A DNA stretch of 64,000 nucleotides from Candidatus Oxydemutatoraceae bacterium (GCA_965220085.1 CBDCOZ010000003.1:672001-736000); one strand, 5' to 3'; positions 1 through 64,000 are shown, numbered from the stretch's first letter. A program made the numbers and translations. Notes: a model not told the origin generated them from the letters alone.

Positions 1-4
1 CGAG

Positions 5-281
5 GGGAGAGTATTGCTTGCTACAAGGAAGCGTGTTGGCGCAAGTCTTGCGATGGGATTGCTCGGCTGTCGCAGCAGCCTACCTCAAATGGGGTATGCT
101 CGCTCCCTTGTGCGCACCCTGCAACGCTCCCCTCTTCGGTACGCCTTCGGGGATGGTGCGAGAGAGGAGTGTGGTTTATCCCCCTCTCCAGCGAGCGAAG
201 CTCGCTGACTCTCCCACAAGGGGAGAGTATTGCTTGCTACAAGGGAGCATGTTAGCGCAAGTCTTGCGATGGGATTGCTCG
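5..281. repeat. Two ~60-bp direct repeats flanking a REP/MITE-like palindromic segment
   Basis: GGGAGAGTATTGCTTGCTACAAGG...GCGATGGGATTGCTCG at about 5-64 and 220-281. Inverted elements lie between them (AGCGAGC-GAA-GCTCGCT; CTCTCCC...GGGAGAG). Confidence 0.6.
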
Positions 282-283
282 CG

Positions 284-390
284 CTATCGCAACGGGCCCT
301 CCAAGAAGATGCGCAGCCGCAGGCGCATATCAAATCGATGGTCATGGCGGCGGGCGGAAGCCGCGCCGGCTTGAGTCCGACCATCGGCGC
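284..390 (-). pseudogene. Remnant 3' end of an FLEGPLR-tag gene
   Basis: The minus strand reads DMRLRLRIFLEGPLR-TAG (stop 286-284), preceded in another frame by PPAAMTIDL, which resembles the APATMNIHL end of the neighbouring gene. Confidence 0.7.
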
Positions 391-432
391 CGCCTTCAAT
401 GGCAATACTCACTTGTGCGCGTGTGTTTGCCA

Positions 433-3159
433 TTACCGCAGCGGCCCCTCCAAGAAGATGCGCAAGCGCAGGCGCAGGTCGCCCCCCAGATGGATGTTCA
501 TGGTGGCGGGCGCGCTACTCTCCGTGCCATCGCTGACAGTGAATTTAAATGAGTCATAGTTTCGCCCCGCTTCCGCACCGTCCGCCGGGTAGTAAGCGAG
601 CATGGAGATGTCGGACACAGACACCACGTTGTTTTTGCTCGAGCCGGATGTCAACAGCGCTTCGCCGCCTACCAACAAAGCGCCCTTGTCCGGCGCATCG
701 GTGATGGTGATACCTTGCAGAGAGTCACCGGTGTCCTCGTCGGCAAACGGGAAGTCGCTCTTCTGAAATGCATGGGGCATCTCCTCGGTGGTCATGGTGG
801 GCACGGACACTTCGCTGTCTTCGGTCATCGGCGCATCGTTGACATTGGCAACCCGCGCACCAGCGGAACAGAGCGGGCCCTCGTCGGTGTCTATGCCATC
901 TTTAAATGTCAGGCAGACGCGGATGTATCTGCCCACCTGAGCTTGCCGCGGGGTGAAGGCGGCGGCGGCGGCTCCGGCGATGACGGCGTAGGCGCTGTCC
1001 GCCGGGGCGTTGCCGTTGGCGGGGGCGGCGGCAGATTCCCACTGCCACATCAGGGTTCTGCGGTCTATGCCGTTGCCATCGGTGATGTCGTCGACGGAGG
1101 CGGTCAATTCCGTGTCCTCGTCGTAGGCGGCGCCGGCAACCGCTGTCACCGTCGGCATGCCGGTTGCCGTTGATTGCATGGCCGACACCAGGGCTATGGT
1201 GATGACGGCCTCGTTGCTATCCTTCGCATCCGTGCCGGTTCGGACGCTGTACGTAAATCTGTCATAGTTCGCCGTGGGCGTGGTGGCATCCGCGGCAAGG
1301 ACATAGACCAACTCGATCCCTCCTTCTTCTCCGAGTTGCTCAAATTCTTCCCTTGTGAATGCTGCGGGAACGCTCGTTAAAGTTGCAGCAGTAGCGGTGG
1401 CGGGGCGGCGGAGAGACAGCGTACCGTTGTCAGGCAGACTGACTAATTGCATGTGAACCAAGGCATCCCCGTCCTCGTCGCTAAACGGAAAATCATCCGC
1501 CGAGAAATCATAACTGCGGCCCGCGGCCACGGGGATGGTATTGCCCGGCGCCACCGGCGCATCGGCGACATCGGCGGTCGTGATGGAGGCGGAATAGAGC
1601 GGACCCTCGCTCTCGCCCAGGCCATCGTCAAAGGTGATGCGGACGCGGGTATGCATGCCCACCTGGGCCTGGGTCAGGGCGAAGGCGGCATCGGTGGCCC
1701 CGGTTATGTTGGTCCAGGCGCTGCTTGTCGGCGGCGGGGCCGCGCCATCGACCGGGGCGGCTTGCTGCCACTGCCACCTGACTGTGCCCTCGTCTATGCC
1801 GTTGCGGTCAAATATTATAAAGTTCGTGCCGTCATCGTATGCGGCGGTCAGCACGGTGTGCTGGAGTTGGCTGGCGCCCGAGGGGGTGATGGCTGGCGCA
1901 CCGCCGGCGGGGACCTGGTTGGTGTCTGCCAGACGGATGTTCATGATGGCGGGGCCAGCGCTTACATTGGTTTCTATCTCTTCGCCATTGGCATCCACCC
2001 TAATATCGTCGCCATCGTCCTCCACCCAGAATCTGAACTGGGCGTAGAATGAACCTGTCAAATTATAGCGGTCGGTGACAGGCCTATAGCTGACCGTCGG
2101 ATAGTAGGTGAGGTCGCCAGCCTCAAGTTGCGCCACGGTTACGGTGGTCGGGAGGTTGTTGTCGTTCAGGGTTCCGGTGCCATCCAGAACTAAAGTGCCG
2201 GTGCCCTGGGCGTTGCCACTGTGCGGGCTGGGTATAACGATGTTCACCAACGCATCGCCATCGTCATCGGCGAAGCGAAAGTCGGATGGCTTGAAGACAT
2301 ATGGCTCGTCGGAAGTGGCGTCGGCGCGCACCGCAACACTGCTTCGCTGTGCCACCGGCGCATCGTTGGAGTTGACCACCAGCCCCTCGGTGGTGAGGCA
2401 GAAATTTTCCACGGTGCCAAAGTCATCCGTATAGGTGATACAGCAACGGATGCGATTGCCGACATGTTTCTGGTCGGGGGTAAAAGACAGGATTAGTCTG
2501 CTGGTTTCGGTGAATATCCCGTCGCCGCCATTATCGGCGCTCCAAATATATGTGGCATTGTGGAGACTACTCAAACCGTCGGCGTCGTTTATGCCCTCGG
2601 GTATCAGTCCTATGCCCATGCCCTCTACGAGTGCGCCGGTCAGCGCAGGGGCGCCTTCACCGGTTCCCATGGTAAACATGGGGTTGTCGGGCGGATTATT
2701 GAATCCGGTCACGGCATCGTCTATCCGATGGCATCTCGTCTCGGAATTGGGGGTGGCGGCCATATCCATGAACGTGGCGCAGACCTGCAGATACTTGCCC
2801 ACCTGATCCTGTCGCGGGGTTAAGGTGGCGGTGTTCGCGTTATTGGATCTGGTGGCGGTGATGTCGGTATAGGTGCCGCCGTTGGAGTCGGCCTGGCTCC
2901 ATTGCCAAGTGGCGACGAAGGGGTCTGGCAACCCATCGGTGTCGGCTATGTCGCCCTTGGATGCGGTGATGGCGATGTTCCTGTTGGGGGCGCTGAGCTC
3001 TCTGGCGTAGGATACGGCGGGCTCACCGGTGGCGTTCTGCGCCTGTGCCTGAGCGCAGACAGCGAGCATGGCGAGCACAAAAAGACCGCGCCCGATCATC
3101 GTTGCCCACCCGTATGTGCACAGGGGGGGGGGGGTAGCATTAAAAACTTGTTTATTCAT
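433..3159 (-). CDS. FLEGPLR-tag family secreted protein A (908 aa); alternating cadherin/Ig-like repeats; poly-C12 in frame (ON)
   Basis: GGAG RBS precedes ATG 3159 (MNKQVFNATPPPL...). Signal peptide ends AQAQA. Repeated DFPFxDxD and W.WQ...FTPxQxQVGxYxxVC modules. Ends LRLRLRIFLEGPLR*. Confidence 0.85.
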   Translation of the reverse strand: MNKQVFNATPPPLCTYGWATMIGRGLFVLAMLAVCAQAQAQNATGEPAVSYARELSAPNRNIAITASKGDIADTDGLPDPFVATWQWSQADSNGGTYTDITATRSNNANTATLTPRQDQVGKYLQVCATFMDMAATPNSETRCHRIDDAVTGFNNPPDNPMFTMGTGEGAPALTGALVEGMGIGLIPEGINDADGLSSLHNATYIWSADNGGDGIFTETSRLILSFTPDQKHVGNRIRCCITYTDDFGTVENFCLTTEGLVVNSNDAPVAQRSSVAVRADATSDEPYVFKPSDFRFADDDGDALVNIVIPSPHSGNAQGTGTLVLDGTGTLNDNNLPTTVTVAQLEAGDLTYYPTVSYRPVTDRYNLTGSFYAQFRFWVEDDGDDIRVDANGEEIETNVSAGPAIMNIRLADTNQVPAGGAPAITPSGASQLQHTVLTAAYDDGTNFIIFDRNGIDEGTVRWQWQQAAPVDGAAPPPTSSAWTNITGATDAAFALTQAQVGMHTRVRITFDDGLGESEGPLYSASITTADVADAPVAPGNTIPVAAGRSYDFSADDFPFSDEDGDALVHMQLVSLPDNGTLSLRRPATATAATLTSVPAAFTREEFEQLGEEGGIELVYVLAADATTPTANYDRFTYSVRTGTDAKDSNEAVITIALVSAMQSTATGMPTVTAVAGAAYDEDTELTASVDDITDGNGIDRRTLMWQWESAAAPANGNAPADSAYAVIAGAAAAAFTPRQAQVGRYIRVCLTFKDGIDTDEGPLCSAGARVANVNDAPMTEDSEVSVPTMTTEEMPHAFQKSDFPFADEDTGDSLQGITITDAPDKGALLVGGEALLTSGSSKNNVVSVSDISMLAYYPADGAEAGRNYDSFKFTVSDGTESSAPATMNIHLGGDLRLRLRIFLEGPLR
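3123..3134 (-). repeat. Poly-C12 tract in the leader of gene A (in frame)
   Basis: G12 on the + strand. Confidence 0.9.
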
Positions 3160-3408
3160 AGTATCTCTCCAAATGGCTTGTCTGGTGAATACGATTATGC
3201 CACGAGTGTTGGCACTCTTAGTGCTATGTACTCTATCACAAATCATAGTCTTCCTCCTGATGTTCGGTCTTGTCTAACAAATATAGTTATATCGATGAGT
3301 GCCGTACTCTTAGCATTTGTACTCTGCCACAAAGCGCAAGTTATCAAATTTCCATTCATGGGTAGCCTTCCGATAGGGTACTCTTATGTACTGCACTACG
3401 AGTATCGC

Positions 3409-3437
3409 ACTCTATCACAAGCGCGAGCCCTTTGCAA
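3409..3437 (-). promoter_or_regulatory. Family sigma70-like promoter TTGCAA-N17-TAGAGT
   Basis: Variant of the motif found upstream of all family loci. Confidence 0.55.
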
Positions 3438-4025
3438 GCGCCTGTTTGATGCCATGACATAGCGGACATTTGGGGCAAATATCGTGTGTGTCACAGGCGC
3501 TTGAAACATCGGCACATAGCGGGATGCGCGGCCTTGAAGCCTCTATCGGCGCAAGGGTTCCGGGGCTTGGTTCGTTATCCGTAGCAATGGCCGCAAGGTG
3601 GTACGTAGCCTTGAAACCCGTGCCGGAACGGGGCGTACGGTGCGCTATGACGGCGGGTCGCGCGCGCCCGGCGCATCTGATCGGGTGCGTCGGCAATCAG
3701 GCGCGCGCGGGCCGGCGAAGCCGCGCATGCCATGGCAACTGATATTTTTGCCCCGCGCATGCCGTGATGAGCGGCTGAGGCGGCAAGCGTCCATGCTGGC
3801 TTTTATGCCGCGTGTCTCCGATAATGTAAGGGCTTCAAGTTTTGGTCGCAAGACTCATGGTTGCCTCCTTTGTGGCGGAAGCAACTATTTTGTGGAAACC
3901 TCTGATGCCGTTGCCGATGTGTTGCTGTTGCGACAACTCGTGTTGAAGCCGGGAATCCGCAATGTTTCCGGCATGATTCAATATCTGTCTCAAGATGTAT
4001 GTAAATATCACGGCTTTATTCTGTT

Positions 4026-5195
4026 ATGCAAACGCCCCGATTGAAAACACCGCCGCCCGCTGAAGGCGGCGATTACAGACGCTCCGTCGCCGCGGGTCGG
4101 CAGTGGCATTGGCTTGCCGACGAGATAAAAAGCCGCGGGCGCGCGCTCGGTTTTGATGCGGTCGGCATTAGCGGGACGGATTTGGCTGCGGACGAAGCGC
4201 GTCTGCTGGAATGGCTTGCGCAGGGAATGCACGGCGATATGGAGTATATGCGGAAGCATGGCGCCAAGCGCAGCCGTCCGTCCGAGTTGATTGCGGGAAC
4301 GGTCAGCGTGATATCGGCGCGGATGAATTATCTGTCGGCGGCGGCGCGCGGTGCCAAGGCGACATTGCGCGCGCCGCAGAAGGCATACATCGCGCGCTAC
4401 GCGTTGGGCCGCGACTATCATCGTTTGATTCGCAAGCGCCTGCAAAAACTCGCCGACTATATCGAGAGTGTCACCGAGGGAGCGCAATGTCGCGCTTTTT
4501 GCGACAGCGCGCCGGTGTTGGAGAAACCGCTGTCACAAAAAGCGGGCATCGCGTGGATGGGCAAGCATACGGTCATGATCGATCGCAAAGCGGGGTCGTG
4601 GTTCTTTCTCGGCGAGCTCTATACCAACCTGCCGCTGCCGGCTTCAAGCGCCGACACAAGGGATTATTGCGGTAATTGTCGGCGTTGCCTTGACGTGTGT
4701 CCGACGCGGGCGATCGTATCGCCGTGGCGGTTGGATGCGAGAAAGTGCATCGCCTATCTGACGATCGAACACAAAGGGTCCATCCCGTTGCAACTGCGGC
4801 CTTTGATTGGCAATCGCATCTATGGCTGCGATGATTGCCAGATTTTCTGCCCGTGGAATCACCGCGTACAACACGCTCGCGAGCCGGATTTTAATCCGCG
4901 CCACGGAATGGATGACGCAGACTTGCTGGAGTTGTTTGCTTGGAGCAAATGGCAGTTTGAACGCCGCTTTGAAGGCTCGCCGATTCGCCGGCTCGGTTAT
5001 GAATGTTGGTTGCGCAATATTGCGGTGGCGATAGGCAACGCGCCCTATAGCGAGAAGCATGTCAGGGCCTTGGCGGCCCGCCGTTGTGATCCGTCGCCTC
5101 TGGTGGCCGAACATGTGCGTTGGGCTTTGCGCGAGCAACTCGGCAAATGCCGTCAATCGGGTCGCAATGACGGTCGCGGGCGGGCTTACTTGTAA
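4026..5195 (+). CDS. queG: tRNA epoxyqueuosine reductase
   Basis: YALGRDYH, DSAPVLEK, CGNCRRCLDVCPT and YGCDDCQIFCPWN Fe-S motifs. Confidence 0.95.
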   Translation: MQTPRLKTPPPAEGGDYRRSVAAGRQWHWLADEIKSRGRALGFDAVGISGTDLAADEARLLEWLAQGMHGDMEYMRKHGAKRSRPSELIAGTVSVISARMNYLSAAARGAKATLRAPQKAYIARYALGRDYHRLIRKRLQKLADYIESVTEGAQCRAFCDSAPVLEKPLSQKAGIAWMGKHTVMIDRKAGSWFFLGELYTNLPLPASSADTRDYCGNCRRCLDVCPTRAIVSPWRLDARKCIAYLTIEHKGSIPLQLRPLIGNRIYGCDDCQIFCPWNHRVQHAREPDFNPRHGMDDADLLELFAWSKWQFERRFEGSPIRRLGYECWLRNIAVAIGNAPYSEKHVRALAARRCDPSPLVAEHVRWALREQLGKCRQSGRNDGRGRAYL

Positions 5196-6715
5196 TAGCG
5201 GCCGATCAGCGCGTTCGTCGATGCGTCAAAAGCGGTTGTCTCCGCCTCCTCTTGCAAGGTCTTAAACAGCTCGGCGGAGAGCGCTTTGCCCGCCGCAACC
5301 CCCCATTGATCAAAGGGGTTTATATTCCAAATGACCGCGTTGCAAAAGACCTTGTGTTCGTAGAGCGCTATCAGCGCGCCGAGCGTCTCGGGGGTGAGTT
5401 CCCGCATCAGCAAGGCGGTGTTGGGGCGGTTGCCCGGCAGGTGTTTTTGCGGGTCGGGATCATCGCGCCCGTTCATGAGCAGGTGCGACTGCGCCAGAAA
5501 GTTGGCATACAGTTGTTCGCGGGCCTCGCCTTGTTGCGCGCTTGCGATAAAATCAATCGGTATGAATTGCGTGCCTTGATGCAACAGTTGCCCGAAGGAA
5601 TGCTGCCCCTCAAGCGCCATGCCTCCCCACACCACCGGCGCGGTCGAATAGTTCAGCGCTTCGCCGTCGCGGGAAACCCGTTTGCCGTTGCTTTCCATCT
5701 CCAGTTGCTGGAGATAGACAGGGAATAGTTCCAGTTGTCGTATGTAACTCAATACGGCGCGGCTCTGCGCGCCAAAAAAATTGCCATACCAGATATCTAA
5801 CAACGACAGGATGACCGGAATATTCTGTCGCAACGGTCTGCTGCAAAAGTGGTCGTCCATTTGTTTGGCGCCGGCGAGCAGAGCGGCAAAGGCATCCATG
5901 CCGGCGTGTATTGCGAAGGGCAGTCCGGCGGCGGAGCACAGCGAATAGCGTCCGCCTACCGTCGCCGGAATCAGAAAGCGGTTTTCCGCCAAGATACCCG
6001 ATCGAGCGACAGCCTCCGCGCTGCCGGATATTGCGATGAAGTGTTGGGCGACACTTTGCGGCGCGCCGCCGACCCATTCTCTGGCATAGCGCGCATTGGC
6101 CTTTGATTCCCAACTGGAAAAGCTTTTGGAGGTGACGACGAACAGGGTCCGCTCGGGGTCCAAATGCGCCAATAAGTCCTGCAATTCGTTGCCGCCGACA
6201 GCGGCGACAAAATGCACCCGCACCCGGCTGTCCCCGGTTGCGATGGCGCGACAGGCCATCGCGCAACCGATATGTGATCCGCCGATGCCGATGCAGACCA
6301 CATCGCGTATCGGCTTGCCGCTGTGCCCGAGTTTTTCGCCGGCGCGCAATGTCCGGCTGAGTTGCCGCAGCCGTGACAAAGTGTCTCTGTGTTGCGCCGT
6401 CGCCGGTTGGCTGCGCATCTGCGTATGGGTGGCGCCGCGTTGTTCGCTGGCATTGACTTTTTCGCCGCCGAATAATTTATGCCGCCACGCTTCCAGCCCG
6501 GCTTGCTCCGCCAGCGCGATCAAAAGATCCATGGTTTCGTCCAGCGCTCTGTTTTTTGAATAGTCGACGAGCAGACCGCAGTCTTGGATAACGAATTTTT
6601 TCGCTCTGGCGGGATCTGCGGCAAACATGGCGCGCATGTGCAAGGACGAAACCGAGCGGTAATGCTTGCGCAAAGCATCTGTGCGCGGGGAATTCAAAGC
6701 GGGAATGTTTTGCAT
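5186..6715 (-). CDS. pgi: Glucose-6-phosphate isomerase
   Basis: DYSKN, GIGGSHIG, SKSF, VGGRYS, QQLEMESNGK and NPFDQWGV motifs; start taken at MQNIP. Confidence 0.95.
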   Translation of the reverse strand: MQNIPALNSPRTDALRKHYRSVSSLHMRAMFAADPARAKKFVIQDCGLLVDYSKNRALDETMDLLIALAEQAGLEAWRHKLFGGEKVNASEQRGATHTQMRSQPATAQHRDTLSRLRQLSRTLRAGEKLGHSGKPIRDVVCIGIGGSHIGCAMACRAIATGDSRVRVHFVAAVGGNELQDLLAHLDPERTLFVVTSKSFSSWESKANARYAREWVGGAPQSVAQHFIAISGSAEAVARSGILAENRFLIPATVGGRYSLCSAAGLPFAIHAGMDAFAALLAGAKQMDDHFCSRPLRQNIPVILSLLDIWYGNFFGAQSRAVLSYIRQLELFPVYLQQLEMESNGKRVSRDGEALNYSTAPVVWGGMALEGQHSFGQLLHQGTQFIPIDFIASAQQGEAREQLYANFLAQSHLLMNGRDDPDPQKHLPGNRPNTALLMRELTPETLGALIALYEHKVFCNAVIWNINPFDQWGVAAGKALSAELFKTLQEEAETTAFDASTNALIGRYYK

Positions 6716-6877
6716 ACAAATATAATACCCTAAGCAAGGCAAATAGACATTGTTTCGGCGTTATCATCCCTTTGCAACGCAACGATAGTCGGTCGCAAGG
6801 CGGCGGGTGTTTTGCAAGAGCAAAACAAGATTTGGTAAAATGAGCAGTTAGTCATAAGAACTTGAACTGATAACAAA

Positions 6878-9688
6878 ATGAAACATACCGACGCCAGGGC
6901 GGACAAACGCCTCCGCACCCGTGTCAAACTACTCGGCAAACTACTCGGCAATGTCATCCGCGAGCAGGGCGGCGAAGAGGCTTTTCGCACCGTCGAATTT
7001 CTCCGCCGCGGGTTTGTCGCCTTGAGCAAAAACAACGACGACAGGCAACGCCGTCGCTTGGCAGAGTTTATTGCGCGCATGGATACGGGCACGACCGAGA
7101 CGGTTGTGCGGGCTTTTTCGACCTATTTCAATCTGATCAATGTCGCGGAAGAAATTGCGCAACACGGTCGCGCGGATCAGGCGCACCAAGACAACTCCAT
7201 ATTTGTCGATGTGAAATCGTTCAAAGCCGTTTTGCAGTCTTTCAAAAGCGCTCAGTTGAAAGCATCGCAGGTGCAATTATTGTTTAACCAGCTTTGCTAT
7301 ATGCCGGTGTTTACCGCGCACCCGACCGAAGCGAGACGGCGCACGACGATGCAGCTCACAGGGCGGATTCTGAGCATGTTGAACCGCTTGGAGCGCACGA
7401 ACAAGGCCGACGAGAAGCGGGACATATCGGAAGCGCTTCAGTGCCTGATACAAGTATTGTGGAAGACCGATGAGATGCGTCTGAGCAAGCCGACTGTGGA
7501 AGCCGAAGTGGTGAACGGGCTGTATTATTTCACCAACTCCTTGTTTGAGTCGGTGCCGAAGACCTACCGCGATCTGGAAGAAGCCGCGAACGAAGTATAC
7601 CCCGATGAGGATATACATGTGCCCGGATTTATCCGCTTCGGTTCGTGGATCGGCGGCGATCGCGATGGCAACCCGCACGTTGTCGCAAAGGTCACCCGCA
7701 AGACAGTCCGCTTACAGAGCGAGGTGGTGTTGAGCGAATACATCAGACGCCTTGACGTGTTGATCGGCGAATTGACTTATTCCGGCAGTTTTGTCGCCCC
7801 GTCCGAAAACTTCATCCTGTTACAAGAAAAAGACCGCGAGTTGGCGCGCTTTGCGTTTTCTGACAAGCCGATCGATTTCATCAAAGAGCCTTACCGCAGA
7901 AAGTTGGCGGTGATGCGCTTTCGGTTGCAGATCACATTGGATTTGAACAACGGTCGGATGCGGGCGCGGACGCAACAATATGCGTACAAGCGCGCGCATG
8001 AATTCCTTGACGAATTGCGGGTGATAGACGAATCTTTGCGCAGCCACGGGGATGCGCGCATCGCCGACGGCAATTTGCGCGACTTGATCCGGCTGGTCGA
8101 AACGTTCGGCTTTCATTTGATGCAGTTGGATATGCGCGAAGAATCCGGGCGGCACGCGATGGCCGTGACCGAGATTATGCGACAGTGGGCGGAGGGAGAC
8201 TACGCGGCGATGTCTCCCGAGCAACGCGCCGAGCTTCTGACGCGCAAGTTGCAAGACGACGCATTGCCGGCGCTGAATGTTCCCGATTTGAGCAAAGATG
8301 CTCGGCGCGTGTTGTCGGTCTTTGATTGTGTCAGCGAGTTGCGCGAGACCTACGGCGCCGAGGCGATCGGCAACTATGTGATTTCAATGACGCACCACCC
8401 GAGCGACATATTGGAAGTCATGTTGCTTGGCAAATTGGCCGGATTGCTCGGCAAAAAGGAAGACGGCGATGTTTTTTGCAATTTGCATATATCGCCTCTG
8501 TTTGAAACGATAGACGACTTGAACCGGATCAGCGCCACCCTCGATTGCCTGTTTTCCAACCGCACCTATGACGATTTTCTCAAGGCTTCGGGCGGCTGGC
8601 AGGAAGTGATGCTGGGGTATTCCGACTCGTGCAAGGACGGCGGCATTCTGTCCTCGACTTGGGGGTTGTATCTGGCGCAAAAAAGCATCATGAGTTTGGT
8701 CGTCAAATACAATGTGTCGTGTCGTCTGTTCCACGGCCGCGGCGGCACGATTGGGCGCGGCGGCGGGCCGACCTATCGTTCCATCGCTTCGCAACCCCCC
8801 GGCACGGTGAACGGTCAGATAAAGATCACCGAGCAAGGCGAAGTGCTGTCGCTGAAATATAACAACAGTCAAACGGCGGTTTATGAATTGTCCACCGCCA
8901 TCGCCGGTTTGTTGTGGTCGAGTCAGCACTATATGTTGCGCGACCGTTTTGATTTGAAAGAGCGACCGAAAGACGACAGCGAATACTTGGAGGTCATGAA
9001 GCGGCTGACCGCGGTGGGCGAACGGACATACCGTCAATTGATAGATGACACCGACGGCATTCTTGACTATTTTTATGAAGCGACGCCGATCAATGAGATC
9101 GGCATGATGAATATCGGGTCGCGCCCGTCGCACCGTCGCCGCAGCGATCGCTCGCGGACTTCGATTCGCGCGATTCCTTGGGTATTTAGCTGGTCTTTGT
9201 CGCGGCATACGTTGCCGGCGTGGTTTGGGCTCGGCAGCGCGTTGCAAGAGTATGTTGAAAATGAGGACGGCAAAGGGATGGCGGGGCTGCGCGAGATGTA
9301 TGCCAACTGGTCGTTTTTCCATAACTTGATCGAGAACACACAGCTGGCTTTGGCGAAGGCCAATATGAATACGGCGAAAGAATACGCCGGTTTGTGTCAG
9401 GACGCGGACAAGGCGCGTGAGATTTTTTCGATCATAGAGGACGAATATGCCAAGACCGTCAAATACGTTCTTGCCGTCAGCGGTTGCGAACGCTTGTTGG
9501 AGCACGAGGAGCCGCAGATGTTGTCGTTGCAACGGCGCGCGCCGTACCTTGACCCGCTCAATTATATTCAAGTGAACCTCTTGAAAAGGCAACGCGAAGG
9601 GACAGCGGACAACGATGCGGACGGTTCGTTGCCGTGCATACTGCGAACGATCAGCGCGTTATCGCTCGGCATGCGCAATACCGGTTAG
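6878..9688 (+). CDS. ppc: Phosphoenolpyruvate carboxylase
   Basis: VFTAHPTE, SWIGGDRDGNP, QEVMLGYSDSCKDGG, FHGRGGTIGRGGGP, C-terminal MRNTG. Confidence 0.97.
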   Translation: MKHTDARADKRLRTRVKLLGKLLGNVIREQGGEEAFRTVEFLRRGFVALSKNNDDRQRRRLAEFIARMDTGTTETVVRAFSTYFNLINVAEEIAQHGRADQAHQDNSIFVDVKSFKAVLQSFKSAQLKASQVQLLFNQLCYMPVFTAHPTEARRRTTMQLTGRILSMLNRLERTNKADEKRDISEALQCLIQVLWKTDEMRLSKPTVEAEVVNGLYYFTNSLFESVPKTYRDLEEAANEVYPDEDIHVPGFIRFGSWIGGDRDGNPHVVAKVTRKTVRLQSEVVLSEYIRRLDVLIGELTYSGSFVAPSENFILLQEKDRELARFAFSDKPIDFIKEPYRRKLAVMRFRLQITLDLNNGRMRARTQQYAYKRAHEFLDELRVIDESLRSHGDARIADGNLRDLIRLVETFGFHLMQLDMREESGRHAMAVTEIMRQWAEGDYAAMSPEQRAELLTRKLQDDALPALNVPDLSKDARRVLSVFDCVSELRETYGAEAIGNYVISMTHHPSDILEVMLLGKLAGLLGKKEDGDVFCNLHISPLFETIDDLNRISATLDCLFSNRTYDDFLKASGGWQEVMLGYSDSCKDGGILSSTWGLYLAQKSIMSLVVKYNVSCRLFHGRGGTIGRGGGPTYRSIASQPPGTVNGQIKITEQGEVLSLKYNNSQTAVYELSTAIAGLLWSSQHYMLRDRFDLKERPKDDSEYLEVMKRLTAVGERTYRQLIDDTDGILDYFYEATPINEIGMMNIGSRPSHRRRSDRSRTSIRAIPWVFSWSLSRHTLPAWFGLGSALQEYVENEDGKGMAGLREMYANWSFFHNLIENTQLALAKANMNTAKEYAGLCQDADKAREIFSIIEDEYAKTVKYVLAVSGCERLLEHEEPQMLSLQRRAPYLDPLNYIQVNLLKRQREGTADNDADGSLPCILRTISALSLGMRNTG

Positions 9689-9733
9689 GCGCAAGCCGCG
9701 CCCGGCGCTCCGGATGACGGCGACCGCAATCTG

Positions 9734-10123
9734 CTAGGCAATCTTTGACGCTTGCAACGTGATTTTGTTTGCGCTGCGGGTGATTTTATTGTCGTCGTCC
9801 AGATAGAGCAAAGTCGGCTTGTGCAGGCGGGCGGCGGCGGCATCAAGCCGGACATAGGCGCATATGATCACCTGATCATGAACACTCGCTTTGTGTGCGG
9901 CGGCGCCGAGCAATGATATGACGCCCGAATGGGCCTCCGCTGCCAGCGCATAGGTCGTAAAGCGCTCGCCGTTGCTGATGTTGTAGATGTCCAACTGTTC
10001 GTATTCAAGAATGCCGGCATGCGTCAATAGGCGTTTGTCGATCGCGCACGAGCCCTCATAAGTCGGCTTCGTGTGCGTAATCCGCGCGGCATGCAACTTG
10101 GCCTTGAGAAGCGTTAATTCCAT
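9734..10123 (-). CDS. panD: Aspartate 1-decarboxylase
   Basis: KAKLHAA, YEGSCAID (Gly-Ser autocleavage site), NGERFTTY. Confidence 0.95.
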   Translation of the reverse strand: MELTLLKAKLHAARITHTKPTYEGSCAIDKRLLTHAGILEYEQLDIYNISNGERFTTYALAAEAHSGVISLLGAAAHKASVHDQVIICAYVRLDAAAARLHKPTLLYLDDDNKITRSANKITLQASKIA

Positions 10124-10334
10124 GCGCCATAGGGTATCTTTTTATTGCTTAATTGCAAGCCTTCGGTTGATGCCATGACATTATCGGACGCCTGGGGCAG
10201 ATATTGCGGGTGTCATAGGCGCTAGCCTCAGTCCGTAGCATGCTCCCTTCGCGGGGGCATGAAACCATGACAGGTAGCCTATCCGACGAGCATTCAATGT
10301 CCGCATGTCGGTCGGCAACAGACCCTCCTCAAAC

Positions 10335-10437
10335 TCCGCAAACAGTTTGTGGAACACAAACAACTGAGTTATTTGTGCTCTCATATCGTTTGTGCCTCTT
10401 ATTACCGTGCCTCATTAAATGTTGTTTGTGTGCATAC
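10335..10437 (+). repeat. Orphan inverted copy of the family 5' leader element
   Basis: Matches the reverse complement of 35330-35430 and resembles 23425-23545 (CCGCAAACAGTTTGTGG...GTTTGTGCCTC). No + strand family gene follows. Confidence 0.65.
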
Positions 10438-10502
10438 TCCCTGCCCTGTTTCATCCTCTCGCGCCTCATCACGCTCCTCTTCTCCGCCGCAGGGTATTCG
10501 CG

Positions 10503-11391
10503 CTACCGCAACGGGCCTTCTAAGAAGAGACGCAAGCGCAAGCGCACATCGGAAGACACCAGGTTGATGGTCATGGTATGTTGTGCGCTGGATGCCGTGC
10601 CATCGCCATCGCCGACGGTGAATCTGAAGCTGGCAAAGTTGGCGGCGGGGGTGGTGTTGGCCGGGGGATGATACCTGAGGGTGCTGATGACATCCCGGCT
10701 GAGGGAGGTGCCGTCGGTGACCGCCACCTGGGAGCTGCCGCTGGCTCTGGTCAGGGTGCCCTTGCCCGATGCTATGGTTTCAACTATGGTTACGCTGGCC
10801 AGGTCGCTGGTCTCCTCGTCCATGAATGGGAAGTCATCGGCCATGAAAATATATGGATTTTCCGCGGTTGCGGCGGAGGACACATTCACAGAGGCATCGT
10901 CGCTGGTGGGCGCATCATTGACAGCGACCACAGCGGTGGCTATCTGCAGGCATCGATTGTCCGTATTGCCGGCGCTGTCGAGAGTGTCCGCGCAGACCCG
11001 CAGATACTTGCCCACATTGGCCTGCAACGGCGTGAAAGTGCCACCGGCGTGAGCGTAAGTGTAGGTGCCGCCATTGGCGTCGGCCTGAAACCATCTCCAA
11101 GATGTGACGTGGACGTCGGTGGTTGGCGTACTGTCAGGGTCCTCAATGGTGCCCTTGTTGGCGGTGATGGGGGAGTCCTCAGTGGGGACGTTTATGCCGC
11201 TGGCGTAGGTGACGGCGGGTTCCCCGGTGGCGTTGCCCTGCGCCTGCGCTTGAGTGCAGACAACAAACAGCACTGGCAACATCAGCGAGCAGAGGCTACG
11301 CCGAGTTAGTCTTGCCCGCCCATTAGGGGGGGGGGGGGGGGGGGGGGGTAGTATTAAAAGTATTTTGGTTCATGTTATTTTGTCGGATCAT
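10503..11391 (-). CDS. FLEGPLR-tag family protein B; poly-C23 frameshift (OFF; -1 C restores frame)
   Basis: GGAG RBS, ATG 11391 (MIRQNNMNQNTFNTT-polyP). TAA follows the tract immediately. The -1 frame gives NGRARLTRRSLCSLMLPVLFVVCTQAQA, then two Ig/cadherin-like modules. Ends VRLRLRLFLEGPLR*. Confidence 0.8.
11326..11348 (-). repeat. Poly-C23 tract
   Basis: G23 on the + strand. Confidence 0.9.
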
Positions 11392-11665
11392 AATCTTACT
11401 CCAAATAAATGTAGTTGTGCGGTATATGTACACAAGCTAATGAGGCACAAACAATACTCAATTGTTTGTGCCTTCTTGATGAGGCACAAACGGTATAAGA
11501 GCACAAACAACTCAGTTGTTTGTGTGTCCTTAGATTGTTGTTTGTGTGTTTTTAATCTAATTGTCTGTGGTTTCTGCAAATTGTTTGCACTCCATCACTG
11601 TTTGCGCTCCACAAACTGTTTGTGGATTGTTTAATGTTACACCATACCATAAATTCAGTCATTCA

Positions 11666-11921
11666 CAAGTTTAATCGTTGCTCTCCTCCTCATGAATTTC
11701 GTTGCACCATATGGATTTCGTTGCACTATACCGCAAGTGCGGTCATTTGCAAGTTTAATCGTTGCTCTCCTCCTCATGAATTTCGTTGCACCATATGGAT
11801 TTCGTTGCACTATACCACAAGTGCGGTCATTTGCAAGTTTAATCGTTGCTCTCCTCCTCATGAATTTCGTTGCACCATATGGATTTCGTTGCACTATACC
11901 ACAAGTGCGGTCATTTGCAAG
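11666..11921 (-). repeat. Three tandem 84-bp copies, each containing the family promoter TTGCAA-N16-TATAGT
   Basis: Units start at 11666, 11750 and 11834. Promoter motifs at 11725-11752, 11809-11836 and 11893-11920. Confidence 0.9.
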
Positions 11922-12085
11922 CGCTTTTTTATCAAGCCTCAACGACTGCCTCCGGCGACCGGTTGCGTCGTCGTTGCGAGGTGTCGCTATTGCCTGTTGG
12001 CTTTTGTTGAAGCCGGCAATCCGGAATGTTTCTGGCATTATGCAGCCTTCGGTTGCAATCGCAGCAGAGGCGGTATAATGGGCGA

Positions 12086-12745
12086 ATGCGCGTAATACTT
12101 ATATTTGCCTTGCTTGTATCTCCGTCCTTTGCCGACAAGGATGTCCCGCATCCGGTGACCGAAAGAGGGGCAGGCCGCTTTCAATTGCCGCCCGATATCA
12201 GCGCTTTCTCGGATGACCGGTTGCTCGCTATCAAAGAAGAGTATTTGGGACATCTGCAACGTTACCAGAAACTGGAAACCGATAAGGAGGCGCGTCAGGA
12301 GTTGTTTGAGGCTCTGCGTATGTATAACGAGGAACGCGCTAAAATTTCCGCAGTGATTCCGCAGTTAATCAAGGCGTATCAAGTCGATCGGGAGTACGCC
12401 GACAAGATGCGCGCCTATGCCGAACGCTTTGCGCAGATACACGACGAATACCACGATCAGGTGCGCAAACTGTCCGACTACAAATCCTATGATTTCAGGT
12501 TGGGCATTACGTATATATCGTTCCTGAAGATGTTAGAGGAATCTCCGGACCTTTACGGCAAGTTGCGGCGCGATATGGATGATGAGAAGTCTGTAATCGG
12601 GGGGTATGTCAAGCGTCTTGAAGCGGCATCCCAAGCGGTTGCGAGTGTGAGCGGTCAAATTGAAGAGATTCATGTCATACGAGAACTTGAAGTCGCGCTG
12701 AAAAGGGTGGAAGAAGAATTGCTGGCGCGAATTGCCGACGATTGA
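12086..12745 (+). CDS. Hypothetical secreted alpha-helical protein
   Basis: Signal-like MRVILIFALLVSPSFA, then a charged coiled-coil-like body. Confidence 0.7.
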   Translation: MRVILIFALLVSPSFADKDVPHPVTERGAGRFQLPPDISAFSDDRLLAIKEEYLGHLQRYQKLETDKEARQELFEALRMYNEERAKISAVIPQLIKAYQVDREYADKMRAYAERFAQIHDEYHDQVRKLSDYKSYDFRLGITYISFLKMLEESPDLYGKLRRDMDDEKSVIGGYVKRLEAASQAVASVSGQIEEIHVIRELEVALKRVEEELLARIADD

Positions 12746-13636
12746 TCAAGGTTCTTTCGCGCCGGCGCCGGTCTGTGTTGTCAGCTTTCTTGCGATATCA
12801 AAGACGGCATCCGCATCGAGCGCCCGATCATTGTCATCAAACAGCGCCTTGATACAGGCGCGCTGTAACTTGAGCTTCAAGGCTCCGATTCCAAGGCCGC
12901 CAAAAACCATCTTGCCATCGCGCGGCGTCGCATAGTCGCTCGCCTCTATGCCTTCAAACCCGGTCGGCGGACGGGTATTCACATCGGCGATTGCCCGGAG
13001 TTTTGCGAGCGCGCTCCACTGCGAACGGCTCGCCAGCCGGACGCCGGTCTTGCCCGTAGCGACCGCCATATCGGCCTCTTGCAACGCGCTTTGCGTTTGC
13101 TCGTCGTCGCCGCATTCAATCGGCGTCGGTCGCGTTCCGAACTCTGCGGCAATGGAATCACACGCCTTGCGCGCGCGCGCAAGCGTGCGCGAACTCAGCA
13201 GGACATTCTGCGCGCCGCGCTTTAGCATCATGACGGCGGCCCGCTGGCCGACCGGGCCGGTGCCGGCCAACACCACGGCGGTTTTGCCTTTGACCGGAAA
13301 ATGCGCATCGAGCAGAGCGACGGCGGCGGCGGCGGTGGTGTTGCAACCGTTGCTGTCCAACATGACAGAGACGCGAAAGTTGGCAAAAAAGCGACTCCGC
13401 ACGGCTTTGAATAATTTCTGTCCGCTGTCAAGGTCGCTGCCGCCGACAAATATCGCGGTATTCTTTTTGTGCTTCGCCGCGCGGGTATACATCGCGCCTT
13501 CGGTTAACGCCGCGCAGTTGTCTTCGTTGATTCCGGCATACTGGATCAGATGATCGGCGCCGCCGTCATAAGCAACGACCGCGTCAAACGAGCTAGGGAT
13601 AGAATCGGTATCAAAATGTAGCAGCAGTTTTTTCAT
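12746..13636 (-). CDS. mtdA: NADP-dependent methylene-H4F/H4MPT dehydrogenase
   Basis: MKKLLLHFDTD..PSSFD.VVAYDGGADH, TAIFVGG, RVSVMLDSNGCNTTAAA and AGTGPVG closely match recalled Methylorubrum MtdA. Confidence 0.85.
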   Translation of the reverse strand: MKKLLLHFDTDSIPSSFDAVVAYDGGADHLIQYAGINEDNCAALTEGAMYTRAAKHKKNTAIFVGGSDLDSGQKLFKAVRSRFFANFRVSVMLDSNGCNTTAAAAVALLDAHFPVKGKTAVVLAGTGPVGQRAAVMMLKRGAQNVLLSSRTLARARKACDSIAAEFGTRPTPIECGDDEQTQSALQEADMAVATGKTGVRLASRSQWSALAKLRAIADVNTRPPTGFEGIEASDYATPRDGKMVFGGLGIGALKLKLQRACIKALFDDNDRALDADAVFDIARKLTTQTGAGAKEP

Positions 13637-13655
13637 TTGTATTACTTACAGGGTG

Positions 13656-13739
13656 TGCCGAGAAGAGGACTTGAACCTCCACGGGGTTGCCCCCACTGGC
13701 ACCTGAAGCCAGCGCGTCTGCCAATTCCGCCACCTCGGC
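13656..13739 (-). tRNA. tRNA-Leu(CAG)
   Basis: GCCGAGGTGGCGGAATTGGCAGACGCG CTGGC-TTCAGGT-GCCAG, long variable arm, GGTTCAAGTCC. Confidence 0.95.
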
Positions 13740-13786
13740 AATAGTTATTCAGTGTAGAATGGCTTGCTGAAAGGGCACAATAGTAT

Positions 13787-15946
13787 ATGATGCCCGTTTT
13801 ATGTCAAATGCGTTTTTCCCACACAAACCAACCGCGACGGACGACAGCCCGCATACCGACACGACAAGAAATCTATGATGCGCTGTGCGATAGCGCGTCC
13901 GCGCCGTTGCGGTTTGAGCGGATATTGAAGCTCTTCGGCTTGAAAAGTCCGGCTTCCCGTCACGCCTTGCTGAACCGTCTCAATGCCATGTTGCGCAGCG
14001 GCGAGATCACCTGCGCCGATGCCCGCTACGGCCCGGCGCCCGATTGCCACAGCCAATCTATCGAGGGGATTGTGACGCGCAAGGACGGCAAATTATTTCT
14101 GCGCTCCGATGCCGAAGACATTCCGTTGCCGCAGCGTCTTGCGCGGCGGCTCTTTGTCAATGACAAGATCCGTTTGCGTTTGGTCGGCGCGGACAAAGCA
14201 TCGTTGCGCCCGGTTGCGGCGGAAGTGTCCGAGCGCAGCCACGAGATAATCGGAGTGTTTCGCGCGCGCGACAGCGTCGTTGTTTCGCTGCAAGACGACA
14301 CGCCGATACGCGTTGACAAAAAGGCCGCCCAAGGCATCGCCGACGGCGCGACGGTGGCGGCAAAATTATCGCCGCCGACGTTTCTTGGCGAAGAGTTGGC
14401 GGCGGCATCGGTCGCGGTGCGCAAGCAAACGAATATTGCGGCGCTTGAGATAGATTTGGCAATACGCAACTTTGGTTTGCCCGAGCGCTGGCCGGATGCG
14501 GCGCTGCGCGAGAGCGAGACCATCGCCGACAAAGTGCGCCGCAAACCGTCCAAAGTCCGGCGTGATCTGCGCGACAAATGCTTTGTGACGATAGACGGCG
14601 AGGATGCCAAGGATTTTGATGACGCGATTTTGGTCGAACATACGGACGGCAAGACCTATCTGTCGGTTGCGATTGCCGATGTCGCGTCCTATGTCGCGCC
14701 GGGCAGCGCCTTGGACAAGGAAGCGTACCTGCGAGGGAATTCGATTTATTTTCCGGGCAAGGTGATTCCTATGTTGCCGCCGATGTTGTCCGACGGCTTG
14801 TGTTCCTTGCGCCCGGGCGAAGATCGGCTTGCCATGGTGTGCGCGATGTGCCTGTCATCGGACGGCGAACTGGGCGACTATCGGATTTTCCCGGCGGTAA
14901 TTCGTTCGCATGCGCGGCTGACATACGGGAATGTCGCGGCCTTTCTGGCCAGGAAAGGGGCATTGCGCGATGCCCCTCGCGGTGTGGCGACGATGCTGCG
15001 CAACGCCTATAAACTTTGGCAAGTTCTGCATCGGGCGCGGCGCCGGCGCGGCGCGCTCGATCTGGATGTGCCGAGCGCATACGTTGCGTTCGATGCCCAA
15101 GGCGGGTTTCGCTCGGCCGAGCCGCTCGTGCGCAACGATGCGCACCGCATGATCGAAGAGTTCATGATTTGCGCGAATGTGGCGGCCGCCCGTTTTTTGT
15201 CACAGCACAAAGCCGCGTATCTGCGCCGCGTACATCAGGGTTTGAAGGAAGACGGCTTGGATAGTCTGAATGACTTTTTGCGCGATCTAAAGCTGCGGGC
15301 GAAGGACGAGACGCCTTCCGATATCGCCGCATTGTTGAACGAAGCGGAAACGCACCAACACAAGCAACTGATACATCTGGTTATCCTGCGCTTGCTCGCC
15401 CGCGCCGTCTATGCGCCGCTCGATAGCGGACATTTTGGTCTGGCGCTGGAGAAATATGCGCATTTTACTTCGCCGATCCGTCGCTACCCCGACCTGCTGG
15501 CGCATCGCGCGATTCATGCCGCGTTGGGTTTGCCGGCGGGACAAAAGCACGGCGACAAGAGTTTGACCGACATCGGAATCCATTGTTCGGAAACAGAAAA
15601 GCGCGCCGACGATGCGACCAGAGACATCGACCGTTGCTTTAAGTGCCATCTCTTGCAGAAACATGTCGGAAGTGTTTTCAACGCATGCGCGCAGGGCATA
15701 ACCGATTTCGGCATGTTTATGGAAATCGAAGGGATGTATGTTGACGGCTTGCTGCATATAAGCAAGCTCGGCGATGACTATTACCATTATGATTCCCGTT
15801 CCCAATCGTTGCGAGGGGAGCGCAACGGCGCGGTCTATCGTTTGGGATCACGGATGAAAGTGCGCATTGTCCGGGTGGACCCCGCTAAGCGGGAAGTGGA
15901 CATAGTGCCCGCGAATCAGAGCGCCCGGCGCGGGAGAAAGCGCTAG
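13787..15946 (+). CDS. rnr: Ribonuclease R
   Basis: FVTIDGEDAKDFDDA, HFTSPIRRYPDL, C-terminal S1 domain; start may be 13808. Confidence 0.93.
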   Translation: MMPVLCQMRFSHTNQPRRTTARIPTRQEIYDALCDSASAPLRFERILKLFGLKSPASRHALLNRLNAMLRSGEITCADARYGPAPDCHSQSIEGIVTRKDGKLFLRSDAEDIPLPQRLARRLFVNDKIRLRLVGADKASLRPVAAEVSERSHEIIGVFRARDSVVVSLQDDTPIRVDKKAAQGIADGATVAAKLSPPTFLGEELAAASVAVRKQTNIAALEIDLAIRNFGLPERWPDAALRESETIADKVRRKPSKVRRDLRDKCFVTIDGEDAKDFDDAILVEHTDGKTYLSVAIADVASYVAPGSALDKEAYLRGNSIYFPGKVIPMLPPMLSDGLCSLRPGEDRLAMVCAMCLSSDGELGDYRIFPAVIRSHARLTYGNVAAFLARKGALRDAPRGVATMLRNAYKLWQVLHRARRRRGALDLDVPSAYVAFDAQGGFRSAEPLVRNDAHRMIEEFMICANVAAARFLSQHKAAYLRRVHQGLKEDGLDSLNDFLRDLKLRAKDETPSDIAALLNEAETHQHKQLIHLVILRLLARAVYAPLDSGHFGLALEKYAHFTSPIRRYPDLLAHRAIHAALGLPAGQKHGDKSLTDIGIHCSETEKRADDATRDIDRCFKCHLLQKHVGSVFNACAQGITDFGMFMEIEGMYVDGLLHISKLGDDYYHYDSRSQSLRGERNGAVYRLGSRMKVRIVRVDPAKREVDIVPANQSARRGRKR

Positions 15947-16168
15947 TTCATATCCGTTGTTTTCTTTGGGCATAAAACCGAAGGCGAATCATGCCAGAAA
16001 CATTGCGGGTTGCCGGCTTCAAGCCGCAATAGCAAGCCATCGCCGCCGATAGCCAAGATTTCCATATAAATAGCCGCTTCCGCCGCAAAAGAGGCGGCTA
16101 TCAGTGATAAGGCCAAAGCGCGAAGCCTTGCCCTGTGTGCCCAATATGTCACGGCATCCTACAGGCGC

Positions 16169-16196
16169 TTGCAAATAACTTGCACTGTGGTATAGT
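16169..16196 (+). promoter_or_regulatory. Family promoter TTGCAA-N16-TATAGT (extended -10, TGn)
   Basis: Conserved copies at 20658, 23293 and 62905, plus minus-strand copies. Confidence 0.6.
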
Positions 16197-16339
16197 GCGG
16201 TTTAGAAAGGATGGTCGGAGACGCTGGCGCTGTTTTTCTTGCAAAAGGCTTGCGCTTTGCAGCAGACTGCGGCATACGGTGCTAAGAGCACCGACGTATA
16301 ACTTGTATTTACCGGAGATAAACCATGAGGAGTAATAGC

Positions 16340-17528
16340 ATGAATCGACAGACTTCTAATACTTCCCCCTCAAGCAGGCGGAAGATCTTGCATTTGCAGG
16401 CATGTAGTGCGAAGCAAAAAACGTTAATACTACCCCCCCCCCCCCCCCCGCTATGTAAATAAGGGGATTGCGGGCGTTTCGCCGTCTCGCCTCTTCACCC
16501 GTTTTTTATCACCCGCATATCGCAACCCGCCATCCGCCGTAGCGCGGCTGCGTTGCCCGGCTGTGCCCGGTCTGCGGCTTTCGCTATGGCGGCGATTTGT
16601 GGCGCTCTTTGCGCCCGCACGGGCGGCGGCGCCGACCGACGGGGTTGCATCAAGAACTGCCATGCATTGCCTGCTGGCATTGTCCCTGGCATTGGGCGCA
16701 ACCTGCGCCTCGGCCCAGACAAGCGGCATCCCCGCCGCCCAGGATATCAGCATTGATGCCGAGGTTTGGGGTAGTTCCTACGAGTTTGCTCTCAACGACT
16801 TTGCCTTCAAAAATGCGGATGGCAGCCCCACCACCAGAAGTGATTTCGTCGTGGAAATAGCCACTTTGCCTGACCGTGGCATATTGGTTAAAAGAAGCGG
16901 GCGGGTTATTCGCATCAATCAGGTGCAGAGTGCGATCCACCCTTCCGACTTAAGGGGAGGCGAGTCTTTGCAATTACTCTGGGTGCCTCCCTCTGATGTC
17001 ATTTCCGAAACCCCCGGCTATACCAGTTTCACTTATCGCGGCTACAGTTTCAGGGATCCCAGCACCTACAGTTCGCATGGCACCGTCACCATCAATATGG
17101 TGGCGCTTCGCGAAGCGCAACAAATCGCCGATGGTGCGCCCACGGTGACGGGTAGCACGGGCATTTCATATGATGTCAATGCGCCGCTGACGGCTTCCAT
17201 CTATGGCGTGACTGATCGCAACGGCATTGATACAAGCACCCTGGGCTGGAAGTGGCAACAGGCCGATGCGCCCGTCAGCGGTGTTCCCGCAGACAGCGCC
17301 TACATTGACATAGCGGGCACCATGACAACGGGCGGCCTCACCTCCGCCTTCACGCCGCGCGCCGCCCATGTCGGCAAATACATTCGCGTATGCGCCTCCT
17401 TCAAGGACCAGCACCCCATGCCGGAATCCGAGGAGCAATGCACCATCGGTCTTCCTGTGGAAGGTGCGTCGTCCGGCGCAAGTTTGCGTTTGCGTCTGCG
17501 TCTCTTTCTGGAAGGGCCGTTGCGGTAA
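16340..17528 (+). CDS. FLEGPLR-tag family protein C; poly-C17 frameshift (OFF; -1 C restores frame)
   Basis: GAGGAG RBS, MNRQTSNTS... and C17 at 16433-16449, then CTA TGT AAA TAA. The -1 frame joins ORF 16563-17528, with h-region LLALSLALGATCASA. Confidence 0.8.
16433..16449 (+). repeat. Poly-C17 tract
   Basis: Direct count. Confidence 0.9.
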
Positions 17529-18631
17529 TGGAAACTTCACATAGGAGATATTTAAAAATGTTTGCAGTACTTACATCCATGCATCGCCTTGCGGGCATAG
17601 CGAGCGCTTCGCCGCATAAGCTTGCCGGTCGCTTTTTATCGCCCGCACATAGCAACCCGCCATCCGCAAAGCGGTGCGTGTCGGCTGTGCGCGGGTTGTC
17701 GCTGTGGTTGCGGTCTGTTGCGGTGCGGAAGGCAGGCGCCGGCGGCGCCGTAGCTGGATGCGCCATGCATTGCCTGCTGGCATTGTCCCTGGCGTTGGGC
17801 GCAACCTGCGCCTCGGCCCAGACAAGCGGCATCCCCGCCGCTCAGGATATCAGCATTGATGTCCCTGTTGGGAACCTTACCTACATCTTTCAGGAAAACG
17901 ACTTTGCCTTCAAAGATGCGGATGGCAGCACTGCCACCAGAAGCGAATTCGGCGTGGAACTCATCACTTTGCCTGACCGCGGCATATTGATTAGAAGAAA
18001 CGGAGGATTAATCCGCATCGATGGGACGAGACTCTTCGCTCCCACCTTTGACGCCGATTCTGGCAACAATCTGTTCTGGGTGCCTCCCTCTGATGCCATT
18101 TCTGCCGCCCCCGGCTATGCCAGTTTTGCTTATCGCGGCGTCGCTTTCAGCGATGTCAACGCCATAAGTTCGCATGGCACCGTCACCATCAATCTGGTCA
18201 TAGACGAAACCTCGCAGGTAGCCGCCACCGGTGTGCCCGCGGTGACGGGCGGCACGGGCGCTTCATATGGAATCAATGCGCCGCTGACGGCTTCCATCTA
18301 TGGCGTGGCTGATGACAATGGCATTGATACAAGCACCCTGAGCTGGAGGTGGGAAGAAGCCGATATCCCCGCCACCGGCACCTCTGTAGCCCGTGAGGAT
18401 GCCTACGGCGATATAGCGGGTGCCGCGACAACGGGCGGCATCACCTCCGGCTTCACGCCGCGCGCCGCCCATGTAGGCAAATACATTCGCGTATGCGCCT
18501 CCTTCAAGGACCAGCACCCCACGCCGAAAGACGAGAAGCGATGCAACGTCGGCGTTCCTGTGGTCAATCCGTCGTCCGGCTCAAGTCTGCGTTTGCGCCT
18601 GCGTCTCTTTCTGGAAGGGCCGTTGCGGTAA
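17528..18631 (+). CDS. FLEGPLR-tag family protein D, paralog of C; no poly-C
   Basis: ATG overlaps the stop of C (TAATG); alternative RBS-preceded ATG at 17558. Same signal peptide and two-module body as C. Confidence 0.85.
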   Translation: METSHRRYLKMFAVLTSMHRLAGIASASPHKLAGRFLSPAHSNPPSAKRCVSAVRGLSLWLRSVAVRKAGAGGAVAGCAMHCLLALSLALGATCASAQTSGIPAAQDISIDVPVGNLTYIFQENDFAFKDADGSTATRSEFGVELITLPDRGILIRRNGGLIRIDGTRLFAPTFDADSGNNLFWVPPSDAISAAPGYASFAYRGVAFSDVNAISSHGTVTINLVIDETSQVAATGVPAVTGGTGASYGINAPLTASIYGVADDNGIDTSTLSWRWEEADIPATGTSVAREDAYGDIAGAATTGGITSGFTPRAAHVGKYIRVCASFKDQHPTPKDEKRCNVGVPVVNPSSGSSLRLRLRLFLEGPLR

Positions 18632-18674
18632 TGGGAAACACACTTTATGTACAAACCACATCGGGAGTCATACT

Positions 18675-19418
18675 ATGAATAGACAAATTTCTAATACTGC
18701 CCCGCATTGGCGGGCAACACTCACCCGGCTTAGCCTCCGGTCGCCGATTGCGTCTTCACGCGGGGCGTCTGATTTAAGTTCGCATCATCTTAAAATTGCG
18801 GGAGGGATTTGCGCGGCGATGATGCTCGCTTGCGCATTCGCCGCGAACAGCGTGTCAGCGCAAACTTGTCCGCAGGGACAGGAAAATGTTCGCGGAACTT
18901 GCCGCAATGTTTGCGCCGACGGAGAAATGCGAATCACTTCCACAGTGTCGGGTTTCGAATTTAACACCGGTTGCTTTCCCGATGCGGAGATTGCCATTGT
19001 GGATGACTGCAGGGATGCGGGATGGGGGGACGGCACCGGCGACGGAGTCGGAATATTTTTTTCACTGGGGCTGTTGGGTTGCCAAATTCCGTCCGAGCTT
19101 TATGCCAGCACATCCTCGCGAGCAGACAGCCTCTGCTACATCCGAGGGGGCGCGCCATTATGCGCAGACATGTACGGCGCTCCGCCGGCTTTTCCGAAAG
19201 CCGCGGAACACCCCGATGTCACAGTAGGGTCCAATGCTTTCTTTGTGGCAAATTGCGACCGCAACGGGAATGTCCCCGGCGGTTATCCGCCGGACCGCAA
19301 CTTGAACGGCGAAACCGAATGCAGTTGCAATCCGGGTTCGCACTTCGGCGAATATCCGAACTGCGCTCCGGGCCCGCGTTTGCGTCTGCGTCTCTTTCTG
19401 GAAGGGCCGTTGCGGTAA
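18675..19418 (+). CDS. FLEGPLR-tag family protein E, Cys-rich secreted protein
   Basis: GGAG RBS, MNRQISNTAP leader with only a C4 run, signal ending VSA, many Cys (ANCDRNGNVPGGYPPDRNLNGETECSC), tag at end. Confidence 0.85.
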   Translation: MNRQISNTAPHWRATLTRLSLRSPIASSRGASDLSSHHLKIAGGICAAMMLACAFAANSVSAQTCPQGQENVRGTCRNVCADGEMRITSTVSGFEFNTGCFPDAEIAIVDDCRDAGWGDGTGDGVGIFFSLGLLGCQIPSELYASTSSRADSLCYIRGGAPLCADMYGAPPAFPKAAEHPDVTVGSNAFFVANCDRNGNVPGGYPPDRNLNGETECSCNPGSHFGEYPNCAPGPRLRLRLFLEGPLR

Positions 19419-20584
19419 TGGAAACTTCACATAGGAGATATTTAAAAATGTTTACAGCACTTACATCCATGCGCCGCCTTGCGGGCATAGCGGGCGCTTC
19501 GCCGCATAGGCTTGCCGGCCGCTTTTTATCACCGACACATCGCGACTCGCCATCCGTCGTAGCGCGGTTGCATCGCCCGGCTGTGGTCTGGCTGTTGCTT
19601 CCGCTGGCGCTGCTGTCCGCTCTGGCCTCCCCCGCGTTCGCGCAGTCGCTCAGCTTTGCATTTGATCTGAGTGATCGGGTAACGGTCACAGGCCGGACCA
19701 TAAGCTGGCAGTTGCCCGCAGTTCGGCAGAGCGGCGCCTACGCCTATGCGCTCGCACCCGCAACCCTGCCCGCAGGGATGACATTCTCCGCCGCCACCCG
19801 GCAAATTACGGGCACAGTCACAGCCGCCATGGCCAAAACGGAGTACACATACACCGCCACCAACGCAGACGGCGGCTCGGTGAGCGGGACTTTCGCCATT
19901 GAAGTGTTTCAGGGGCCCACATGGGAAGCCAGAGTTGGCTTCTCCCTCGCCACAACACTAGCCACTCTGGCAGTAGCTCAGGACTTGGGGGGCGATAATC
20001 AAATTTGGCTGGCGGGCGAGGCTTTGCCTGGCATGTCGATCAACCCCGTTGGCGGCACCATACCATATGCCTATACGCTATCGCCCGCGACCCTGCCCGC
20101 CGGTGTGACCGGCGCAATAAACCCTCAAATTACTGACTGGTTTCAGTTTTCCGGAACACCGACAGAAGCCATGCCCACCACCACCTACACGCTGACGGCG
20201 ACGGATTCGGCCAGCCCTCCGGTGTCCGTCGATTACACCTTCACCATCACGGTGGAAGCCGATACCGCGCCCGATTTTGGCGATGCATCGGTGGGCACCC
20301 GTATTTGGCCGCCCGGCACGACCGCAACGCTGGTATTGCCCGCAGCCACCGGCGGCAATGGCGCCATCACCTATGCGATCACTCCGAATCTGCCCGACGG
20401 CCTCGCCTTTGATGCCGACACCCGCACCATCAGCGGCGCACCCTCAACCGCTACGGCCGTCGCCGAATACACCCTCACCGCCACCGACGACGAAGGCGAC
20501 ACGGGCACGCTGACCTTCGGCATAGACGCGATGCACCCCATGCGCTTGCGTCTGCGCCTCTTCTTAGAAGGCCCGTTGCGGTAG
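19418..20584 (+). CDS. FLEGPLR-tag family protein F, three putative-Ig (He_PIG-like) repeats
   Basis: TAATG coupling to E. LPAGMTFSAATRQITGT, LPDGLAFDADTRTISGAP and YTLTATD repeats. Ends MRLRLRLFLEGPLR*. Confidence 0.85.
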   Translation: METSHRRYLKMFTALTSMRRLAGIAGASPHRLAGRFLSPTHRDSPSVVARLHRPAVVWLLLPLALLSALASPAFAQSLSFAFDLSDRVTVTGRTISWQLPAVRQSGAYAYALAPATLPAGMTFSAATRQITGTVTAAMAKTEYTYTATNADGGSVSGTFAIEVFQGPTWEARVGFSLATTLATLAVAQDLGGDNQIWLAGEALPGMSINPVGGTIPYAYTLSPATLPAGVTGAINPQITDWFQFSGTPTEAMPTTTYTLTATDSASPPVSVDYTFTITVEADTAPDFGDASVGTRIWPPGTTATLVLPAATGGNGAITYAITPNLPDGLAFDADTRTISGAPSTATAVAEYTLTATDDEGDTGTLTFGIDAMHPMRLRLRLFLEGPLR

Positions 20585-20657
20585 CGCGAATCGCCGCCGG
20601 CGGCGAACATGATATTTGCCCCGCGCGTCCGATAGGTCACGGCAATCCTACAGGCGC

Positions 20658-20685
20658 TTGCAAATGATTTGCACTGTGGTATAGT
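20658..20685 (+). promoter_or_regulatory. Family promoter TTGCAA-N16-TATAGT
   Basis: Conserved motif. Confidence 0.6.
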
Positions 20686-20895
20686 GCGGTTCAGAAAGGA
20701 TGGTCGGAGACGCCAGCGCTGTTTTTCTTGCAAAAGGCTTGCGCTTTAGCAGATTACAGCACTAAGAGTACCGACATTAAATAATCCGCAAACAGTTTGT
20801 GGAGCGCAAACAATACTCAATTGTTTGCGGCTTCTTAAATTGTTTGTGTACATAATGATTGTATTTACCGGAGGTAAACCATGAGGAGTAATAGC

Positions 20896-22889
20896 ATGAA
20901 CCGACAAACTTCTGATACTTCCCCCTCTAGCAGGCGGAAGCGATCGCATTTTCGAGCATATATCTTGAAATACAAAACCTTTAATACCCCCCCCCCCCCC
21001 CCCCTCCTCCTGTAGCCACTGAACAGCGGTTCAGTTGCCGCAGCCTTCGGTCGCTGACCATCCTCACTTTGTTTGCGTTGTGCGCTCAGGCACAGGCGGC
21101 CACGCCAGTGCCCAAGGACAGTAGCATAGATGTGTATATATCTGCCACCGCCACCAACCCGTACACTTTCAAGGCCGGTGATTTCCCGTTTGAAGATGCC
21201 GATGGCGATGCTCTTTCAAGCATCAGCATAGAGACCCTGCCCGATAAGGGTACCCTGCGGGTGGGCGAATCAGATGCCACCCAGTTCCAGCAAGTGACCG
21301 CCGCCGCCATCCCCACCATCACCTGGCGCCCCGCATTGAATCAGTCCGCAGGCAACAACCACACCAGCTTCACATTTGGCGTACACACCAGGGGCAGAAG
21401 CATAATGACCGGCACCGTCACCATCAACCTCATATATGTGAATTCTCCCGCCACCGGCGCCATTATCATTCTGGACACAGGCGGCTTTGCCCTGACCGAC
21501 ACCCACGCACCGGACGAACACGAGGCTCTGGCCGCCCGCGCGGACTCCATAACCGATGCCGACGGCTTGAATGTCAACCTGACCTCAAGCCAGCGATGGC
21601 AATGGAGCGCGGATGACGCGGGCAACGGCGTATTCGCCGCCATCGCCGGAGCCACCATGAGCACCTTCACCCCCCGGGCCGGGCATACGGGCAATGCCCT
21701 GCAGGTCTGCTACAGCTTCACCGATGACCGCGGCGGCATGGAGCAGGTGTGCGCCACCACTCAGCCAGTCGCCGATGTGAACAGCGCTCCGGTGGCCATA
21801 GACAACACCGTATCCGTGCCCTGGACCGCCACCGAGAATGCCCAATTCTCCATGAACCTGAACCACTTCACCTTTGAGGATGCCGACCATCATGGCCTGC
21901 ACAGCCTCATCATAACCGCGCTGCCATCAAGGGGCACTCTTACCTTCGCCGGCGTCACTGTGAGATCTTCATTTCTGCCTTCCCAACTAAGCAGATCCGG
22001 TCTCGTTGCGGGCCGCCTCGCATACTATCCGGCGCCAAATGTGGCTCAACAGGCCGCCGCAGGGTACGACAGCTTCACCTTTCAAGTGGTCGACAATGGC
22101 CCCGGCGCAGAAGCCAGCAGCGCATCCGCCACCCTGACCATAGATCTGGTGGCCCCGGCAATGCAGATGCCAGCCACTGGCATGCCCAGCATCATCGGAG
22201 TTCTGGACCCGGTCACCGGCGGCTATCAGGAAGGCCAAATTTTGGCCTCTAACACAGTTGGAATAGACGACCCCAACGGCATAAACCAGCAGACCCTGAC
22301 AAGGGAATGGCAGGTATCTGCCACCGAGAACGGACCCTGGACCCAGGAATCAAGCAGCTTATTGCTGCTGGAACAAAAGCATGTGGGCGGGTATGTGCGC
22401 TTGTGCATCAGCTTTGATGACCTGCACCCCGCCCCCAACAGAGAGGGGCCTTTGTGCACCATGGCTTTCCCCGTTGCCAACCTCGGCGACCAGCCAATAC
22501 CGCAAGACCGCACCATCCAGGTGCGATTGGATGCCAGCATGGCAAGCCCCTACAGATTCACCGCAGCCGACTTCCCATTCGAGGATGAGGATAACGACGG
22601 CCTTGCAAGCATCACCCTGGAATCAATCCCTGCCGTCGGCACGTTGCGCGTGGGCGATGCCGCCGCCGTCGTCGGGCAGGTTGTGGATGTCGACGACATC
22701 CCCGCCATTAACTATTACCCGGAGCCCGGTCAAGCCTCCGCTGAGGGCTACGCCTCTTTCAGATTCAGGTTAACCGACGACAGCAACGACGGCGGGCGCA
22801 GTGACAGCTTAGGGGCTGGCACCATCACCATAAATCTGGGGGGGCTTACCTTGCGCTTGCGCCTCTTCCTGGAAGGGCCGTTGCGGTAA
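20896..22889 (+). CDS. FLEGPLR-tag family protein G; poly-C18 frameshift (OFF; +1 or -2 restores frame)
   Basis: MNRQTSDTS leader, C18 at 20987-21004, TAG at 21013. The shifted frame gives VATEQRFSCRSLRSLTILTLFALCAQAQA, then five alternating cadherin/Ig-like modules. Confidence 0.8.
20987..21004 (+). repeat. Poly-C18 tract
   Basis: Direct count. Confidence 0.9.
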
Positions 22890-22932
22890 TGCGAAACGCA
22901 CTTTATGCACAAACCATATCAGGAGTAGAACT

Positions 22933-23060
22933 ATGAACAGACAAATTTTTGATACGCGCCCGCGCAGTCTTGTAAGTAAGGGGATTGACTGGCGACCGGC
23001 AATGACCCGGTTTAGCCTCCAGTCGCCGATTGCGTCTTCATGCAGGATGTCTCATTCGCG
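22933..23060 (+). pseudogene. Leader-only remnant of a family gene (E-like N-terminus)
   Basis: AGGAG RBS and MNRQIFDT...TRFSLQSPIASS, matching the leader of E; then runs abruptly into the copy of 15931-16270. Confidence 0.7.
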
Positions 23061-23410
23061 GGAGAAGGCGCTAGTTTGTATCCGTTGTTTTCTTTGGGCA
23101 CAAAACCGAAGGCGAATCATGCCGGAAACATTGCGGATTGCCGGCTTCAAGCCGCAATATCAGCGGCGCCGGCAGCAACGATTTCCATATAAATAGCCGC
23201 TTTCGCCGCAAAAGAGGCGGCTATCGGTGATAAGGCCAAAGCGCGAAGCCTTGCGCCGTATGTCCCATATGTCATGGCGATTCTACAGGCGCTTGCAAAT
23301 GATTTGCACTGTGGTATAGTGCGGTTCAGAAAGGATGGTCGGAGACGCCAGTGCTGTTTTTCTTGCAAAAGGCTTGCACTTTAGCAGACTACGGCATACG
23401 GCTAAGAGTA
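23058..23410 (+). repeat. Diverged duplicate of 15931-16295 (last rnr codons, intergenic repeat, family promoter at 23293-23320)
   Basis: CGGGAGAA(A/G)GCGCTAGTT..TATCCGTTGTTTTCTTTGGGCA.AAAACCGAAGGCGAATCATGCC... is shared. Confidence 0.85.
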
Positions 23411-23586
23411 CCGACATTAAATAATCCGCAAACAGTTTGTGGAGCGCAAACAGTGATGGAACGCAAACAATTTGAGGAACCACAAACAATAGTATTGTTT
23501 GTGCTCTTATATCGTTTGTGCCTCTAAATACTGTTTGTGTACATAATGATTGCATTTACCGGAGATAAACCATGAGGAGTAATAGC

Positions 23587-24787
23587 ATGAACCGACAAAA
23601 TTTTAATACTGCCTCCTTTAACAGGAGGAAGCGATCGCATTTTCGAGCATATATCTTGAAATACAAAACCTTTAATACCCCCCCCCCCCCCCCCCCGCTA
23701 TGTAAATAAGGGGGTTGCCAGCGTTTCGCTGTATCGCCTTCTCACCCGTTTTTTATCACCGACACATCGCGACTTGCCATCCGTCGGAGCACGGTTGCAT
23801 CGTCTGGCCGCGGCCGGGCTGCCGGTTGCGCTATTGTTGCTGTCTGTTGCGGCCTCCCCCGCGCTCGCGCAGAGCAGCTTTGATGGCAGCCTACCGGATC
23901 GGAGGTCTGCCACAAATGTTAGCGTATTCTGGACTCTCCCCAAAGCTCTTCCGGAAGGCGCCTACACCTATGCGCTTGCGCCCGCCACCCTGCCTGCGGG
24001 CCTGACATTCTCGGCCTCCACCCGGCGAATCACGGGTACGACCACAGCCGCCATGGCCGAAACGGAGTACACATACACCGCCACCGCCGCAGACGGCGGC
24101 ACACTGAGCGGGACTTTCACCATTGAAGTATTGCGGGGGCCCACATGGCTTCTGGGCGCCAGGTTCTCTACTCTGATGTCTACCCAGGAGTTGGGGGGCG
24201 ATAATCAGATTTGGCTGGCGGGCGAGGCTTTGCCGGGTTCTTATGAAATCTTCCCCAGTGGCGGCGTTAGGCCCTACACCTATACCCTGTCACCCGCGAC
24301 CCTGCCTGCCGGTGTGACCGGCGCAAGCAACGATCTTGGCTTTTTTGAGTTTTCCGGAACACCGACAGAAGCCATGCCCACCACCACTTATACGCTGACG
24401 GCGACGGATTCGGCCAGCCCCCCGGTGTCCGCCGCATACACTTTCACCATCACGGTGGAAGCCGATACCGCGCCCGATTTTGGCGATGCATCGGTCGGCA
24501 CCCGTATTTGGCCGCCCGGCACGACCGCAACGCTGGTATTGCCCGCAGCCACCGGCGGCAATGGCACCCTCACCTATGCGATCACTCCGGATCTGCCCGA
24601 CGGCCTCGCCTTTGATGCCGACACCCGCACCATCAGCGGCGCACCCTCAACCGCTACGGCCGTCGCCGAATACACCCTCACCGCCACCGACGACGAAGGC
24701 GACACGGGCACGCTGACCTTCGGCATAGACGCGATGCACCCCATGCGCTTGCGTCTGCGCCTCTTCTTAGAAGGCCCGTTGCGGTAG
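23587..24787 (+). CDS. FLEGPLR-tag family protein H, paralog of F; poly-C19 frameshift (OFF; -1 restores frame)
   Basis: MNRQNFNTAS leader, C19 at 23678-23696, then CTA TGT AAA TAA. Body is He_PIG-like, with the 3' half nearly identical to F. Confidence 0.8.
23678..23696 (+). repeat. Poly-C19 tract
   Basis: Direct count. Confidence 0.9.
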
Positions 24788-24983
24788 CGCGAATCGCCGC
24801 CGGCGGCGAACATGATATTTGCCCCGCGCGTCCGATAGGTCACGGCATCCTGCGGAAGGTATGCATTCCGTATGGTAGTATTAGCCCTGTCACGGGCTGT
24901 TTTCGGCTTTCTGATAAAAGTCTTCGCGTGATGATGCGGGTCAAGCCGATGGTAATACATTCAAAGTTGAACATATCTTTTTC

Positions 24984-26303
24984 ATGGACGATAGCTTAAA
25001 GTTAGGCGCTTCTAAGCGCTATCCGCGCTTGCATCGCTACTCCGGTTGCGATCAGGGACTCAATCCGAACGATGTGTGCCCCGAGGCATTCGGGGTCATC
25101 AAGCGATTGCAAGAGGCCGGTTATTCGAGCTATATCGTCGGCGGCGGCGTGCGCGATATGTTGCTCGGCAGGGAGCCGAAAGACTTTGACATCGCCACCG
25201 CGGCGCGGCCCAAGCAAGTGCGGCGATTGTTTTCAAATTCGCGATTGATCGGGCGGCGTTTCAAACTGGCGCACATCTATTCCGGCAATACGGTTACCGA
25301 GGTGGCGACATTTCGCCGCGGCGTCGGCGATGCCGATGACATCGGCGATAGGCAAGCGCATCGGGTCACTTCCGGCGGGCGTATCGTCAGAGACAATGTG
25401 TACGGCTCTATCGAGGAGGATGCTGTGCGTCGCGATTTCACTGTTAATTCCATGTATTACGACCCGTGCTCGGACAAATTGATGTGCCACGAACAGGCGC
25501 TGAAGGATATACGCAATCGCTGCTTGCGCCTGATCGGCGAACCCGAGAAGCGGTATCGCGAAGACCCGGTGCGCATGTTGCGCGCCTTGCGCTTTTCGGC
25601 AAAACTCGGATTTAACCTTGAGGGGGCGGTGGGAAAAGGCATTACCGCGCAGCGCAAGTTGCTCTATGATGTGTCTGCGGCGCGGTTGTTTGATGAGGTC
25701 GTCAAGCTGTTTCACAGCGGCAGCGCCGAGAAGAGTTACCGGCTGTTGCGCCGCTATGATCTGCTTGAGATATTGTTTCCGTTGACCGTGGCTTCTTTCA
25801 AAGACAAAGAAATGGGCGCCCGTTACGAGCGTTTTCTGCAACAGATGTTTGTCAATACCGATGCCAGGATTGAGAAGGACTTGCCGGTGACGCCCGGGTT
25901 TATCATTTCCGGCCTGTGGTGGCTGCCGGTGCGGCACAGGTTGCGGCAGGCGGTTGCCGAAGGCGCTACGTCGCATAATGGCTTGGTGTGGGCGATACGC
26001 GATGTCGTCGCGCAATCGCATTATCGGGTATCGGTGCCGATGCGTTTGCGCGCGGTGGCGCGCGATATTTTGACGCTGCTCCCCCAGTTTGAAAAGTTTC
26101 AAAAAAAGTGCGTTTATCGGACGCTGGAGCATCCTCGCTTCCGCGCCGCATACGATATGTTTTGTCTGCTGGCACAGAGCGGGCTTGCGGATGTCCGTGC
26201 CGGCGAGTGGTGGACAGAGATACAAACCCTTGACGCGGATGCGCGGGAAGAGATGATCGAGCGGCGCGCGCAACGCAAGAAAAAGAGGCGCAAAGGGTCA
26301 TGA
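24984..26303 (+). CDS. pcnB: Poly(A) polymerase I
   Basis: VGGGVRD, PKDFDIAT, LIGRRFKLAH, RRDFTVN, EDPVRMLRA; upstream of folK. Confidence 0.93.
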   Translation: MDDSLKLGASKRYPRLHRYSGCDQGLNPNDVCPEAFGVIKRLQEAGYSSYIVGGGVRDMLLGREPKDFDIATAARPKQVRRLFSNSRLIGRRFKLAHIYSGNTVTEVATFRRGVGDADDIGDRQAHRVTSGGRIVRDNVYGSIEEDAVRRDFTVNSMYYDPCSDKLMCHEQALKDIRNRCLRLIGEPEKRYREDPVRMLRALRFSAKLGFNLEGAVGKGITAQRKLLYDVSAARLFDEVVKLFHSGSAEKSYRLLRRYDLLEILFPLTVASFKDKEMGARYERFLQQMFVNTDARIEKDLPVTPGFIISGLWWLPVRHRLRQAVAEGATSHNGLVWAIRDVVAQSHYRVSVPMRLRAVARDILTLLPQFEKFQKKCVYRTLEHPRFRAAYDMFCLLAQSGLADVRAGEWWTEIQTLDADAREEMIERRAQRKKKRRKGS

Positions 26304-26803
26304 CAAAGACGACGGTTTGCGCCGCCATCGCCTTGGGCGCGAATTTGGGCGATGCGGAAAAGACGCTTGATTGCGCGGTCAAGCAACTTGCGCAACTTGA
26401 GGGCTCGGAATTGATAGCGTGTTCCGGCACATACCACAGCCGCCCTCTCGACCTGTCCGATCAACCCGACTATGCGAACAAGGTCGCATTGATTGAGACC
26501 TCGCAAGCGCCGCATCGTTTGCTTGATGCGTTACAAGCCATAGAAGCGCAACACGGGCGTGTTCGGGACGCGCATTGGGGCGCGAGAACCCTTGATCTGG
26601 ACTTGATTACGTACGGGGATACCACGATGAACGATGACAGGCTGACGATTCCGCACCCGTGCGCTCACCGGCGGTCTTTTGTGCTGGAGCCGTTGGCCGA
26701 GATTGCTCCCGACATGGTAATCCCCGGCCGCGGCAGCGCGGCGATGCTGCTGGAAACAGCGAAGGACAACCTCATATATCGGAGGCCCGCCGATGGCGGA
26801 TGA
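26300..26803 (+). CDS. folK: 6-hydroxymethyl-7,8-dihydropterin pyrophosphokinase
   Basis: ALGANLGD, WGARTLDLDL, LTIPHP. Confidence 0.95.
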   Translation: MTKTTVCAAIALGANLGDAEKTLDCAVKQLAQLEGSELIACSGTYHSRPLDLSDQPDYANKVALIETSQAPHRLLDALQAIEAQHGRVRDAHWGARTLDLDLITYGDTTMNDDRLTIPHPCAHRRSFVLEPLAEIAPDMVIPGRGSAAMLLETAKDNLIYRRPADGG

Positions 26804-27458
26804 GCAAAAACCCGATTTTCGTTATATTGCGATAGAGGGCCCGATCGGGGTCGGCAAAAGCAGTTTGGCACAACGGCTGGCGCAAGACTATAAGGCGCGT
26901 CTGATTCTTGAGCGGGTCGATGACAATCCGTTCCTTGAGCCTTTTTATGCCGGCAGAAAGAGCGTGGCGCTGCCGACGCAGTTGCATTTTTTATTGTCGC
27001 GCGTGCAGCAACTCAAGACCCTGAGTCAAGAGGATTTATTTTCGTCCATGAATATCAGTGATTTCGTGATAGAAAAAGACCGTCTGTTTGCTTCCCTGAC
27101 TTTGGATCAACAGCAGTTTGATCTGTATCAGATGCTCTACGAATCGCTGGTCGGGAATTATGTCAAACCGGATTTGATCGTGTATTTGCAAGCGCCGGTC
27201 GAAGTTTTGATCAAGCGGATATTAAAACGCGGACGGCATTTTGAGAGAGAAATAGAAGAGGGCTATTTGCAGAGTTTGAGCGCGGCATATAGCGATTTTT
27301 TCTACCACTATGACGAGCAGCCGCTGCTGATTATCAATGTCGGCGATATTGATTTTGTTGAGAATGAAATAGAATATCGCAACTTGAAGCGGGCGATTTT
27401 ATCGACCAACGGCGGCAAAAAATATTACAATCCGTTGAAAACCGGCATAAGTTTATAG
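26793..27458 (+). CDS. Deoxynucleoside kinase family protein
   Basis: IAIEGPIGVGKSSL P-loop, NPFLEPFY, RILKRGR; typical position between folK and panB. Confidence 0.9.
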   Translation: MADEQKPDFRYIAIEGPIGVGKSSLAQRLAQDYKARLILERVDDNPFLEPFYAGRKSVALPTQLHFLLSRVQQLKTLSQEDLFSSMNISDFVIEKDRLFASLTLDQQQFDLYQMLYESLVGNYVKPDLIVYLQAPVEVLIKRILKRGRHFEREIEEGYLQSLSAAYSDFFYHYDEQPLLIINVGDIDFVENEIEYRNLKRAILSTNGGKKYYNPLKTGISL

Positions 27459-27468
27459 TGTTAGAGCG

Positions 27469-28263
27469 ATGAAGAATTCCGATGATGCGGTAACGCTGCC
27501 CGCGCTGTTTGAGATGAAGCAAGCGGGCGAACCGATCGTATGTTTGACCGCATACGATGCTTCCTTTGCGCGGCTGATGGACAAAGCCTCGGCGGATGTC
27601 ATTCTGGTCGGCGATTCGCTGGGGATGGTTGTGCAGGGCCATGACTCGACCAATTTTGTTTCGGTGAGCGATATTATTTATCACTGCCGCTGTGTCAGAC
27701 GGGCGACCAAGCGCGCTTACCTGATCGCAGATATGCCGTTTATGAGTATCAGCACGCCGGGGCAAGCGCTGTATAACGCGCGCCGGATAATGCAAGAAGG
27801 CGGCGCCAAGATGGTCAAGGTAGAGGTCGATCAGAAAGCGCTCGGAATCATTCGGGCGCTAAGCGACCGCTCGGTTCCGGTGTGCGCGCATATCGGTTTG
27901 TTGCCGCAACAGGAATACCAAAAAGGCGATATGGGCATCCGCGGCAAGACACACGCCGCCGCCGCCGCCTTGCTTGCTCATGCGCAGCAATGCGCGGAAC
28001 ACGGCGCCGACATACTCCTGATGGAATGTATTTCCGCCGATCTGGCGCGGCAAATTACGCAGACGCTCTCGGTGCCCGTTATCGGTATCGGGTGCGGGCC
28101 CGATTGCGACGGGCAGATACTGGTGATGCACGACGTCATCGGCGCCAGCAAACAATGCCCTCACTTTGCCCATAATTTTTTGCGCGCGGCCTCCTCGCTG
28201 GAAGAGGCATTCGCCGACTACATTGCTGCGGTCAGAACCAAACAATTTCCGCCAAGCGGCTAA
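27469..28263 (+). CDS. panB: 3-methyl-2-oxobutanoate hydroxymethyltransferase
   Basis: LTAYDA, LVGDSLGMV, ADMPF, HIGLLPQ. Confidence 0.95.
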   Translation: MKNSDDAVTLPALFEMKQAGEPIVCLTAYDASFARLMDKASADVILVGDSLGMVVQGHDSTNFVSVSDIIYHCRCVRRATKRAYLIADMPFMSISTPGQALYNARRIMQEGGAKMVKVEVDQKALGIIRALSDRSVPVCAHIGLLPQQEYQKGDMGIRGKTHAAAAALLAHAQQCAEHGADILLMECISADLARQITQTLSVPVIGIGCGPDCDGQILVMHDVIGASKQCPHFAHNFLRAASSLEEAFADYIAAVRTKQFPPSG

Positions 28264-28314
28264 AGCGGTCTGTTTCCCCGGCGATTACGATATGTCAAAG
28301 CGCTCTCAAAAGCT

Positions 28315-29157
28315 ATGATGCATGTGGCAAAAACAGTTGCCGAAGCGCAAGCGCTGACGGCCCCATGGCGAGCCGACGATCGGCGCATTGCTTTTATACC
28401 GACGATGGGCAATCTGCATCCGGGGCATATCAGTCTGGTTGAGATCGCAAAAAAAACGGCCGACAAGGTTGTCGTCGCCATATTTATAAACCCCCGTCAA
28501 TTTGATAACGAAGAAGATTTCATCGCCTATCCCAAGACCGAAAGCGAAGATTTGAAAGCGTTGCGGGCGGTCGCTACCGACATGGTATTTATGCCGTCCG
28601 TGGAAGAAGTCTATCCGCCGGGGGGGGGTGAGATCGTCAGCGCCGGCGCGCTGGGAAAAGAATTATGCGGGAAGTTTCGCCCGGGACACTTTGACGGCAT
28701 GGCGACGGTCGTCGTGCGTCTGTTTGATATCGTGCGGCCGCATGTTACGGTTTTTGGCCGCAAGGATTATCAGCAGTTATGCATCGTGAAGCAGCTTGTC
28801 AAAGACCGCGGATACGATATCGAGGTCGCGGAAGCGCCGACCGTTCGTACGCCGCAGGGGCTTGCGATGAGTTCCAGAAACAGCCGCATGACACCGGCTC
28901 AGATACAACGGGCGTCTGTTCTGTGCCAGACATTGCAAACTATCGCGGCAGGCATCCGTGGCGGCGACGCTATTGCCTCATTGATTGAACAAGCGACGGG
29001 CGCGTTGGAAAAGAGCGGCTTTCGCCCCGAATACATCGAAGTCAGGGATGCCGATACATTGTCGCCCGTCGCGACAACGGCGGCGCGGCCGCTTATCATT
29101 CTTGCCGCCGCCTGGTTGGGAAAAGCAAGGCTGATAGATAACTTACTAGCGGAGTAA
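28315..29157 (+). CDS. panC: Pantoate-beta-alanine ligase
   Basis: PTMGNLHPGH, RPGHFDG, FGRKDYQQ, GLAMSSRN, RLIDN. Confidence 0.96.
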   Translation: MMHVAKTVAEAQALTAPWRADDRRIAFIPTMGNLHPGHISLVEIAKKTADKVVVAIFINPRQFDNEEDFIAYPKTESEDLKALRAVATDMVFMPSVEEVYPPGGGEIVSAGALGKELCGKFRPGHFDGMATVVVRLFDIVRPHVTVFGRKDYQQLCIVKQLVKDRGYDIEVAEAPTVRTPQGLAMSSRNSRMTPAQIQRASVLCQTLQTIAAGIRGGDAIASLIEQATGALEKSGFRPEYIEVRDADTLSPVATTAARPLIILAAAWLGKARLIDNLLAE

Positions 29158-29406
29158 GTGGATACTCTGTCATCGCTGTATCAAGCCATTGAGTCCTTCG
29201 GGATACATCGCGGCGGCTGGCTGTTTGTCGCGATATTGTCGGTGATACCGGCGCTCGTCAGCGGCAACATGTTTGTTTTGTGTTTGTCCGAAGTCTTAAA
29301 CCGCAACGTGTCTTTGCAGGCGGCGCGGAAGCCTTTGCTGGCCAATTTTGCCGTGGCGCTTGTCAGTGCGTCGGTTATCGCTATCGCAACATATATGTGC
29401 TTGTAG
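29158..29406 (+). CDS. Small hypothetical membrane protein (2 TM)
   Basis: GTG directly after the panC stop, with GGAG RBS; two hydrophobic stretches. Confidence 0.5.
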   Translation: MDTLSSLYQAIESFGIHRGGWLFVAILSVIPALVSGNMFVLCLSEVLNRNVSLQAARKPLLANFAVALVSASVIAIATYMCL

Positions 29407-29743
29407 GAGCGGCGCTCGTCAGCGGCAACATGTTTGTTTTGTGTTTGTCCGAAGTCTTAAACCGCAACGTGTCTTTGCAGGCGGCGCGGAAGCCTTTGCT
29501 GGCCAATTTTGCCGTGGCGCTTGTCAGTGCGTCGGTTATCGCTATCGCAACATATATGTGCTTGTAGGAGCGGCGCTCGTTAGCGGCAACATGTTTGTTT
29601 TGTGTTTGTCCGAAGTCTTAAACCGCAACGTGTCTTTGCAGGCGGCGCGGAAGCCTTTGCTGGCCAATTTTGCCGTGGCGCTTGTCAGTGCGTCGGTTAT
29701 CGCTATCGCAACATATATGTGCTTGTAGGAGCGGCGCTCGTCA
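29250..29743 (+). repeat. Three tandem 161-bp near-identical repeats (3' part of the small gene)
   Basis: GCGCTCGT(C/T)AGCGGCAACATG at 29251, 29412 and 29573; partial copy at 29734. Confidence 0.92.
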
Positions 29744-29802
29744 AACGGTTTGTTGCTCCGAATCAGCCGGAGCACTTTATAATGGGGCGTATCAACCGCT
29801 AT

Positions 29803-29875
29803 GCCGGAGTAGCACAATCGGTAGTGCAGCGCATTTGTAATGCGAAGGTTGGGGGTTCAATTCCTCTCTCCGGCA
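29803..29875 (+). tRNA. tRNA-Thr(TGT)
   Basis: GCCGGAG acceptor stem, loop TTTGTAA, GGTTCAATTCC. Confidence 0.92.
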
Positions 29876-29904
29876 CCGTCTGTTGCGGCAAGACAAATGC
29901 AAAA

Positions 29905-30252
29905 GGTGAGTCGGTCTGTAAGCCGGGTTCTGTCGCGGACGATCATTCATCTGGGATCTGCGTCTCCGCAAACCTCAAGCAGTCTACCCGGAGGCATAAC
30001 ACGGACCATGTTTGCGTATAACGCGCGCCTCTCTATTTAACCTTGCTCCGGACGGGGTTTGCCATGCCGTTGGTGTCTCCACCAACGCGGTGCGCTCTTA
30101 CCGCACCTTTTCACCCTTGCCCTGAAAGTCAGGGCGGTATATTTTCTGTTGCACTTTCCATAGACTCGCGTCTTCCGGGAGTTACCCGGCGTCCTTGTCC
30201 TGAGGAGCCCGGACTTTCCTCCGCAATATGCGGCGATCGCCCGACCGACTCC
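29905..30252 (-). ncRNA. rnpB: RNase P RNA (type A)
   Basis: Minus strand has GAGGAAAGTCCGGGCTCC and ACAGAACCCGGCTTA; terminal GAGTCGGTC/GACCGACTC P1 pairing. Confidence 0.95.
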
Positions 30253-30579
30253 CTGTCAGGATAACACATCGATGTTTGAAGCGGGTTTTGGCGGCTTGTG
30301 CCCGACTCCATCCGGCAACAATGAAAGTTGTAAAGGCGCTGCTCAACCGCTATTTTCATGTAGCCATTGACGTATTGCTTTGCCGAGTTGCTCGGCGATG
30401 CGGGCGCACAATTCCGCGCAGGGCACTCGCGCTATCGCCAATGTCTTGTCCGCCCCGAAAGCACACCCATCCGCATAACGCCGACAGCCGAAGTTGTGAC
30501 AGACACCGTCATAGCCGCGCTGTAACATCGCCTGTGCGCCGTGCCATGCGGACGCACAACCCCGCGCAGGGCACTCGCG

Positions 30580-30927
30580 CTATCGCAACGGGCCTTTCAG
30601 GAAGAGGCGCAAGCGCAGAGGAGCGCTCTCAAACTCTTCACGGGCATGCGTGCCAAACGAGGCGCAAGCACAAGCGCAGGGGAGCGCTCCCATACGAGTG
30701 CGGGCGGAAAGTTTTGCAGTAGTTTTCTCCCTCGCCGCATCGTCCTTCGCTTGTGGCTCGGACTCTGCGACTCCCGCGACGGGAGCGTCATGACAGCGCT
30801 CGCACAAACGCTTCTGCGCAGAAAAATCACGCGGTGATTTCGTGCTGTCAGACCGTTCGTCAGGTGATTCATGCCACCTGTCTAATAAGTTGAGCAGATC
30901 CCCTGAATGAGTGTTATTGTCCGGCAA
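30580..30927 (-). pseudogene. Tag-bearing remnant ORF (ends LRLRLFLKGPLR), with a second frameshifted partial tag copy near 30655-30690
   Basis: No signal peptide or recognisable body. GGCGCAAGC(G/A)CA...GGAGCGCTC is duplicated. Confidence 0.55.
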
Positions 30928-31215
30928 AAGGTCATTTGACTACAGCCTTAAATTAATATTATTATACAAATGGAGATATGATTATGAAAAAATCTAAAAC
31001 CCTAAAAGTGGGAGAGGTTCCGCAGGTTACTTATGAATCCGTCAAGGGCTTGACCGACGCAGGCTTTGACGAACAGCAAGCACACGCGATTGCCAACGAG
31101 CAATTGATACTGTTGCGCAAATACATGGACACTCTGGTAACGAAAGGCGAATTTGCCGAGTTCAGGTTAGAAACCCAAAAAGAATGGGAATTATGTATTT
31201 AACTTGACAGAGGTA

Positions 31216-31374
31216 TTATTTCTCAATAATTGTGGGTTTGCCTTGACGGTCTACCCGCATGACAAACTTACGGTTTAAGTCTGCTTTTGTCGGTATCGGG
31301 CAATCTTTATCCTTCGGCGGTTTCCCTGCTTTAAGTAGTGCCGTAGCCGCTCTGTCTAAGTCTTTCTGTTTCAT
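31216..31374 (-). CDS. 52-aa basic passenger ORF inside the IS
   Basis: MKQKDLDRAATALLKAGKPPKDKDCPIPTKADLNRKFVMRVDRQGKPTIIEK*; stop lies 2 bp from the IR. Confidence 0.45.
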   Translation of the reverse strand: MKQKDLDRAATALLKAGKPPKDKDCPIPTKADLNRKFVMRVDRQGKPTIIEK

Positions 31375-31525
31375 ATTTGCATATCTGACTGATTAGATGT
31401 GTCATGCTCTACATTGTCTATTTCATACTCAAAGGAAGGATAGCACCACCGATAAATCTATTTCAAAGGAACCCTTTTTGAATTATCTACCTTCACCGAA
31501 ACTGTAGTTATGCTGTGGGTGGTTT

Positions 31526-32446
31526 TCATCCTGTCAATTCCTTATAAGTAATCTGCTTGCCGTGCATACCGGCAAACAAACTGTTTAATCTGTCTTGGGT
31601 ATCTATCTCACAATTGCCATCGTTAAGACGGAAGGAAAACTCATTGACATAAGCCCTGCAATGCTTCTTACTCCAGTTGTGATACACACCGCTAAAACCT
31701 CTCTTGAGTACAGCCCATACGGATTCTATGCCGTTAGTGTGCGCCATACCATTTACATATTCCTTCGCAGAATGATTAACCGCATAGTGGCGATTGGCAA
31801 CACCATTGTATGAGGGGTTTTCATCAGTAAAAAGGGTAGAACCCTTGCGGACATTTTTATGTACGGCGGTCTGTAGTGTTTCCTTTGTAGTGTTCTCTAC
31901 TGGCATGGCCTTTACTCTGCCTTTACGCTCTCGCATACCCAGTATAGCAGTCTTGCCAGCACCACCGCGACCCGCCCGCTTTTTCTTGTTGGGATGGCGG
32001 TTTTTCTCCTTGCCGCCGATATAAGTTTCATCTGTCTCTACTTGCCCATGCAGCGCCTGCATATCCCCGCCACATATAACCCGCAAGCGGTGAAGCATAT
32101 ACCACGCTGTTCTTTGTTGCACTCCAATCTCTTTGCTTAATTGCAGACTGCTTATCCCTTTGCGTGAAGTGAGCAGGGTATAGGAAGCATAAACCCATTT
32201 TCTGGCATCTACTTTATTCCGCTCTAGCGGTGTATTGGTGAATACATTGAAGTATGAACGACAGCTACCGCACCAATAATCGCCAGCTTTCTTTTGCTCT
32301 GTAATTTTGTTATCACATCCGCATTTAGAACATACCGGCTTATCACTCCATGCCAGACTTTCAAGGTATCGTATGGTCGCTTCATCGGTCGGGTATTGCT
32401 CCATAATCTGATATAGGCTTAATATTTCTGCTTTTCTCTTACTCAT
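31526..32446 (-). CDS. IS1595-family DDE transposase
   Basis: Zn ribbon CSKC...CGSC, GISSLQLSKEIGVQQRTAWYMLHRLR HTH, VETDETYIGG, LFTDE, HTNGIESVWAVLKR. Confidence 0.93.
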   Translation of the reverse strand: MSKRKAEILSLYQIMEQYPTDEATIRYLESLAWSDKPVCSKCGCDNKITEQKKAGDYWCGSCRSYFNVFTNTPLERNKVDARKWVYASYTLLTSRKGISSLQLSKEIGVQQRTAWYMLHRLRVICGGDMQALHGQVETDETYIGGKEKNRHPNKKKRAGRGGAGKTAILGMRERKGRVKAMPVENTTKETLQTAVHKNVRKGSTLFTDENPSYNGVANRHYAVNHSAKEYVNGMAHTNGIESVWAVLKRGFSGVYHNWSKKHCRAYVNEFSFRLNDGNCEIDTQDRLNSLFAGMHGKQITYKELTG

Positions 32447-32943
32447 AGTCCTAATCCCCAAAGTGGTTTAACAACGAATTAAGATATAGGTATATAGCGT
32501 ACTGGTATCTTTGTCAAGTTTCCTGCCTGACATAATCCGCCTCTGTCAAGTTAAATACATAATTCCCAAAAGAATTTGCCGAGTTCAAGTCAGAAATCCG
32601 AAAAGAAATAGCTGAGTTCAAGTCAGAAATCCGAAAAGAGATAGCTGAGTTAAGAAAAGAAATAGATGAGTTAAGAAAAGAAATAGACGAGCTAAGAAAA
32701 GAAGTAGTTGAGTTGAAAGTAATGATATCCGAGCAAACAGCAAAAATCACAACTCTGTTCATGATAGTCTCCCTTGGGTTAGCGGCTTTTGTTGTTACGG
32801 CGCTAACTATATTTATTGCATTTTTCACTTAGGTCTGTGCCGTATCTTGTTCGCGCCGACAGAGAGGGAGATGCTTCACAGACAGCGTTCCCTCTCTGGC
32901 GTAGCGCAGTTGCGCCGACTCCGCCGCGAGGGGATTGCTCGCG

Positions 32944-33556
32944 CTATCGCAACGGGCCTTCAAGGAAGACGCGCAAGCGCAGGCGCGGGCCCGGAGTGCA
33001 GTTCGGATAGTCGCCGAAGTGCGAAGCCGGATTGCATACGCATTCGGTTTCGCCGTTGAGGTTGTGGGCCGGCGGATAGCTGCCGGGGACTGTGCCACTG
33101 AGGCTACAGTCTGCAACAAAGGCGATTCCGCTGTTTTGGCGGACACGAGGATGGTCCTCCGCTCTTGGAAAAACTGGCGGGTTGCCATATAAGTCTGTGC
33201 AAGTGGGGACGTTTCCGTGTAAGAAGCAGCTATCACTTGCACCTCCTAATATACTGTGTGACGGGATGAGGCAAGACAACTCTAACGACGCAACGCTTGA
33301 CCAGGACCAACCCGCGTCTTCACAGTCCTCCAGAATTGGAATTAGGGCATCGTCAAAGCAACCAGTGTTGGGCAAAGCAGGATCGCTTTGATCCGTAACT
33401 CGCGTTTGCCCTTCGGGGCATTCGGTTTGCGCGTATGCGCTGTTTGCAAATGTGCAAGCAAGTATTACCGCCGCGCAAATTCTAAGCGTAGCGGGGGGGG
33501 GGGGGGGGGGTAGCGGTATTAAAAATTTGTTGGTTCATGATATTTCGTTGATTCAT
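32944..33556 (-). CDS. FLEGPLR-tag family protein I, Cys-rich; poly-C18 frameshift (OFF; -1 restores frame)
   Basis: GGAG RBS, MNQRNIMNQQIFNTAT, tract 33493-33510, then TAG. The -1 frame gives ATLRICAAVILACTFANSAYA-QTECPEG. Ends RLRLRVFLEGPLR*. Confidence 0.8.
33493..33510 (-). repeat. Poly-C18 tract
   Basis: G18 on the + strand. Confidence 0.9.
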
Positions 33557-33727
33557 GGTTTTACTCCTGATAAATATATCTGTACAAGCAGTATCGCACC
33601 ATACTATAAATTCAGTCATTCACAAGTGCAACCGTTGCTCTCCTCCTCATGGATTTCGTTGCACTGTATCATAAATTCCGTCATTTGCAAGTTTAACTAT
33701 TATTCTCCTCCTATGGGATTCTGTCGC

Positions 33728-33755
33728 ACTATATCACAAGTTCAATCATTTGCAA
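33728..33755 (-). promoter_or_regulatory. Family promoter TTGCAA-N16-TATAGT
   Basis: Conserved motif; the block 33590-33880 parallels 11635-12040. Confidence 0.6.
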
Positions 33756-33953
33756 GCGCTTTTTTGTCAAGCCTCAACGACCGCCTTCGGCGACCGGTTG
33801 TGTCGTCGTTGCGAGGTGTCGCTATTGCCTGTCGGCCTTTGTTGAAGCCAAGAATCCGGAATGTTTCCGGCATGATTCGGTCATTTGCAAGCGCCTTTTC
33901 ACCCCTTTGTGCGCCCCCTAATATTCCCCGTTCTCCGCCGCAGGATATTCGCG

Positions 33954-35293
33954 CTATCGCAACGGGCCTTCAAGGAAAAGGCGCAACCGCAAGCGCAGGT
34001 ATGGCTGGCGAACGCATTCCGTCGCACCATTCAGATTCGCCCTCGCCGGAATCATGCCCTCCCCGCAGTTGAAAACATACGGCTCCCGAACCGGAATCAT
34101 GTTAAACGCCGCCCTGATTCGCGCGATAATTTCATTGTCGCTTGCCCCGAGGCGCAGCGAAAAGGGAATCCCGTTGTCCCGGAACACTTGTATCAAAATA
34201 AATTCGTTGCCAACTTCGACTTGCAACTGCTCGCGGCTGACTTGACTGATGGCTTCGTTAATATAGTCCGGCTCGCCGTTGTATCGCCCCAAAACCGCAT
34301 TCGCATAAGCCAGCGCCACAGTGCCAAGAGTGTCGCTTCGTCGGAAATTTATCAACTGAAAGCCGTCATAAAGATTTTGCACCAGCGGCGGCAGAGCCGG
34401 CGGAAAGGCGTATTCCTCGCCGAACACATCATCGCACAGAGGCATGTCCGTGCCCGTGCTCGCGATAACAAAGCAGCCGTCATAATCCGTATCCGTCTCG
34501 TCCGAAGTCAGCGGGATTTCGCATTTGATGGGGGTGGTGGTAGTGGAAATAGTCCACCCTTGACTCGTGCATATGCCAACCGCCTCCCGCTGGGCGCGGG
34601 TCAAAGTCGGCGCGGCAACGCAGTCCGGCCATTCGCCGATGTGCGAGTCCAAGTCGCAGGAGCATTCGGTTTCGCCGTTGAGGTTATGGTCGGGCGGATA
34701 GCCGCCGGGGACATTTCCGTCCCGGTCGCAGTTCGCCACAAAAGAATCCCCGCCGGACCCATCAGCTTTAACATTGGTGTGGTCCGCCGCTTTCGGAAAA
34801 ACTGGCGGGTCGCCAAACATATCTGTGCATAACAAAACACTTCTTCCCTCTATGTCGCATATGTCCCCGCTATTCAAGCTGGACCCTGTATACAAAGCGA
34901 CCCCAATCTGACAACCCAATTCTCCAGACGAGATAAACACACTCGTCGAATCCCTGCCCAACCAACCCGCACCTTCACAGTCCTTCAGAATTTCGATTGC
35001 GGCATCGGTAAAACAATTCGTGGCATTGGAGAGGGAGTCTCGGGTTACCCTCGTGACTCGCGTTTCCCCTTCTTCGCAGACATCGTGGCAGGAGCCGAGT
35101 TCGGAAACCATCTCCTGTCCCGCCAGACAGGTTTGCGCTGACGCGTTGTTCGCGGCGAATACAAAAGTAAATACGAGCGCTATCGCCGCACAAATTCGGC
35201 TATTGCGGAGGGAGCACCGCCTGCCCGTTAGGGGGGGGGGGGGGGGGTAGAGGTATTAAAAGTTCTCTGGTTCATGCCATTTTGTCGTTTCAT
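33954..35293 (-). CDS. FLEGPLR-tag family protein J, two Cys-rich modules; poly-C17 frameshift (OFF; +1 or -2 restores frame)
   Basis: GGAG RBS, MKRQNGMNQRTFNTST, tract 35231-35247, then TAA. The +1 frame gives LTGRRCSLRNSRICAAIALVFTFVFAANNASA-QTC. Confidence 0.8.
35231..35247 (-). repeat. Poly-C17 tract
   Basis: G17 on the + strand. Confidence 0.9.
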
Positions 35294-35532
35294 AGTATTA
35301 CTCCTGATAAATGTAGTTGTACGGTATATGTACACAAGCTAGTGAGGCACAGTAATAAGAGGCACAAACGGTATGAGAGCACAAACAACTCAGTTGTGTG
35401 TCCTTGATTGTTGTTTGTGCTCCGCAAACTGCTTGCAGATTGTTTGATGTTGCACTATGCCACAGAGTGTCAGTCATTTGCAAATACCTTTGTATCCTGC
35501 GCCTGTGAAGGCTGTTATACGATAAATGTCGC

Positions 35533-35560
35533 ACTATATCACAAGTTCAATCATTTGCAA
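35533..35560 (-). promoter_or_regulatory. Family promoter TTGCAA-N16-TATAGT (second variant copy at 35454-35483)
   Basis: Conserved motif. Confidence 0.55.
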
Positions 35561-35624
35561 GCGCCTTTTCACCCCCTTTGTGCGCCCCCTAATATTCCCC
35601 GTTCTCCGTCGTAGGGTACTCGCA

Positions 35625-36020
35625 CTATCGCAACGGCCCTTCAAGGAAAAGGCGCAACCGCAAGGCTGTTGCCACAGGCAACGGTGGCACAGCGACCCTT
35701 CCGATGCGGGCGTGGGAAACCGATCCATGAAGCCATCCATCAAAGAGGCGCGCGGCGCGGTGGGTTGTCCGCATTGCCAGCAAAGGAAGGCTACCCGCAA
35801 GGGCAAGCGACTCGGTGATGACCGGCGCAAAGCATGCGATACGGAGTTTGCTGTGCGCCGATTCGTTGCGCGGAACAATTTCGCGCGAGGCGCAAAGCAT
35901 GTGATACGGAGTTTGTTGTGCGCCGACACGTGCTTTCGCATGCCACCCCACTCCATTCGAAAGCATGTGATACGGAGTTTGTTGTGCGCCGACACGGCAA
36001 ACGATACCGCCGCAGGTCAT
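35625..36020 (-). pseudogene. Tag-bearing ORF without signal peptide (ends ALRLRLFLEGPLR), overlapping the stop of the CPBP gene
   Basis: Intact tag, but the body is built from 33-bp repeats; coding status doubtful. Confidence 0.45.
35829..35992. repeat. Three 33-bp direct repeats with 32/33-bp unique spacers
   Basis: AAAGCATG(C/T)GATACGGAGTTTG(C/T)TGTGCGCCGA at 35829, 35894 and 35960. Confidence 0.8.
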
Positions 36021-36895
36021 CGGTTATGGCCGGAAGTAATCCCGCGTCTGAGGTTTGAAAACCACCAGAGGGTTATCACGCCGAACCAGATTGCGGCGCC
36101 CCAGCCGATAAACCCGTCGTAATTGCCGATCAGAAATGCGAAATCCGAGTCGGGATTGGCAGCGGTGAACTTTTTATTCAGTTTGACTACGATGATCCAA
36201 CCGCAGTGGACGCCGATGCACGGCATGATGTGGTTTGCCGATAACCTGACAAGCGCAAGAAAAGCGCCCGCCAGGAACAGGGCGGTTGCCGTCTGAATCG
36301 CATCATAAAACCCGTGCTTTTCGCGAATGCCTTCGGCAAGGTTCCATATCCCGGCATACCAAGGCGCGGTCGTGTCGGGCGGCGATTCTTGGATCGCAAT
36401 AAAATGCAGCGCGGCGAACAGCGCGGACGGCAGCAACACGGCCATGACTGTCTGGCCCTTTTTGACGAAGCCGTCCATCAACGCGCCGCGGAAGAAGCAT
36501 TCCTCGATGGTCGCTATCAGCAAAGCGGCCAGAGCTATGCGCGGCAGAGCGGACAGGATTTGGAAGTCTTTGTCCGGGGCGTTCAGGCCTATCATCCAAA
36601 AGAGCATTGCAAGCGTCAGAGCAATGAGGGTGCCGGCGAAGAGACCGGTCAAAAACAAACGCAACGGTTTTGGTTCCGTCTTGATAAAGCCGAACGTTTT
36701 TAACAACGGCAGCTTGCGCGCCTTGAGCGCAAAAACAACAAAGAGGATAATGGACAAGATGATGAGAACTTTTGCGAAGCGGCGAAACTTAATCAGCGAC
36801 TCCAACGCCGTCCATTCGTACAAAGGCCGGGATATTGCGGCGGCGGCGAGGATGGCGATAGCCGTCGTAAAGACCAGAATCAGAAAATGTTTCAT
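36017..36895 (-). CDS. CPBP (CAAX protease/Abi) family intramembrane glutamic endopeptidase
   Basis: EECFFRG, LFAALHF, GVHCGW, multiple TM helices. Confidence 0.85.
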   Translation of the reverse strand: MKHFLILVFTTAIAILAAAAISRPLYEWTALESLIKFRRFAKVLIILSIILFVVFALKARKLPLLKTFGFIKTEPKPLRLFLTGLFAGTLIALTLAMLFWMIGLNAPDKDFQILSALPRIALAALLIATIEECFFRGALMDGFVKKGQTVMAVLLPSALFAALHFIAIQESPPDTTAPWYAGIWNLAEGIREKHGFYDAIQTATALFLAGAFLALVRLSANHIMPCIGVHCGWIIVVKLNKKFTAANPDSDFAFLIGNYDGFIGWGAAIWFGVITLWWFSNLRRGITSGHNR

Positions 36896-36992
36896 GTTGT
36901 GACGAACATTATATCTATCCGACAAATGCGCGCGCGCTCGCGCGGTGTCGCTCGCGCGGTTTGCCCGTCGCTTGGGTTAAGATAGGGGGCAT

Positions 36993-37078
36993 GCGGAAGT
37001 GGCGGAATCGGTAGACGCGCCGGCTTTAGGCGCCGGTGGGCTAGTCCTGTGAGAGTTCGAGTCTCTCCTTCCGCACCA
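36993..37078 (+). tRNA. tRNA-Leu(TAG)
   Basis: CCGGC-TTTAGGC-GCCGG, long variable arm, CCA end; upstream of tig. Confidence 0.95.
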
Positions 37079-37188
37079 GTTTTTGTGATGCGAGTTACGC
37101 TTTTTATGAGTTTGTTCACAATCGTTATGGCCTGATTGGGTATAATAACCCGCAATATACTATCCCGTTATTCATTCAAGAAGTATTG

Positions 37189-38448
37189 ATGGAAGTTTCA
37201 GTAGAAGATGTAGGCAGTCTGGGGAAGAAGTTGCATATCAGGGTTCCGTTTGCGGAAGTCCGACCGAGATTGAGCGAAGAAGCGCAGAGGATGAGCCGCA
37301 AGGCGCGAGTCGATGGCTTTCGTCCGGGCAAGGCGCCGTTGCGCGTCATAGAACAACGCTTTGGGCGGCAGATTTTTCAGGATGTCGCGAAGGATGTGAT
37401 TCGCGACTCTTATCTGCAGGCCGTGCGCAGCCATAAGTTTCGCCCGACAGGCAATCCGGATTTTGAAGATGTTTCAATGACGCCCGGCGAGGACATACAA
37501 TTTACGGCGAGCATAGAGTTGTACCCGCAGTTTCAAGTCGCGCCGATGGCCGGACATAAAATTGAAAAGCCGGTAGCCGAAGTGGCAGAACAAGATATCC
37601 AAAACATGATAGAACGGGTGAGAAAAAGCCACACGCGGTGGAGCGCTGTCGAGCGGCCGGCCCGCGAGGGCGATCGCCTGACCATACATCTTCAAGACGG
37701 CAACGAGCAGGGGAAAGATCCGCAGGTGGTTCTGGGCGGCGAAGGCGCGGTGGCGGCGGCTTTTACAAAACATCTGGCGGGGGCGCGCAACGGAGAAACG
37801 CGCACGGTTCGCTTGCAGCCCGATGAGACAGGCAAAGAAACGGAATACGAGGCGGAGGTCAAAGCGATTGAGGAGGGGGCTTTGCCGGAATTGGATGATG
37901 ACTTCTTTGCGCTATGCGGCGCAGACGGATTGGACGGTTTGCGGGAGATGCTTGCGAGCGGGATGGAAAAACAATTAAAGAGCAGTTTGGAAAGTATCGC
38001 CAAGACAAAGGTCATGAATGCCTTGTTGGAGCGGAATCCGATAGAATTACCCCGCAGTTTGATTGCGCAAGAGATAGAAGCGATGAGGAATGATTCTGTG
38101 AAACGCTTGAATTTGACCGCCGAGCAGGTTGCCGGCCTATCGGATGACTTGTATCGCGACACGGCGGAACGGCGGGTGAGGCTGAGCTTGCTGTTAAATC
38201 AATTTGCGAGGCAGCATCAACTGGCGGCGGAGCAACAGGCTGTCGAGGCCAAACTGGACGCTATCACGGCGGCTTATGAGGATGCCGAGAATATCAAGCA
38301 ACATTATCGCAATAATTCCGAGGCGCGCTCTGCGCTGGAGGCGATGGCGCTTGAAGATAAGGTGATTGCGGGCATATTGAGCGAGGCCGATGTGTTTGAG
38401 AAGCATTATTCCTTTGATGAAATCCTCGAGCAGGCGGCGGCGCATTAA
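37189..38448 (+). CDS. tig: Trigger factor
   Basis: DGFRPGKAP ribosome-binding motif; tig-clpP-clpX-lon synteny. Confidence 0.93.
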   Translation: MEVSVEDVGSLGKKLHIRVPFAEVRPRLSEEAQRMSRKARVDGFRPGKAPLRVIEQRFGRQIFQDVAKDVIRDSYLQAVRSHKFRPTGNPDFEDVSMTPGEDIQFTASIELYPQFQVAPMAGHKIEKPVAEVAEQDIQNMIERVRKSHTRWSAVERPAREGDRLTIHLQDGNEQGKDPQVVLGGEGAVAAAFTKHLAGARNGETRTVRLQPDETGKETEYEAEVKAIEEGALPELDDDFFALCGADGLDGLREMLASGMEKQLKSSLESIAKTKVMNALLERNPIELPRSLIAQEIEAMRNDSVKRLNLTAEQVAGLSDDLYRDTAERRVRLSLLLNQFARQHQLAAEQQAVEAKLDAITAAYEDAENIKQHYRNNSEARSALEAMALEDKVIAGILSEADVFEKHYSFDEILEQAAAH

Positions 38449-38464
38449 CAGAGCATAAGGAAAT

Positions 38465-39070
38465 ATGAACGACAGTCCCGAAATACAAGCACAGTTAATC
38501 CCGATGGTCATCGAGCAAACCTCGCGAGGCGAGCGCGCGTATGACATTTACTCAAGGCTCTTAAAGGAGCGATTGATTTTTATTGTCGGGCCGATCGATG
38601 ATCATATGGCGAATCTCGTTGTTGCGCAGATATTGTTTCTTGAATCGGAAAATCCGAACAAGGATATTTCTCTCTATATCAATTCTCCGGGCGGCTCGGT
38701 GTCCGCGGGGCTCGCAATTTACGATACGATGCAATTCACGACGCCCGATGTCAGCACGATGTGTATCGGGCAAGCCGCCAGCATGGGGGCGGTTTTGTTG
38801 GCCGGCGGCAGACGAGGCAAGCGCTATGCGTTGCCGCATTCGAGGGTTCTGATTCATCAGCCCTTGGGCGGTTTTCAAGGACAGGCGACCGACATTGAAA
38901 TTCATACCAAGGAGATTCTCAAGGTCAGGGAGACGCTCAATACGATATTGGCTTCCCACACCGGTCAAGCGATTGAGACGATTTTGGAGGATACCGAGCG
39001 CGATCGCTTTATGGGGGCGCGGGAAGCATGCGACTACGGCATCATAGATGAGATCATGTCAAAGCGGTAA
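38465..39070 (+). CDS. clpP: Clp protease proteolytic subunit
   Basis: [28 protein letters not shown]. Confidence 0.97.
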
Positions 39071-39173
39071 CGGGAATCGCGGATAGTCCAATGAAACAAA
39101 CGCCATATCACATAGTTCGCTTGCAAAGTTCATGGCTTTATGCTTCCATAGCTTCTCAACAGGGTAAATCCGA

Positions 39174-40454
39174 GTGACTAACGGCAAAGATAACCAAGGG
39201 CAAGGCGAGAAATTACTCCATTGCTCTTTCTGTGGCAAGAGTCAACGCGAGGTTCGCAAGTTGATTGCCGGTCCTTCCATTTTCATTTGCAACGAATGCA
39301 TTGATTTGTGCAATGACGTTCTGGCCGAGGAATATAACGAAGAAGGCGTTGCGGGCGATATGCATATCGCCAATCCGCAGACGATACATCGGGCGCTTGA
39401 CGAATATGTGATCGGCCAAGACCATGCCAAAAAGGTATTGTCGGTCTCGGTGCACAACCATTACAAACGTTTGCAAAGCGCAAAAGACAGCCGCGACGAT
39501 GTGGAGATTTCCAAAAGCAATATTCTTTTGATCGGCCCGACCGGTTGCGGCAAAACATTGCTCGCGCAGACCTTGGCAAAAACACTCAATGTGCCTTTTA
39601 CGATTGCCGATGCGACGACCCTGACCGAAGCGGGGTATGTCGGAGAGGATGTCGAAAATATTATTCAGCGGTTGTTGCAGACCTGCGACTACGATGTCGA
39701 AAAAGCGCAGCGCGGCATCGTCTATATCGACGAGATAGACAAGATTTCCCGCAAATCGGACAACCCGTCGATTACCCGGGACGTGTCGGGCGAGGGGGTG
39801 CAGCAGGCTCTGCTTAAGTTGATCGAAGGGACGGTTGCGTCGGTTCCCCCGCACGGCGGGCGCAAACATCCGCAGCAAGAATTTTTGCAGGTAGATACGA
39901 GCAATATCCTGTTCATTTGCAGCGGCGCCTTTGCCGGTTTGCACAAGGTGGTTCAACAGCGAACCGAGAAAGGCAGCATCGGGTTTTCCGCCGACATAAA
40001 ATCGATTGACGATAGCAAGTCTGTGACGGATATGTTGCGGATGGCAGAAGCGGAAGATCTCATTCGCTACGGTTTGATACCCGAGTTTGTCGGGCGTCTT
40101 TCGGTATCCGCGGTGCTGGATGAGTTGGATCAAGATGCGCTGATTACTATTTTGACCGAGCCTCGCAACGCATTGGTCAAACAATACCGGCATCTTTTTC
40201 GCATGGAAGGCGTCGAACTGGAATTCCAGCACGACGCATTGCTGTCTATCGCGCAGCGGGCGATGAAAAAGAAAGTCGGCGCGCGCGGCTTGCGCGGCAT
40301 CATAGAGGATGTGTTGCTCGATACGATGTACGAGTTGCCGGCCTTATCCAATGTGGAAAAAGTGATTGTTGACAAAGGGGCCGTTGAGAAAAATGGCGCG
40401 CCTATCATGGTTTACAAAGGCGATGACGAAGAGACATACAACAAAGCGGGCTAA
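39174..40454 (+). CDS. clpX: Clp protease ATP-binding subunit
   Basis: CSFCGK Zn finger, [24 protein letters not shown] loop. Confidence 0.97.
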
Positions 40455-40519
40455 GCTTCTCTTGACTATTCGGATTATTCCCATACATAAAGGCTATACA
40501 TTTTCGGAGGCATAGATCT

Positions 40520-42970
40520 ATGGCAAGCATACGCGACACTCAAAATATTATCGAAGAAGTTCCGGTTCTGCCCCTGCGCGATGTGGTCATATACCCGTCA
40601 ATGGTGACGCCGCTTTTTGTCGGGCGGCCCAAATCTGTCAATGCCCTTGAAAAAGCGATGCGCGATAACAAACAGATTATGTTGCTCACGCAAAAGAATG
40701 CCGAAGCGGATGCGCCGCAAGCCTCTGATATATACAAGGTCGGCGTTCTGAGTTCCGTTATTCAATTTTTGAAACTGCCCGACGGCACCAACAAAGTGCT
40801 GGTCGAAGGCGAAGACCGGGCCGAGGTGTTGCGCTTTGTCGATGGCGATAAGCTCTTGAGCGCGGATATCAAGATTGTCGAATCCGTATGCTCGGTTGAA
40901 AACAGAAAGCTGGATGCGATGGCGCGTATGGCGCTCGGGCAGTTTACCCAGTATGTGAAGCTGAACAAGAAGATGGGCGCGGAGGTTTTGCACGCGGTGG
41001 CCGGCATAGAAGACCCCGGTCGCTTGGCGGATACGCTGGCCAATCACTTGTCAATTAAGATCAAAGAAAGGCAAAAGCTGCTCGAAGCATATGACGAATA
41101 TAAACGGCTTGAGTTGCTCGCGGCTTATGTCAGCGAGGAAGTGGATATCCTGCAAATAGAGAAGCAAATTCGCGGGCGCGTACAGAAACAGATGGAGAAA
41201 AGCCAGCGCGAATACTATTTGAACGAGCAGATGAAAGCGATTGAGAAGGAACTCAGCGGCGAGGATGAGGATTCGCCCGGCGAAAAAGAAGAATATCAGG
41301 GGAAGATCAAGCAAGCCGGTATGCCAAAGGATGCCCGCGAGCGCGCCGAATCGGAGTTGAGCAAGCTGATGATGATGGCGCCGATGTCCGCAGAGGCTAC
41401 CGTTGTGCGCAATTATCTTGATTGGCTGATTGGGATTCCGTGGAGGAAGAAGAGCAGAATCAAGAAAGATTTGGATGTGGCAAGGAATATACTCGATGCC
41501 GATCACTACGGGTTGGAGAAAGTAAAAGAACGCATACTGGAATACCTCGCGGTACAACAGAAAGCGAAGAAGATTAAGGGCCCCATATTATGTTTTGTCG
41601 GCCCGCCCGGTGTCGGCAAGACCTCGTTAGGCAAATCCATCGCCCATGCGACGCAGCGGAAGTTCACGCGGATGGCGCTTGGCGGCGTGCGCGATGAGGC
41701 GGAAATACGCGGCCATCGGCGCACGTATATCGGCGCTTTGCCGGGCAAATTTATCCAGAATCTGGCTAAGGCGGGAGTGCGCAATCCGCTGTTTTTGCTC
41801 GATGAGGTTGACAAGATGTCCATGGATTTCAGAGGCGACCCGGCTTCTGCTTTGCTGGAAGTTTTGGACCCCGAGCAGAATCATACGTTTGCGGATCATT
41901 ATCTTGAAGTCGATTTTGACCTTTCCGATGTCATGTTTGTTTGTACCGCAAACAGTCTCAACATTCCGCCGCCGCTGCTGGACAGGATGGAGGTGATCAG
42001 ATTGCCGGGCTATACGGAAGAAGAAAAGATGCGCATTGCGCAAAATTATTTGATCCCAAAGCAAATGAAAGACAACGGCTTGGAGGAGAGAGAAATTCAG
42101 ATAGCGTCGGCGGTGATTCGGGACATTATCCAGTACTACACCCGCGAAGCCGGAGTCAGGAATCTGGAAAGAAACATATCCAAAGTCTGTCGCAAGGTGG
42201 TCAAAGACATCATGATGAAAAAGGTCAAAAAAGGCGCCAAAGTTCATGTGCGCTCAAACTCCTTGGAGAGATATCTGGGAGTGCGGAAGTTCCGCTACGG
42301 GGTTGTCGATGAGGAAAACCGTATCGGACAGGTCAGCGGTCTGGCCTGGACCGAGGTCGGCGGCGATTTATTGACGGTGGAGGCGACCAGTGTGCCGGGC
42401 AAGGGCAAACTGATTCAAACCGGCCAATTGGGGGATGTGATGCGCGAATCCGGAGAGGCGGCGATGACAGTGGTGCGTAGCCGCAGCGCCTTGTTGAACC
42501 TTGAGCAAAAGTTTTATGAAAACAAAGATATCCATGTGCATGTGCCGGAAGGGGCGACGCCGAAAGACGGTCCGAGCGCCGGTGTCGCGATGTGTACCGC
42601 GATCATATCGGCGCTGACAGGCATTGCGGTGAAGTCTGATGTGGCGATGACCGGCGAGATCACTCTGCGTGGCGAAGTGCTTGCAATCGGCGGTCTGAAG
42701 GAGAAACTCCTGGCCGCATTGCGAGGCGGCATCAGGATGGTGATGATCCCCGAAGAAAACGCCAAGGATTTGAAGGAAATCCCGTCTAATATTTCAAGCC
42801 GCATCGACATCCATCCGGTGCGCTGGATCGATGAGGCGCTGAGGCAGGCGCTGGTTGAGATGCCCGCAATAGCGGCGGAATCCGAGAGAAATCAACTGGG
42901 CGGCAAATCTCAGGACGATGAGAAAATATCCGATAAATCAAGCGGGTTAGGGGGTTCCCAACCCCACTGA
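40520..42970 (+). CDS. lon: Lon protease
   Basis: GPPGVGKTS, PKDGPSAG, IGGLKEK. Confidence 0.97.
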   Translation: MASIRDTQNIIEEVPVLPLRDVVIYPSMVTPLFVGRPKSVNALEKAMRDNKQIMLLTQKNAEADAPQASDIYKVGVLSSVIQFLKLPDGTNKVLVEGEDRAEVLRFVDGDKLLSADIKIVESVCSVENRKLDAMARMALGQFTQYVKLNKKMGAEVLHAVAGIEDPGRLADTLANHLSIKIKERQKLLEAYDEYKRLELLAAYVSEEVDILQIEKQIRGRVQKQMEKSQREYYLNEQMKAIEKELSGEDEDSPGEKEEYQGKIKQAGMPKDARERAESELSKLMMMAPMSAEATVVRNYLDWLIGIPWRKKSRIKKDLDVARNILDADHYGLEKVKERILEYLAVQQKAKKIKGPILCFVGPPGVGKTSLGKSIAHATQRKFTRMALGGVRDEAEIRGHRRTYIGALPGKFIQNLAKAGVRNPLFLLDEVDKMSMDFRGDPASALLEVLDPEQNHTFADHYLEVDFDLSDVMFVCTANSLNIPPPLLDRMEVIRLPGYTEEEKMRIAQNYLIPKQMKDNGLEEREIQIASAVIRDIIQYYTREAGVRNLERNISKVCRKVVKDIMMKKVKKGAKVHVRSNSLERYLGVRKFRYGVVDEENRIGQVSGLAWTEVGGDLLTVEATSVPGKGKLIQTGQLGDVMRESGEAAMTVVRSRSALLNLEQKFYENKDIHVHVPEGATPKDGPSAGVAMCTAIISALTGIAVKSDVAMTGEITLRGEVLAIGGLKEKLLAALRGGIRMVMIPEENAKDLKEIPSNISSRIDIHPVRWIDEALRQALVEMPAIAAESERNQLGGKSQDDEKISDKSSGLGGSQPH

Positions 42971-43177
42971 GGCAGACTGCGTTGCCAAATAACTGAGTTT
43001 TATTCGGTTTTGCCTTGTGATTTGTTATAAAATGCAGGCGGTTAGGTCAACATGCTTCTTTGCCCATGTGCTAGAAACAGGGCGAGGGAAGCAAGAATCC
43101 GGTCGCTAAGCCGGATGTTTTGAGAGGGCAAGTTGACTGTCTTATATATTTTTCTTTATTTATGGAGAGCTATAACA

Positions 43178-43450
43178 ATGAATAAATCCGAACTGATCGA
43201 ATCTATTGCAAATTCCGCGAGTTTGTCAAAGAGTGACGCGACTCGCGCGTTGGAAGCGGTAGTTGACTCTATCACCGGCAGCCTGAAGCAAGGCAACCCG
43301 GTGGCTATAGTCGGCTTTGGGACATTTCTTATCCGCGAGCGTAATGCGCGTATGGGGCGCAATCCGCGAACCGGCGAGACGATTAGCATTGCCGCCAGTA
43401 AGGTCCCCGCTTTTAAGGCAGGCAAAGCCCTGAAGGACGCTTTGCGTTAA
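43178..43450 (+). CDS. hupB: DNA-binding protein HU
   Basis: [30 protein letters not shown]; located after lon. Confidence 0.93.
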
Positions 43451-43466
43451 TACCCGTGCGATTTCC

Positions 43467-43541
43467 GGGTGCTTAGCTCAGCCCGGTCAGAGCGCCGCCC
43501 TTACAAGGCGGAGGTCGGGGGTTCGATCCCCTCAGCACCCA
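43467..43541 (+). tRNA. tRNA-Val(TAC)
   Basis: CCGCC-CTTACAA-GGCGG, GGTTCGATCCC. Confidence 0.93.
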
Positions 43542-43604
43542 CCGCTCGGACATCTGCGCAAAGCGGAAGGGGCGGCAAGTTTGGTGGTGACATCTGTTGA
43601 ACAT

Positions 43605-43681
43605 GGAGTGGTAGTTCAGTTGGTTAGAATACCGGCCTGTCACGCCGGGGGTCGCGGGTTCGAGTCCCGTCCACTCCGCCA
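43605..43681 (+). tRNA. tRNA-Asp(GTC)
   Basis: CCGGC-CTGTCAC-GCCGG, CCA end. Confidence 0.96.
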
Positions 43682-43749
43682 CTAGGCTAGAGCGTAATAC
43701 ATTTAAAAGCGGCGGGGCAAGTTAAACATATGATTGCCCTGTCGCTACT

Positions 43750-45642
43750 TTGGCTTTTGATATTGTGTTAAATAGAATTCGTGATGCCTCAAGCGGCTGG
43801 ATCGCTTATGTAATCGTCGGCTTGCTGGCGATTCCGTTTGCGTTATGGGGCGTGCAGAGTTATTTCGGCGCCTTGTCCTCTGTCGTGATGGAGGTCGGAG
43901 GGATCGAGATAGATGCGAATCAATTTAATCAGGCCCTGATCGAACGAAAACGCTACTTGCAGACCGTTGATCCCGATGCCGATTTGCCCCCCGATGACAA
44001 AATCAAGAATGACACGATCAGTGTTCTTGCCATACAAGCGATGATAGAAGAGGCGACAGACCGCTACGGTTACCGCATCTCTGATCGGTTTCTGGCGCAT
44101 GCTATCAGGCAGACCCCCGGCTTCCTCAATGAGGCCGGTCAGTTTGATAATGAGAGATATCAAGCGTATTTGAAAGGCGAGCAGATATCGCGTGTCAAGT
44201 ATGAAAATCGCCTGAGAGAGCAGATGAAACAGGACCAGGTGTTGCAAGCGCTGGATGGCTCCGGTTTTGTTCTCAAAGCGGAGCAGGCCGCATTTGACAC
44301 ACTCCGCAGCCAGGAGAGAAAAGTGCGTTATCTGGAGTTGAATACCGATGATTATCGCGATGCTGTCAGTGTTACCGACGAAGAAGTCAAGCAGCGTTAC
44401 GATAACAATCCGCAGAATTACCAGTCTGAGTTTGAGTTCCGTTTGCGTTATGCCGAGGTGAAGCTCGCGGATTTGATGGAGTCGGAAGAAGTCGATGAAA
44501 GTTTGGCGAGACTATACTATGAGGAGAATGCGGATTCGTTTATTGAGCCGGAAAAACGACGCTTGCGGCATATCCTGTTTGACCCGACCGAACACGATGC
44601 GTCCGAACTCAAAGCGCGCATCGCGGAAGTGGGCGAAAAACTGGCTGCCGGAGAAAGTTTCTCGGAGCTTGCCAAAGAGTACTCGGATGACTTTTTGACC
44701 GCCGCAAGCGGCGGCGAGTTGCCGGTGATGAGCGAGTTTGATATTGAAGACGATGCGATCAGGGAAGCGGTGTTTGCATTGTCGGAGGGCGAGGCCAGCG
44801 AGCCGTTGCAAAGCCAGTTCGGAACCCAGATGTTTGAATTGGCTGAAATTACGCCCGAAGCGCAACGCGCATTTGATGAGGTTGCCGAAGAAGTGATTGA
44901 AGAGATAAAGCTTGAGAACGCGCAAGACAAATATGCCGAACAATTGGAGCGCGCAGAAGCGATCGCATTTGTCAGCCACAAAGATGTGTTTGATGATTTG
45001 GCAACGGCCATGGGCATATCGAGCACCCTGACGGAATGGCTGAAGCGGGATAGTCGGGAAGGCATTTTTGCCGATTCAAAAGTGCGCCGGGTGACTTTCA
45101 ATCGGCTGTTCACGGATGAATTGGTGAATAGCGGACCGGTCGAGTTGGTGGAAGGCAGTCATATGGTCGTGTTTTCGGTAAACAATGTCCGCCCGCCCGA
45201 GCAACAGACATTTGAGCAAGTGGAAGAGAAAATACGCGAAGGAATATTGGCTGAGAAATCTTCAAATGCCGCTGTTAAAGATCGCAACGCCTGGTTGCAA
45301 GAGGCGAAGAAGGGGGAGAAGACGGTCGAGCAAATCGCCGAAGCAAGCGAAAGCGCTACGCTCCATGATCCCGGATATGTCGGTCGGGATGCGCGGGACA
45401 CAGCGCCGCCGCCGGTGCTTTTGGCGGCGTTTGATGCGACCTTTTCCGACAAGGATAAGCCCCTTTATCTGCCGACCCGTATTGCGGGAAATCATGCGAT
45501 CGTTGAGATATCCGGCGTGAAACAGAACGAAGATGCGGATTCGCAACCCATTTCTTTTTCGGCGCGCGAGCAACGCGCGATCCTTGAGAGCCTCACCAGA
45601 GTCTTTGAGGTCGAGATTTTTGAAGATAACATTCCCGAATGA
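43750..45642 (+). CDS. ppiD: Periplasmic chaperone/PPIase D
   Basis: N-terminal TM anchor, parvulin motifs RHIL, FSELAKEYSDD, GGEL; hupB-ppiD synteny. Confidence 0.85.
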   Translation: MAFDIVLNRIRDASSGWIAYVIVGLLAIPFALWGVQSYFGALSSVVMEVGGIEIDANQFNQALIERKRYLQTVDPDADLPPDDKIKNDTISVLAIQAMIEEATDRYGYRISDRFLAHAIRQTPGFLNEAGQFDNERYQAYLKGEQISRVKYENRLREQMKQDQVLQALDGSGFVLKAEQAAFDTLRSQERKVRYLELNTDDYRDAVSVTDEEVKQRYDNNPQNYQSEFEFRLRYAEVKLADLMESEEVDESLARLYYEENADSFIEPEKRRLRHILFDPTEHDASELKARIAEVGEKLAAGESFSELAKEYSDDFLTAASGGELPVMSEFDIEDDAIREAVFALSEGEASEPLQSQFGTQMFELAEITPEAQRAFDEVAEEVIEEIKLENAQDKYAEQLERAEAIAFVSHKDVFDDLATAMGISSTLTEWLKRDSREGIFADSKVRRVTFNRLFTDELVNSGPVELVEGSHMVVFSVNNVRPPEQQTFEQVEEKIREGILAEKSSNAAVKDRNAWLQEAKKGEKTVEQIAEASESATLHDPGYVGRDARDTAPPPVLLAAFDATFSDKDKPLYLPTRIAGNHAIVEISGVKQNEDADSQPISFSAREQRAILESLTRVFEVEIFEDNIPE

Positions 45643-45669
45643 TCGGGGCTGTTTAACCGAGCATACATA

Positions 45670-46935
45670 ATGATGAAACAAGTTCCGCTTTATTTGCAAA
45701 TTCTAATCAGTCTGGCTCTCGCGGTCATAGTCGGCACCGCGTTCTCGCCGCAGTCCGCAATATTCGGCATTGAGATTTACAGCATACTGTCTTTTGTCGG
45801 CAAGATGTTTCTCAATGCGTTACAAATGATCGTGGTCCCGTTAGTGCTGTCTTCCATTGTCGTCGGTATTGCCGGCATGGCGCAAGACGATCATTTCAAG
45901 CGGCTCAGCGGCGGCACGTTGGCGTATTACCTGCTGACCAGCTTGATCTCTATCCTCGTCGGGTTGACATTGGTCAACCTAATCCAGCCGGGCGTGATGC
46001 AGGGCGGAGGAATGCTGGAAGGTCTCGGCAGTTTGCCGGAAGAGATATCGGCGAAGGTGGCGGGGCGCGACACCTCCGATATTGCGGAAGTGTTTCTGCG
46101 CATGGTGCCGACTAATATATTTGAGGCGGCCGCCGAAGGACAGCTCCTCGGTTTAATCTTCTTTGCCATTTTGTTCGGCTTTTTTACCGCCAAGGTAGAG
46201 AGCAAACTGTCTGTCGTTATGTTGAATTTCTGGCAGGCGGTATACGAAGTGATGATGAAGATCACCATGTGGGTGATACGGTTTGCGCCTATCGGTGTGT
46301 TTGGTCTGGTCGGCAAGGTGGTGATGGATTCGGGAATCGATGTGTTTCAGGTGATGCTGTTCTTCTTCCTTACGGTATTGGCCGCTCTGGCGGTGCATTT
46401 CTTCATCGTATTGCCGACCATCCTCTGGCTCGTCGGCGGAATCAACCCGTGGGCTTATTTGCGCGCCATGTCGCCGGCGGTGCTGATGGCATTTTCAACC
46501 GCATCATCATCGTCCACCTTGCCGTTGACGATTAGTTGCATACAAAACAAGGTCGGCGTGTCAAAGCGTGTCAGCAGCTTTGTCTTGCCGCTCGGCGCGA
46601 CGGTGAATATGGACGGAACCGCTCTTTACGAATGTGTCGCGGTCATCTTTATTGCCCAACTCTATGGTCTTGAAATGGGGTTTGTCACCCAATTCACCGT
46701 GGTTTGGCTTGCCCTGCTGACCTCCATCGGCGTCGCCGGTATTCCCGCTGCGAGCCTGGTGGCAATTACGCTTATTTTATCGGCGGTCGGATTGCCGCTG
46801 GAAGCAATCGCACTCATTCTGGCTGTGGACAGGGTATTGGATATGTGCCGCACCAGCGTCAATGTCTATAGCGACTCGTGTGCGGCGGGCGTGATTGCAA
46901 AGCGTATGGGAGAGCGTTTTTCTCCCGCCGCTTAA
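45670..46935 (+). CDS. Dicarboxylate/amino acid:cation symporter (GltP family)
   Basis: AFSTASSSSTLP, LGATVNMDGTALY, DRVLDMCRT. Confidence 0.92.
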   Translation: MMKQVPLYLQILISLALAVIVGTAFSPQSAIFGIEIYSILSFVGKMFLNALQMIVVPLVLSSIVVGIAGMAQDDHFKRLSGGTLAYYLLTSLISILVGLTLVNLIQPGVMQGGGMLEGLGSLPEEISAKVAGRDTSDIAEVFLRMVPTNIFEAAAEGQLLGLIFFAILFGFFTAKVESKLSVVMLNFWQAVYEVMMKITMWVIRFAPIGVFGLVGKVVMDSGIDVFQVMLFFFLTVLAALAVHFFIVLPTILWLVGGINPWAYLRAMSPAVLMAFSTASSSSTLPLTISCIQNKVGVSKRVSSFVLPLGATVNMDGTALYECVAVIFIAQLYGLEMGFVTQFTVVWLALLTSIGVAGIPAASLVAITLILSAVGLPLEAIALILAVDRVLDMCRTSVNVYSDSCAAGVIAKRMGERFSPAA

Positions 46936-46940
46936 TCCGC

Positions 46941-47726
46941 TTAATCCCTGGCGGCCATTCCGACCAAGTTATAGCCGGCATCGACATGGATGACTTCGCC
47001 GGTCACCCCGCTCGCCAGTTCCGAGCAGAGGAAGGCGCCGACATTGCCGATATCCTCCAGCGTGATGTTGCGCCGCAGAGGGGCTGTTTGTTCGGTATGT
47101 CGGAGCATTTCGCGAAAGCCTTCTATCCCCGCCGCGGCGAGTGTTTTAACGGGGCCCGCCGAAATGGCATTGACTCTGATGTTTTGCGGCCCGAGACAGG
47201 CGGCAAGGTAACGTACGTTTGCTTCCAGACTGGCTTTGGCCAAGCCCATGACGTTGTAGTTCGGAATGTATCTTTCCGCGCCGAGGTAGCTCAGTGTCAG
47301 TATGGAGCCGTTGCTTTGCGCCAGCAATGTCCGCGCTTCTTTGGCGAGCGCACTGAGGCTGTAACAACTGATTTCGTGGGCGGCGGCAAAGCCTTGGCGG
47401 GTTGTGTTGTCCGGATAGTCGCCGCTAAGTTCCTCGCGCGGCGCGTAGGCGATGGAATGGACCAGCGCATCGAGACCGTCCCAGTCGCGCCGGATAGCAT
47501 CAAACACGGCGCTGATTTCCGCATCGTTTTGCACGTCACAAATCAGCGTCAACTTTGAATCGCATTGTTGCGCGAGTTCCTCGATACGTTCCTTCAGCCG
47601 TTCGTTTTGGCATGCGAAAGCGAGTTCCGCCCCTTGCCGGCGCATCGCTTCGGCGATTCCCCACGCAATGGAGCGCTTGCTTGCGACTCCCGTAATTAAG
47701 ACACGTTTTCCGTTGATCATTCCCAT
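46941..47726 (-). CDS. fabI: Enoyl-ACP reductase
   Basis: SIAWGIA, YNVMGLAKASLE, NAISAGPVKTLAA. Confidence 0.95.
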   Translation of the reverse strand: MGMINGKRVLITGVASKRSIAWGIAEAMRRQGAELAFACQNERLKERIEELAQQCDSKLTLICDVQNDAEISAVFDAIRRDWDGLDALVHSIAYAPREELSGDYPDNTTRQGFAAAHEISCYSLSALAKEARTLLAQSNGSILTLSYLGAERYIPNYNVMGLAKASLEANVRYLAACLGPQNIRVNAISAGPVKTLAAAGIEGFREMLRHTEQTAPLRRNITLEDIGNVGAFLCSELASGVTGEVIHVDAGYNLVGMAARD

Positions 47727-47773
47727 GGTATTTCTCCTTATTATTCCTCGCAGTTAGGATATATAATACCACT

Positions 47774-49921
47774 ATGATGACAGAAGGACAGACCAGAACC
47801 GCTATCTTCTTTGTTCTGTGTTTTGTATTGCCGGGATGCGACGACCGACCGTGGAACAATCCTTATGCGGAGACAGAAGCGGCCAATATTCTGTATTCCA
47901 GTTTTTCCGAACGCCCCAAGTATCTGGATCCGGTGCGCGCATACAGCAGCAACGAATACGGGTTTCTGGGACAAATATACGAACCGGTTCTGCAGTACCA
48001 TTACCTGAAGCGGCCCTATGCGTTAGCGCCGCTGACCGCGCGGCGGATGCCGACCCTGCGTTACTTTGACGACAATCATCGGGCGGTCGAGCGCGACAAA
48101 GCCGCTTATGTCACTTATGACATAGAGATAAAACCCGATATCATGTTTCAGCCCCATCCGGCCTTTGTCCGCGACGAGCGGGGAGGATATCTGTATCACG
48201 ATACGGGCAAAGGACACAAAAGGACGTTTCGCCGCTTGTCCGACTTCCCGTTGACGGACAGCCGGACGCTGCGCAGCGAGGATTATTTGTATCAGATAAA
48301 GCGGCTTGCCGACCCCGGTTTGCACTCGCCGATTGCGGGTATTCTGCTCAAGCATATCGTCGGTTTTGCGGACTTGCGCGAGCGCATTGCGCAGGCGCGG
48401 GAGCGGCACTCGGGCGGCTGGCTCGATTTGCGTCAGTTTGATTTTGACGGCGTTGAAATCCTTGGCGATTACCGCTACCGCATCACCGTACATGCCGGTT
48501 ATCCGCAGTTTATATATTGGCTTTCGATGCCTTTTTTCTCGCCGATGCCGTGGGAAGCCGATGCGTTTTACAGCCAGCCCGAGTTTGACCGGCACAATAT
48601 CACCCTGAACTGGTATCCGGTGGGCACCGGGGCATATATGTTGAGCGAGAACAATCCCAATCTGCGGATGGTACTGACGCGCAATCCTAATTTCCGCGAT
48701 GACAACTACCCCGTTGCCGGCGAAGACGGCGACCGCGATGCCGGTTTGTTACGAGATGCGGGCGCGCGTTTGCCGTTTATAGATAAGGCCATCTTCAGTT
48801 TGGAGAAAGAGAATATCCCATACTGGAATAAGTTTCTGCAAGGGTACTATGACAGGTCGGGGATCAGTTCCGACAGTTTTGATCAGGCCGTGCAGTTGGA
48901 AGAAGGCGGCGAGTTTGAACTGACGGAGGATATGCAAGACAAGGACATACGCCTTTCCATCGCGCACCAACCGACAACCGTCTACATCGGTTTTAATATG
49001 CTGGATTCGGTAGTGGGCGGTTATAGCGCGCGCGCGATCAAATTGCGCCAGGCTCTGTCTATCGCGGTTGATATTGAGGAATACATCTCAATATTTTTGA
49101 ACGGTCGCGGCTCGGCTGCGCAGAGCCCTCTGCCGCCGGGCATCTTCGGACATGTGGGCGGCGCCGAAGGCGCGAATCCGATCGTCTATGACTGGATCGG
49201 CGGGCAAGCGCAACGGAAGCCGCTTGCCGAGGCCAAACGCCTGCTCGCCGAGGCCGGCTATGCCGACGGCATCGACCAACAAAATGGCAAACCGTTGACG
49301 CTTTATTTTGACGCGGTCGGCACCGGCCCCGATGCCAAAGCGTGGTTAAACTGGATTACAAAACAGTTTGAGAAAATCGGCGTACAGTTGGTCGTGCGAA
49401 GCACCGACTACAACCGTTTTCAGGAAAAGATCGCGGAAGGCACCGGACAAATTTTCCGTTGGGGCTGGAATGCCGATTACCCCGACCCGGAAAACTTTCT
49501 GTTTTTATTCTATGGCCCCAATGCAAAAGCCAAGAAACAAGGCGAGAATGCGGCAAACTATGACAATCCGCGCTTCAACGAACTGTTTCGTCAGATGCAA
49601 GGCATGCCAAATGGTCCCGCGCGGCAGAAAGTGATAGATGAGATGCTGGATATATTGCGTTATGAATCGCCTTGGATGTGGGGGTATCACCCGAGGTCTT
49701 TTGTCTTGCATCACGATTGGCTGGGGAATGTCAAACCCAATCTGATGGCGCACAATACGCTTAAATATCTTCGCATCGACACGCCGAGCCGCGATCGCAA
49801 ACGCGAAGAATGGAATCAGCCGGAGCTGACCCCGGTATTCGGATTGCTGGTTTTGTTGCTCATCTTTGTGCTGCCGGTTATCAATATATATTACAAGCGA
49901 CGCCGTCAAACAATCCTATGA
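47774..49921 (+). CDS. Peptide/nickel ABC transporter substrate-binding lipoprotein (family 5)
   Basis: Lipobox LPGC, PVGTGAY, GWNADYPDPENF. Confidence 0.88.
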   Translation: MMTEGQTRTAIFFVLCFVLPGCDDRPWNNPYAETEAANILYSSFSERPKYLDPVRAYSSNEYGFLGQIYEPVLQYHYLKRPYALAPLTARRMPTLRYFDDNHRAVERDKAAYVTYDIEIKPDIMFQPHPAFVRDERGGYLYHDTGKGHKRTFRRLSDFPLTDSRTLRSEDYLYQIKRLADPGLHSPIAGILLKHIVGFADLRERIAQARERHSGGWLDLRQFDFDGVEILGDYRYRITVHAGYPQFIYWLSMPFFSPMPWEADAFYSQPEFDRHNITLNWYPVGTGAYMLSENNPNLRMVLTRNPNFRDDNYPVAGEDGDRDAGLLRDAGARLPFIDKAIFSLEKENIPYWNKFLQGYYDRSGISSDSFDQAVQLEEGGEFELTEDMQDKDIRLSIAHQPTTVYIGFNMLDSVVGGYSARAIKLRQALSIAVDIEEYISIFLNGRGSAAQSPLPPGIFGHVGGAEGANPIVYDWIGGQAQRKPLAEAKRLLAEAGYADGIDQQNGKPLTLYFDAVGTGPDAKAWLNWITKQFEKIGVQLVVRSTDYNRFQEKIAEGTGQIFRWGWNADYPDPENFLFLFYGPNAKAKKQGENAANYDNPRFNELFRQMQGMPNGPARQKVIDEMLDILRYESPWMWGYHPRSFVLHHDWLGNVKPNLMAHNTLKYLRIDTPSRDRKREEWNQPELTPVFGLLVLLLIFVLPVINIYYKRRRQTIL

Positions 49922-50895
49922 GCGCATATATCATCCGCCGTTTTTTATACGCGATACCGATCCTCATCGGCGTGAACTTATTCACCTTCGCTTTGTTCTT
50001 TGTCGTCAATACCCCGGATGATATCGCGCGTATGCATCTGGGTCACCGCCACATCACGCAGGAGCAAATCGACACTTGGAAAATGCAACGCGGCTACGAT
50101 AAGCCCTTGCTTTACAATGCCGCGGCGGATGGTCTCGAACAAGCGACCGACACCATATTTTTTAACGAGTCGGTGCGTCTTTTCCTGTTTGACTTTGGCC
50201 GCTCCGACAGCGGTCGCTCTATCGGCCAAGACATCGCCGAGCGCATGTGGCCGAGTCTTGCGATAGCGGCGCCGACCCTGTTGCTGGGGGTGTTGCTGAA
50301 CATTACCTTCGCATTGACGATGGTATTTTTTCGCGCCACATATGTTGACTTTTGGTCCGTCATACTCTGTATCGTGCTGATGTCGATATCGGGTCTGTTT
50401 TACATAATCGGCGGGCAATTTCTTATCGGCAAGCTATTGAAGTTGGTGCCGATTTCCGGATACGGCGGCGGCTTGGAAGCGATTAAATTTCTGATCTTGC
50501 CGATCATCGTGGGGGTCATCGGCGGCATCGGGGCGGGCAGCCGATGGTACCGCACCATCTTTCTTGAAGAGTCGGGAAAGGATTATGTGCGCACTGCGCG
50601 CGCCAAGGGCCTCAGCGAAGCCGCCGTATTGTTTCGCCATATCTTGCCGAACGCGCTGATTCCGATTCTCACCGGCATCGTGGTCATCTTGCCGTTGCTG
50701 TTTATGGGCAGTTTGATCATTGAATCGTTCTTCGGGATTCCGGGGCTTGGCAGCTACACCATCGACGCCATTGCGCGGCAAGACTTTGCCATTGTCCGGG
50801 CGATGGTCTTTCTCGGCTCCTTCCTGTATATCGTGGGATTATTGCTGACCGATATTTCTTATACCCTGGTTGATCCCCGGGTGAGGCTGAGTTGA
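49918..50895 (+). CDS. Peptide ABC transporter permease (OppB/DppB-like)
   Basis: DYVRTARAKGLSE, DISYTLVDPRV. Confidence 0.9.
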   Translation: MSAYIIRRFLYAIPILIGVNLFTFALFFVVNTPDDIARMHLGHRHITQEQIDTWKMQRGYDKPLLYNAAADGLEQATDTIFFNESVRLFLFDFGRSDSGRSIGQDIAERMWPSLAIAAPTLLLGVLLNITFALTMVFFRATYVDFWSVILCIVLMSISGLFYIIGGQFLIGKLLKLVPISGYGGGLEAIKFLILPIIVGVIGGIGAGSRWYRTIFLEESGKDYVRTARAKGLSEAAVLFRHILPNALIPILTGIVVILPLLFMGSLIIESFFGIPGLGSYTIDAIARQDFAIVRAMVFLGSFLYIVGLLLTDISYTLVDPRVRLS

Positions 50896-50896
50896 T

Positions 50897-52297
50897 ATGC
50901 CGGTTATCCTTGCCACCGATGCGTTTTTCTTTCTGTTGATTGTTTTTGCGACCGTCTATGCCGTTCGCATCCGCAAACATCCGCATCTGGCCATCGCCTG
51001 GGGCAAATTGATGCGCAACCGGAGCGCGATGGTCGCAATGGTCTTCCTCGCGTTCTATTTTGTCGTTGCGGCGCTTGATTCTTTGCACTTCAAGCGACAG
51101 GCCGGCATCGCCGACAACGGCGCCCCCGTCTATTCCAATCAGGTGCACAGCGTGTTGGATGCCGCGCTGAATCATCTCAAACTGCGAACCGAAACAACCT
51201 ACTCGGAACCGCTGGCGACCCGCTCCTATGTCAAGGAGGCGCTGACATCCGAACAGGGGCGGTTGATTCGCGATTACCCGCGACTGCGATACGGCGGCCG
51301 GCACTTGAACGATTCGGGCGTTTCCAAGCGCGCCGACATAGCGCTGACGGTCGCCCGAGGGCTCTTGCTCGGCGCCGTTGCGATGTTATTTTTCTTTCTG
51401 CTGGCATGCGCATATGTCGCCCGCCGCCGACATATCGGGATTGCCGTTGTCGCGATGCGCATTGTGCGAGACAAAACGGACATTCCGTGGCGGGCGATTT
51501 TTCTCGCGTTGCTATTGTTGGCTCTGGTTATATCCGTCATTGCCGGCCTTGCCGTCAACTATCATGTGTTTGGCACCGATAAGATCGGCCAAGATATTCT
51601 CTATCAGGCGATGAAGAGCATCCGCACCGGATTTTTAATCGGCACGTTGACCACATTGATCATGCTGCCTTTTGCATTGATGCTGGGCATTTGCGCGGGG
51701 TATTTTCTGGGCCGGATAGATGACCTGATCCAATATCTTTATACGACGCTCAACTCTATCCCCGGCGTCTTGTTGATCGCCGCAATGGTGCTGATGTTGC
51801 ACCTTTATATGGATCAAAACCCCGACCGCTTCGGGGATATAGTGACCCGCGCGGATACCCGTCTGCTTTTTCTCTGCGCGATTCTGGGCATTACCAGTTG
51901 GACCGGTTTGTGCCGCTTGTTGCGGGCGGAAACGCTCAAGGTCAAAGAGATCGACTATGTCGAAGCCGCGCGCGCGCTGGGCGTGTCTCATCTGCGTGTG
52001 ATATGGAACCACATCACTCCCAACATCATGCATATCGTTTTCATCACCATCGCGCTTGATTTCAGCAGTCTGGTGCTGGCCGAAGTGGTTTTGTCTTATG
52101 TCAACATCGGTGTTGATCCGACCATGCACAGCTGGGGCAATATGATCAACAGCGCGCGACTGGAGTTGGCGCGGGAACCGATCGTGTGGTGGCCGCTGTT
52201 TGCGGCGATGATATTCATCTTTGTCTTCGTATTGTGCGCCAATTTGTTTGCCGACGGCGTACGCGACGCATTTGATCCGAAACTGGAACAAAGATAG
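50897..52297 (+). CDS. Peptide ABC transporter permease (OppC/DppC-like)
   Basis: FGTDKIGQD, YVEAARALG, DGVRDAFDPK. Confidence 0.9.
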   Translation: MPVILATDAFFFLLIVFATVYAVRIRKHPHLAIAWGKLMRNRSAMVAMVFLAFYFVVAALDSLHFKRQAGIADNGAPVYSNQVHSVLDAALNHLKLRTETTYSEPLATRSYVKEALTSEQGRLIRDYPRLRYGGRHLNDSGVSKRADIALTVARGLLLGAVAMLFFFLLACAYVARRRHIGIAVVAMRIVRDKTDIPWRAIFLALLLLALVISVIAGLAVNYHVFGTDKIGQDILYQAMKSIRTGFLIGTLTTLIMLPFALMLGICAGYFLGRIDDLIQYLYTTLNSIPGVLLIAAMVLMLHLYMDQNPDRFGDIVTRADTRLLFLCAILGITSWTGLCRLLRAETLKVKEIDYVEAARALGVSHLRVIWNHITPNIMHIVFITIALDFSSLVLAEVVLSYVNIGVDPTMHSWGNMINSARLELAREPIVWWPLFAAMIFIFVFVLCANLFADGVRDAFDPKLEQR

Positions 52298-52304
52298 GCC
52301 GTCT

Positions 52305-53963
52305 GTGAGCGCTTTGCTTGAAATAAAAGATCTGAGTGTCAGGGCGCGCGCCGGCGGCGCGCGCGATATGTTGCTTAACAATGTCAACTTGAGCGCGCAG
52401 GAAGGGCAAAGTTTTGCGCTGATAGGCGAGTCCGGTTCGGGCAAATCCATAACCGCTCTGTCTGTTGTGCGCTTGCTGCCGGATGGTTTGGATATCTGCG
52501 GCGGCAATGCGTACTTTCAAGGACAGAGTTTGTTTCAGCTGACAGAAGCGCAGATGCAAAGTGTCAGAGGCGGTTCCATAGGGTTTATATTTCAGGAGCC
52601 AATGACCTCTCTGAACCCGGTGATGACGGTCGGCGAACAGATTCTGGAAACGGTGTATAAACACCGCAGTATGCGCGGCGCGGCGGTGCGCGAATATGTT
52701 TTGAGCCTGTTGGATGATGTCGGCATCGCGGCGCCGAAAAGGGTGTTTGCTTCGTATCCGCACGAATTGTCCGGCGGCATGAAGCAACGGATTATCATCG
52801 CCATAGCGCTTGCCGGCGACCCGAAACTCTTGATTGCCGATGAGCCGACGACAGCGCTCGATGTGACCGTGCAAGCGCAGATTTTGCAGTTGCTGAAATC
52901 GCTGCAACAAAAATTCGGGATGACAATCCTGTTTATCTCCCACGATTTGGCGGTCGCCTCCGCGGTGGCCGATCACATTGCCGTCATGCAACACGGCGAG
53001 ATCGTTGAGCAATTGCCGAGCGAGAACTTTTTCCGCAATGCGCGTCATCAATACAGCCGGAAGTTGCTCAAAATGTTGCCGGATATCAGCAAGCGCGGCC
53101 GCGCTCTGAGCATAGAGCACAAAGTTTTTGAGCCGTCTTATGCGGCGGATGAAACCGTTGTCAAAGTGGATGATCTCAAAGTGCATTTTCCAATCAAGAA
53201 AGGCGTATTCAAACGCGCGACGGCCTTTGTCAAGGCGGTGGACGGCGTGTCGTTTTCGCTCAGGCGCGGCAAGACACTCGCGCTGGTAGGCGAATCCGGC
53301 AGCGGCAAGACGACGATTGCGCGAGCGCTTTTGCGCTTGATAGAACCGACTGCGGGGAATATATCTTTTTCAACCAACGGCGATAGCGCCGGCCGCAATG
53401 GCGATTTGGGCTGGAGCAAGTTCGCACACGCGACACAAATCGTTTTTCAGGATCCTTTTTTATCGTTAAACCCCAAGATGCCGGTCGGCGAAGCCATCGC
53501 CGAGGGGGTCAGGATTCGGTCTCCGAATGCAACCGAGGCGCGGGCACAAGAGAAAGTGGCGGAACTGTTGGAGCAGGTCGGTTTGTTGCCGGATTATGCG
53601 CGGCGTTACCCGCATCAATTTTCGGGCGGGCAGCGCCAACGCATTTGTATCGCCCGCGCGCTCTCGGTAGAGCCGGATTTTATTATCTGGGACGAGCCGA
53701 CCAGCGCATTGGATATATCCGTGCAGGCGCAGATTCTGGATTTGTTCCAGCAACTGCAGGCCGACCATGGGCTCGGTTATTTGCTGATCACACACGATAT
53801 CTCGGTTGTCGCATACATGGCCGATGAACTGGTTGTGATCAATCGCGGTCGCGTCGTTGAGCAAGGCGAAGTAGTGCGCCTTCTTGAAAAGCCCGACAAC
53901 GACTATACCCGCGAGTTGCTGGCGGCGGTGCCGTTAATACCCAAGCAAGGCCGATGGGTTTGA
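52305..53963 (+). CDS. Peptide ABC transporter ATP-binding protein, two fused NBDs
   Basis: GESGSGKS and GESGSGKT, LSGGMKQR and FSGGQRQR, DEPT twice. Confidence 0.92.
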   Translation: MSALLEIKDLSVRARAGGARDMLLNNVNLSAQEGQSFALIGESGSGKSITALSVVRLLPDGLDICGGNAYFQGQSLFQLTEAQMQSVRGGSIGFIFQEPMTSLNPVMTVGEQILETVYKHRSMRGAAVREYVLSLLDDVGIAAPKRVFASYPHELSGGMKQRIIIAIALAGDPKLLIADEPTTALDVTVQAQILQLLKSLQQKFGMTILFISHDLAVASAVADHIAVMQHGEIVEQLPSENFFRNARHQYSRKLLKMLPDISKRGRALSIEHKVFEPSYAADETVVKVDDLKVHFPIKKGVFKRATAFVKAVDGVSFSLRRGKTLALVGESGSGKTTIARALLRLIEPTAGNISFSTNGDSAGRNGDLGWSKFAHATQIVFQDPFLSLNPKMPVGEAIAEGVRIRSPNATEARAQEKVAELLEQVGLLPDYARRYPHQFSGGQRQRICIARALSVEPDFIIWDEPTSALDISVQAQILDLFQQLQADHGLGYLLITHDISVVAYMADELVVINRGRVVEQGEVVRLLEKPDNDYTRELLAAVPLIPKQGRWV

Positions 53964-54715
53964 CCTTCATGCCATTGCAAGTATCACAGCAACTGTCGCA
54001 GTGGTACGGCACCCCCAAGGGGCGGCAACTGTTGCAAGAGACGACCGCGGTAATCACCCCCTGGCTGTCGGAACTGACGGGGTATTATGCTGTCAAGCTG
54101 TCGTACTTTGATGATGGCGAGGACTGGGGCAAGGCCGGGCATATCCAATCGCAATTATCGGTCGCGCCCGTTGCTTCCGATAAGAGTCATGTGGCGAGCG
54201 ACTTCGCCATGTTGCCGTTTGATGCCGACAGCGTTGATCTGGTCATAGCGCACCATGTGTTTGAATTCGTTGACAACCCGCACGCCTTGTTGCGCGAGGC
54301 GCATCGCATACTGATTCCCGACGGGCAATGCATCATCATCTCGTTCAATCCGTTCGGAATATATGGCGCGATGAAACCGTTTAAGCGCAGAGCGACAATA
54401 CCGTGGCGCGGACATTTCTTTTCGTCGTATCGTATTCGCGATTGGCTGTCGGTGCTTGATTTTGAGGTCTGTCAGGCAAACTATTTCGCGCCGCCGTGTT
54501 TGCGCCTGGAGAAAAGTCACAGCCGTTTGAATTGGTTGCCGACGGCATGCCGTCGCTATCTCCCGATCAGCGGCGGATTGTTCGCGCTATCGGCGACCAA
54601 GCATGTTATGAGCCCGCTCATCAAAGACCTTGGCTGGCGCGCTCCGGCCGCTATCCCAAGCGGCAGAATAGCGCCTCCGACGACTTCGCAACCCTGTCAA
54701 TGCCGCGAGCGATGA
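53954..54715 (+). CDS. Class I SAM-dependent methyltransferase (YafS-like)
   Basis: LPFDADSVDLVIAHH, LREAHRILIPDG; upstream of rnhA. Confidence 0.8.
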   Translation: MGLTFMPLQVSQQLSQWYGTPKGRQLLQETTAVITPWLSELTGYYAVKLSYFDDGEDWGKAGHIQSQLSVAPVASDKSHVASDFAMLPFDADSVDLVIAHHVFEFVDNPHALLREAHRILIPDGQCIIISFNPFGIYGAMKPFKRRATIPWRGHFFSSYRIRDWLSVLDFEVCQANYFAPPCLRLEKSHSRLNWLPTACRRYLPISGGLFALSATKHVMSPLIKDLGWRAPAAIPSGRIAPPTTSQPCQCRER

Positions 54716-55188
54716 GCGATTCGCGTCTTAAAATATATACCGACGGCGCCTGTAGCGGCAATCCCGGCCCCGGCGGTTGGGCGGCGCTGCTGGTTTGGGA
54801 CGGGCGCCATAAAGCGGTCGCCGGGGCATCGCCGGATACCACCAACAACCGCATGGAATTGATGGCGGCGATTGGCGGCTTATCGGCGGTGAAGAAAAAA
54901 TGCCCTATTTGTTTGACGACCGACTCCACGTATTTGCGCGATGGGATCACACAGTGGTTGCCCAAGTGGAAGCGCAACGGGTGGCAAACGGCGCAGCGCA
55001 AAGCCGTGCGCAACAAAGATTTGTGGGAGCGTTTGGATGCGCTCGTCGCGCAGTTTGACATACAGTGGGAGTGGGTCAAAGGACACAGCGGTCATCGCTA
55101 CAACGATATGGTTGACGAATTGGCGCGACAGGCGATTAACGGGGCCTCGCCTTTGAATGATTCGGACTCGGACAAACCGGGAGTGTGA
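54712..55188 (+). CDS. rnhA: Ribonuclease HI
   Basis: YTDGACSGNPGPGGW, TTNNRMELMAAI, WVKGHSG. Confidence 0.96.
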   Translation: MSDSRLKIYTDGACSGNPGPGGWAALLVWDGRHKAVAGASPDTTNNRMELMAAIGGLSAVKKKCPICLTTDSTYLRDGITQWLPKWKRNGWQTAQRKAVRNKDLWERLDALVAQFDIQWEWVKGHSGHRYNDMVDELARQAINGASPLNDSDSDKPGV

Positions 55189-55190
55189 CT

Positions 55191-55853
55191 ATGCGACAGA
55201 TTGTAATGGATGCCGAAACAACCGGGCTGGAGGTCAAGGAAGGCAATAGAATCGTTGAAATTGCTTGTATTGAACTGGTCAGCCGCAGTCTGGGCAATCA
55301 GTTTCATCGCTTGATCAACCCGCAACGCAAGAGCGAAGCCGGCGCGCTGAAAGTGCACGGCCTGAGCGATGAAAAGTTGAAAAAGCAACCGCTGTTCCAT
55401 GAGATATGGGATGAGTTGCGCGAATTCGTCAAGGACGCCGAGGTGATAATCCACAACGCGCCTTTTGATCTCTCCTTTCTTGATGCCGAGTTGGAGCGCA
55501 TGGGACGCGGCGGTTTTCTGGAAGAAACAAACTGCACCGCCTTTGACACTTTGGATCTTGCGCGCGCGCTCCACCCCGGAGCGGGGCATAGTTTGGATAT
55601 GCTGAGCGACCGCTACGGAATCGATCGGTCGCAGCGCGCCGAGTACCATAGCGCGATAGTCGATACCGAGCTTTTGGCCAGAGTCTATTTTGCAATGACA
55701 AGCGGTCAGGCAACGATGGCTTTTGCCGCCGAGAGCGGCGCGGATGACACAGATATTGAAATAAGCCTCGATGGCGAAGGCTTGCCGGTTATCCGGGCGG
55801 ATGCGGATGAGCGCCGCAAACACGATGATTTTATGAAGCAGGCTGCGAAATAA
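55191..55853 (+). CDS. dnaQ: DNA polymerase III epsilon subunit
   Basis: DAETTG, HNAPFD, HSAIVD, AMTSGQ. Confidence 0.94.
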   Translation: MRQIVMDAETTGLEVKEGNRIVEIACIELVSRSLGNQFHRLINPQRKSEAGALKVHGLSDEKLKKQPLFHEIWDELREFVKDAEVIIHNAPFDLSFLDAELERMGRGGFLEETNCTAFDTLDLARALHPGAGHSLDMLSDRYGIDRSQRAEYHSAIVDTELLARVYFAMTSGQATMAFAAESGADDTDIEISLDGEGLPVIRADADERRKHDDFMKQAAK

Positions 55854-55975
55854 CTGCCGTTTCTTATAGGAAATTTCCGAACTGGCGGGAATTCTATGCG
55901 GATAGCATATATACCTGTTATTATGGTAAGACTTAACTATTTAATTTATATTTGTAGCAATGAGAGGAGTACAAA

Positions 55976-56236
55976 ATGAAGAAATATAAAGTTATATGCA
56001 TATCCGCACTCGCTTCCGTCTTGTTATTCGGATGCGGCGGCGAACCGGAAGGCATGTGGGAAGCGACCGTTACCTCATCGCAAAACGGCAAAGAGGAAGC
56101 GGTCGGTCAGTATATGAGCCGTGACGAATGCCAGCATGCCGGTTTGATGCACATTGCGGGTGACAAGGAGCAAGCGCACAAGCGAATGGAGAGAAACAAA
56201 ATGGCGGTGAGTTGCTCTTTTGTTCCGGCTAGTTAG
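55976..56236 (+). CDS. Small hypothetical lipoprotein
   Basis: GAGGAG RBS, lipobox LLFGC, Cys pair. Confidence 0.7.
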   Translation: MKKYKVICISALASVLLFGCGGEPEGMWEATVTSSQNGKEEAVGQYMSRDECQHAGLMHIAGDKEQAHKRMERNKMAVSCSFVPAS

Positions 56237-57110
56237 CATATCCGGACCTCTTCCGTATGACAGTTGCAATGGCCGAGGAATCAAACTCGCCATTGCCTTC
56301 TGCCACGAGTTGTCGCATGTGCCTAAGCGCGCGCTTTGCCCCCGGCAAATCAAGTTGCATTTCGTCGGCAAGGGTATCGACGATACGCAAATCTTTCAGG
56401 TGCAGACGCGCCTTGAATCCGGGGGCGAAGTCCTGATTGAGGATTCTCGCGCCGTGTATTTCAAGGACTTTGCTGCCGGCAAACCCTCCGAGCAGGGCTT
56501 GTTGCACGAGTTTGGCATCCGCCCCCGCGGCTTGCGCGAGGATCAGCATCTCCGCGGTTGCCGCGATGGTCTGCGCAACCAGCAGTTGGTTGCAGGCTTT
56601 GGCAACTTGCCCGGCGCCGTGCCCTCCGATGCGGACGATATTGCTTCCCATCGCTTTCAGTATCGGCAAAGCCCGATGAAAGATCGCTTCGTCGCCGCCG
56701 ACCATAACGGAGAGCGCGCCGTCGATAGCCCCTTGCTCGCCGCCTGAGACAGGCGCATCCAATGCGTGAACTTTGTTCTCGGCAAGCCGTTGCGCAATCG
56801 TTTTGCTGAGCGCGGGGGCAATGGTGCTCATGTCAATGACGACGCTATCCGCGGCAGCCCCGAAGATGATGCCATCGTCTCCCAGAGTGACTGCTTCGAC
56901 GTCCGGGGTATCGGACAACATCGTTATGCAAAAATCCGCGGCGGCCGCGGCGGCGGCCGGGCTGTCGCAGACGGTCACCGCCGAGGATTCAAAGTCGGCG
57001 AGCGTCTGCGCCCGTCGGGCGTAAACCGATAGCCGGTATCCCGCTTTCAACAGGTTTGCGGCCATCGGTTTCCCCATGATTCCAAGACCGATAAATGCGA
57101 TTTTTTTCAT
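56229..57110 (-). CDS. 2-hydroxy-3-oxopropionate reductase / beta-hydroxyacid dehydrogenase family
   Basis: FIGLGIMGKPMA, DAPVSGG, GQVAKACNQ, FAPGFKARLHLKDL. Confidence 0.88.
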   Translation of the reverse strand: MKKIAFIGLGIMGKPMAANLLKAGYRLSVYARRAQTLADFESSAVTVCDSPAAAAAAADFCITMLSDTPDVEAVTLGDDGIIFGAAADSVVIDMSTIAPALSKTIAQRLAENKVHALDAPVSGGEQGAIDGALSVMVGGDEAIFHRALPILKAMGSNIVRIGGHGAGQVAKACNQLLVAQTIAATAEMLILAQAAGADAKLVQQALLGGFAGSKVLEIHGARILNQDFAPGFKARLHLKDLRIVDTLADEMQLDLPGAKRALRHMRQLVAEGNGEFDSSAIATVIRKRSGYAN

Positions 57111-57144
57111 TGCGGTAAAATAGCCGTTCCCAATCGTTTGTCCG

Positions 57145-58194
57145 ATGAAAGCATATTTTAACGAATTACCCGGTTTGCTGAAAAAAGGTCTTGCGCCTTT
57201 TTATCTGATTTCCGGCGAAGAGCCTCTGCAGCGCATGGAAGCGACCGATATGATACGCGCGGCGGCGGACAGAGCGGGCTACCGCAACCGCGAGTTTTTC
57301 TTTGTCGAAGGGGACTTTGACTGGAATACGCTCACGCTGTCGTCCGGCAATGTGTCGCTGTTCGGCGGCAAGCAGTTTCTGGATATTCGCTTGCAGACCA
57401 ATAAGCTCGGCAGCGCCGGCGCGGCATTCCTGCAGTCGGTTTTGGACACCCCGTGTGATGACCGGCTGTTTTTAGTGCAAGCGGACAAAGCGGACGGACG
57501 TTTGGCATGGGTAAAGAAGGCAGCGAAAGCGGGGGTCTGGGTGCAAGTGTATCAAAAGAATATGCGCGATATGAAAGCCTGGCTTGGCGAGCGCGCCCTG
57601 CGCGCCGGTTTGACCGCGGAGGACGGGGTGATTCACTTCATCGCGCAGTATTCCGAAGGCAATATGCTTGCCGCGGCACAGGAGGTGGACAAGCTCGGAC
57701 TATCGGTCAAGGACAAAAGTCGGGCAATCCGGTTGCAAGATGTCGAGCAGGCGATCACCAATAGCGCGCACTATACCGTTTGGGATCTTGCCGATGCGGT
57801 GGCTGTCGGCGATGCGCATCGCGCGGTGCGGATACTGTGCGGTTTGGAAACCGACAACGCGCCGCTGCCGTTGGTAATCTGGGCATTGGCCGATCAATTC
57901 CGCAAAATGGCGGCGATGCAGCAACAGATTGCAGAAGGCGCTTCGCCGGAGAGCGCGCTGCGATCGGTTTGGAAAAGCCGCCAGCCTGTTTTGCGCAAAG
58001 CGCTCGCCAGAAAACTGCGCCCCGGCTGGTGGAATGAAATGTTACACGGTTGCTATCAGGTGGACAAAGCGATCAAGGGGCACGGGCAAGACGAAAGTTG
58101 GAATGAGTTATTGCGGATTGTTATGCGGGGGGTCGGCATTGCGCCGTTGCGCAAGCCCAAGACCGCGCTGATGATTCCGGCAGCGGCGCGTTGA
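57145..58194 (+). CDS. holA: DNA polymerase III delta subunit
   Basis: YLISGEEPL, SLFG, EGNMLAAAQEVDKL. Confidence 0.9.
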   Translation: MKAYFNELPGLLKKGLAPFYLISGEEPLQRMEATDMIRAAADRAGYRNREFFFVEGDFDWNTLTLSSGNVSLFGGKQFLDIRLQTNKLGSAGAAFLQSVLDTPCDDRLFLVQADKADGRLAWVKKAAKAGVWVQVYQKNMRDMKAWLGERALRAGLTAEDGVIHFIAQYSEGNMLAAAQEVDKLGLSVKDKSRAIRLQDVEQAITNSAHYTVWDLADAVAVGDAHRAVRILCGLETDNAPLPLVIWALADQFRKMAAMQQQIAEGASPESALRSVWKSRQPVLRKALARKLRPGWWNEMLHGCYQVDKAIKGHGQDESWNELLRIVMRGVGIAPLRKPKTALMIPAAAR

Positions 58195-58203
58195 TGGCGG
58201 GGC

Positions 58204-61200
58204 ATGCGGATTCTCTATAGCAGCTCCCCTGTGTCCGGCGCGCAGAAGCTGCGCGCGTTTGAGGCGCTCAGGCAAATTCACCCGGCGGCGGAGGACTTGC
58301 GACTGCGCAAGGTTTATATCCTGGAGATCGATTCCCCGCCGGATGCGGAGGAAGAACGCCGCATCCGCGATCTGTTGCGCGCGCGGCGGCATGACGATAC
58401 CGCGGCGGAGAGTCCGCCGAATCTTTCTTTTTATGTCATGCCGCGTCGCGGCGCTATTTCATCCTGGTCCAGCAAGGCGACCGATATTTTTCACATCTGC
58501 GGTTTGCGCAAGGTGTCGCGAGTCGAGTGCGCCGACCATTATCGTATTGCCTGCCGCAGCGCGCCGCCGCCCGCTGTCATTGACAAGATGATGGGTTCGC
58601 TTTGCGATCGCATGACCGAAGAAGCGCATCGTCATCTGCCGCCGGATATTTTTGCGCATATTGCCACTCGCAAGTTGCGGGTTTTTGCGCTCGACGACAA
58701 CACGGAGGAGCGGTTGTTTGCGCTAAACCGCGAACAAGGCCTGGCGATGACCGAGGCCGAGATCAAACTGCTGGCGGACTACTATCAAAAAAGCGACAAA
58801 CAACCGACCGATGCCGAGTTGATGATGTTTGCGCAAGTGAATTCGGAACATTGCAGGCACAAACTGTTTAACGCCAAATGGACGGTCGATGGCATTCCCC
58901 AAGACCGGACTTTGTTTGAGATGATTCGCCGCACCAGCGCGCGCGCGCCCGCCGGCATATTGTCGGCCTATGATGACAATGCGGCGGTGTTGCAAGGCGC
59001 GGCGGATGCGCGTCATTTCGGGGTCAATCCGCATAATCGGCGCTACGCATACTCGGGCGAGGAGCTCAGTCTCTCGATCAAGGTCGAAACCCACAACCAT
59101 CCGACGGCGATCTCTCCGGCGCCCGGAGCCGCAACCGGATCAGGCGGCGAAATTCGCGACGAAGCGGCCACCGGGCGCGGCGGGCGCTCCAGAATGGGAC
59201 TCATCGGTTTCTGCGTATCCGACCTTGAGATTCCCGCCCATCGGCAAGCGTGGGAAAAAGCGATTTCCCGCCCGCGACATATCGCTTCGCCGTTACAGAT
59301 TATGCTCGATGCGCCGCTCGGCGCGTCGCGCTTTAACAATGAATTTGGGCGTCCCGCCGTCGCCGGTTATTTCAGAACCTTTGAGCAGGTTCAAAACGAA
59401 GCGCACTGGGGTTATCACAAGCCCATCATGCTGGCCGGAGGGCTCGGTGAGTTGTACAAATCCCATATCAACAAAAAGACCTTCCCGGCGGGCGCCGCGC
59501 TGGCGGTGTTCGGCGGCCCGTCCATGCTCATCGGTCTTGGCGGAGGCGCCGCTTCGTCTATGACCGGCGGCGCGGGTTCGCAAGAATTGGATTTTGCATC
59601 GGTACAGCGCGACAACGCGGAGATGCAACGGCGCTGTCAGGAAGTGATCGAGAGTTGTGTCGCTTGCGGCAAGGACAATCCGATTCTCTCGATTCACGAT
59701 GTCGGAGCGGGAGGCCTGTGCAATGCGCTGCCGGAACTCGTCCGCGATGCGGGCGCAGGCGCGGTGTTTGAGCTCGGGAAGATTCCCAGCGCCGACAGCG
59801 GCTTGTCGCCGATGGAACGCTGGTGCAACGAATCGCAAGAGCGCTATGTCGCGGCGATAGATGCGCGGCATCTGGACGCCTTTCTCGGCTTTTGCCGGCG
59901 CGAGCGATGCCCGGCAGCGGTTGTCGGCCGCGCTACCGAAGATCAGCGCATCGTGCTCGCCGACGCCGATGCAGAGCGACACCCGGTCGATATGCCTATG
60001 GATGTCCTGTTCGGCTATTTGCCGCCGGCGCGCCGCGATGTCAAACGGCAGCGGAGGCCGGTGTGTGAGAGCGCGATACCGGGCGAGGGCGCGTTGGACG
60101 AGGCGGTACGGCGCGTTTTGAATCTGCCGGCAGTCGCGTCAAAGTCTTTTCTGATTACGATCGGCGATCGCAGTGTCGGCGGTCTGGTTGCGCGCGATCA
60201 GATGGTAGGGCCGTGGCAAGCGCCGGTCGCCGATGTGGCGGTGAGCGCGGCCGGTTATCAGACATACAGCGGCGAGGCGATGGCGGTCGGCGAGCGCCCC
60301 CCGGTCGCTTTAATCGATGCGTCGGCATCCGCGCGTCTGGCTGTCAGCGAGGCGATCTTGAATATCCTCGCCGCCGATGTCGCGTCTTTGGGCGATATCA
60401 AGTTATCCGCTAACTGGATGGTCGCAGCCGATGAGCCGGGGCAATCGCTCGCCTTGTTTGATGCGGTGAAAGCGGTGGCCGGCGAGTTGTGTCCGGCATT
60501 GGGGATTGCGATTCCGGTCGGCAAAGATTCGGTTTCTATGCGGATGGGTTGGAGCGAAGCGGACGGCGACAGAAAAGTGGTCGCGCCGTTATCGTTGGTC
60601 GTGTCGGCTTTCTCCCCGGTCGGCGATGTGCGAAAGACTCTGACCCCGCAACTAACCGTCGACCGTGATGCGGAAAGTAATACTCCTAATCTGTTTTTTA
60701 TAGATTTGACCGCCGCCGGCAATCATCTGGGCGGTTCGTCTTTGGCACAGGTATTTGATGCGCAAGATTCCGCCGCGCCCGATCTCAAAGACGCCGAGAG
60801 TTTGCTCGGATTTGCGCGCTTATTGCGCGCGTTGCGCGAATGCGACGGCGTTCTCGCCTACCACGATCGTTCCGACGGCGGATTGTTCGTGTGTCTTGCG
60901 GAAATGGCTTTTGCCGGACATTGCGGCATCGATTGCGATTTCAGCGCGTACGGAGACGAGTTGCTGCGCGTGCTGTTCTGCGAAGGGCCGGGCGCTGTCG
61001 TACAACTGAGCCGCGAAGCGATACCCCGGCTGTCGGAGTTGGCCGCACAGTACGGCGCGGATGTAAAACCGCTCGGGGCAGTGACCGCCGAGCGGAATGT
61101 CGTCATGCGTTTCCGCGACCGACGGCGGTCGTGGCCGACGATGCGGCTCAAGGAATGGTGGTCGCAGACATCCTTGCAAATTCGCCTCTTGCGGGACAAT

Positions 61201-62073
61201 CCGCAATGCGCCAAAGCAGAAGCGGAATGCGATTGTGATGCCGATAATCCGGGGCTTTCAAGCAGATTGAGTTTTGACCCTGCGCGGGTCATGATTGCAA
61301 CCGGCGCGCGTCCGAAATTTGCCATCTTGCGCGAGCAAGGCATAAACGGTCAAGCGGAAATGGCGGCGGCGTTTGAGCGCGCCGGTTTTGAAGCGTATGA
61401 CGCGCACACCGGCGACTTGCTTGCCGGCAACGTCAATATCAACGCATTTGACGGCTTTGCGGCCTGCGGCGGGTTTTCTTACGGGGATGTATTGGGCGCC
61501 GGCGTCGGTTGGGCGAGTTCAATCCTGCTTCACAGCATGGTTCGGGAGCAGTTTGAAGAATTTTTTATGCGCCCCGACACGCTGGCTCTCGGCGTCTGTA
61601 ACGGTTGTCAGATGATGGCGCATCTGCGCGAGATTATTCCCGGCAGCGAACGCTGGCCGCGGTTTGAACCGAATCTGTCGGGCAGGTTTGAAAGCCGTCT
61701 GACCGGCGTTGAAATCACACCCTCGCCATCGGTCTTTTTGGCCGGGATGGAAGGTTCGCACATCCCGATCGCGGTCGCCCACGGCGAAGGCCGCGCTGTT
61801 TTTGATAGCGCAAAAGATGCGGCGATGAGCGAACAGGTCTGCATGCGCTATATTGATAATCATGGCCGCAGCAACCCGTGCTATCCGTATAACCCGAACG
61901 GCAGTGCGGAAGGCATCACCGGCGTGTGCAACGCGAACGGTCGGGTGACGATCATGATGCCGCACCCCGAGCGGGTGTTTAGAAGCGTGCAGTTTTCCTG
62001 GTGTCCGCCCGAATGGGAAGGCGACAGCCCGTGGATGAAAATGTTTGGGAATGCGCGTAGTTGGTTTGATTGA
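58204..62073 (+). CDS. purL: Phosphoribosylformylglycinamidine synthase (large type)
   Basis: [39 protein letters not shown]. Confidence 0.97.
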
Positions 62074-62156
62074 GATGCCCTATAATACGGGCGCTCCGAA
62101 CGGCCGCTGCTGATTGGCTGCCGGGGCAAGCGCGCACTTTAATTTAAGCAATAGTT

Positions 62157-62741
62157 ATGCCGACCAGAATCCTTGTTCACGCCTTGTGCCTGCTGCCTAT
62201 GATATGGCTGCTCGCCTTGGCATACCGCTCCGGTCTCGGCGCCAATCCGATCGAATACATCACGCGCTACAGCGGCGATTGGACATTGCGCATGCTTTTG
62301 ATCACGCTGACATTCAGGCCTGTCGCGCACATCTTGCGGCGGCCGTTTTTGTTACGCTATCGTCGCGCGGCAGGCCTGTATACTTTTGCCTATGCTTTCA
62401 GCCACTTCACAACCTATCTGTGGCTCGATCAATTCTTTGATTGGTTGTCTATCGTTGAGGATATCGCCGAACGGCCTTTCATACTCGCCGGGTTTACTTC
62501 TTTCGTTCTGATGATACCGCTTGCGCTGACATCCAACGATTGGTCCGTACGGTTGCTACAGAACCGCTGGAAAACACTGCATCGTCTGGTTTATCTGATA
62601 GCGATCGTGGGGCTCGTCCATTATTGGTGGCTGGTGCGGGCCGACTTTTTGAAAGCGTCGGTCTACCTCGTCATGTTGACGATCTTACTCGGCTACAGGG
62701 CATATTTTTCGGTCTTCGTGCGGGAAATTCTCAAGCGGTGA
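62157..62741 (+). CDS. msrQ: Protein-methionine-sulfoxide reductase heme-binding subunit
   Basis: LGANPIE, RRAAGLY, PLALTS, WKTLHRLVY, HYWW. Confidence 0.88.
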   Translation: MPTRILVHALCLLPMIWLLALAYRSGLGANPIEYITRYSGDWTLRMLLITLTFRPVAHILRRPFLLRYRRAAGLYTFAYAFSHFTTYLWLDQFFDWLSIVEDIAERPFILAGFTSFVLMIPLALTSNDWSVRLLQNRWKTLHRLVYLIAIVGLVHYWWLVRADFLKASVYLVMLTILLGYRAYFSVFVREILKR

Positions 62742-62782
62742 TAAACGGCTTCCCCTATTTTGCGGTGTCCTCGCTTATACCC

Positions 62783-62932
62783 TTGCTGGCCCTGCGGCTG
62801 CGCCTTTTCCTTCAAGATCCTTGCAATAATGCGGGTATCCTGCGGCAGAGCAGGGGAGTATTACGGGGCGCAGACAAGGGGAGCGAGGCAGGATATACAG
62901 GCACTTGCAAATGATTGACACTGTGGTATAGT
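62783..62932 (+). promoter_or_regulatory. Junction block: degenerate tag (LALRLRLFLQDP), linker and family promoter (62905-62932)
   Basis: Homologous to the reverse complement of 33880-33995 and 35545-35665. Confidence 0.65.
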
Positions 62933-63150
62933 GCGCTAAATGAGGGAAACAATGAACAATTCAACTCTTGTAAATGACTCGCACCTTGTGGCACGGCTAT
63001 GTACCACAAACAACATTCATATGTGTGCAAACGATACGAGACCACAAACGATATTTAATCGCTTGTGCTCCATAAACTGTTTGCGGATTGTTTATAATGT
63101 GACTGGTTGCACAACTGTATTCACTAGCTCAGGCGATAAGGAGTAATGCC

Positions 63151-63781
63151 ATGAAACGAAAGATTTATAATACTACCCCCCCCCCCCCCCCCCCGCTGTG
63201 TAAATAAGGGGATTGCGGGCACTTGGCTGTATCGCCTCGCCGCCCGCTTTCTGCAAGCACTTCGCCCCTTCCCGCACTGGCGGGTAACACTAACCCGGCG
63301 TAGCCTCCGAGCACTGGTTCTGCTCGCCCTGCTCACCCTCTGCACTCAAGCGCAGGCGGCCGCGCCGATGATTGATCTGGACAGCATCATAAAAGTTCCC
63401 ATCAACGCAACCGCAGAAAATCCGTACTTCTTCAAAGCATCCGACTTTCCTTTTAGAGATGCCGATGGCGATGAACTGGAAATCGTGCACATACTCGGTG
63501 CCCCTGATGAGTCACAAGGCATATTGAGGGTGGGATCCACCGTTCTGACCGATCAGAATACGGCAGGTGCTGGTTTTGATGTGGCGGTGACCGACATCGG
63601 CACCATAAGCTACTATCCGATAGCGGGCCAATCCCCCAGAGTACACTCCGCCAGCTTTTTGTACTGGGTAACTGCCGGCGGCGACCTGTCCGATACTGGT
63701 GGTAGCATACGCATAGACCTGGTGCCACCACCGACCCTGCGGTTGCGCTTGCGCCTTTTCCTTGAGGGCCCGTTGCGGTAG
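63151..63781 (+). CDS. FLEGPLR-tag family protein K, single cadherin-like module; poly-C19 frameshift (OFF; -1 restores frame)
   Basis: AAGGAG RBS, MKRKIYNTT, tract 63176-63194, then CTG TGT AAA TAA. The -1 frame gives ...RRSLRALVLLALLTLCTQAQA. Ends LRLRLRLFLEGPLR*. Confidence 0.8.
63176..63194 (+). repeat. Poly-C19 tract
   Basis: Direct count. Confidence 0.9.
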
Positions 63782-63921
63782 TGCGTAGCTACAGCGAGGA
63801 GAGTGTTATGAGGCGCGCAAGAGGATGGAACAGGATACCAAGATACTTATGGACGTCTTTGTGGCGGAAGCGCTCATTGCGCAACCGCCTTCGCGAGACC
63901 CAAACCATAAGGAGAAATGCG

Positions 63922-64000
63922 ATGAACTACGAAATTTTTGATACTGCCCCCCGGCACCGGCAGGCAACGATGACGCGGCGTAGCTTCTGGTTGCCAGTTC
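63922..64000 (+). CDS. 5' end of another probable family member, truncated by the window edge
   Basis: AAGGAG RBS, MNYEIFDTAPRHRQATMTRRSFW resembles the E leader; C6 run. Confidence 0.55.
   Translation, partial: MNYEIFDTAPRHRQATMTRRSFWLPV

Follow-up and report, generated by a model that had tools for sequence, protein, structure and literature searches.

A recurrent FLEGPLR tag on secreted proteins of a sponge-associated gammaproteobacterium as the probable first strand of a split XDoc-like domain

Tag-bearing genes at the locus

The window, i.e. the whole stretch of 64,000 nucleotides analysed here, belongs to the 2.49-Mb genome (G000) of a sponge-associated Gram-negative gammaproteobacterium. 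It contains 13 copies of the peptide (L/M/V)RLRLR(L/I/V)FLEGPLR placed directly before a stop codon. The sequence-only reading of this DNA had named 11 gene ends between 433 and 63781. All of them are real, with ...RLR(L/I/V)FLEGPLR immediately 5' of the stop, but the total is 13, since two extra stops lie at 284 and 35625 on the minus strand. These two copies belong to short open frames and look like remnants. A degenerate DNA pattern for FLEGP(L/F)R-stop matched the window 13 times, and 0 times in each of 100 dinucleotide shuffles. The copies are as follows.

284..328, minus: extra tag plus stop of an open frame of 76 codons, a short way downstream of the gene at 433..3246; gene-end duplicate or remnant
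433..3246, minus: tagged gene, 937 aa, cadherin-like/Big_9 body; tag and stop 433-477; poly-C of 12 nt at 3123-3134, within the 5' leader MNKQVFNATPPP, in frame as assembled
10503..11369, minus: tagged gene, open frame of 288 codons; tag 10503-10547; poly-C of 23 nt at 11326-11348
16428..17528, plus: tagged gene, open frame of 366 codons, no Pfam match; tag 17484-17528; poly-C of 17 nt at 16433-16449
17390..18631, plus: tagged gene, paralogue of the preceding one; tag 18587-18631; without poly-C
18675..19418, plus: tagged gene, Cys-rich, 247 aa, no Pfam match; tag 19374-19418; leader MNRQISNT without poly-C
19022..20584, plus: tagged gene, He_PIG body; tag 20540-20584
20985..22889, plus: tagged gene, 634-codon open frame, Big_9/cadherin-like; tag 22845-22889; poly-C of 18 nt at 20987-21004
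23660..24787, plus: tagged gene, He_PIG body; tag 24743-24787; poly-C of 19 nt at 23678-23696
32944..33534, minus: tagged gene, Cys-rich, 196-codon open frame; tag 32944-32988; poly-C of 18 nt at 33493-33510
33954..35255, minus: tagged gene, Cys-rich, 433-codon open frame; tag 33954-33998; poly-C of 17 nt at 35231-35247
35625..35669, minus: extra tag plus stop, 132-codon open frame, no recognisable body; probable remnant
63155..63781, plus: smallest tagged gene, one cadherin-like domain and the tag; tag 63737-63781; poly-C of 19 nt at 63176-63194

The bodies in front of the tag fall into different classes, as had been claimed. When the 11 proteins were scanned against Pfam, two matched Cadherin_3/Big_9/Cadherin_4, two matched He_PIG (E 4e-26 and 2e-28), one gave a weak CshA_repeat match below the cut-off, and the remaining six, the three Cys-rich ones among them, gave no match. 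The claimed signal peptides are visible in the translations of the tagged genes; a simple signal-peptide heuristic was unspecific, with 178 of 189 tagged frames and 740 of 1473 untagged genes in the genome being positive. The leader ATG of the gene at 10503..11369 lies upstream and out of frame as assembled, and the gene at 32944..33534 has no in-frame ATG. The former encodes a two-domain module that occurs 139 times in the genome.

Selection on the tag peptide

The whole genome carries 221 copies of the tag followed by a stop (TAG 140, TAA 53, TGA 28), on about 9.6% of roughly called genes. Their open frames reach at least 150 aa in 186 cases and are shorter than 60 aa in 28. The form FLEGPLR is exact in 213 of the 221, and the last residue is Arg in 219 and Gln in one. 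Cargo types are mostly Ig/cadherin-like adhesins, He_PIG and Cys-rich proteins, with a few PPC-repeat proteins and one protein with trypsin-type motifs. Poly-C tracts of 9-28 nt are found in the 5' coding leader of 84 tagged genes, which suggests phase variation.

Is the peptide or the DNA conserved? Among 208 unique tag DNAs, the entropy of codon positions 1 and 2 is zero except for the synonymous C/T of Leu, while position 3 has 0.5-1.4 bits, so that the synonymous variation noticed earlier is real. A pairwise codon comparison (5000 sampled pairs out of 209 unique copies) gave 0-0.115 non-synonymous differences per codon from codon -5 to +6, with 0.47 at the L/I/V site, against 0.23-0.66 synonymous differences over the same codons; further upstream the non-synonymous differences amount to about 0.9, and conservation begins just 14 residues before the stop. 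In G011, which belongs to another genus, 16 copies use different codons and conservative residue changes, IRVRVKVFLEGPLR. The first two codon positions are thus fixed and the third varies, and other codons are chosen in sister genera; what is selected is the peptide and not the DNA.

The tag had been described as C-terminal. This holds for most proteins; in three others, encoded outside the window, it stands close to the N-terminus, in the order signal peptide, tag, GGS linker. A docking strand could well be placed in this way, whereas a C-terminal sorting signal recognised by an enzyme is hardly expected to be. In an AlphaFold model of the smallest cargo domain alone, body residues 1-117 are folded, and tag residues 121-135 form a coil, an unstructured tail (pLDDT 74 and 67).

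Origin of the tag in a larger domain

Then where does the tag come from? The sequence-only reading had likened it to xKVFLEGPY, the first strand of a domain in Bacteroidota surface proteins. Such a domain does exist: a profile of the partner protein described below finds 14283 representatives at E<=1e-3, and no Pfam or NCBIfam model matches it. In the collected proteins, 65 of 92 internal copies have a strand of the form phi-phi-L-(E/Q)-G-(P/A/S)-aromatic 47-48 residues before the conserved motif VDWVLVELR, most commonly VFLEGPF or VFLEGPY (strand-1 consensus K-V-F-L-E-G-P-F/Y), and one protein with this arrangement comes from a Bacteroidales MAG. An hhalign comparison of 21 tagged C-termini with contiguous domains gave one match, which puts the tag onto strand 1 over 17 columns (E 2.5e-4). 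By this homology, the evolutionary identity of the tag is established as the predicted first beta-strand of the domain, in detached form.

The fold of the complete domain was modelled with AlphaFold on a contiguous homologue, P0077 (pLDDT 96.8, pTM 0.93; strand 1 at residues 5-10), so the model does not depict the tag and acceptor of G000, to which it is linked by hhalign. With this model, the top Foldseek matches are chains of the cellulosomal X-module with type II dockerin (XDoc; 4u3s_B, E 2.6e-5, probability 1.00), and VIA-align of residues 2-223 gives Z scores of 9.6-11.1 for 8 XDoc chains, the next unrelated chain scoring 5.2. The modelled domain thus has the XDoc fold, an Ig-like X-module packed on a dockerin. 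Pfam Dockerin_1 is over its cut-off in one of 15 family members (P0031, 33.2 bits) and below it in P0017, and it gives no match in the acceptors of G000 or G015. The acceptors of Porisulfidus show calcium-loop motifs of the GDxNxDG type, which have degenerated in the acceptor of G000.

A probable partner protein that starts after strand 1

If the tag is a strand cut from this domain, where is the rest? In two Porisulfidus genomes, a 276-aa protein with a signal peptide follows each giant protein ending in ...KLFLEGPFR-stop, with a gap of 30 nt in G015. The 276-aa protein has a single homologue in G000 (E 1.7e-20 by tblastn, 8.5e-91 by profile), the acceptor gene:

G000:C3:469169-470137: acceptor gene, 322 aa, secreted, outside the window

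Of 23 aligned homologues, 22 stand alone, and their aligned part begins M..L..(L/I)P..DPY, directly behind a cleavage site of the AQ(A/T) type; two of these 22 are N-terminal fragments without signal peptide. P0023, the only contiguous member, reads ...VNIKAFLQGPYSSGSMTTALRTAGVIPLTQPY where the acceptors start. When 31 contiguous domains were aligned with the 23 acceptors by hhalign (probability 100, E 2.5e-62), the contiguous strand lnlkvfLEGPf fell onto the signal peptide of the acceptors. From these alignments, the mature acceptor is predicted to be one strand short and to start exactly after strand 1. Similarly, the strand motif is absent in 47 of 59 collected proteins that have the VDW motif in their first 125 residues.

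An operon of the acceptor, a large protein ending in GGGGG-TM-RRxRR and a rhombosortase (TIGR03902, cut-off 84 bits, scores of 96-142 bits) is kept in G000, G011, G015 and G017, and in G016 and G009 the acceptor still adjoins a protein of the GGGGG-TM-RRxRR type. The gene of the GlyGly-CTERM-type protein in G000 lies 10 nt downstream of the acceptor gene; no homologues and no known fold could be assigned to its N-terminal part. The rhombosortase and the GlyGly-CTERM-type protein probably supply the membrane anchor of the system.

Of the 18 other genomes of the family, 16 have the domain; none of 22 genomes from three sister families does. Its states differ among relatives. G001 has 26 copies with the strand fused, at the C-termini of giant open frames, and 0 tags, and in G008 both domain and tags are missing. 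The combination of tags and strand-less acceptors occurs in G000, G002, G003, G005, G006, G007, G010, G011, G012 and G015-G018, and genera other than that of G000 keep a tag that has V/I and K or is less charged. In genus g5 (G004, G009, G013) acceptors are present, and no tags above background were found with the patterns used. Comparison of these sequences shows a domain that appears split in G000 and at least 12 relatives, the cargo retaining strand 1 only.

Discussion

What might the split domain do? The reading that we prefer, with a probability of roughly 0.7, is that the tag is the cut-off strand 1 of an XDoc-like domain divided between two polypeptides, and that it docks the cargo. Each cargo would keep the strand phi-R-phi-R-phi-F-L-E-G-P-L-R as a flexible tail. 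After Sec export, this tail would take the place of the missing strand in the acceptor by donor-strand complementation, so that the cargo would acquire a dockerin-like module. The module would then retain it at the surface, the most likely anchor being the GlyGly-CTERM-type protein, which would be processed by the adjacent rhombosortase. Strand complementation had been proposed from the sequence alone, as one of two options beside a dedicated export factor, and the homology of both tag and acceptor to one domain supports it; what we infer is physical complementation, and with it the final anchor and how the cargo crosses the outer membrane. Note that G000 has just one acceptor gene against some 190 full-length cargo genes, so one-to-one stoichiometry would need high expression of the acceptor or only few cargo genes being on. 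The degenerate calcium-loop motifs of the G000 acceptor, the lack of a Pfam cohesin over its cut-off in that genome, the unassigned N-terminal part of the GlyGly-CTERM-type protein and the finding of acceptors but no tags above background in genus g5 also weigh against this reading.

A wider scenario goes beyond this, and we hold it to be slightly better than an even bet: a natural, portable 14-residue plug would couple about 200 unrelated surface proteins, for the most part phase-variable, to one XDoc-type adaptor and through it to one lipid-anchored scaffold. The same scenario, at the same level of confidence, has the system arise by fission of a dockerin-bearing domain, in steps that may be traced in living relatives. 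If true, a sponge symbiont with a small genome could reshuffle its displayed adhesins on a constant anchor, and tag and acceptor could be reused as an orthogonal protein-coupling pair.

Other explanations should be considered. The tag may derive from strand 1 and now act as a cationic amphipathic strand, with a Leu face and an Arg face, that binds LPS or host sulfated glycans, or co-assembles with other tags into a beta-sheet matrix, the acceptor serving some other purpose. The R/L alternation in G000 is indeed far more regular and basic than in contiguous domains (lnlkvf), and the single acceptor gene and the free tail in the cargo model would suit such a role. However, the invariant part is FLEGPLR and not the R/L ladder, FLEGP is common to the tag and the domain strand, and the altered tags of other genera, the co-occurrence of tags with strand-less acceptors and the lack of tags in the fused-only genome all speak against it; we regard it as unlikely. 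A signal for secretion or sorting, read by a type II secretion system (T2SS), a tail-binding PDZ protein or a protease cutting after Arg, seems less probable still. Genes of a T2SS (GspF, J, K, L, M by Pfam) are clustered 3-10 kb upstream of that for the acceptor, and Arg ends all 13 window copies, both of which would agree with it. One N-terminally tagged protein has the trypsin-type motifs TAYHC and GGSSGG (seen by eye; no Pfam or NCBIfam match), and its relative in G011 carries the tag at the C-terminus. Yet the three near-N-terminal tags do not fit such a signal, and of the earlier proposal of a C-terminal sorting or docking signal they leave the docking strand favoured. Moreover, the tag has neither TM helix nor basic cluster, no sorting-signal HMM matches in the 11 proteins scanned, and the homology of the tag to strand 1 and the strand-less acceptors would be left unexplained. 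The two readings are compatible if the acceptor also pilots export.

The explanation to which we give the least credence, a very improbable one, is that the repeat works at the level of DNA, for instance in recombination or the shuffling of cassettes, or that it is left over from gene fission and has no function. Short tandem arrays of tag plus stop with a spacing of about 114-168 nt, weak conservation of about 6 nt 3' of the stop, and variable bodies flanked by a conserved 5' leader and the 3' tag count in its favour. The codon pattern described above is against it, with third positions varying freely, first and second positions fixed, all three stop codons in use and other codons in other genera, and a relic would decay, yet nearly all copies are exact.

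Comparison with known systems

The tag differs from known C-terminal signals. LPXTG, PEP-CTERM, GlyGly-CTERM and MYXO-CTERM have a TM helix and a basic cluster after the motif; the tag ends ...EGPLR-stop without a hydrophobic stretch, and its lack of a TM helix had been pointed out. NCBIfam has no sorting-signal model that matches the 11 window proteins. The C-terminal domain of T9SS substrates is a beta-sandwich of roughly 70-100 residues, while the tag has 14 conserved residues before the stop and no Pfam or NCBIfam match. The BAM beta-signal ends in an aromatic residue, not in Arg as here; both of these distinctions had been drawn earlier and stand. As for GlyGly-CTERM and rhombosortase, a rhombosortase and a protein with Gly run, TM and basic tail lie beside the acceptor in four genomes, but the tag itself, without TM helix and basic cluster, cannot be a rhombosortase substrate.

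The closest structural relative is the XDoc of cellulosomes. In scaffoldins it is bound by type II cohesins of cell-surface anchors. The modelled complete domain shares the fold of XDoc (PDB 2b59, 3kcp, 4fl4, 4u3s, 5g5d) over 143-152 aligned residues at a sequence identity of only 11-18%, and, like XDoc, it is the C-terminal domain of very large extracellular proteins, here in G001. The cellulosomal XDoc is described in PMC5141474 as attaching the complex to the cell surface. Here the host is a Gram-negative symbiont, and no Pfam cohesin is over its cut-off in G000 (best 14.4 bits against 24.1). In the literature searched, no description of an XDoc whose X-module is split after strand 1 into tag and acceptor was found.

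Split Ig-like domains are known in two other settings. SpyTag/SpyCatcher is an engineered split of CnaB2, in which a short peptide completes an Ig-like domain, with formation of a covalent isopeptide bond, and can thus link any cargo to a partner; the present split is a natural one, and nothing points to covalent linkage. In chaperone-usher and type V pili, an Ig-like fold lacks a strand that another polypeptide provides. The donor there is an adjacent pilin or a chaperone, and a homopolymeric fibre results. Unlike in pili, about 200 unrelated cargo proteins would here share one acceptor, the strand missing from the fold would be the N-terminal one, and the donor strand is carried on a C-terminal, rarely an N-terminal, tail.

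Tagged genes in the window and in the genome

All 11 gene ends listed by the sequence-only reading were found to carry the 14-residue tail (L/M/V)RLRLR(L/I/V)FLEGPLR directly before the stop, called here the tag. A six-frame scan of the window gave 13 copies of ...RLR(L/I/V)FLEGPLR-stop, the two extra ones being:

end at 284, minus strand, extra tag copy in a short open frame
end at 35625, minus strand, extra tag copy in a short open frame

At the DNA level, a degenerate pattern for FLEGP(L/F)R-stop also matched 13 times in the window, versus 0 in each of 100 shuffles. Among the 11 tagged proteins, Pfam gave cadherin-like/Big_9 bodies in two, He_PIG in two, a sub-threshold match in one and nothing in six, and no NCBIfam sorting-signal model matched any of them. 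The window also holds the housekeeping genes pcnB, tig, clpX, lon, ppiD, purL and ppc, which indicate a gammaproteobacterium.

The window spans C3:672001-736000 of the genome (G000, 2.49 Mb in three contigs), which has in all 221 tag-plus-stop copies, with FLEGPLR exact in 213 of them; a looser regular expression found just 8/221 non-exact copies. The stop is TAG in 140 copies, TAA in 53 and TGA in 28. The open frames in front are at least 150 aa long in 186 cases, 60-149 aa in 7 and shorter than 60 aa in 28. By a rough gene call, 173 of 1805 genes are tagged. The tagged proteins fall into only 5 or 19 BLAST clusters because leaders are shared and domains shuffled, and this clustering was left out of family counts. 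The short copies often stand in small tandem arrays downstream of a full gene, which probably arose by duplication of gene junctions. Arrays with a spacing of about 114-168 nt behind full-length genes are:

window 284-477, short tandem tag-plus-stop array
G000:C3:908957-909461, short tandem tag-plus-stop array
G000:C3:513743-514211, short tandem tag-plus-stop array
G000:C3:648679-648967, short tandem tag-plus-stop array

Selection on the peptide

Across 208 unique tag DNAs, the only variation at codon positions 1 and 2 is synonymous C/T in leucine codons, while third positions keep 0.5-1.4 bits; the invariance is partly circular at FLEGPLR, by which the rows were picked, and not circular in the RLRL part. 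Sampling 5000 pairs gives 0-0.115 non-synonymous differences per codon between codons -5 and +6, with 0.47 at the L/I/V site; synonymous differences in the same stretch are 0.23-0.66, and codons upstream of the tag show about 0.9 non-synonymous differences each. The earlier claim that selection acts on the peptide is borne out by the fixed codon positions 1 and 2 and by non-synonymous differences that mostly lie below the synonymous ones. The drop from about 0.9 upstream to these low values over the tag indicates, at the sequence level, that the conserved unit is 14 residues long and that the peptide is what selection targets. The first 6 nt past the tag stop are weakly conserved genome-wide as CGCGAG (entropy 1.0-1.4 bits versus about 1.9 further on), which may reflect shared ancestry of the gene ends.

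Position of the tag in the protein

Does the tag have to be terminal? Eight matches to the regular expression in G000 have no stop behind them, and five of these are real tags. In three proteins, all encoded outside the window, the order is signal peptide, about 20 residues, LRLRLRVFLEGPLR, a GGS(S) linker and the body:

G000:C1:36355-38001, N-terminally tagged protein
G000:C1:23865-25292, N-terminally tagged protein
G000:C3:1171407-1173515, N-terminally tagged protein

One body has the trypsin-type motifs TAYHC and GGSSGG, seen by eye, with no Pfam or NCBIfam match, and two are PPC-repeat proteins. The relative of the trypsin-type protein in G011, a genome of another genus in the same family, has the tag at its C-terminus. 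Since three tags lie near the N-terminus, recognition of a free C-terminus or sortase-like cleavage appears disfavoured. Tags without a stop were also seen at G000:C3:629434 (FLEGPLR-Q...) and C3:1859564 (FLEGPLR-W, with TGG), both outside the window; the open frame of the former continues through an intergenic stretch into the frame of the neighbouring gene.

Two other sorting routes were tried and rejected. A CPBP intramembrane protease (window 36017-36925, minus strand) had been a candidate sorting enzyme; its MrtS/MrtJ matches are weak, far below cut-off, and nothing was found to connect it with the tag. Its gene lies directly upstream of a tag remnant at 35625-35669. An autotransporter was considered as well, and PF03797 has no match over cut-off in the 19 family genomes and no match of any kind in G000.

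The acceptor and the domain family

Where does the tag come from? In two genomes of the family (G015 and G002), giant proteins ending in ...KLFLEGPFR-stop each have a 276-aa signal-peptide protein encoded behind them, after a gap of 30 nt in G015. This 276-aa protein has one homologue in G000, at C3:469169-470137 (322 aa; tblastn, 28% identity, E 1.7e-20), called here the acceptor. It is single-copy in G000 by profile search (8.5e-91) and belongs to no Pfam or NCBIfam family. Among 5.8 billion proteins it has 23 homologues, none with an informative name. In 22 of the 23, the protein stands alone and the aligned region opens with M..L....(L/I)P..DPY right behind an AQ(A/T) cleavage-type site, two of the 22 being N-terminal fragments without a signal peptide. 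The alignment has invariant VVDWVL.ELR, ARKP..LSNGRVVDA and HRNH motifs and a dockerin-like C-terminal part. The 23rd homologue, P0023, is contiguous, that is, its domain has its own strand 1, and it reads ...VNIKAFLQGPYSSGSMTTALRTAGVIPLTQPY where the others begin.

By hhalign, 31 contiguous domains match 23 acceptors with probability 100 and E 2.5e-62, and the contiguous strand 'lnlkvfLEGPf' falls on the acceptors' signal peptide. When 21 tagged C-termini were aligned with the contiguous domains, the sole match was between tag and strand 1 (17 columns, E 2.5e-4, probability 43). Among 1.84 billion representatives, a domain profile matched 14283 proteins at E<=1e-3, of which 8546 reach 1e-10 and 740 reach 1e-30. 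In 168 proteins examined, the VDW motif occurs in 151 domain copies. It lies within the first 125 residues in 59 of them, 47 of which are missing the strand motif, nearly all with a signal-peptide-like N-terminus. The pattern phi-phi-L-(E/Q)-G-(P/A/S)-aromatic stands 47-48 residues upstream in 65 of the 92 later copies, most commonly as VFLEGPF (13), VFLEGPY (7) or AFLEGPF (6).

Neither tag nor domain has a Pfam or NCBIfam model. In 15 members scanned, Pfam left the domain uncovered, and its C-terminal part alone gives Dockerin_1 (one over cut-off). The host proteins also carry Fib_succ_major, Peptidase_C25, Laminin_G_3, FG-GAP, GEVED or weak cohesin domains. An identity look-up of ten members gave nothing but 'hypothetical' or no name, except for a TIGR02145-family label that comes from a Fib_succ_major part; a Bacteroidales MAG and a Thermoplasmatota MAG are the sources of one member each. 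A literature search for the motif strings anywhere in the main text found no description of tag or domain, and titles and abstract openings on Porisulfidus do not mention the tag.

What is the fold? The contiguous homologue P0077 was modelled by AlphaFold2 with 31 sequences (pLDDT 96.8, pTM 0.93), and its first strand comprises residues 5-10. Foldseek against the PDB ranks chains of an X-module plus type II dockerin (XDoc) first, led by 4u3s_B at 2.6e-5 and followed by 4fl4, 4wi0, 3kcp, 2b59 and 5g5d, with probability 1.00. By VIA-align, eight XDoc chains reach Z 9.6-11.1 with rmsd 3.5-3.7 over 143-152 aligned residues (model residues 2-223), versus Z 5.2 for the next, unrelated chain. When the window's smallest tagged protein was modelled on its own (21 sequences), residues 1-117 formed a confident body, and the tag (residues 121-135) came out as coil with block pLDDT of 74 and 67. 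We consider homology between the tag and strand 1 of this XDoc-like domain very likely.

Gene neighbourhood of the acceptor

Downstream of the G000 acceptor gene, at a distance of 10 nt, lies the gene of a 1369-aa protein (G000:C3:470148-474257), and then that of a rhombosortase (TIGR03902, 96 bits versus a cut-off of 84); a T2SS cluster lies 3-10 kb upstream of the acceptor. The 1369-aa protein has no Pfam family and a sub-threshold choice-of-anchor-U match (30.3 bits, cut-off 32), and it ends in GGGGGGGG-AIALNEVIGLLALLGLVAYGI-RRQRRYE. An atlas look-up of its N-terminus gave a best score of 0.88 and no family; a search with residues 40-440 found no homologues, and a search of PDB sequences gave no match. 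The same order recurs in G011, G015 and G017, with large proteins of 1511, 2404 and 4401 aa that end in a Gly run, a TM segment and a basic tail, and with rhombosortases of 127-142 bits. In G016 and G009, the acceptor still adjoins such a protein. The large protein of G000 resembles the others in the C-terminal 150-300 residues only. No cohesin was found over the Pfam cut-off in G000. Going by gene order, the obvious candidate for the anchor is the rhombosortase substrate encoded next to the acceptor. A rough search of G000 turned up one more protein with a Gly-run/TM/basic tail, a PPC-domain protein (C3:1167979-1169079, outside the window). It is a second candidate rhombosortase substrate, and one N-terminally tagged gene is situated 2.3 kb downstream of it.

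Distribution in the family

The strict pattern matches 214 times in G000, 16 in G011, 2 each in G015 and G017 and once in G002; it has 0 matches in the 36 other genomes searched, and the reversed pattern gave 0 in G000. In G011, IRVRVKVFLEGPLR is written with different codons and stands on cadherin-like/GLUG-type bodies. With a looser pattern, the counts are 218 in G000, 51 in G007, 39 in G015, 29 in G016, 28 in G017, 25 in G002, 17 in G011, 16 in G018, 9 in G003 and 6 in G012, with controls of 0-3 throughout. The endings differ by genus (RVFLEGALE, RVFLEGALQ, KLFLEGPFR, RVFLEGPLQ), and G006, G010 and G005 have other tails, RVFLEGAVIP-stop, RVFLEGAVLTNTTTIQTDP-stop and RVFLQGALQ-stop. A 39-bit DNA pattern found only two Candidatus Porisulfidus MAG records and one chance match (TGG for stop, 45-codon frame) in genome contigs, and one chance match (23% GC, 26-codon frame) in metagenome contigs, a pattern that is insensitive to variant tails and contig sets that may omit near relatives of G000. 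The cargo module seen most often in G000 (259 aa) has 139 copies there and is absent from the other 18 family genomes at E<=1e-5; this confinement to one genome indicates that the tag predates the cargo expansion.

Of the 18 other family genomes, 16 have the acceptor-type domain; none of 22 genomes from three sister families does. In G001 it is fused: the 26 domain matches are all embedded in open frames of 1272-17496 codons, both domains that were read keep the strand (...IRARVFLQGAY... and ...VDARVVLQGAL...; in one of them the stop comes 197 residues later), and the looser pattern found no tags. Reading the sequences showed strand-less, signal-peptide-bearing acceptors in G002-G007, G010-G013 and G015-G018, and G009 has the fused form as well. 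Neither domain nor tags were found in G008 or in G014, the latter 85% complete. In one genus (G004, G009 and G013), acceptors are present and tags are not above background with the patterns used. Internal tandem repeats containing ...SRVRVLFEGPGSTASS... occur at G013:C1:1267970-1268990 (L113, L114) and may be tag-like internal strands in this genus, where no terminal tags were found.

Poly-C tracts in tagged genes

Tagged genes of the window share a 5' arrangement of ribosome-binding site, ATG AAx CRA CAA xxT TTT AAT ACT A, poly-C and signal peptide. The tract, 12-23 nt long in the window, lies in the coding leader, which reads MNxQxFNT, a Pro run and the signal peptide:

window 3123-3134, poly-C tract
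window 11326-11348, poly-C tract
window 16433-16449, poly-C tract
window 20987-21004, poly-C tract
window 23678-23696, poly-C tract
window 33493-33510, poly-C tract
window 35231-35247, poly-C tract
window 63176-63194, poly-C tract

Genome-wide, 84 of 189 tagged frames of at least 100 aa have a 5' C run of 9-28 nt. G000 has 100 C/G runs of at least 8 nt, 84 of them at tagged genes, and no A/T run longer than 9. In the assembly, 20 of the 84 tracts keep the tagged frame in register with the upstream ATG and 54 do not, and no ATG was found for the other 10, tract lengths from the long-read assembly being unreliable. Raw Hi-C reads (X3) give hardly any real coverage, mostly all-C reads stacked on the poly-C, and are uninformative on length variation; Logan contigs (X1) include one with an extra G at 33492 and say nothing firm on tract length. 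Slipped-strand phase variation at such tracts has been described in Neisseria, Campylobacter and Bordetella. The tracts bear its signature in their sequence, and the tagged genes that carry them probably form a large phase-variable repertoire. None of the papers listed in a literature search on phase variation and homopolymeric tracts mentions a sponge symbiont.

A split domain as a proposed general-purpose tag

What could such a tag be for? In our reading, a gene fission detached strand 1 of an XDoc-like domain to become the tag, and the remainder was retained as one secreted acceptor. The tail would then complete the acceptor's X-module, and the cargo would gain a dockerin-like module for surface attachment. 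We put the probability of this mechanism at about 0.7. Completion of the X-module would be the simplest function to account for four facts: the strand is strictly conserved on about 190 full-length, unrelated cargo proteins, tolerates an N-terminal position, forms a free tail in the cargo model and co-occurs with strand-less acceptors.

If the X-module is completed in this way, about a tenth of the genes of a 2.5-Mb symbiont would be explained as exchangeable adhesin-like proteins on one common anchor, a repertoire tied to poly-C phase variation, which is a strategy known mainly from pathogens. With fused, split and absent states within one family, the path from gene fission to a general-purpose tag would be directly traceable, and a very large unannotated domain family (the 14283 representatives) is given a fold. 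Donor-strand complementation and dockerin-based display are each known in principle, and a literature search on the two together returned nothing beyond a general review; their joint use as a general-purpose tag on a tenth of the proteome is not known. Bacterial surface display by a short peptide that completes a split dockerin-type domain would be a third route, next to covalent sorting signals and to cohesin-dockerin pairs of whole domains.
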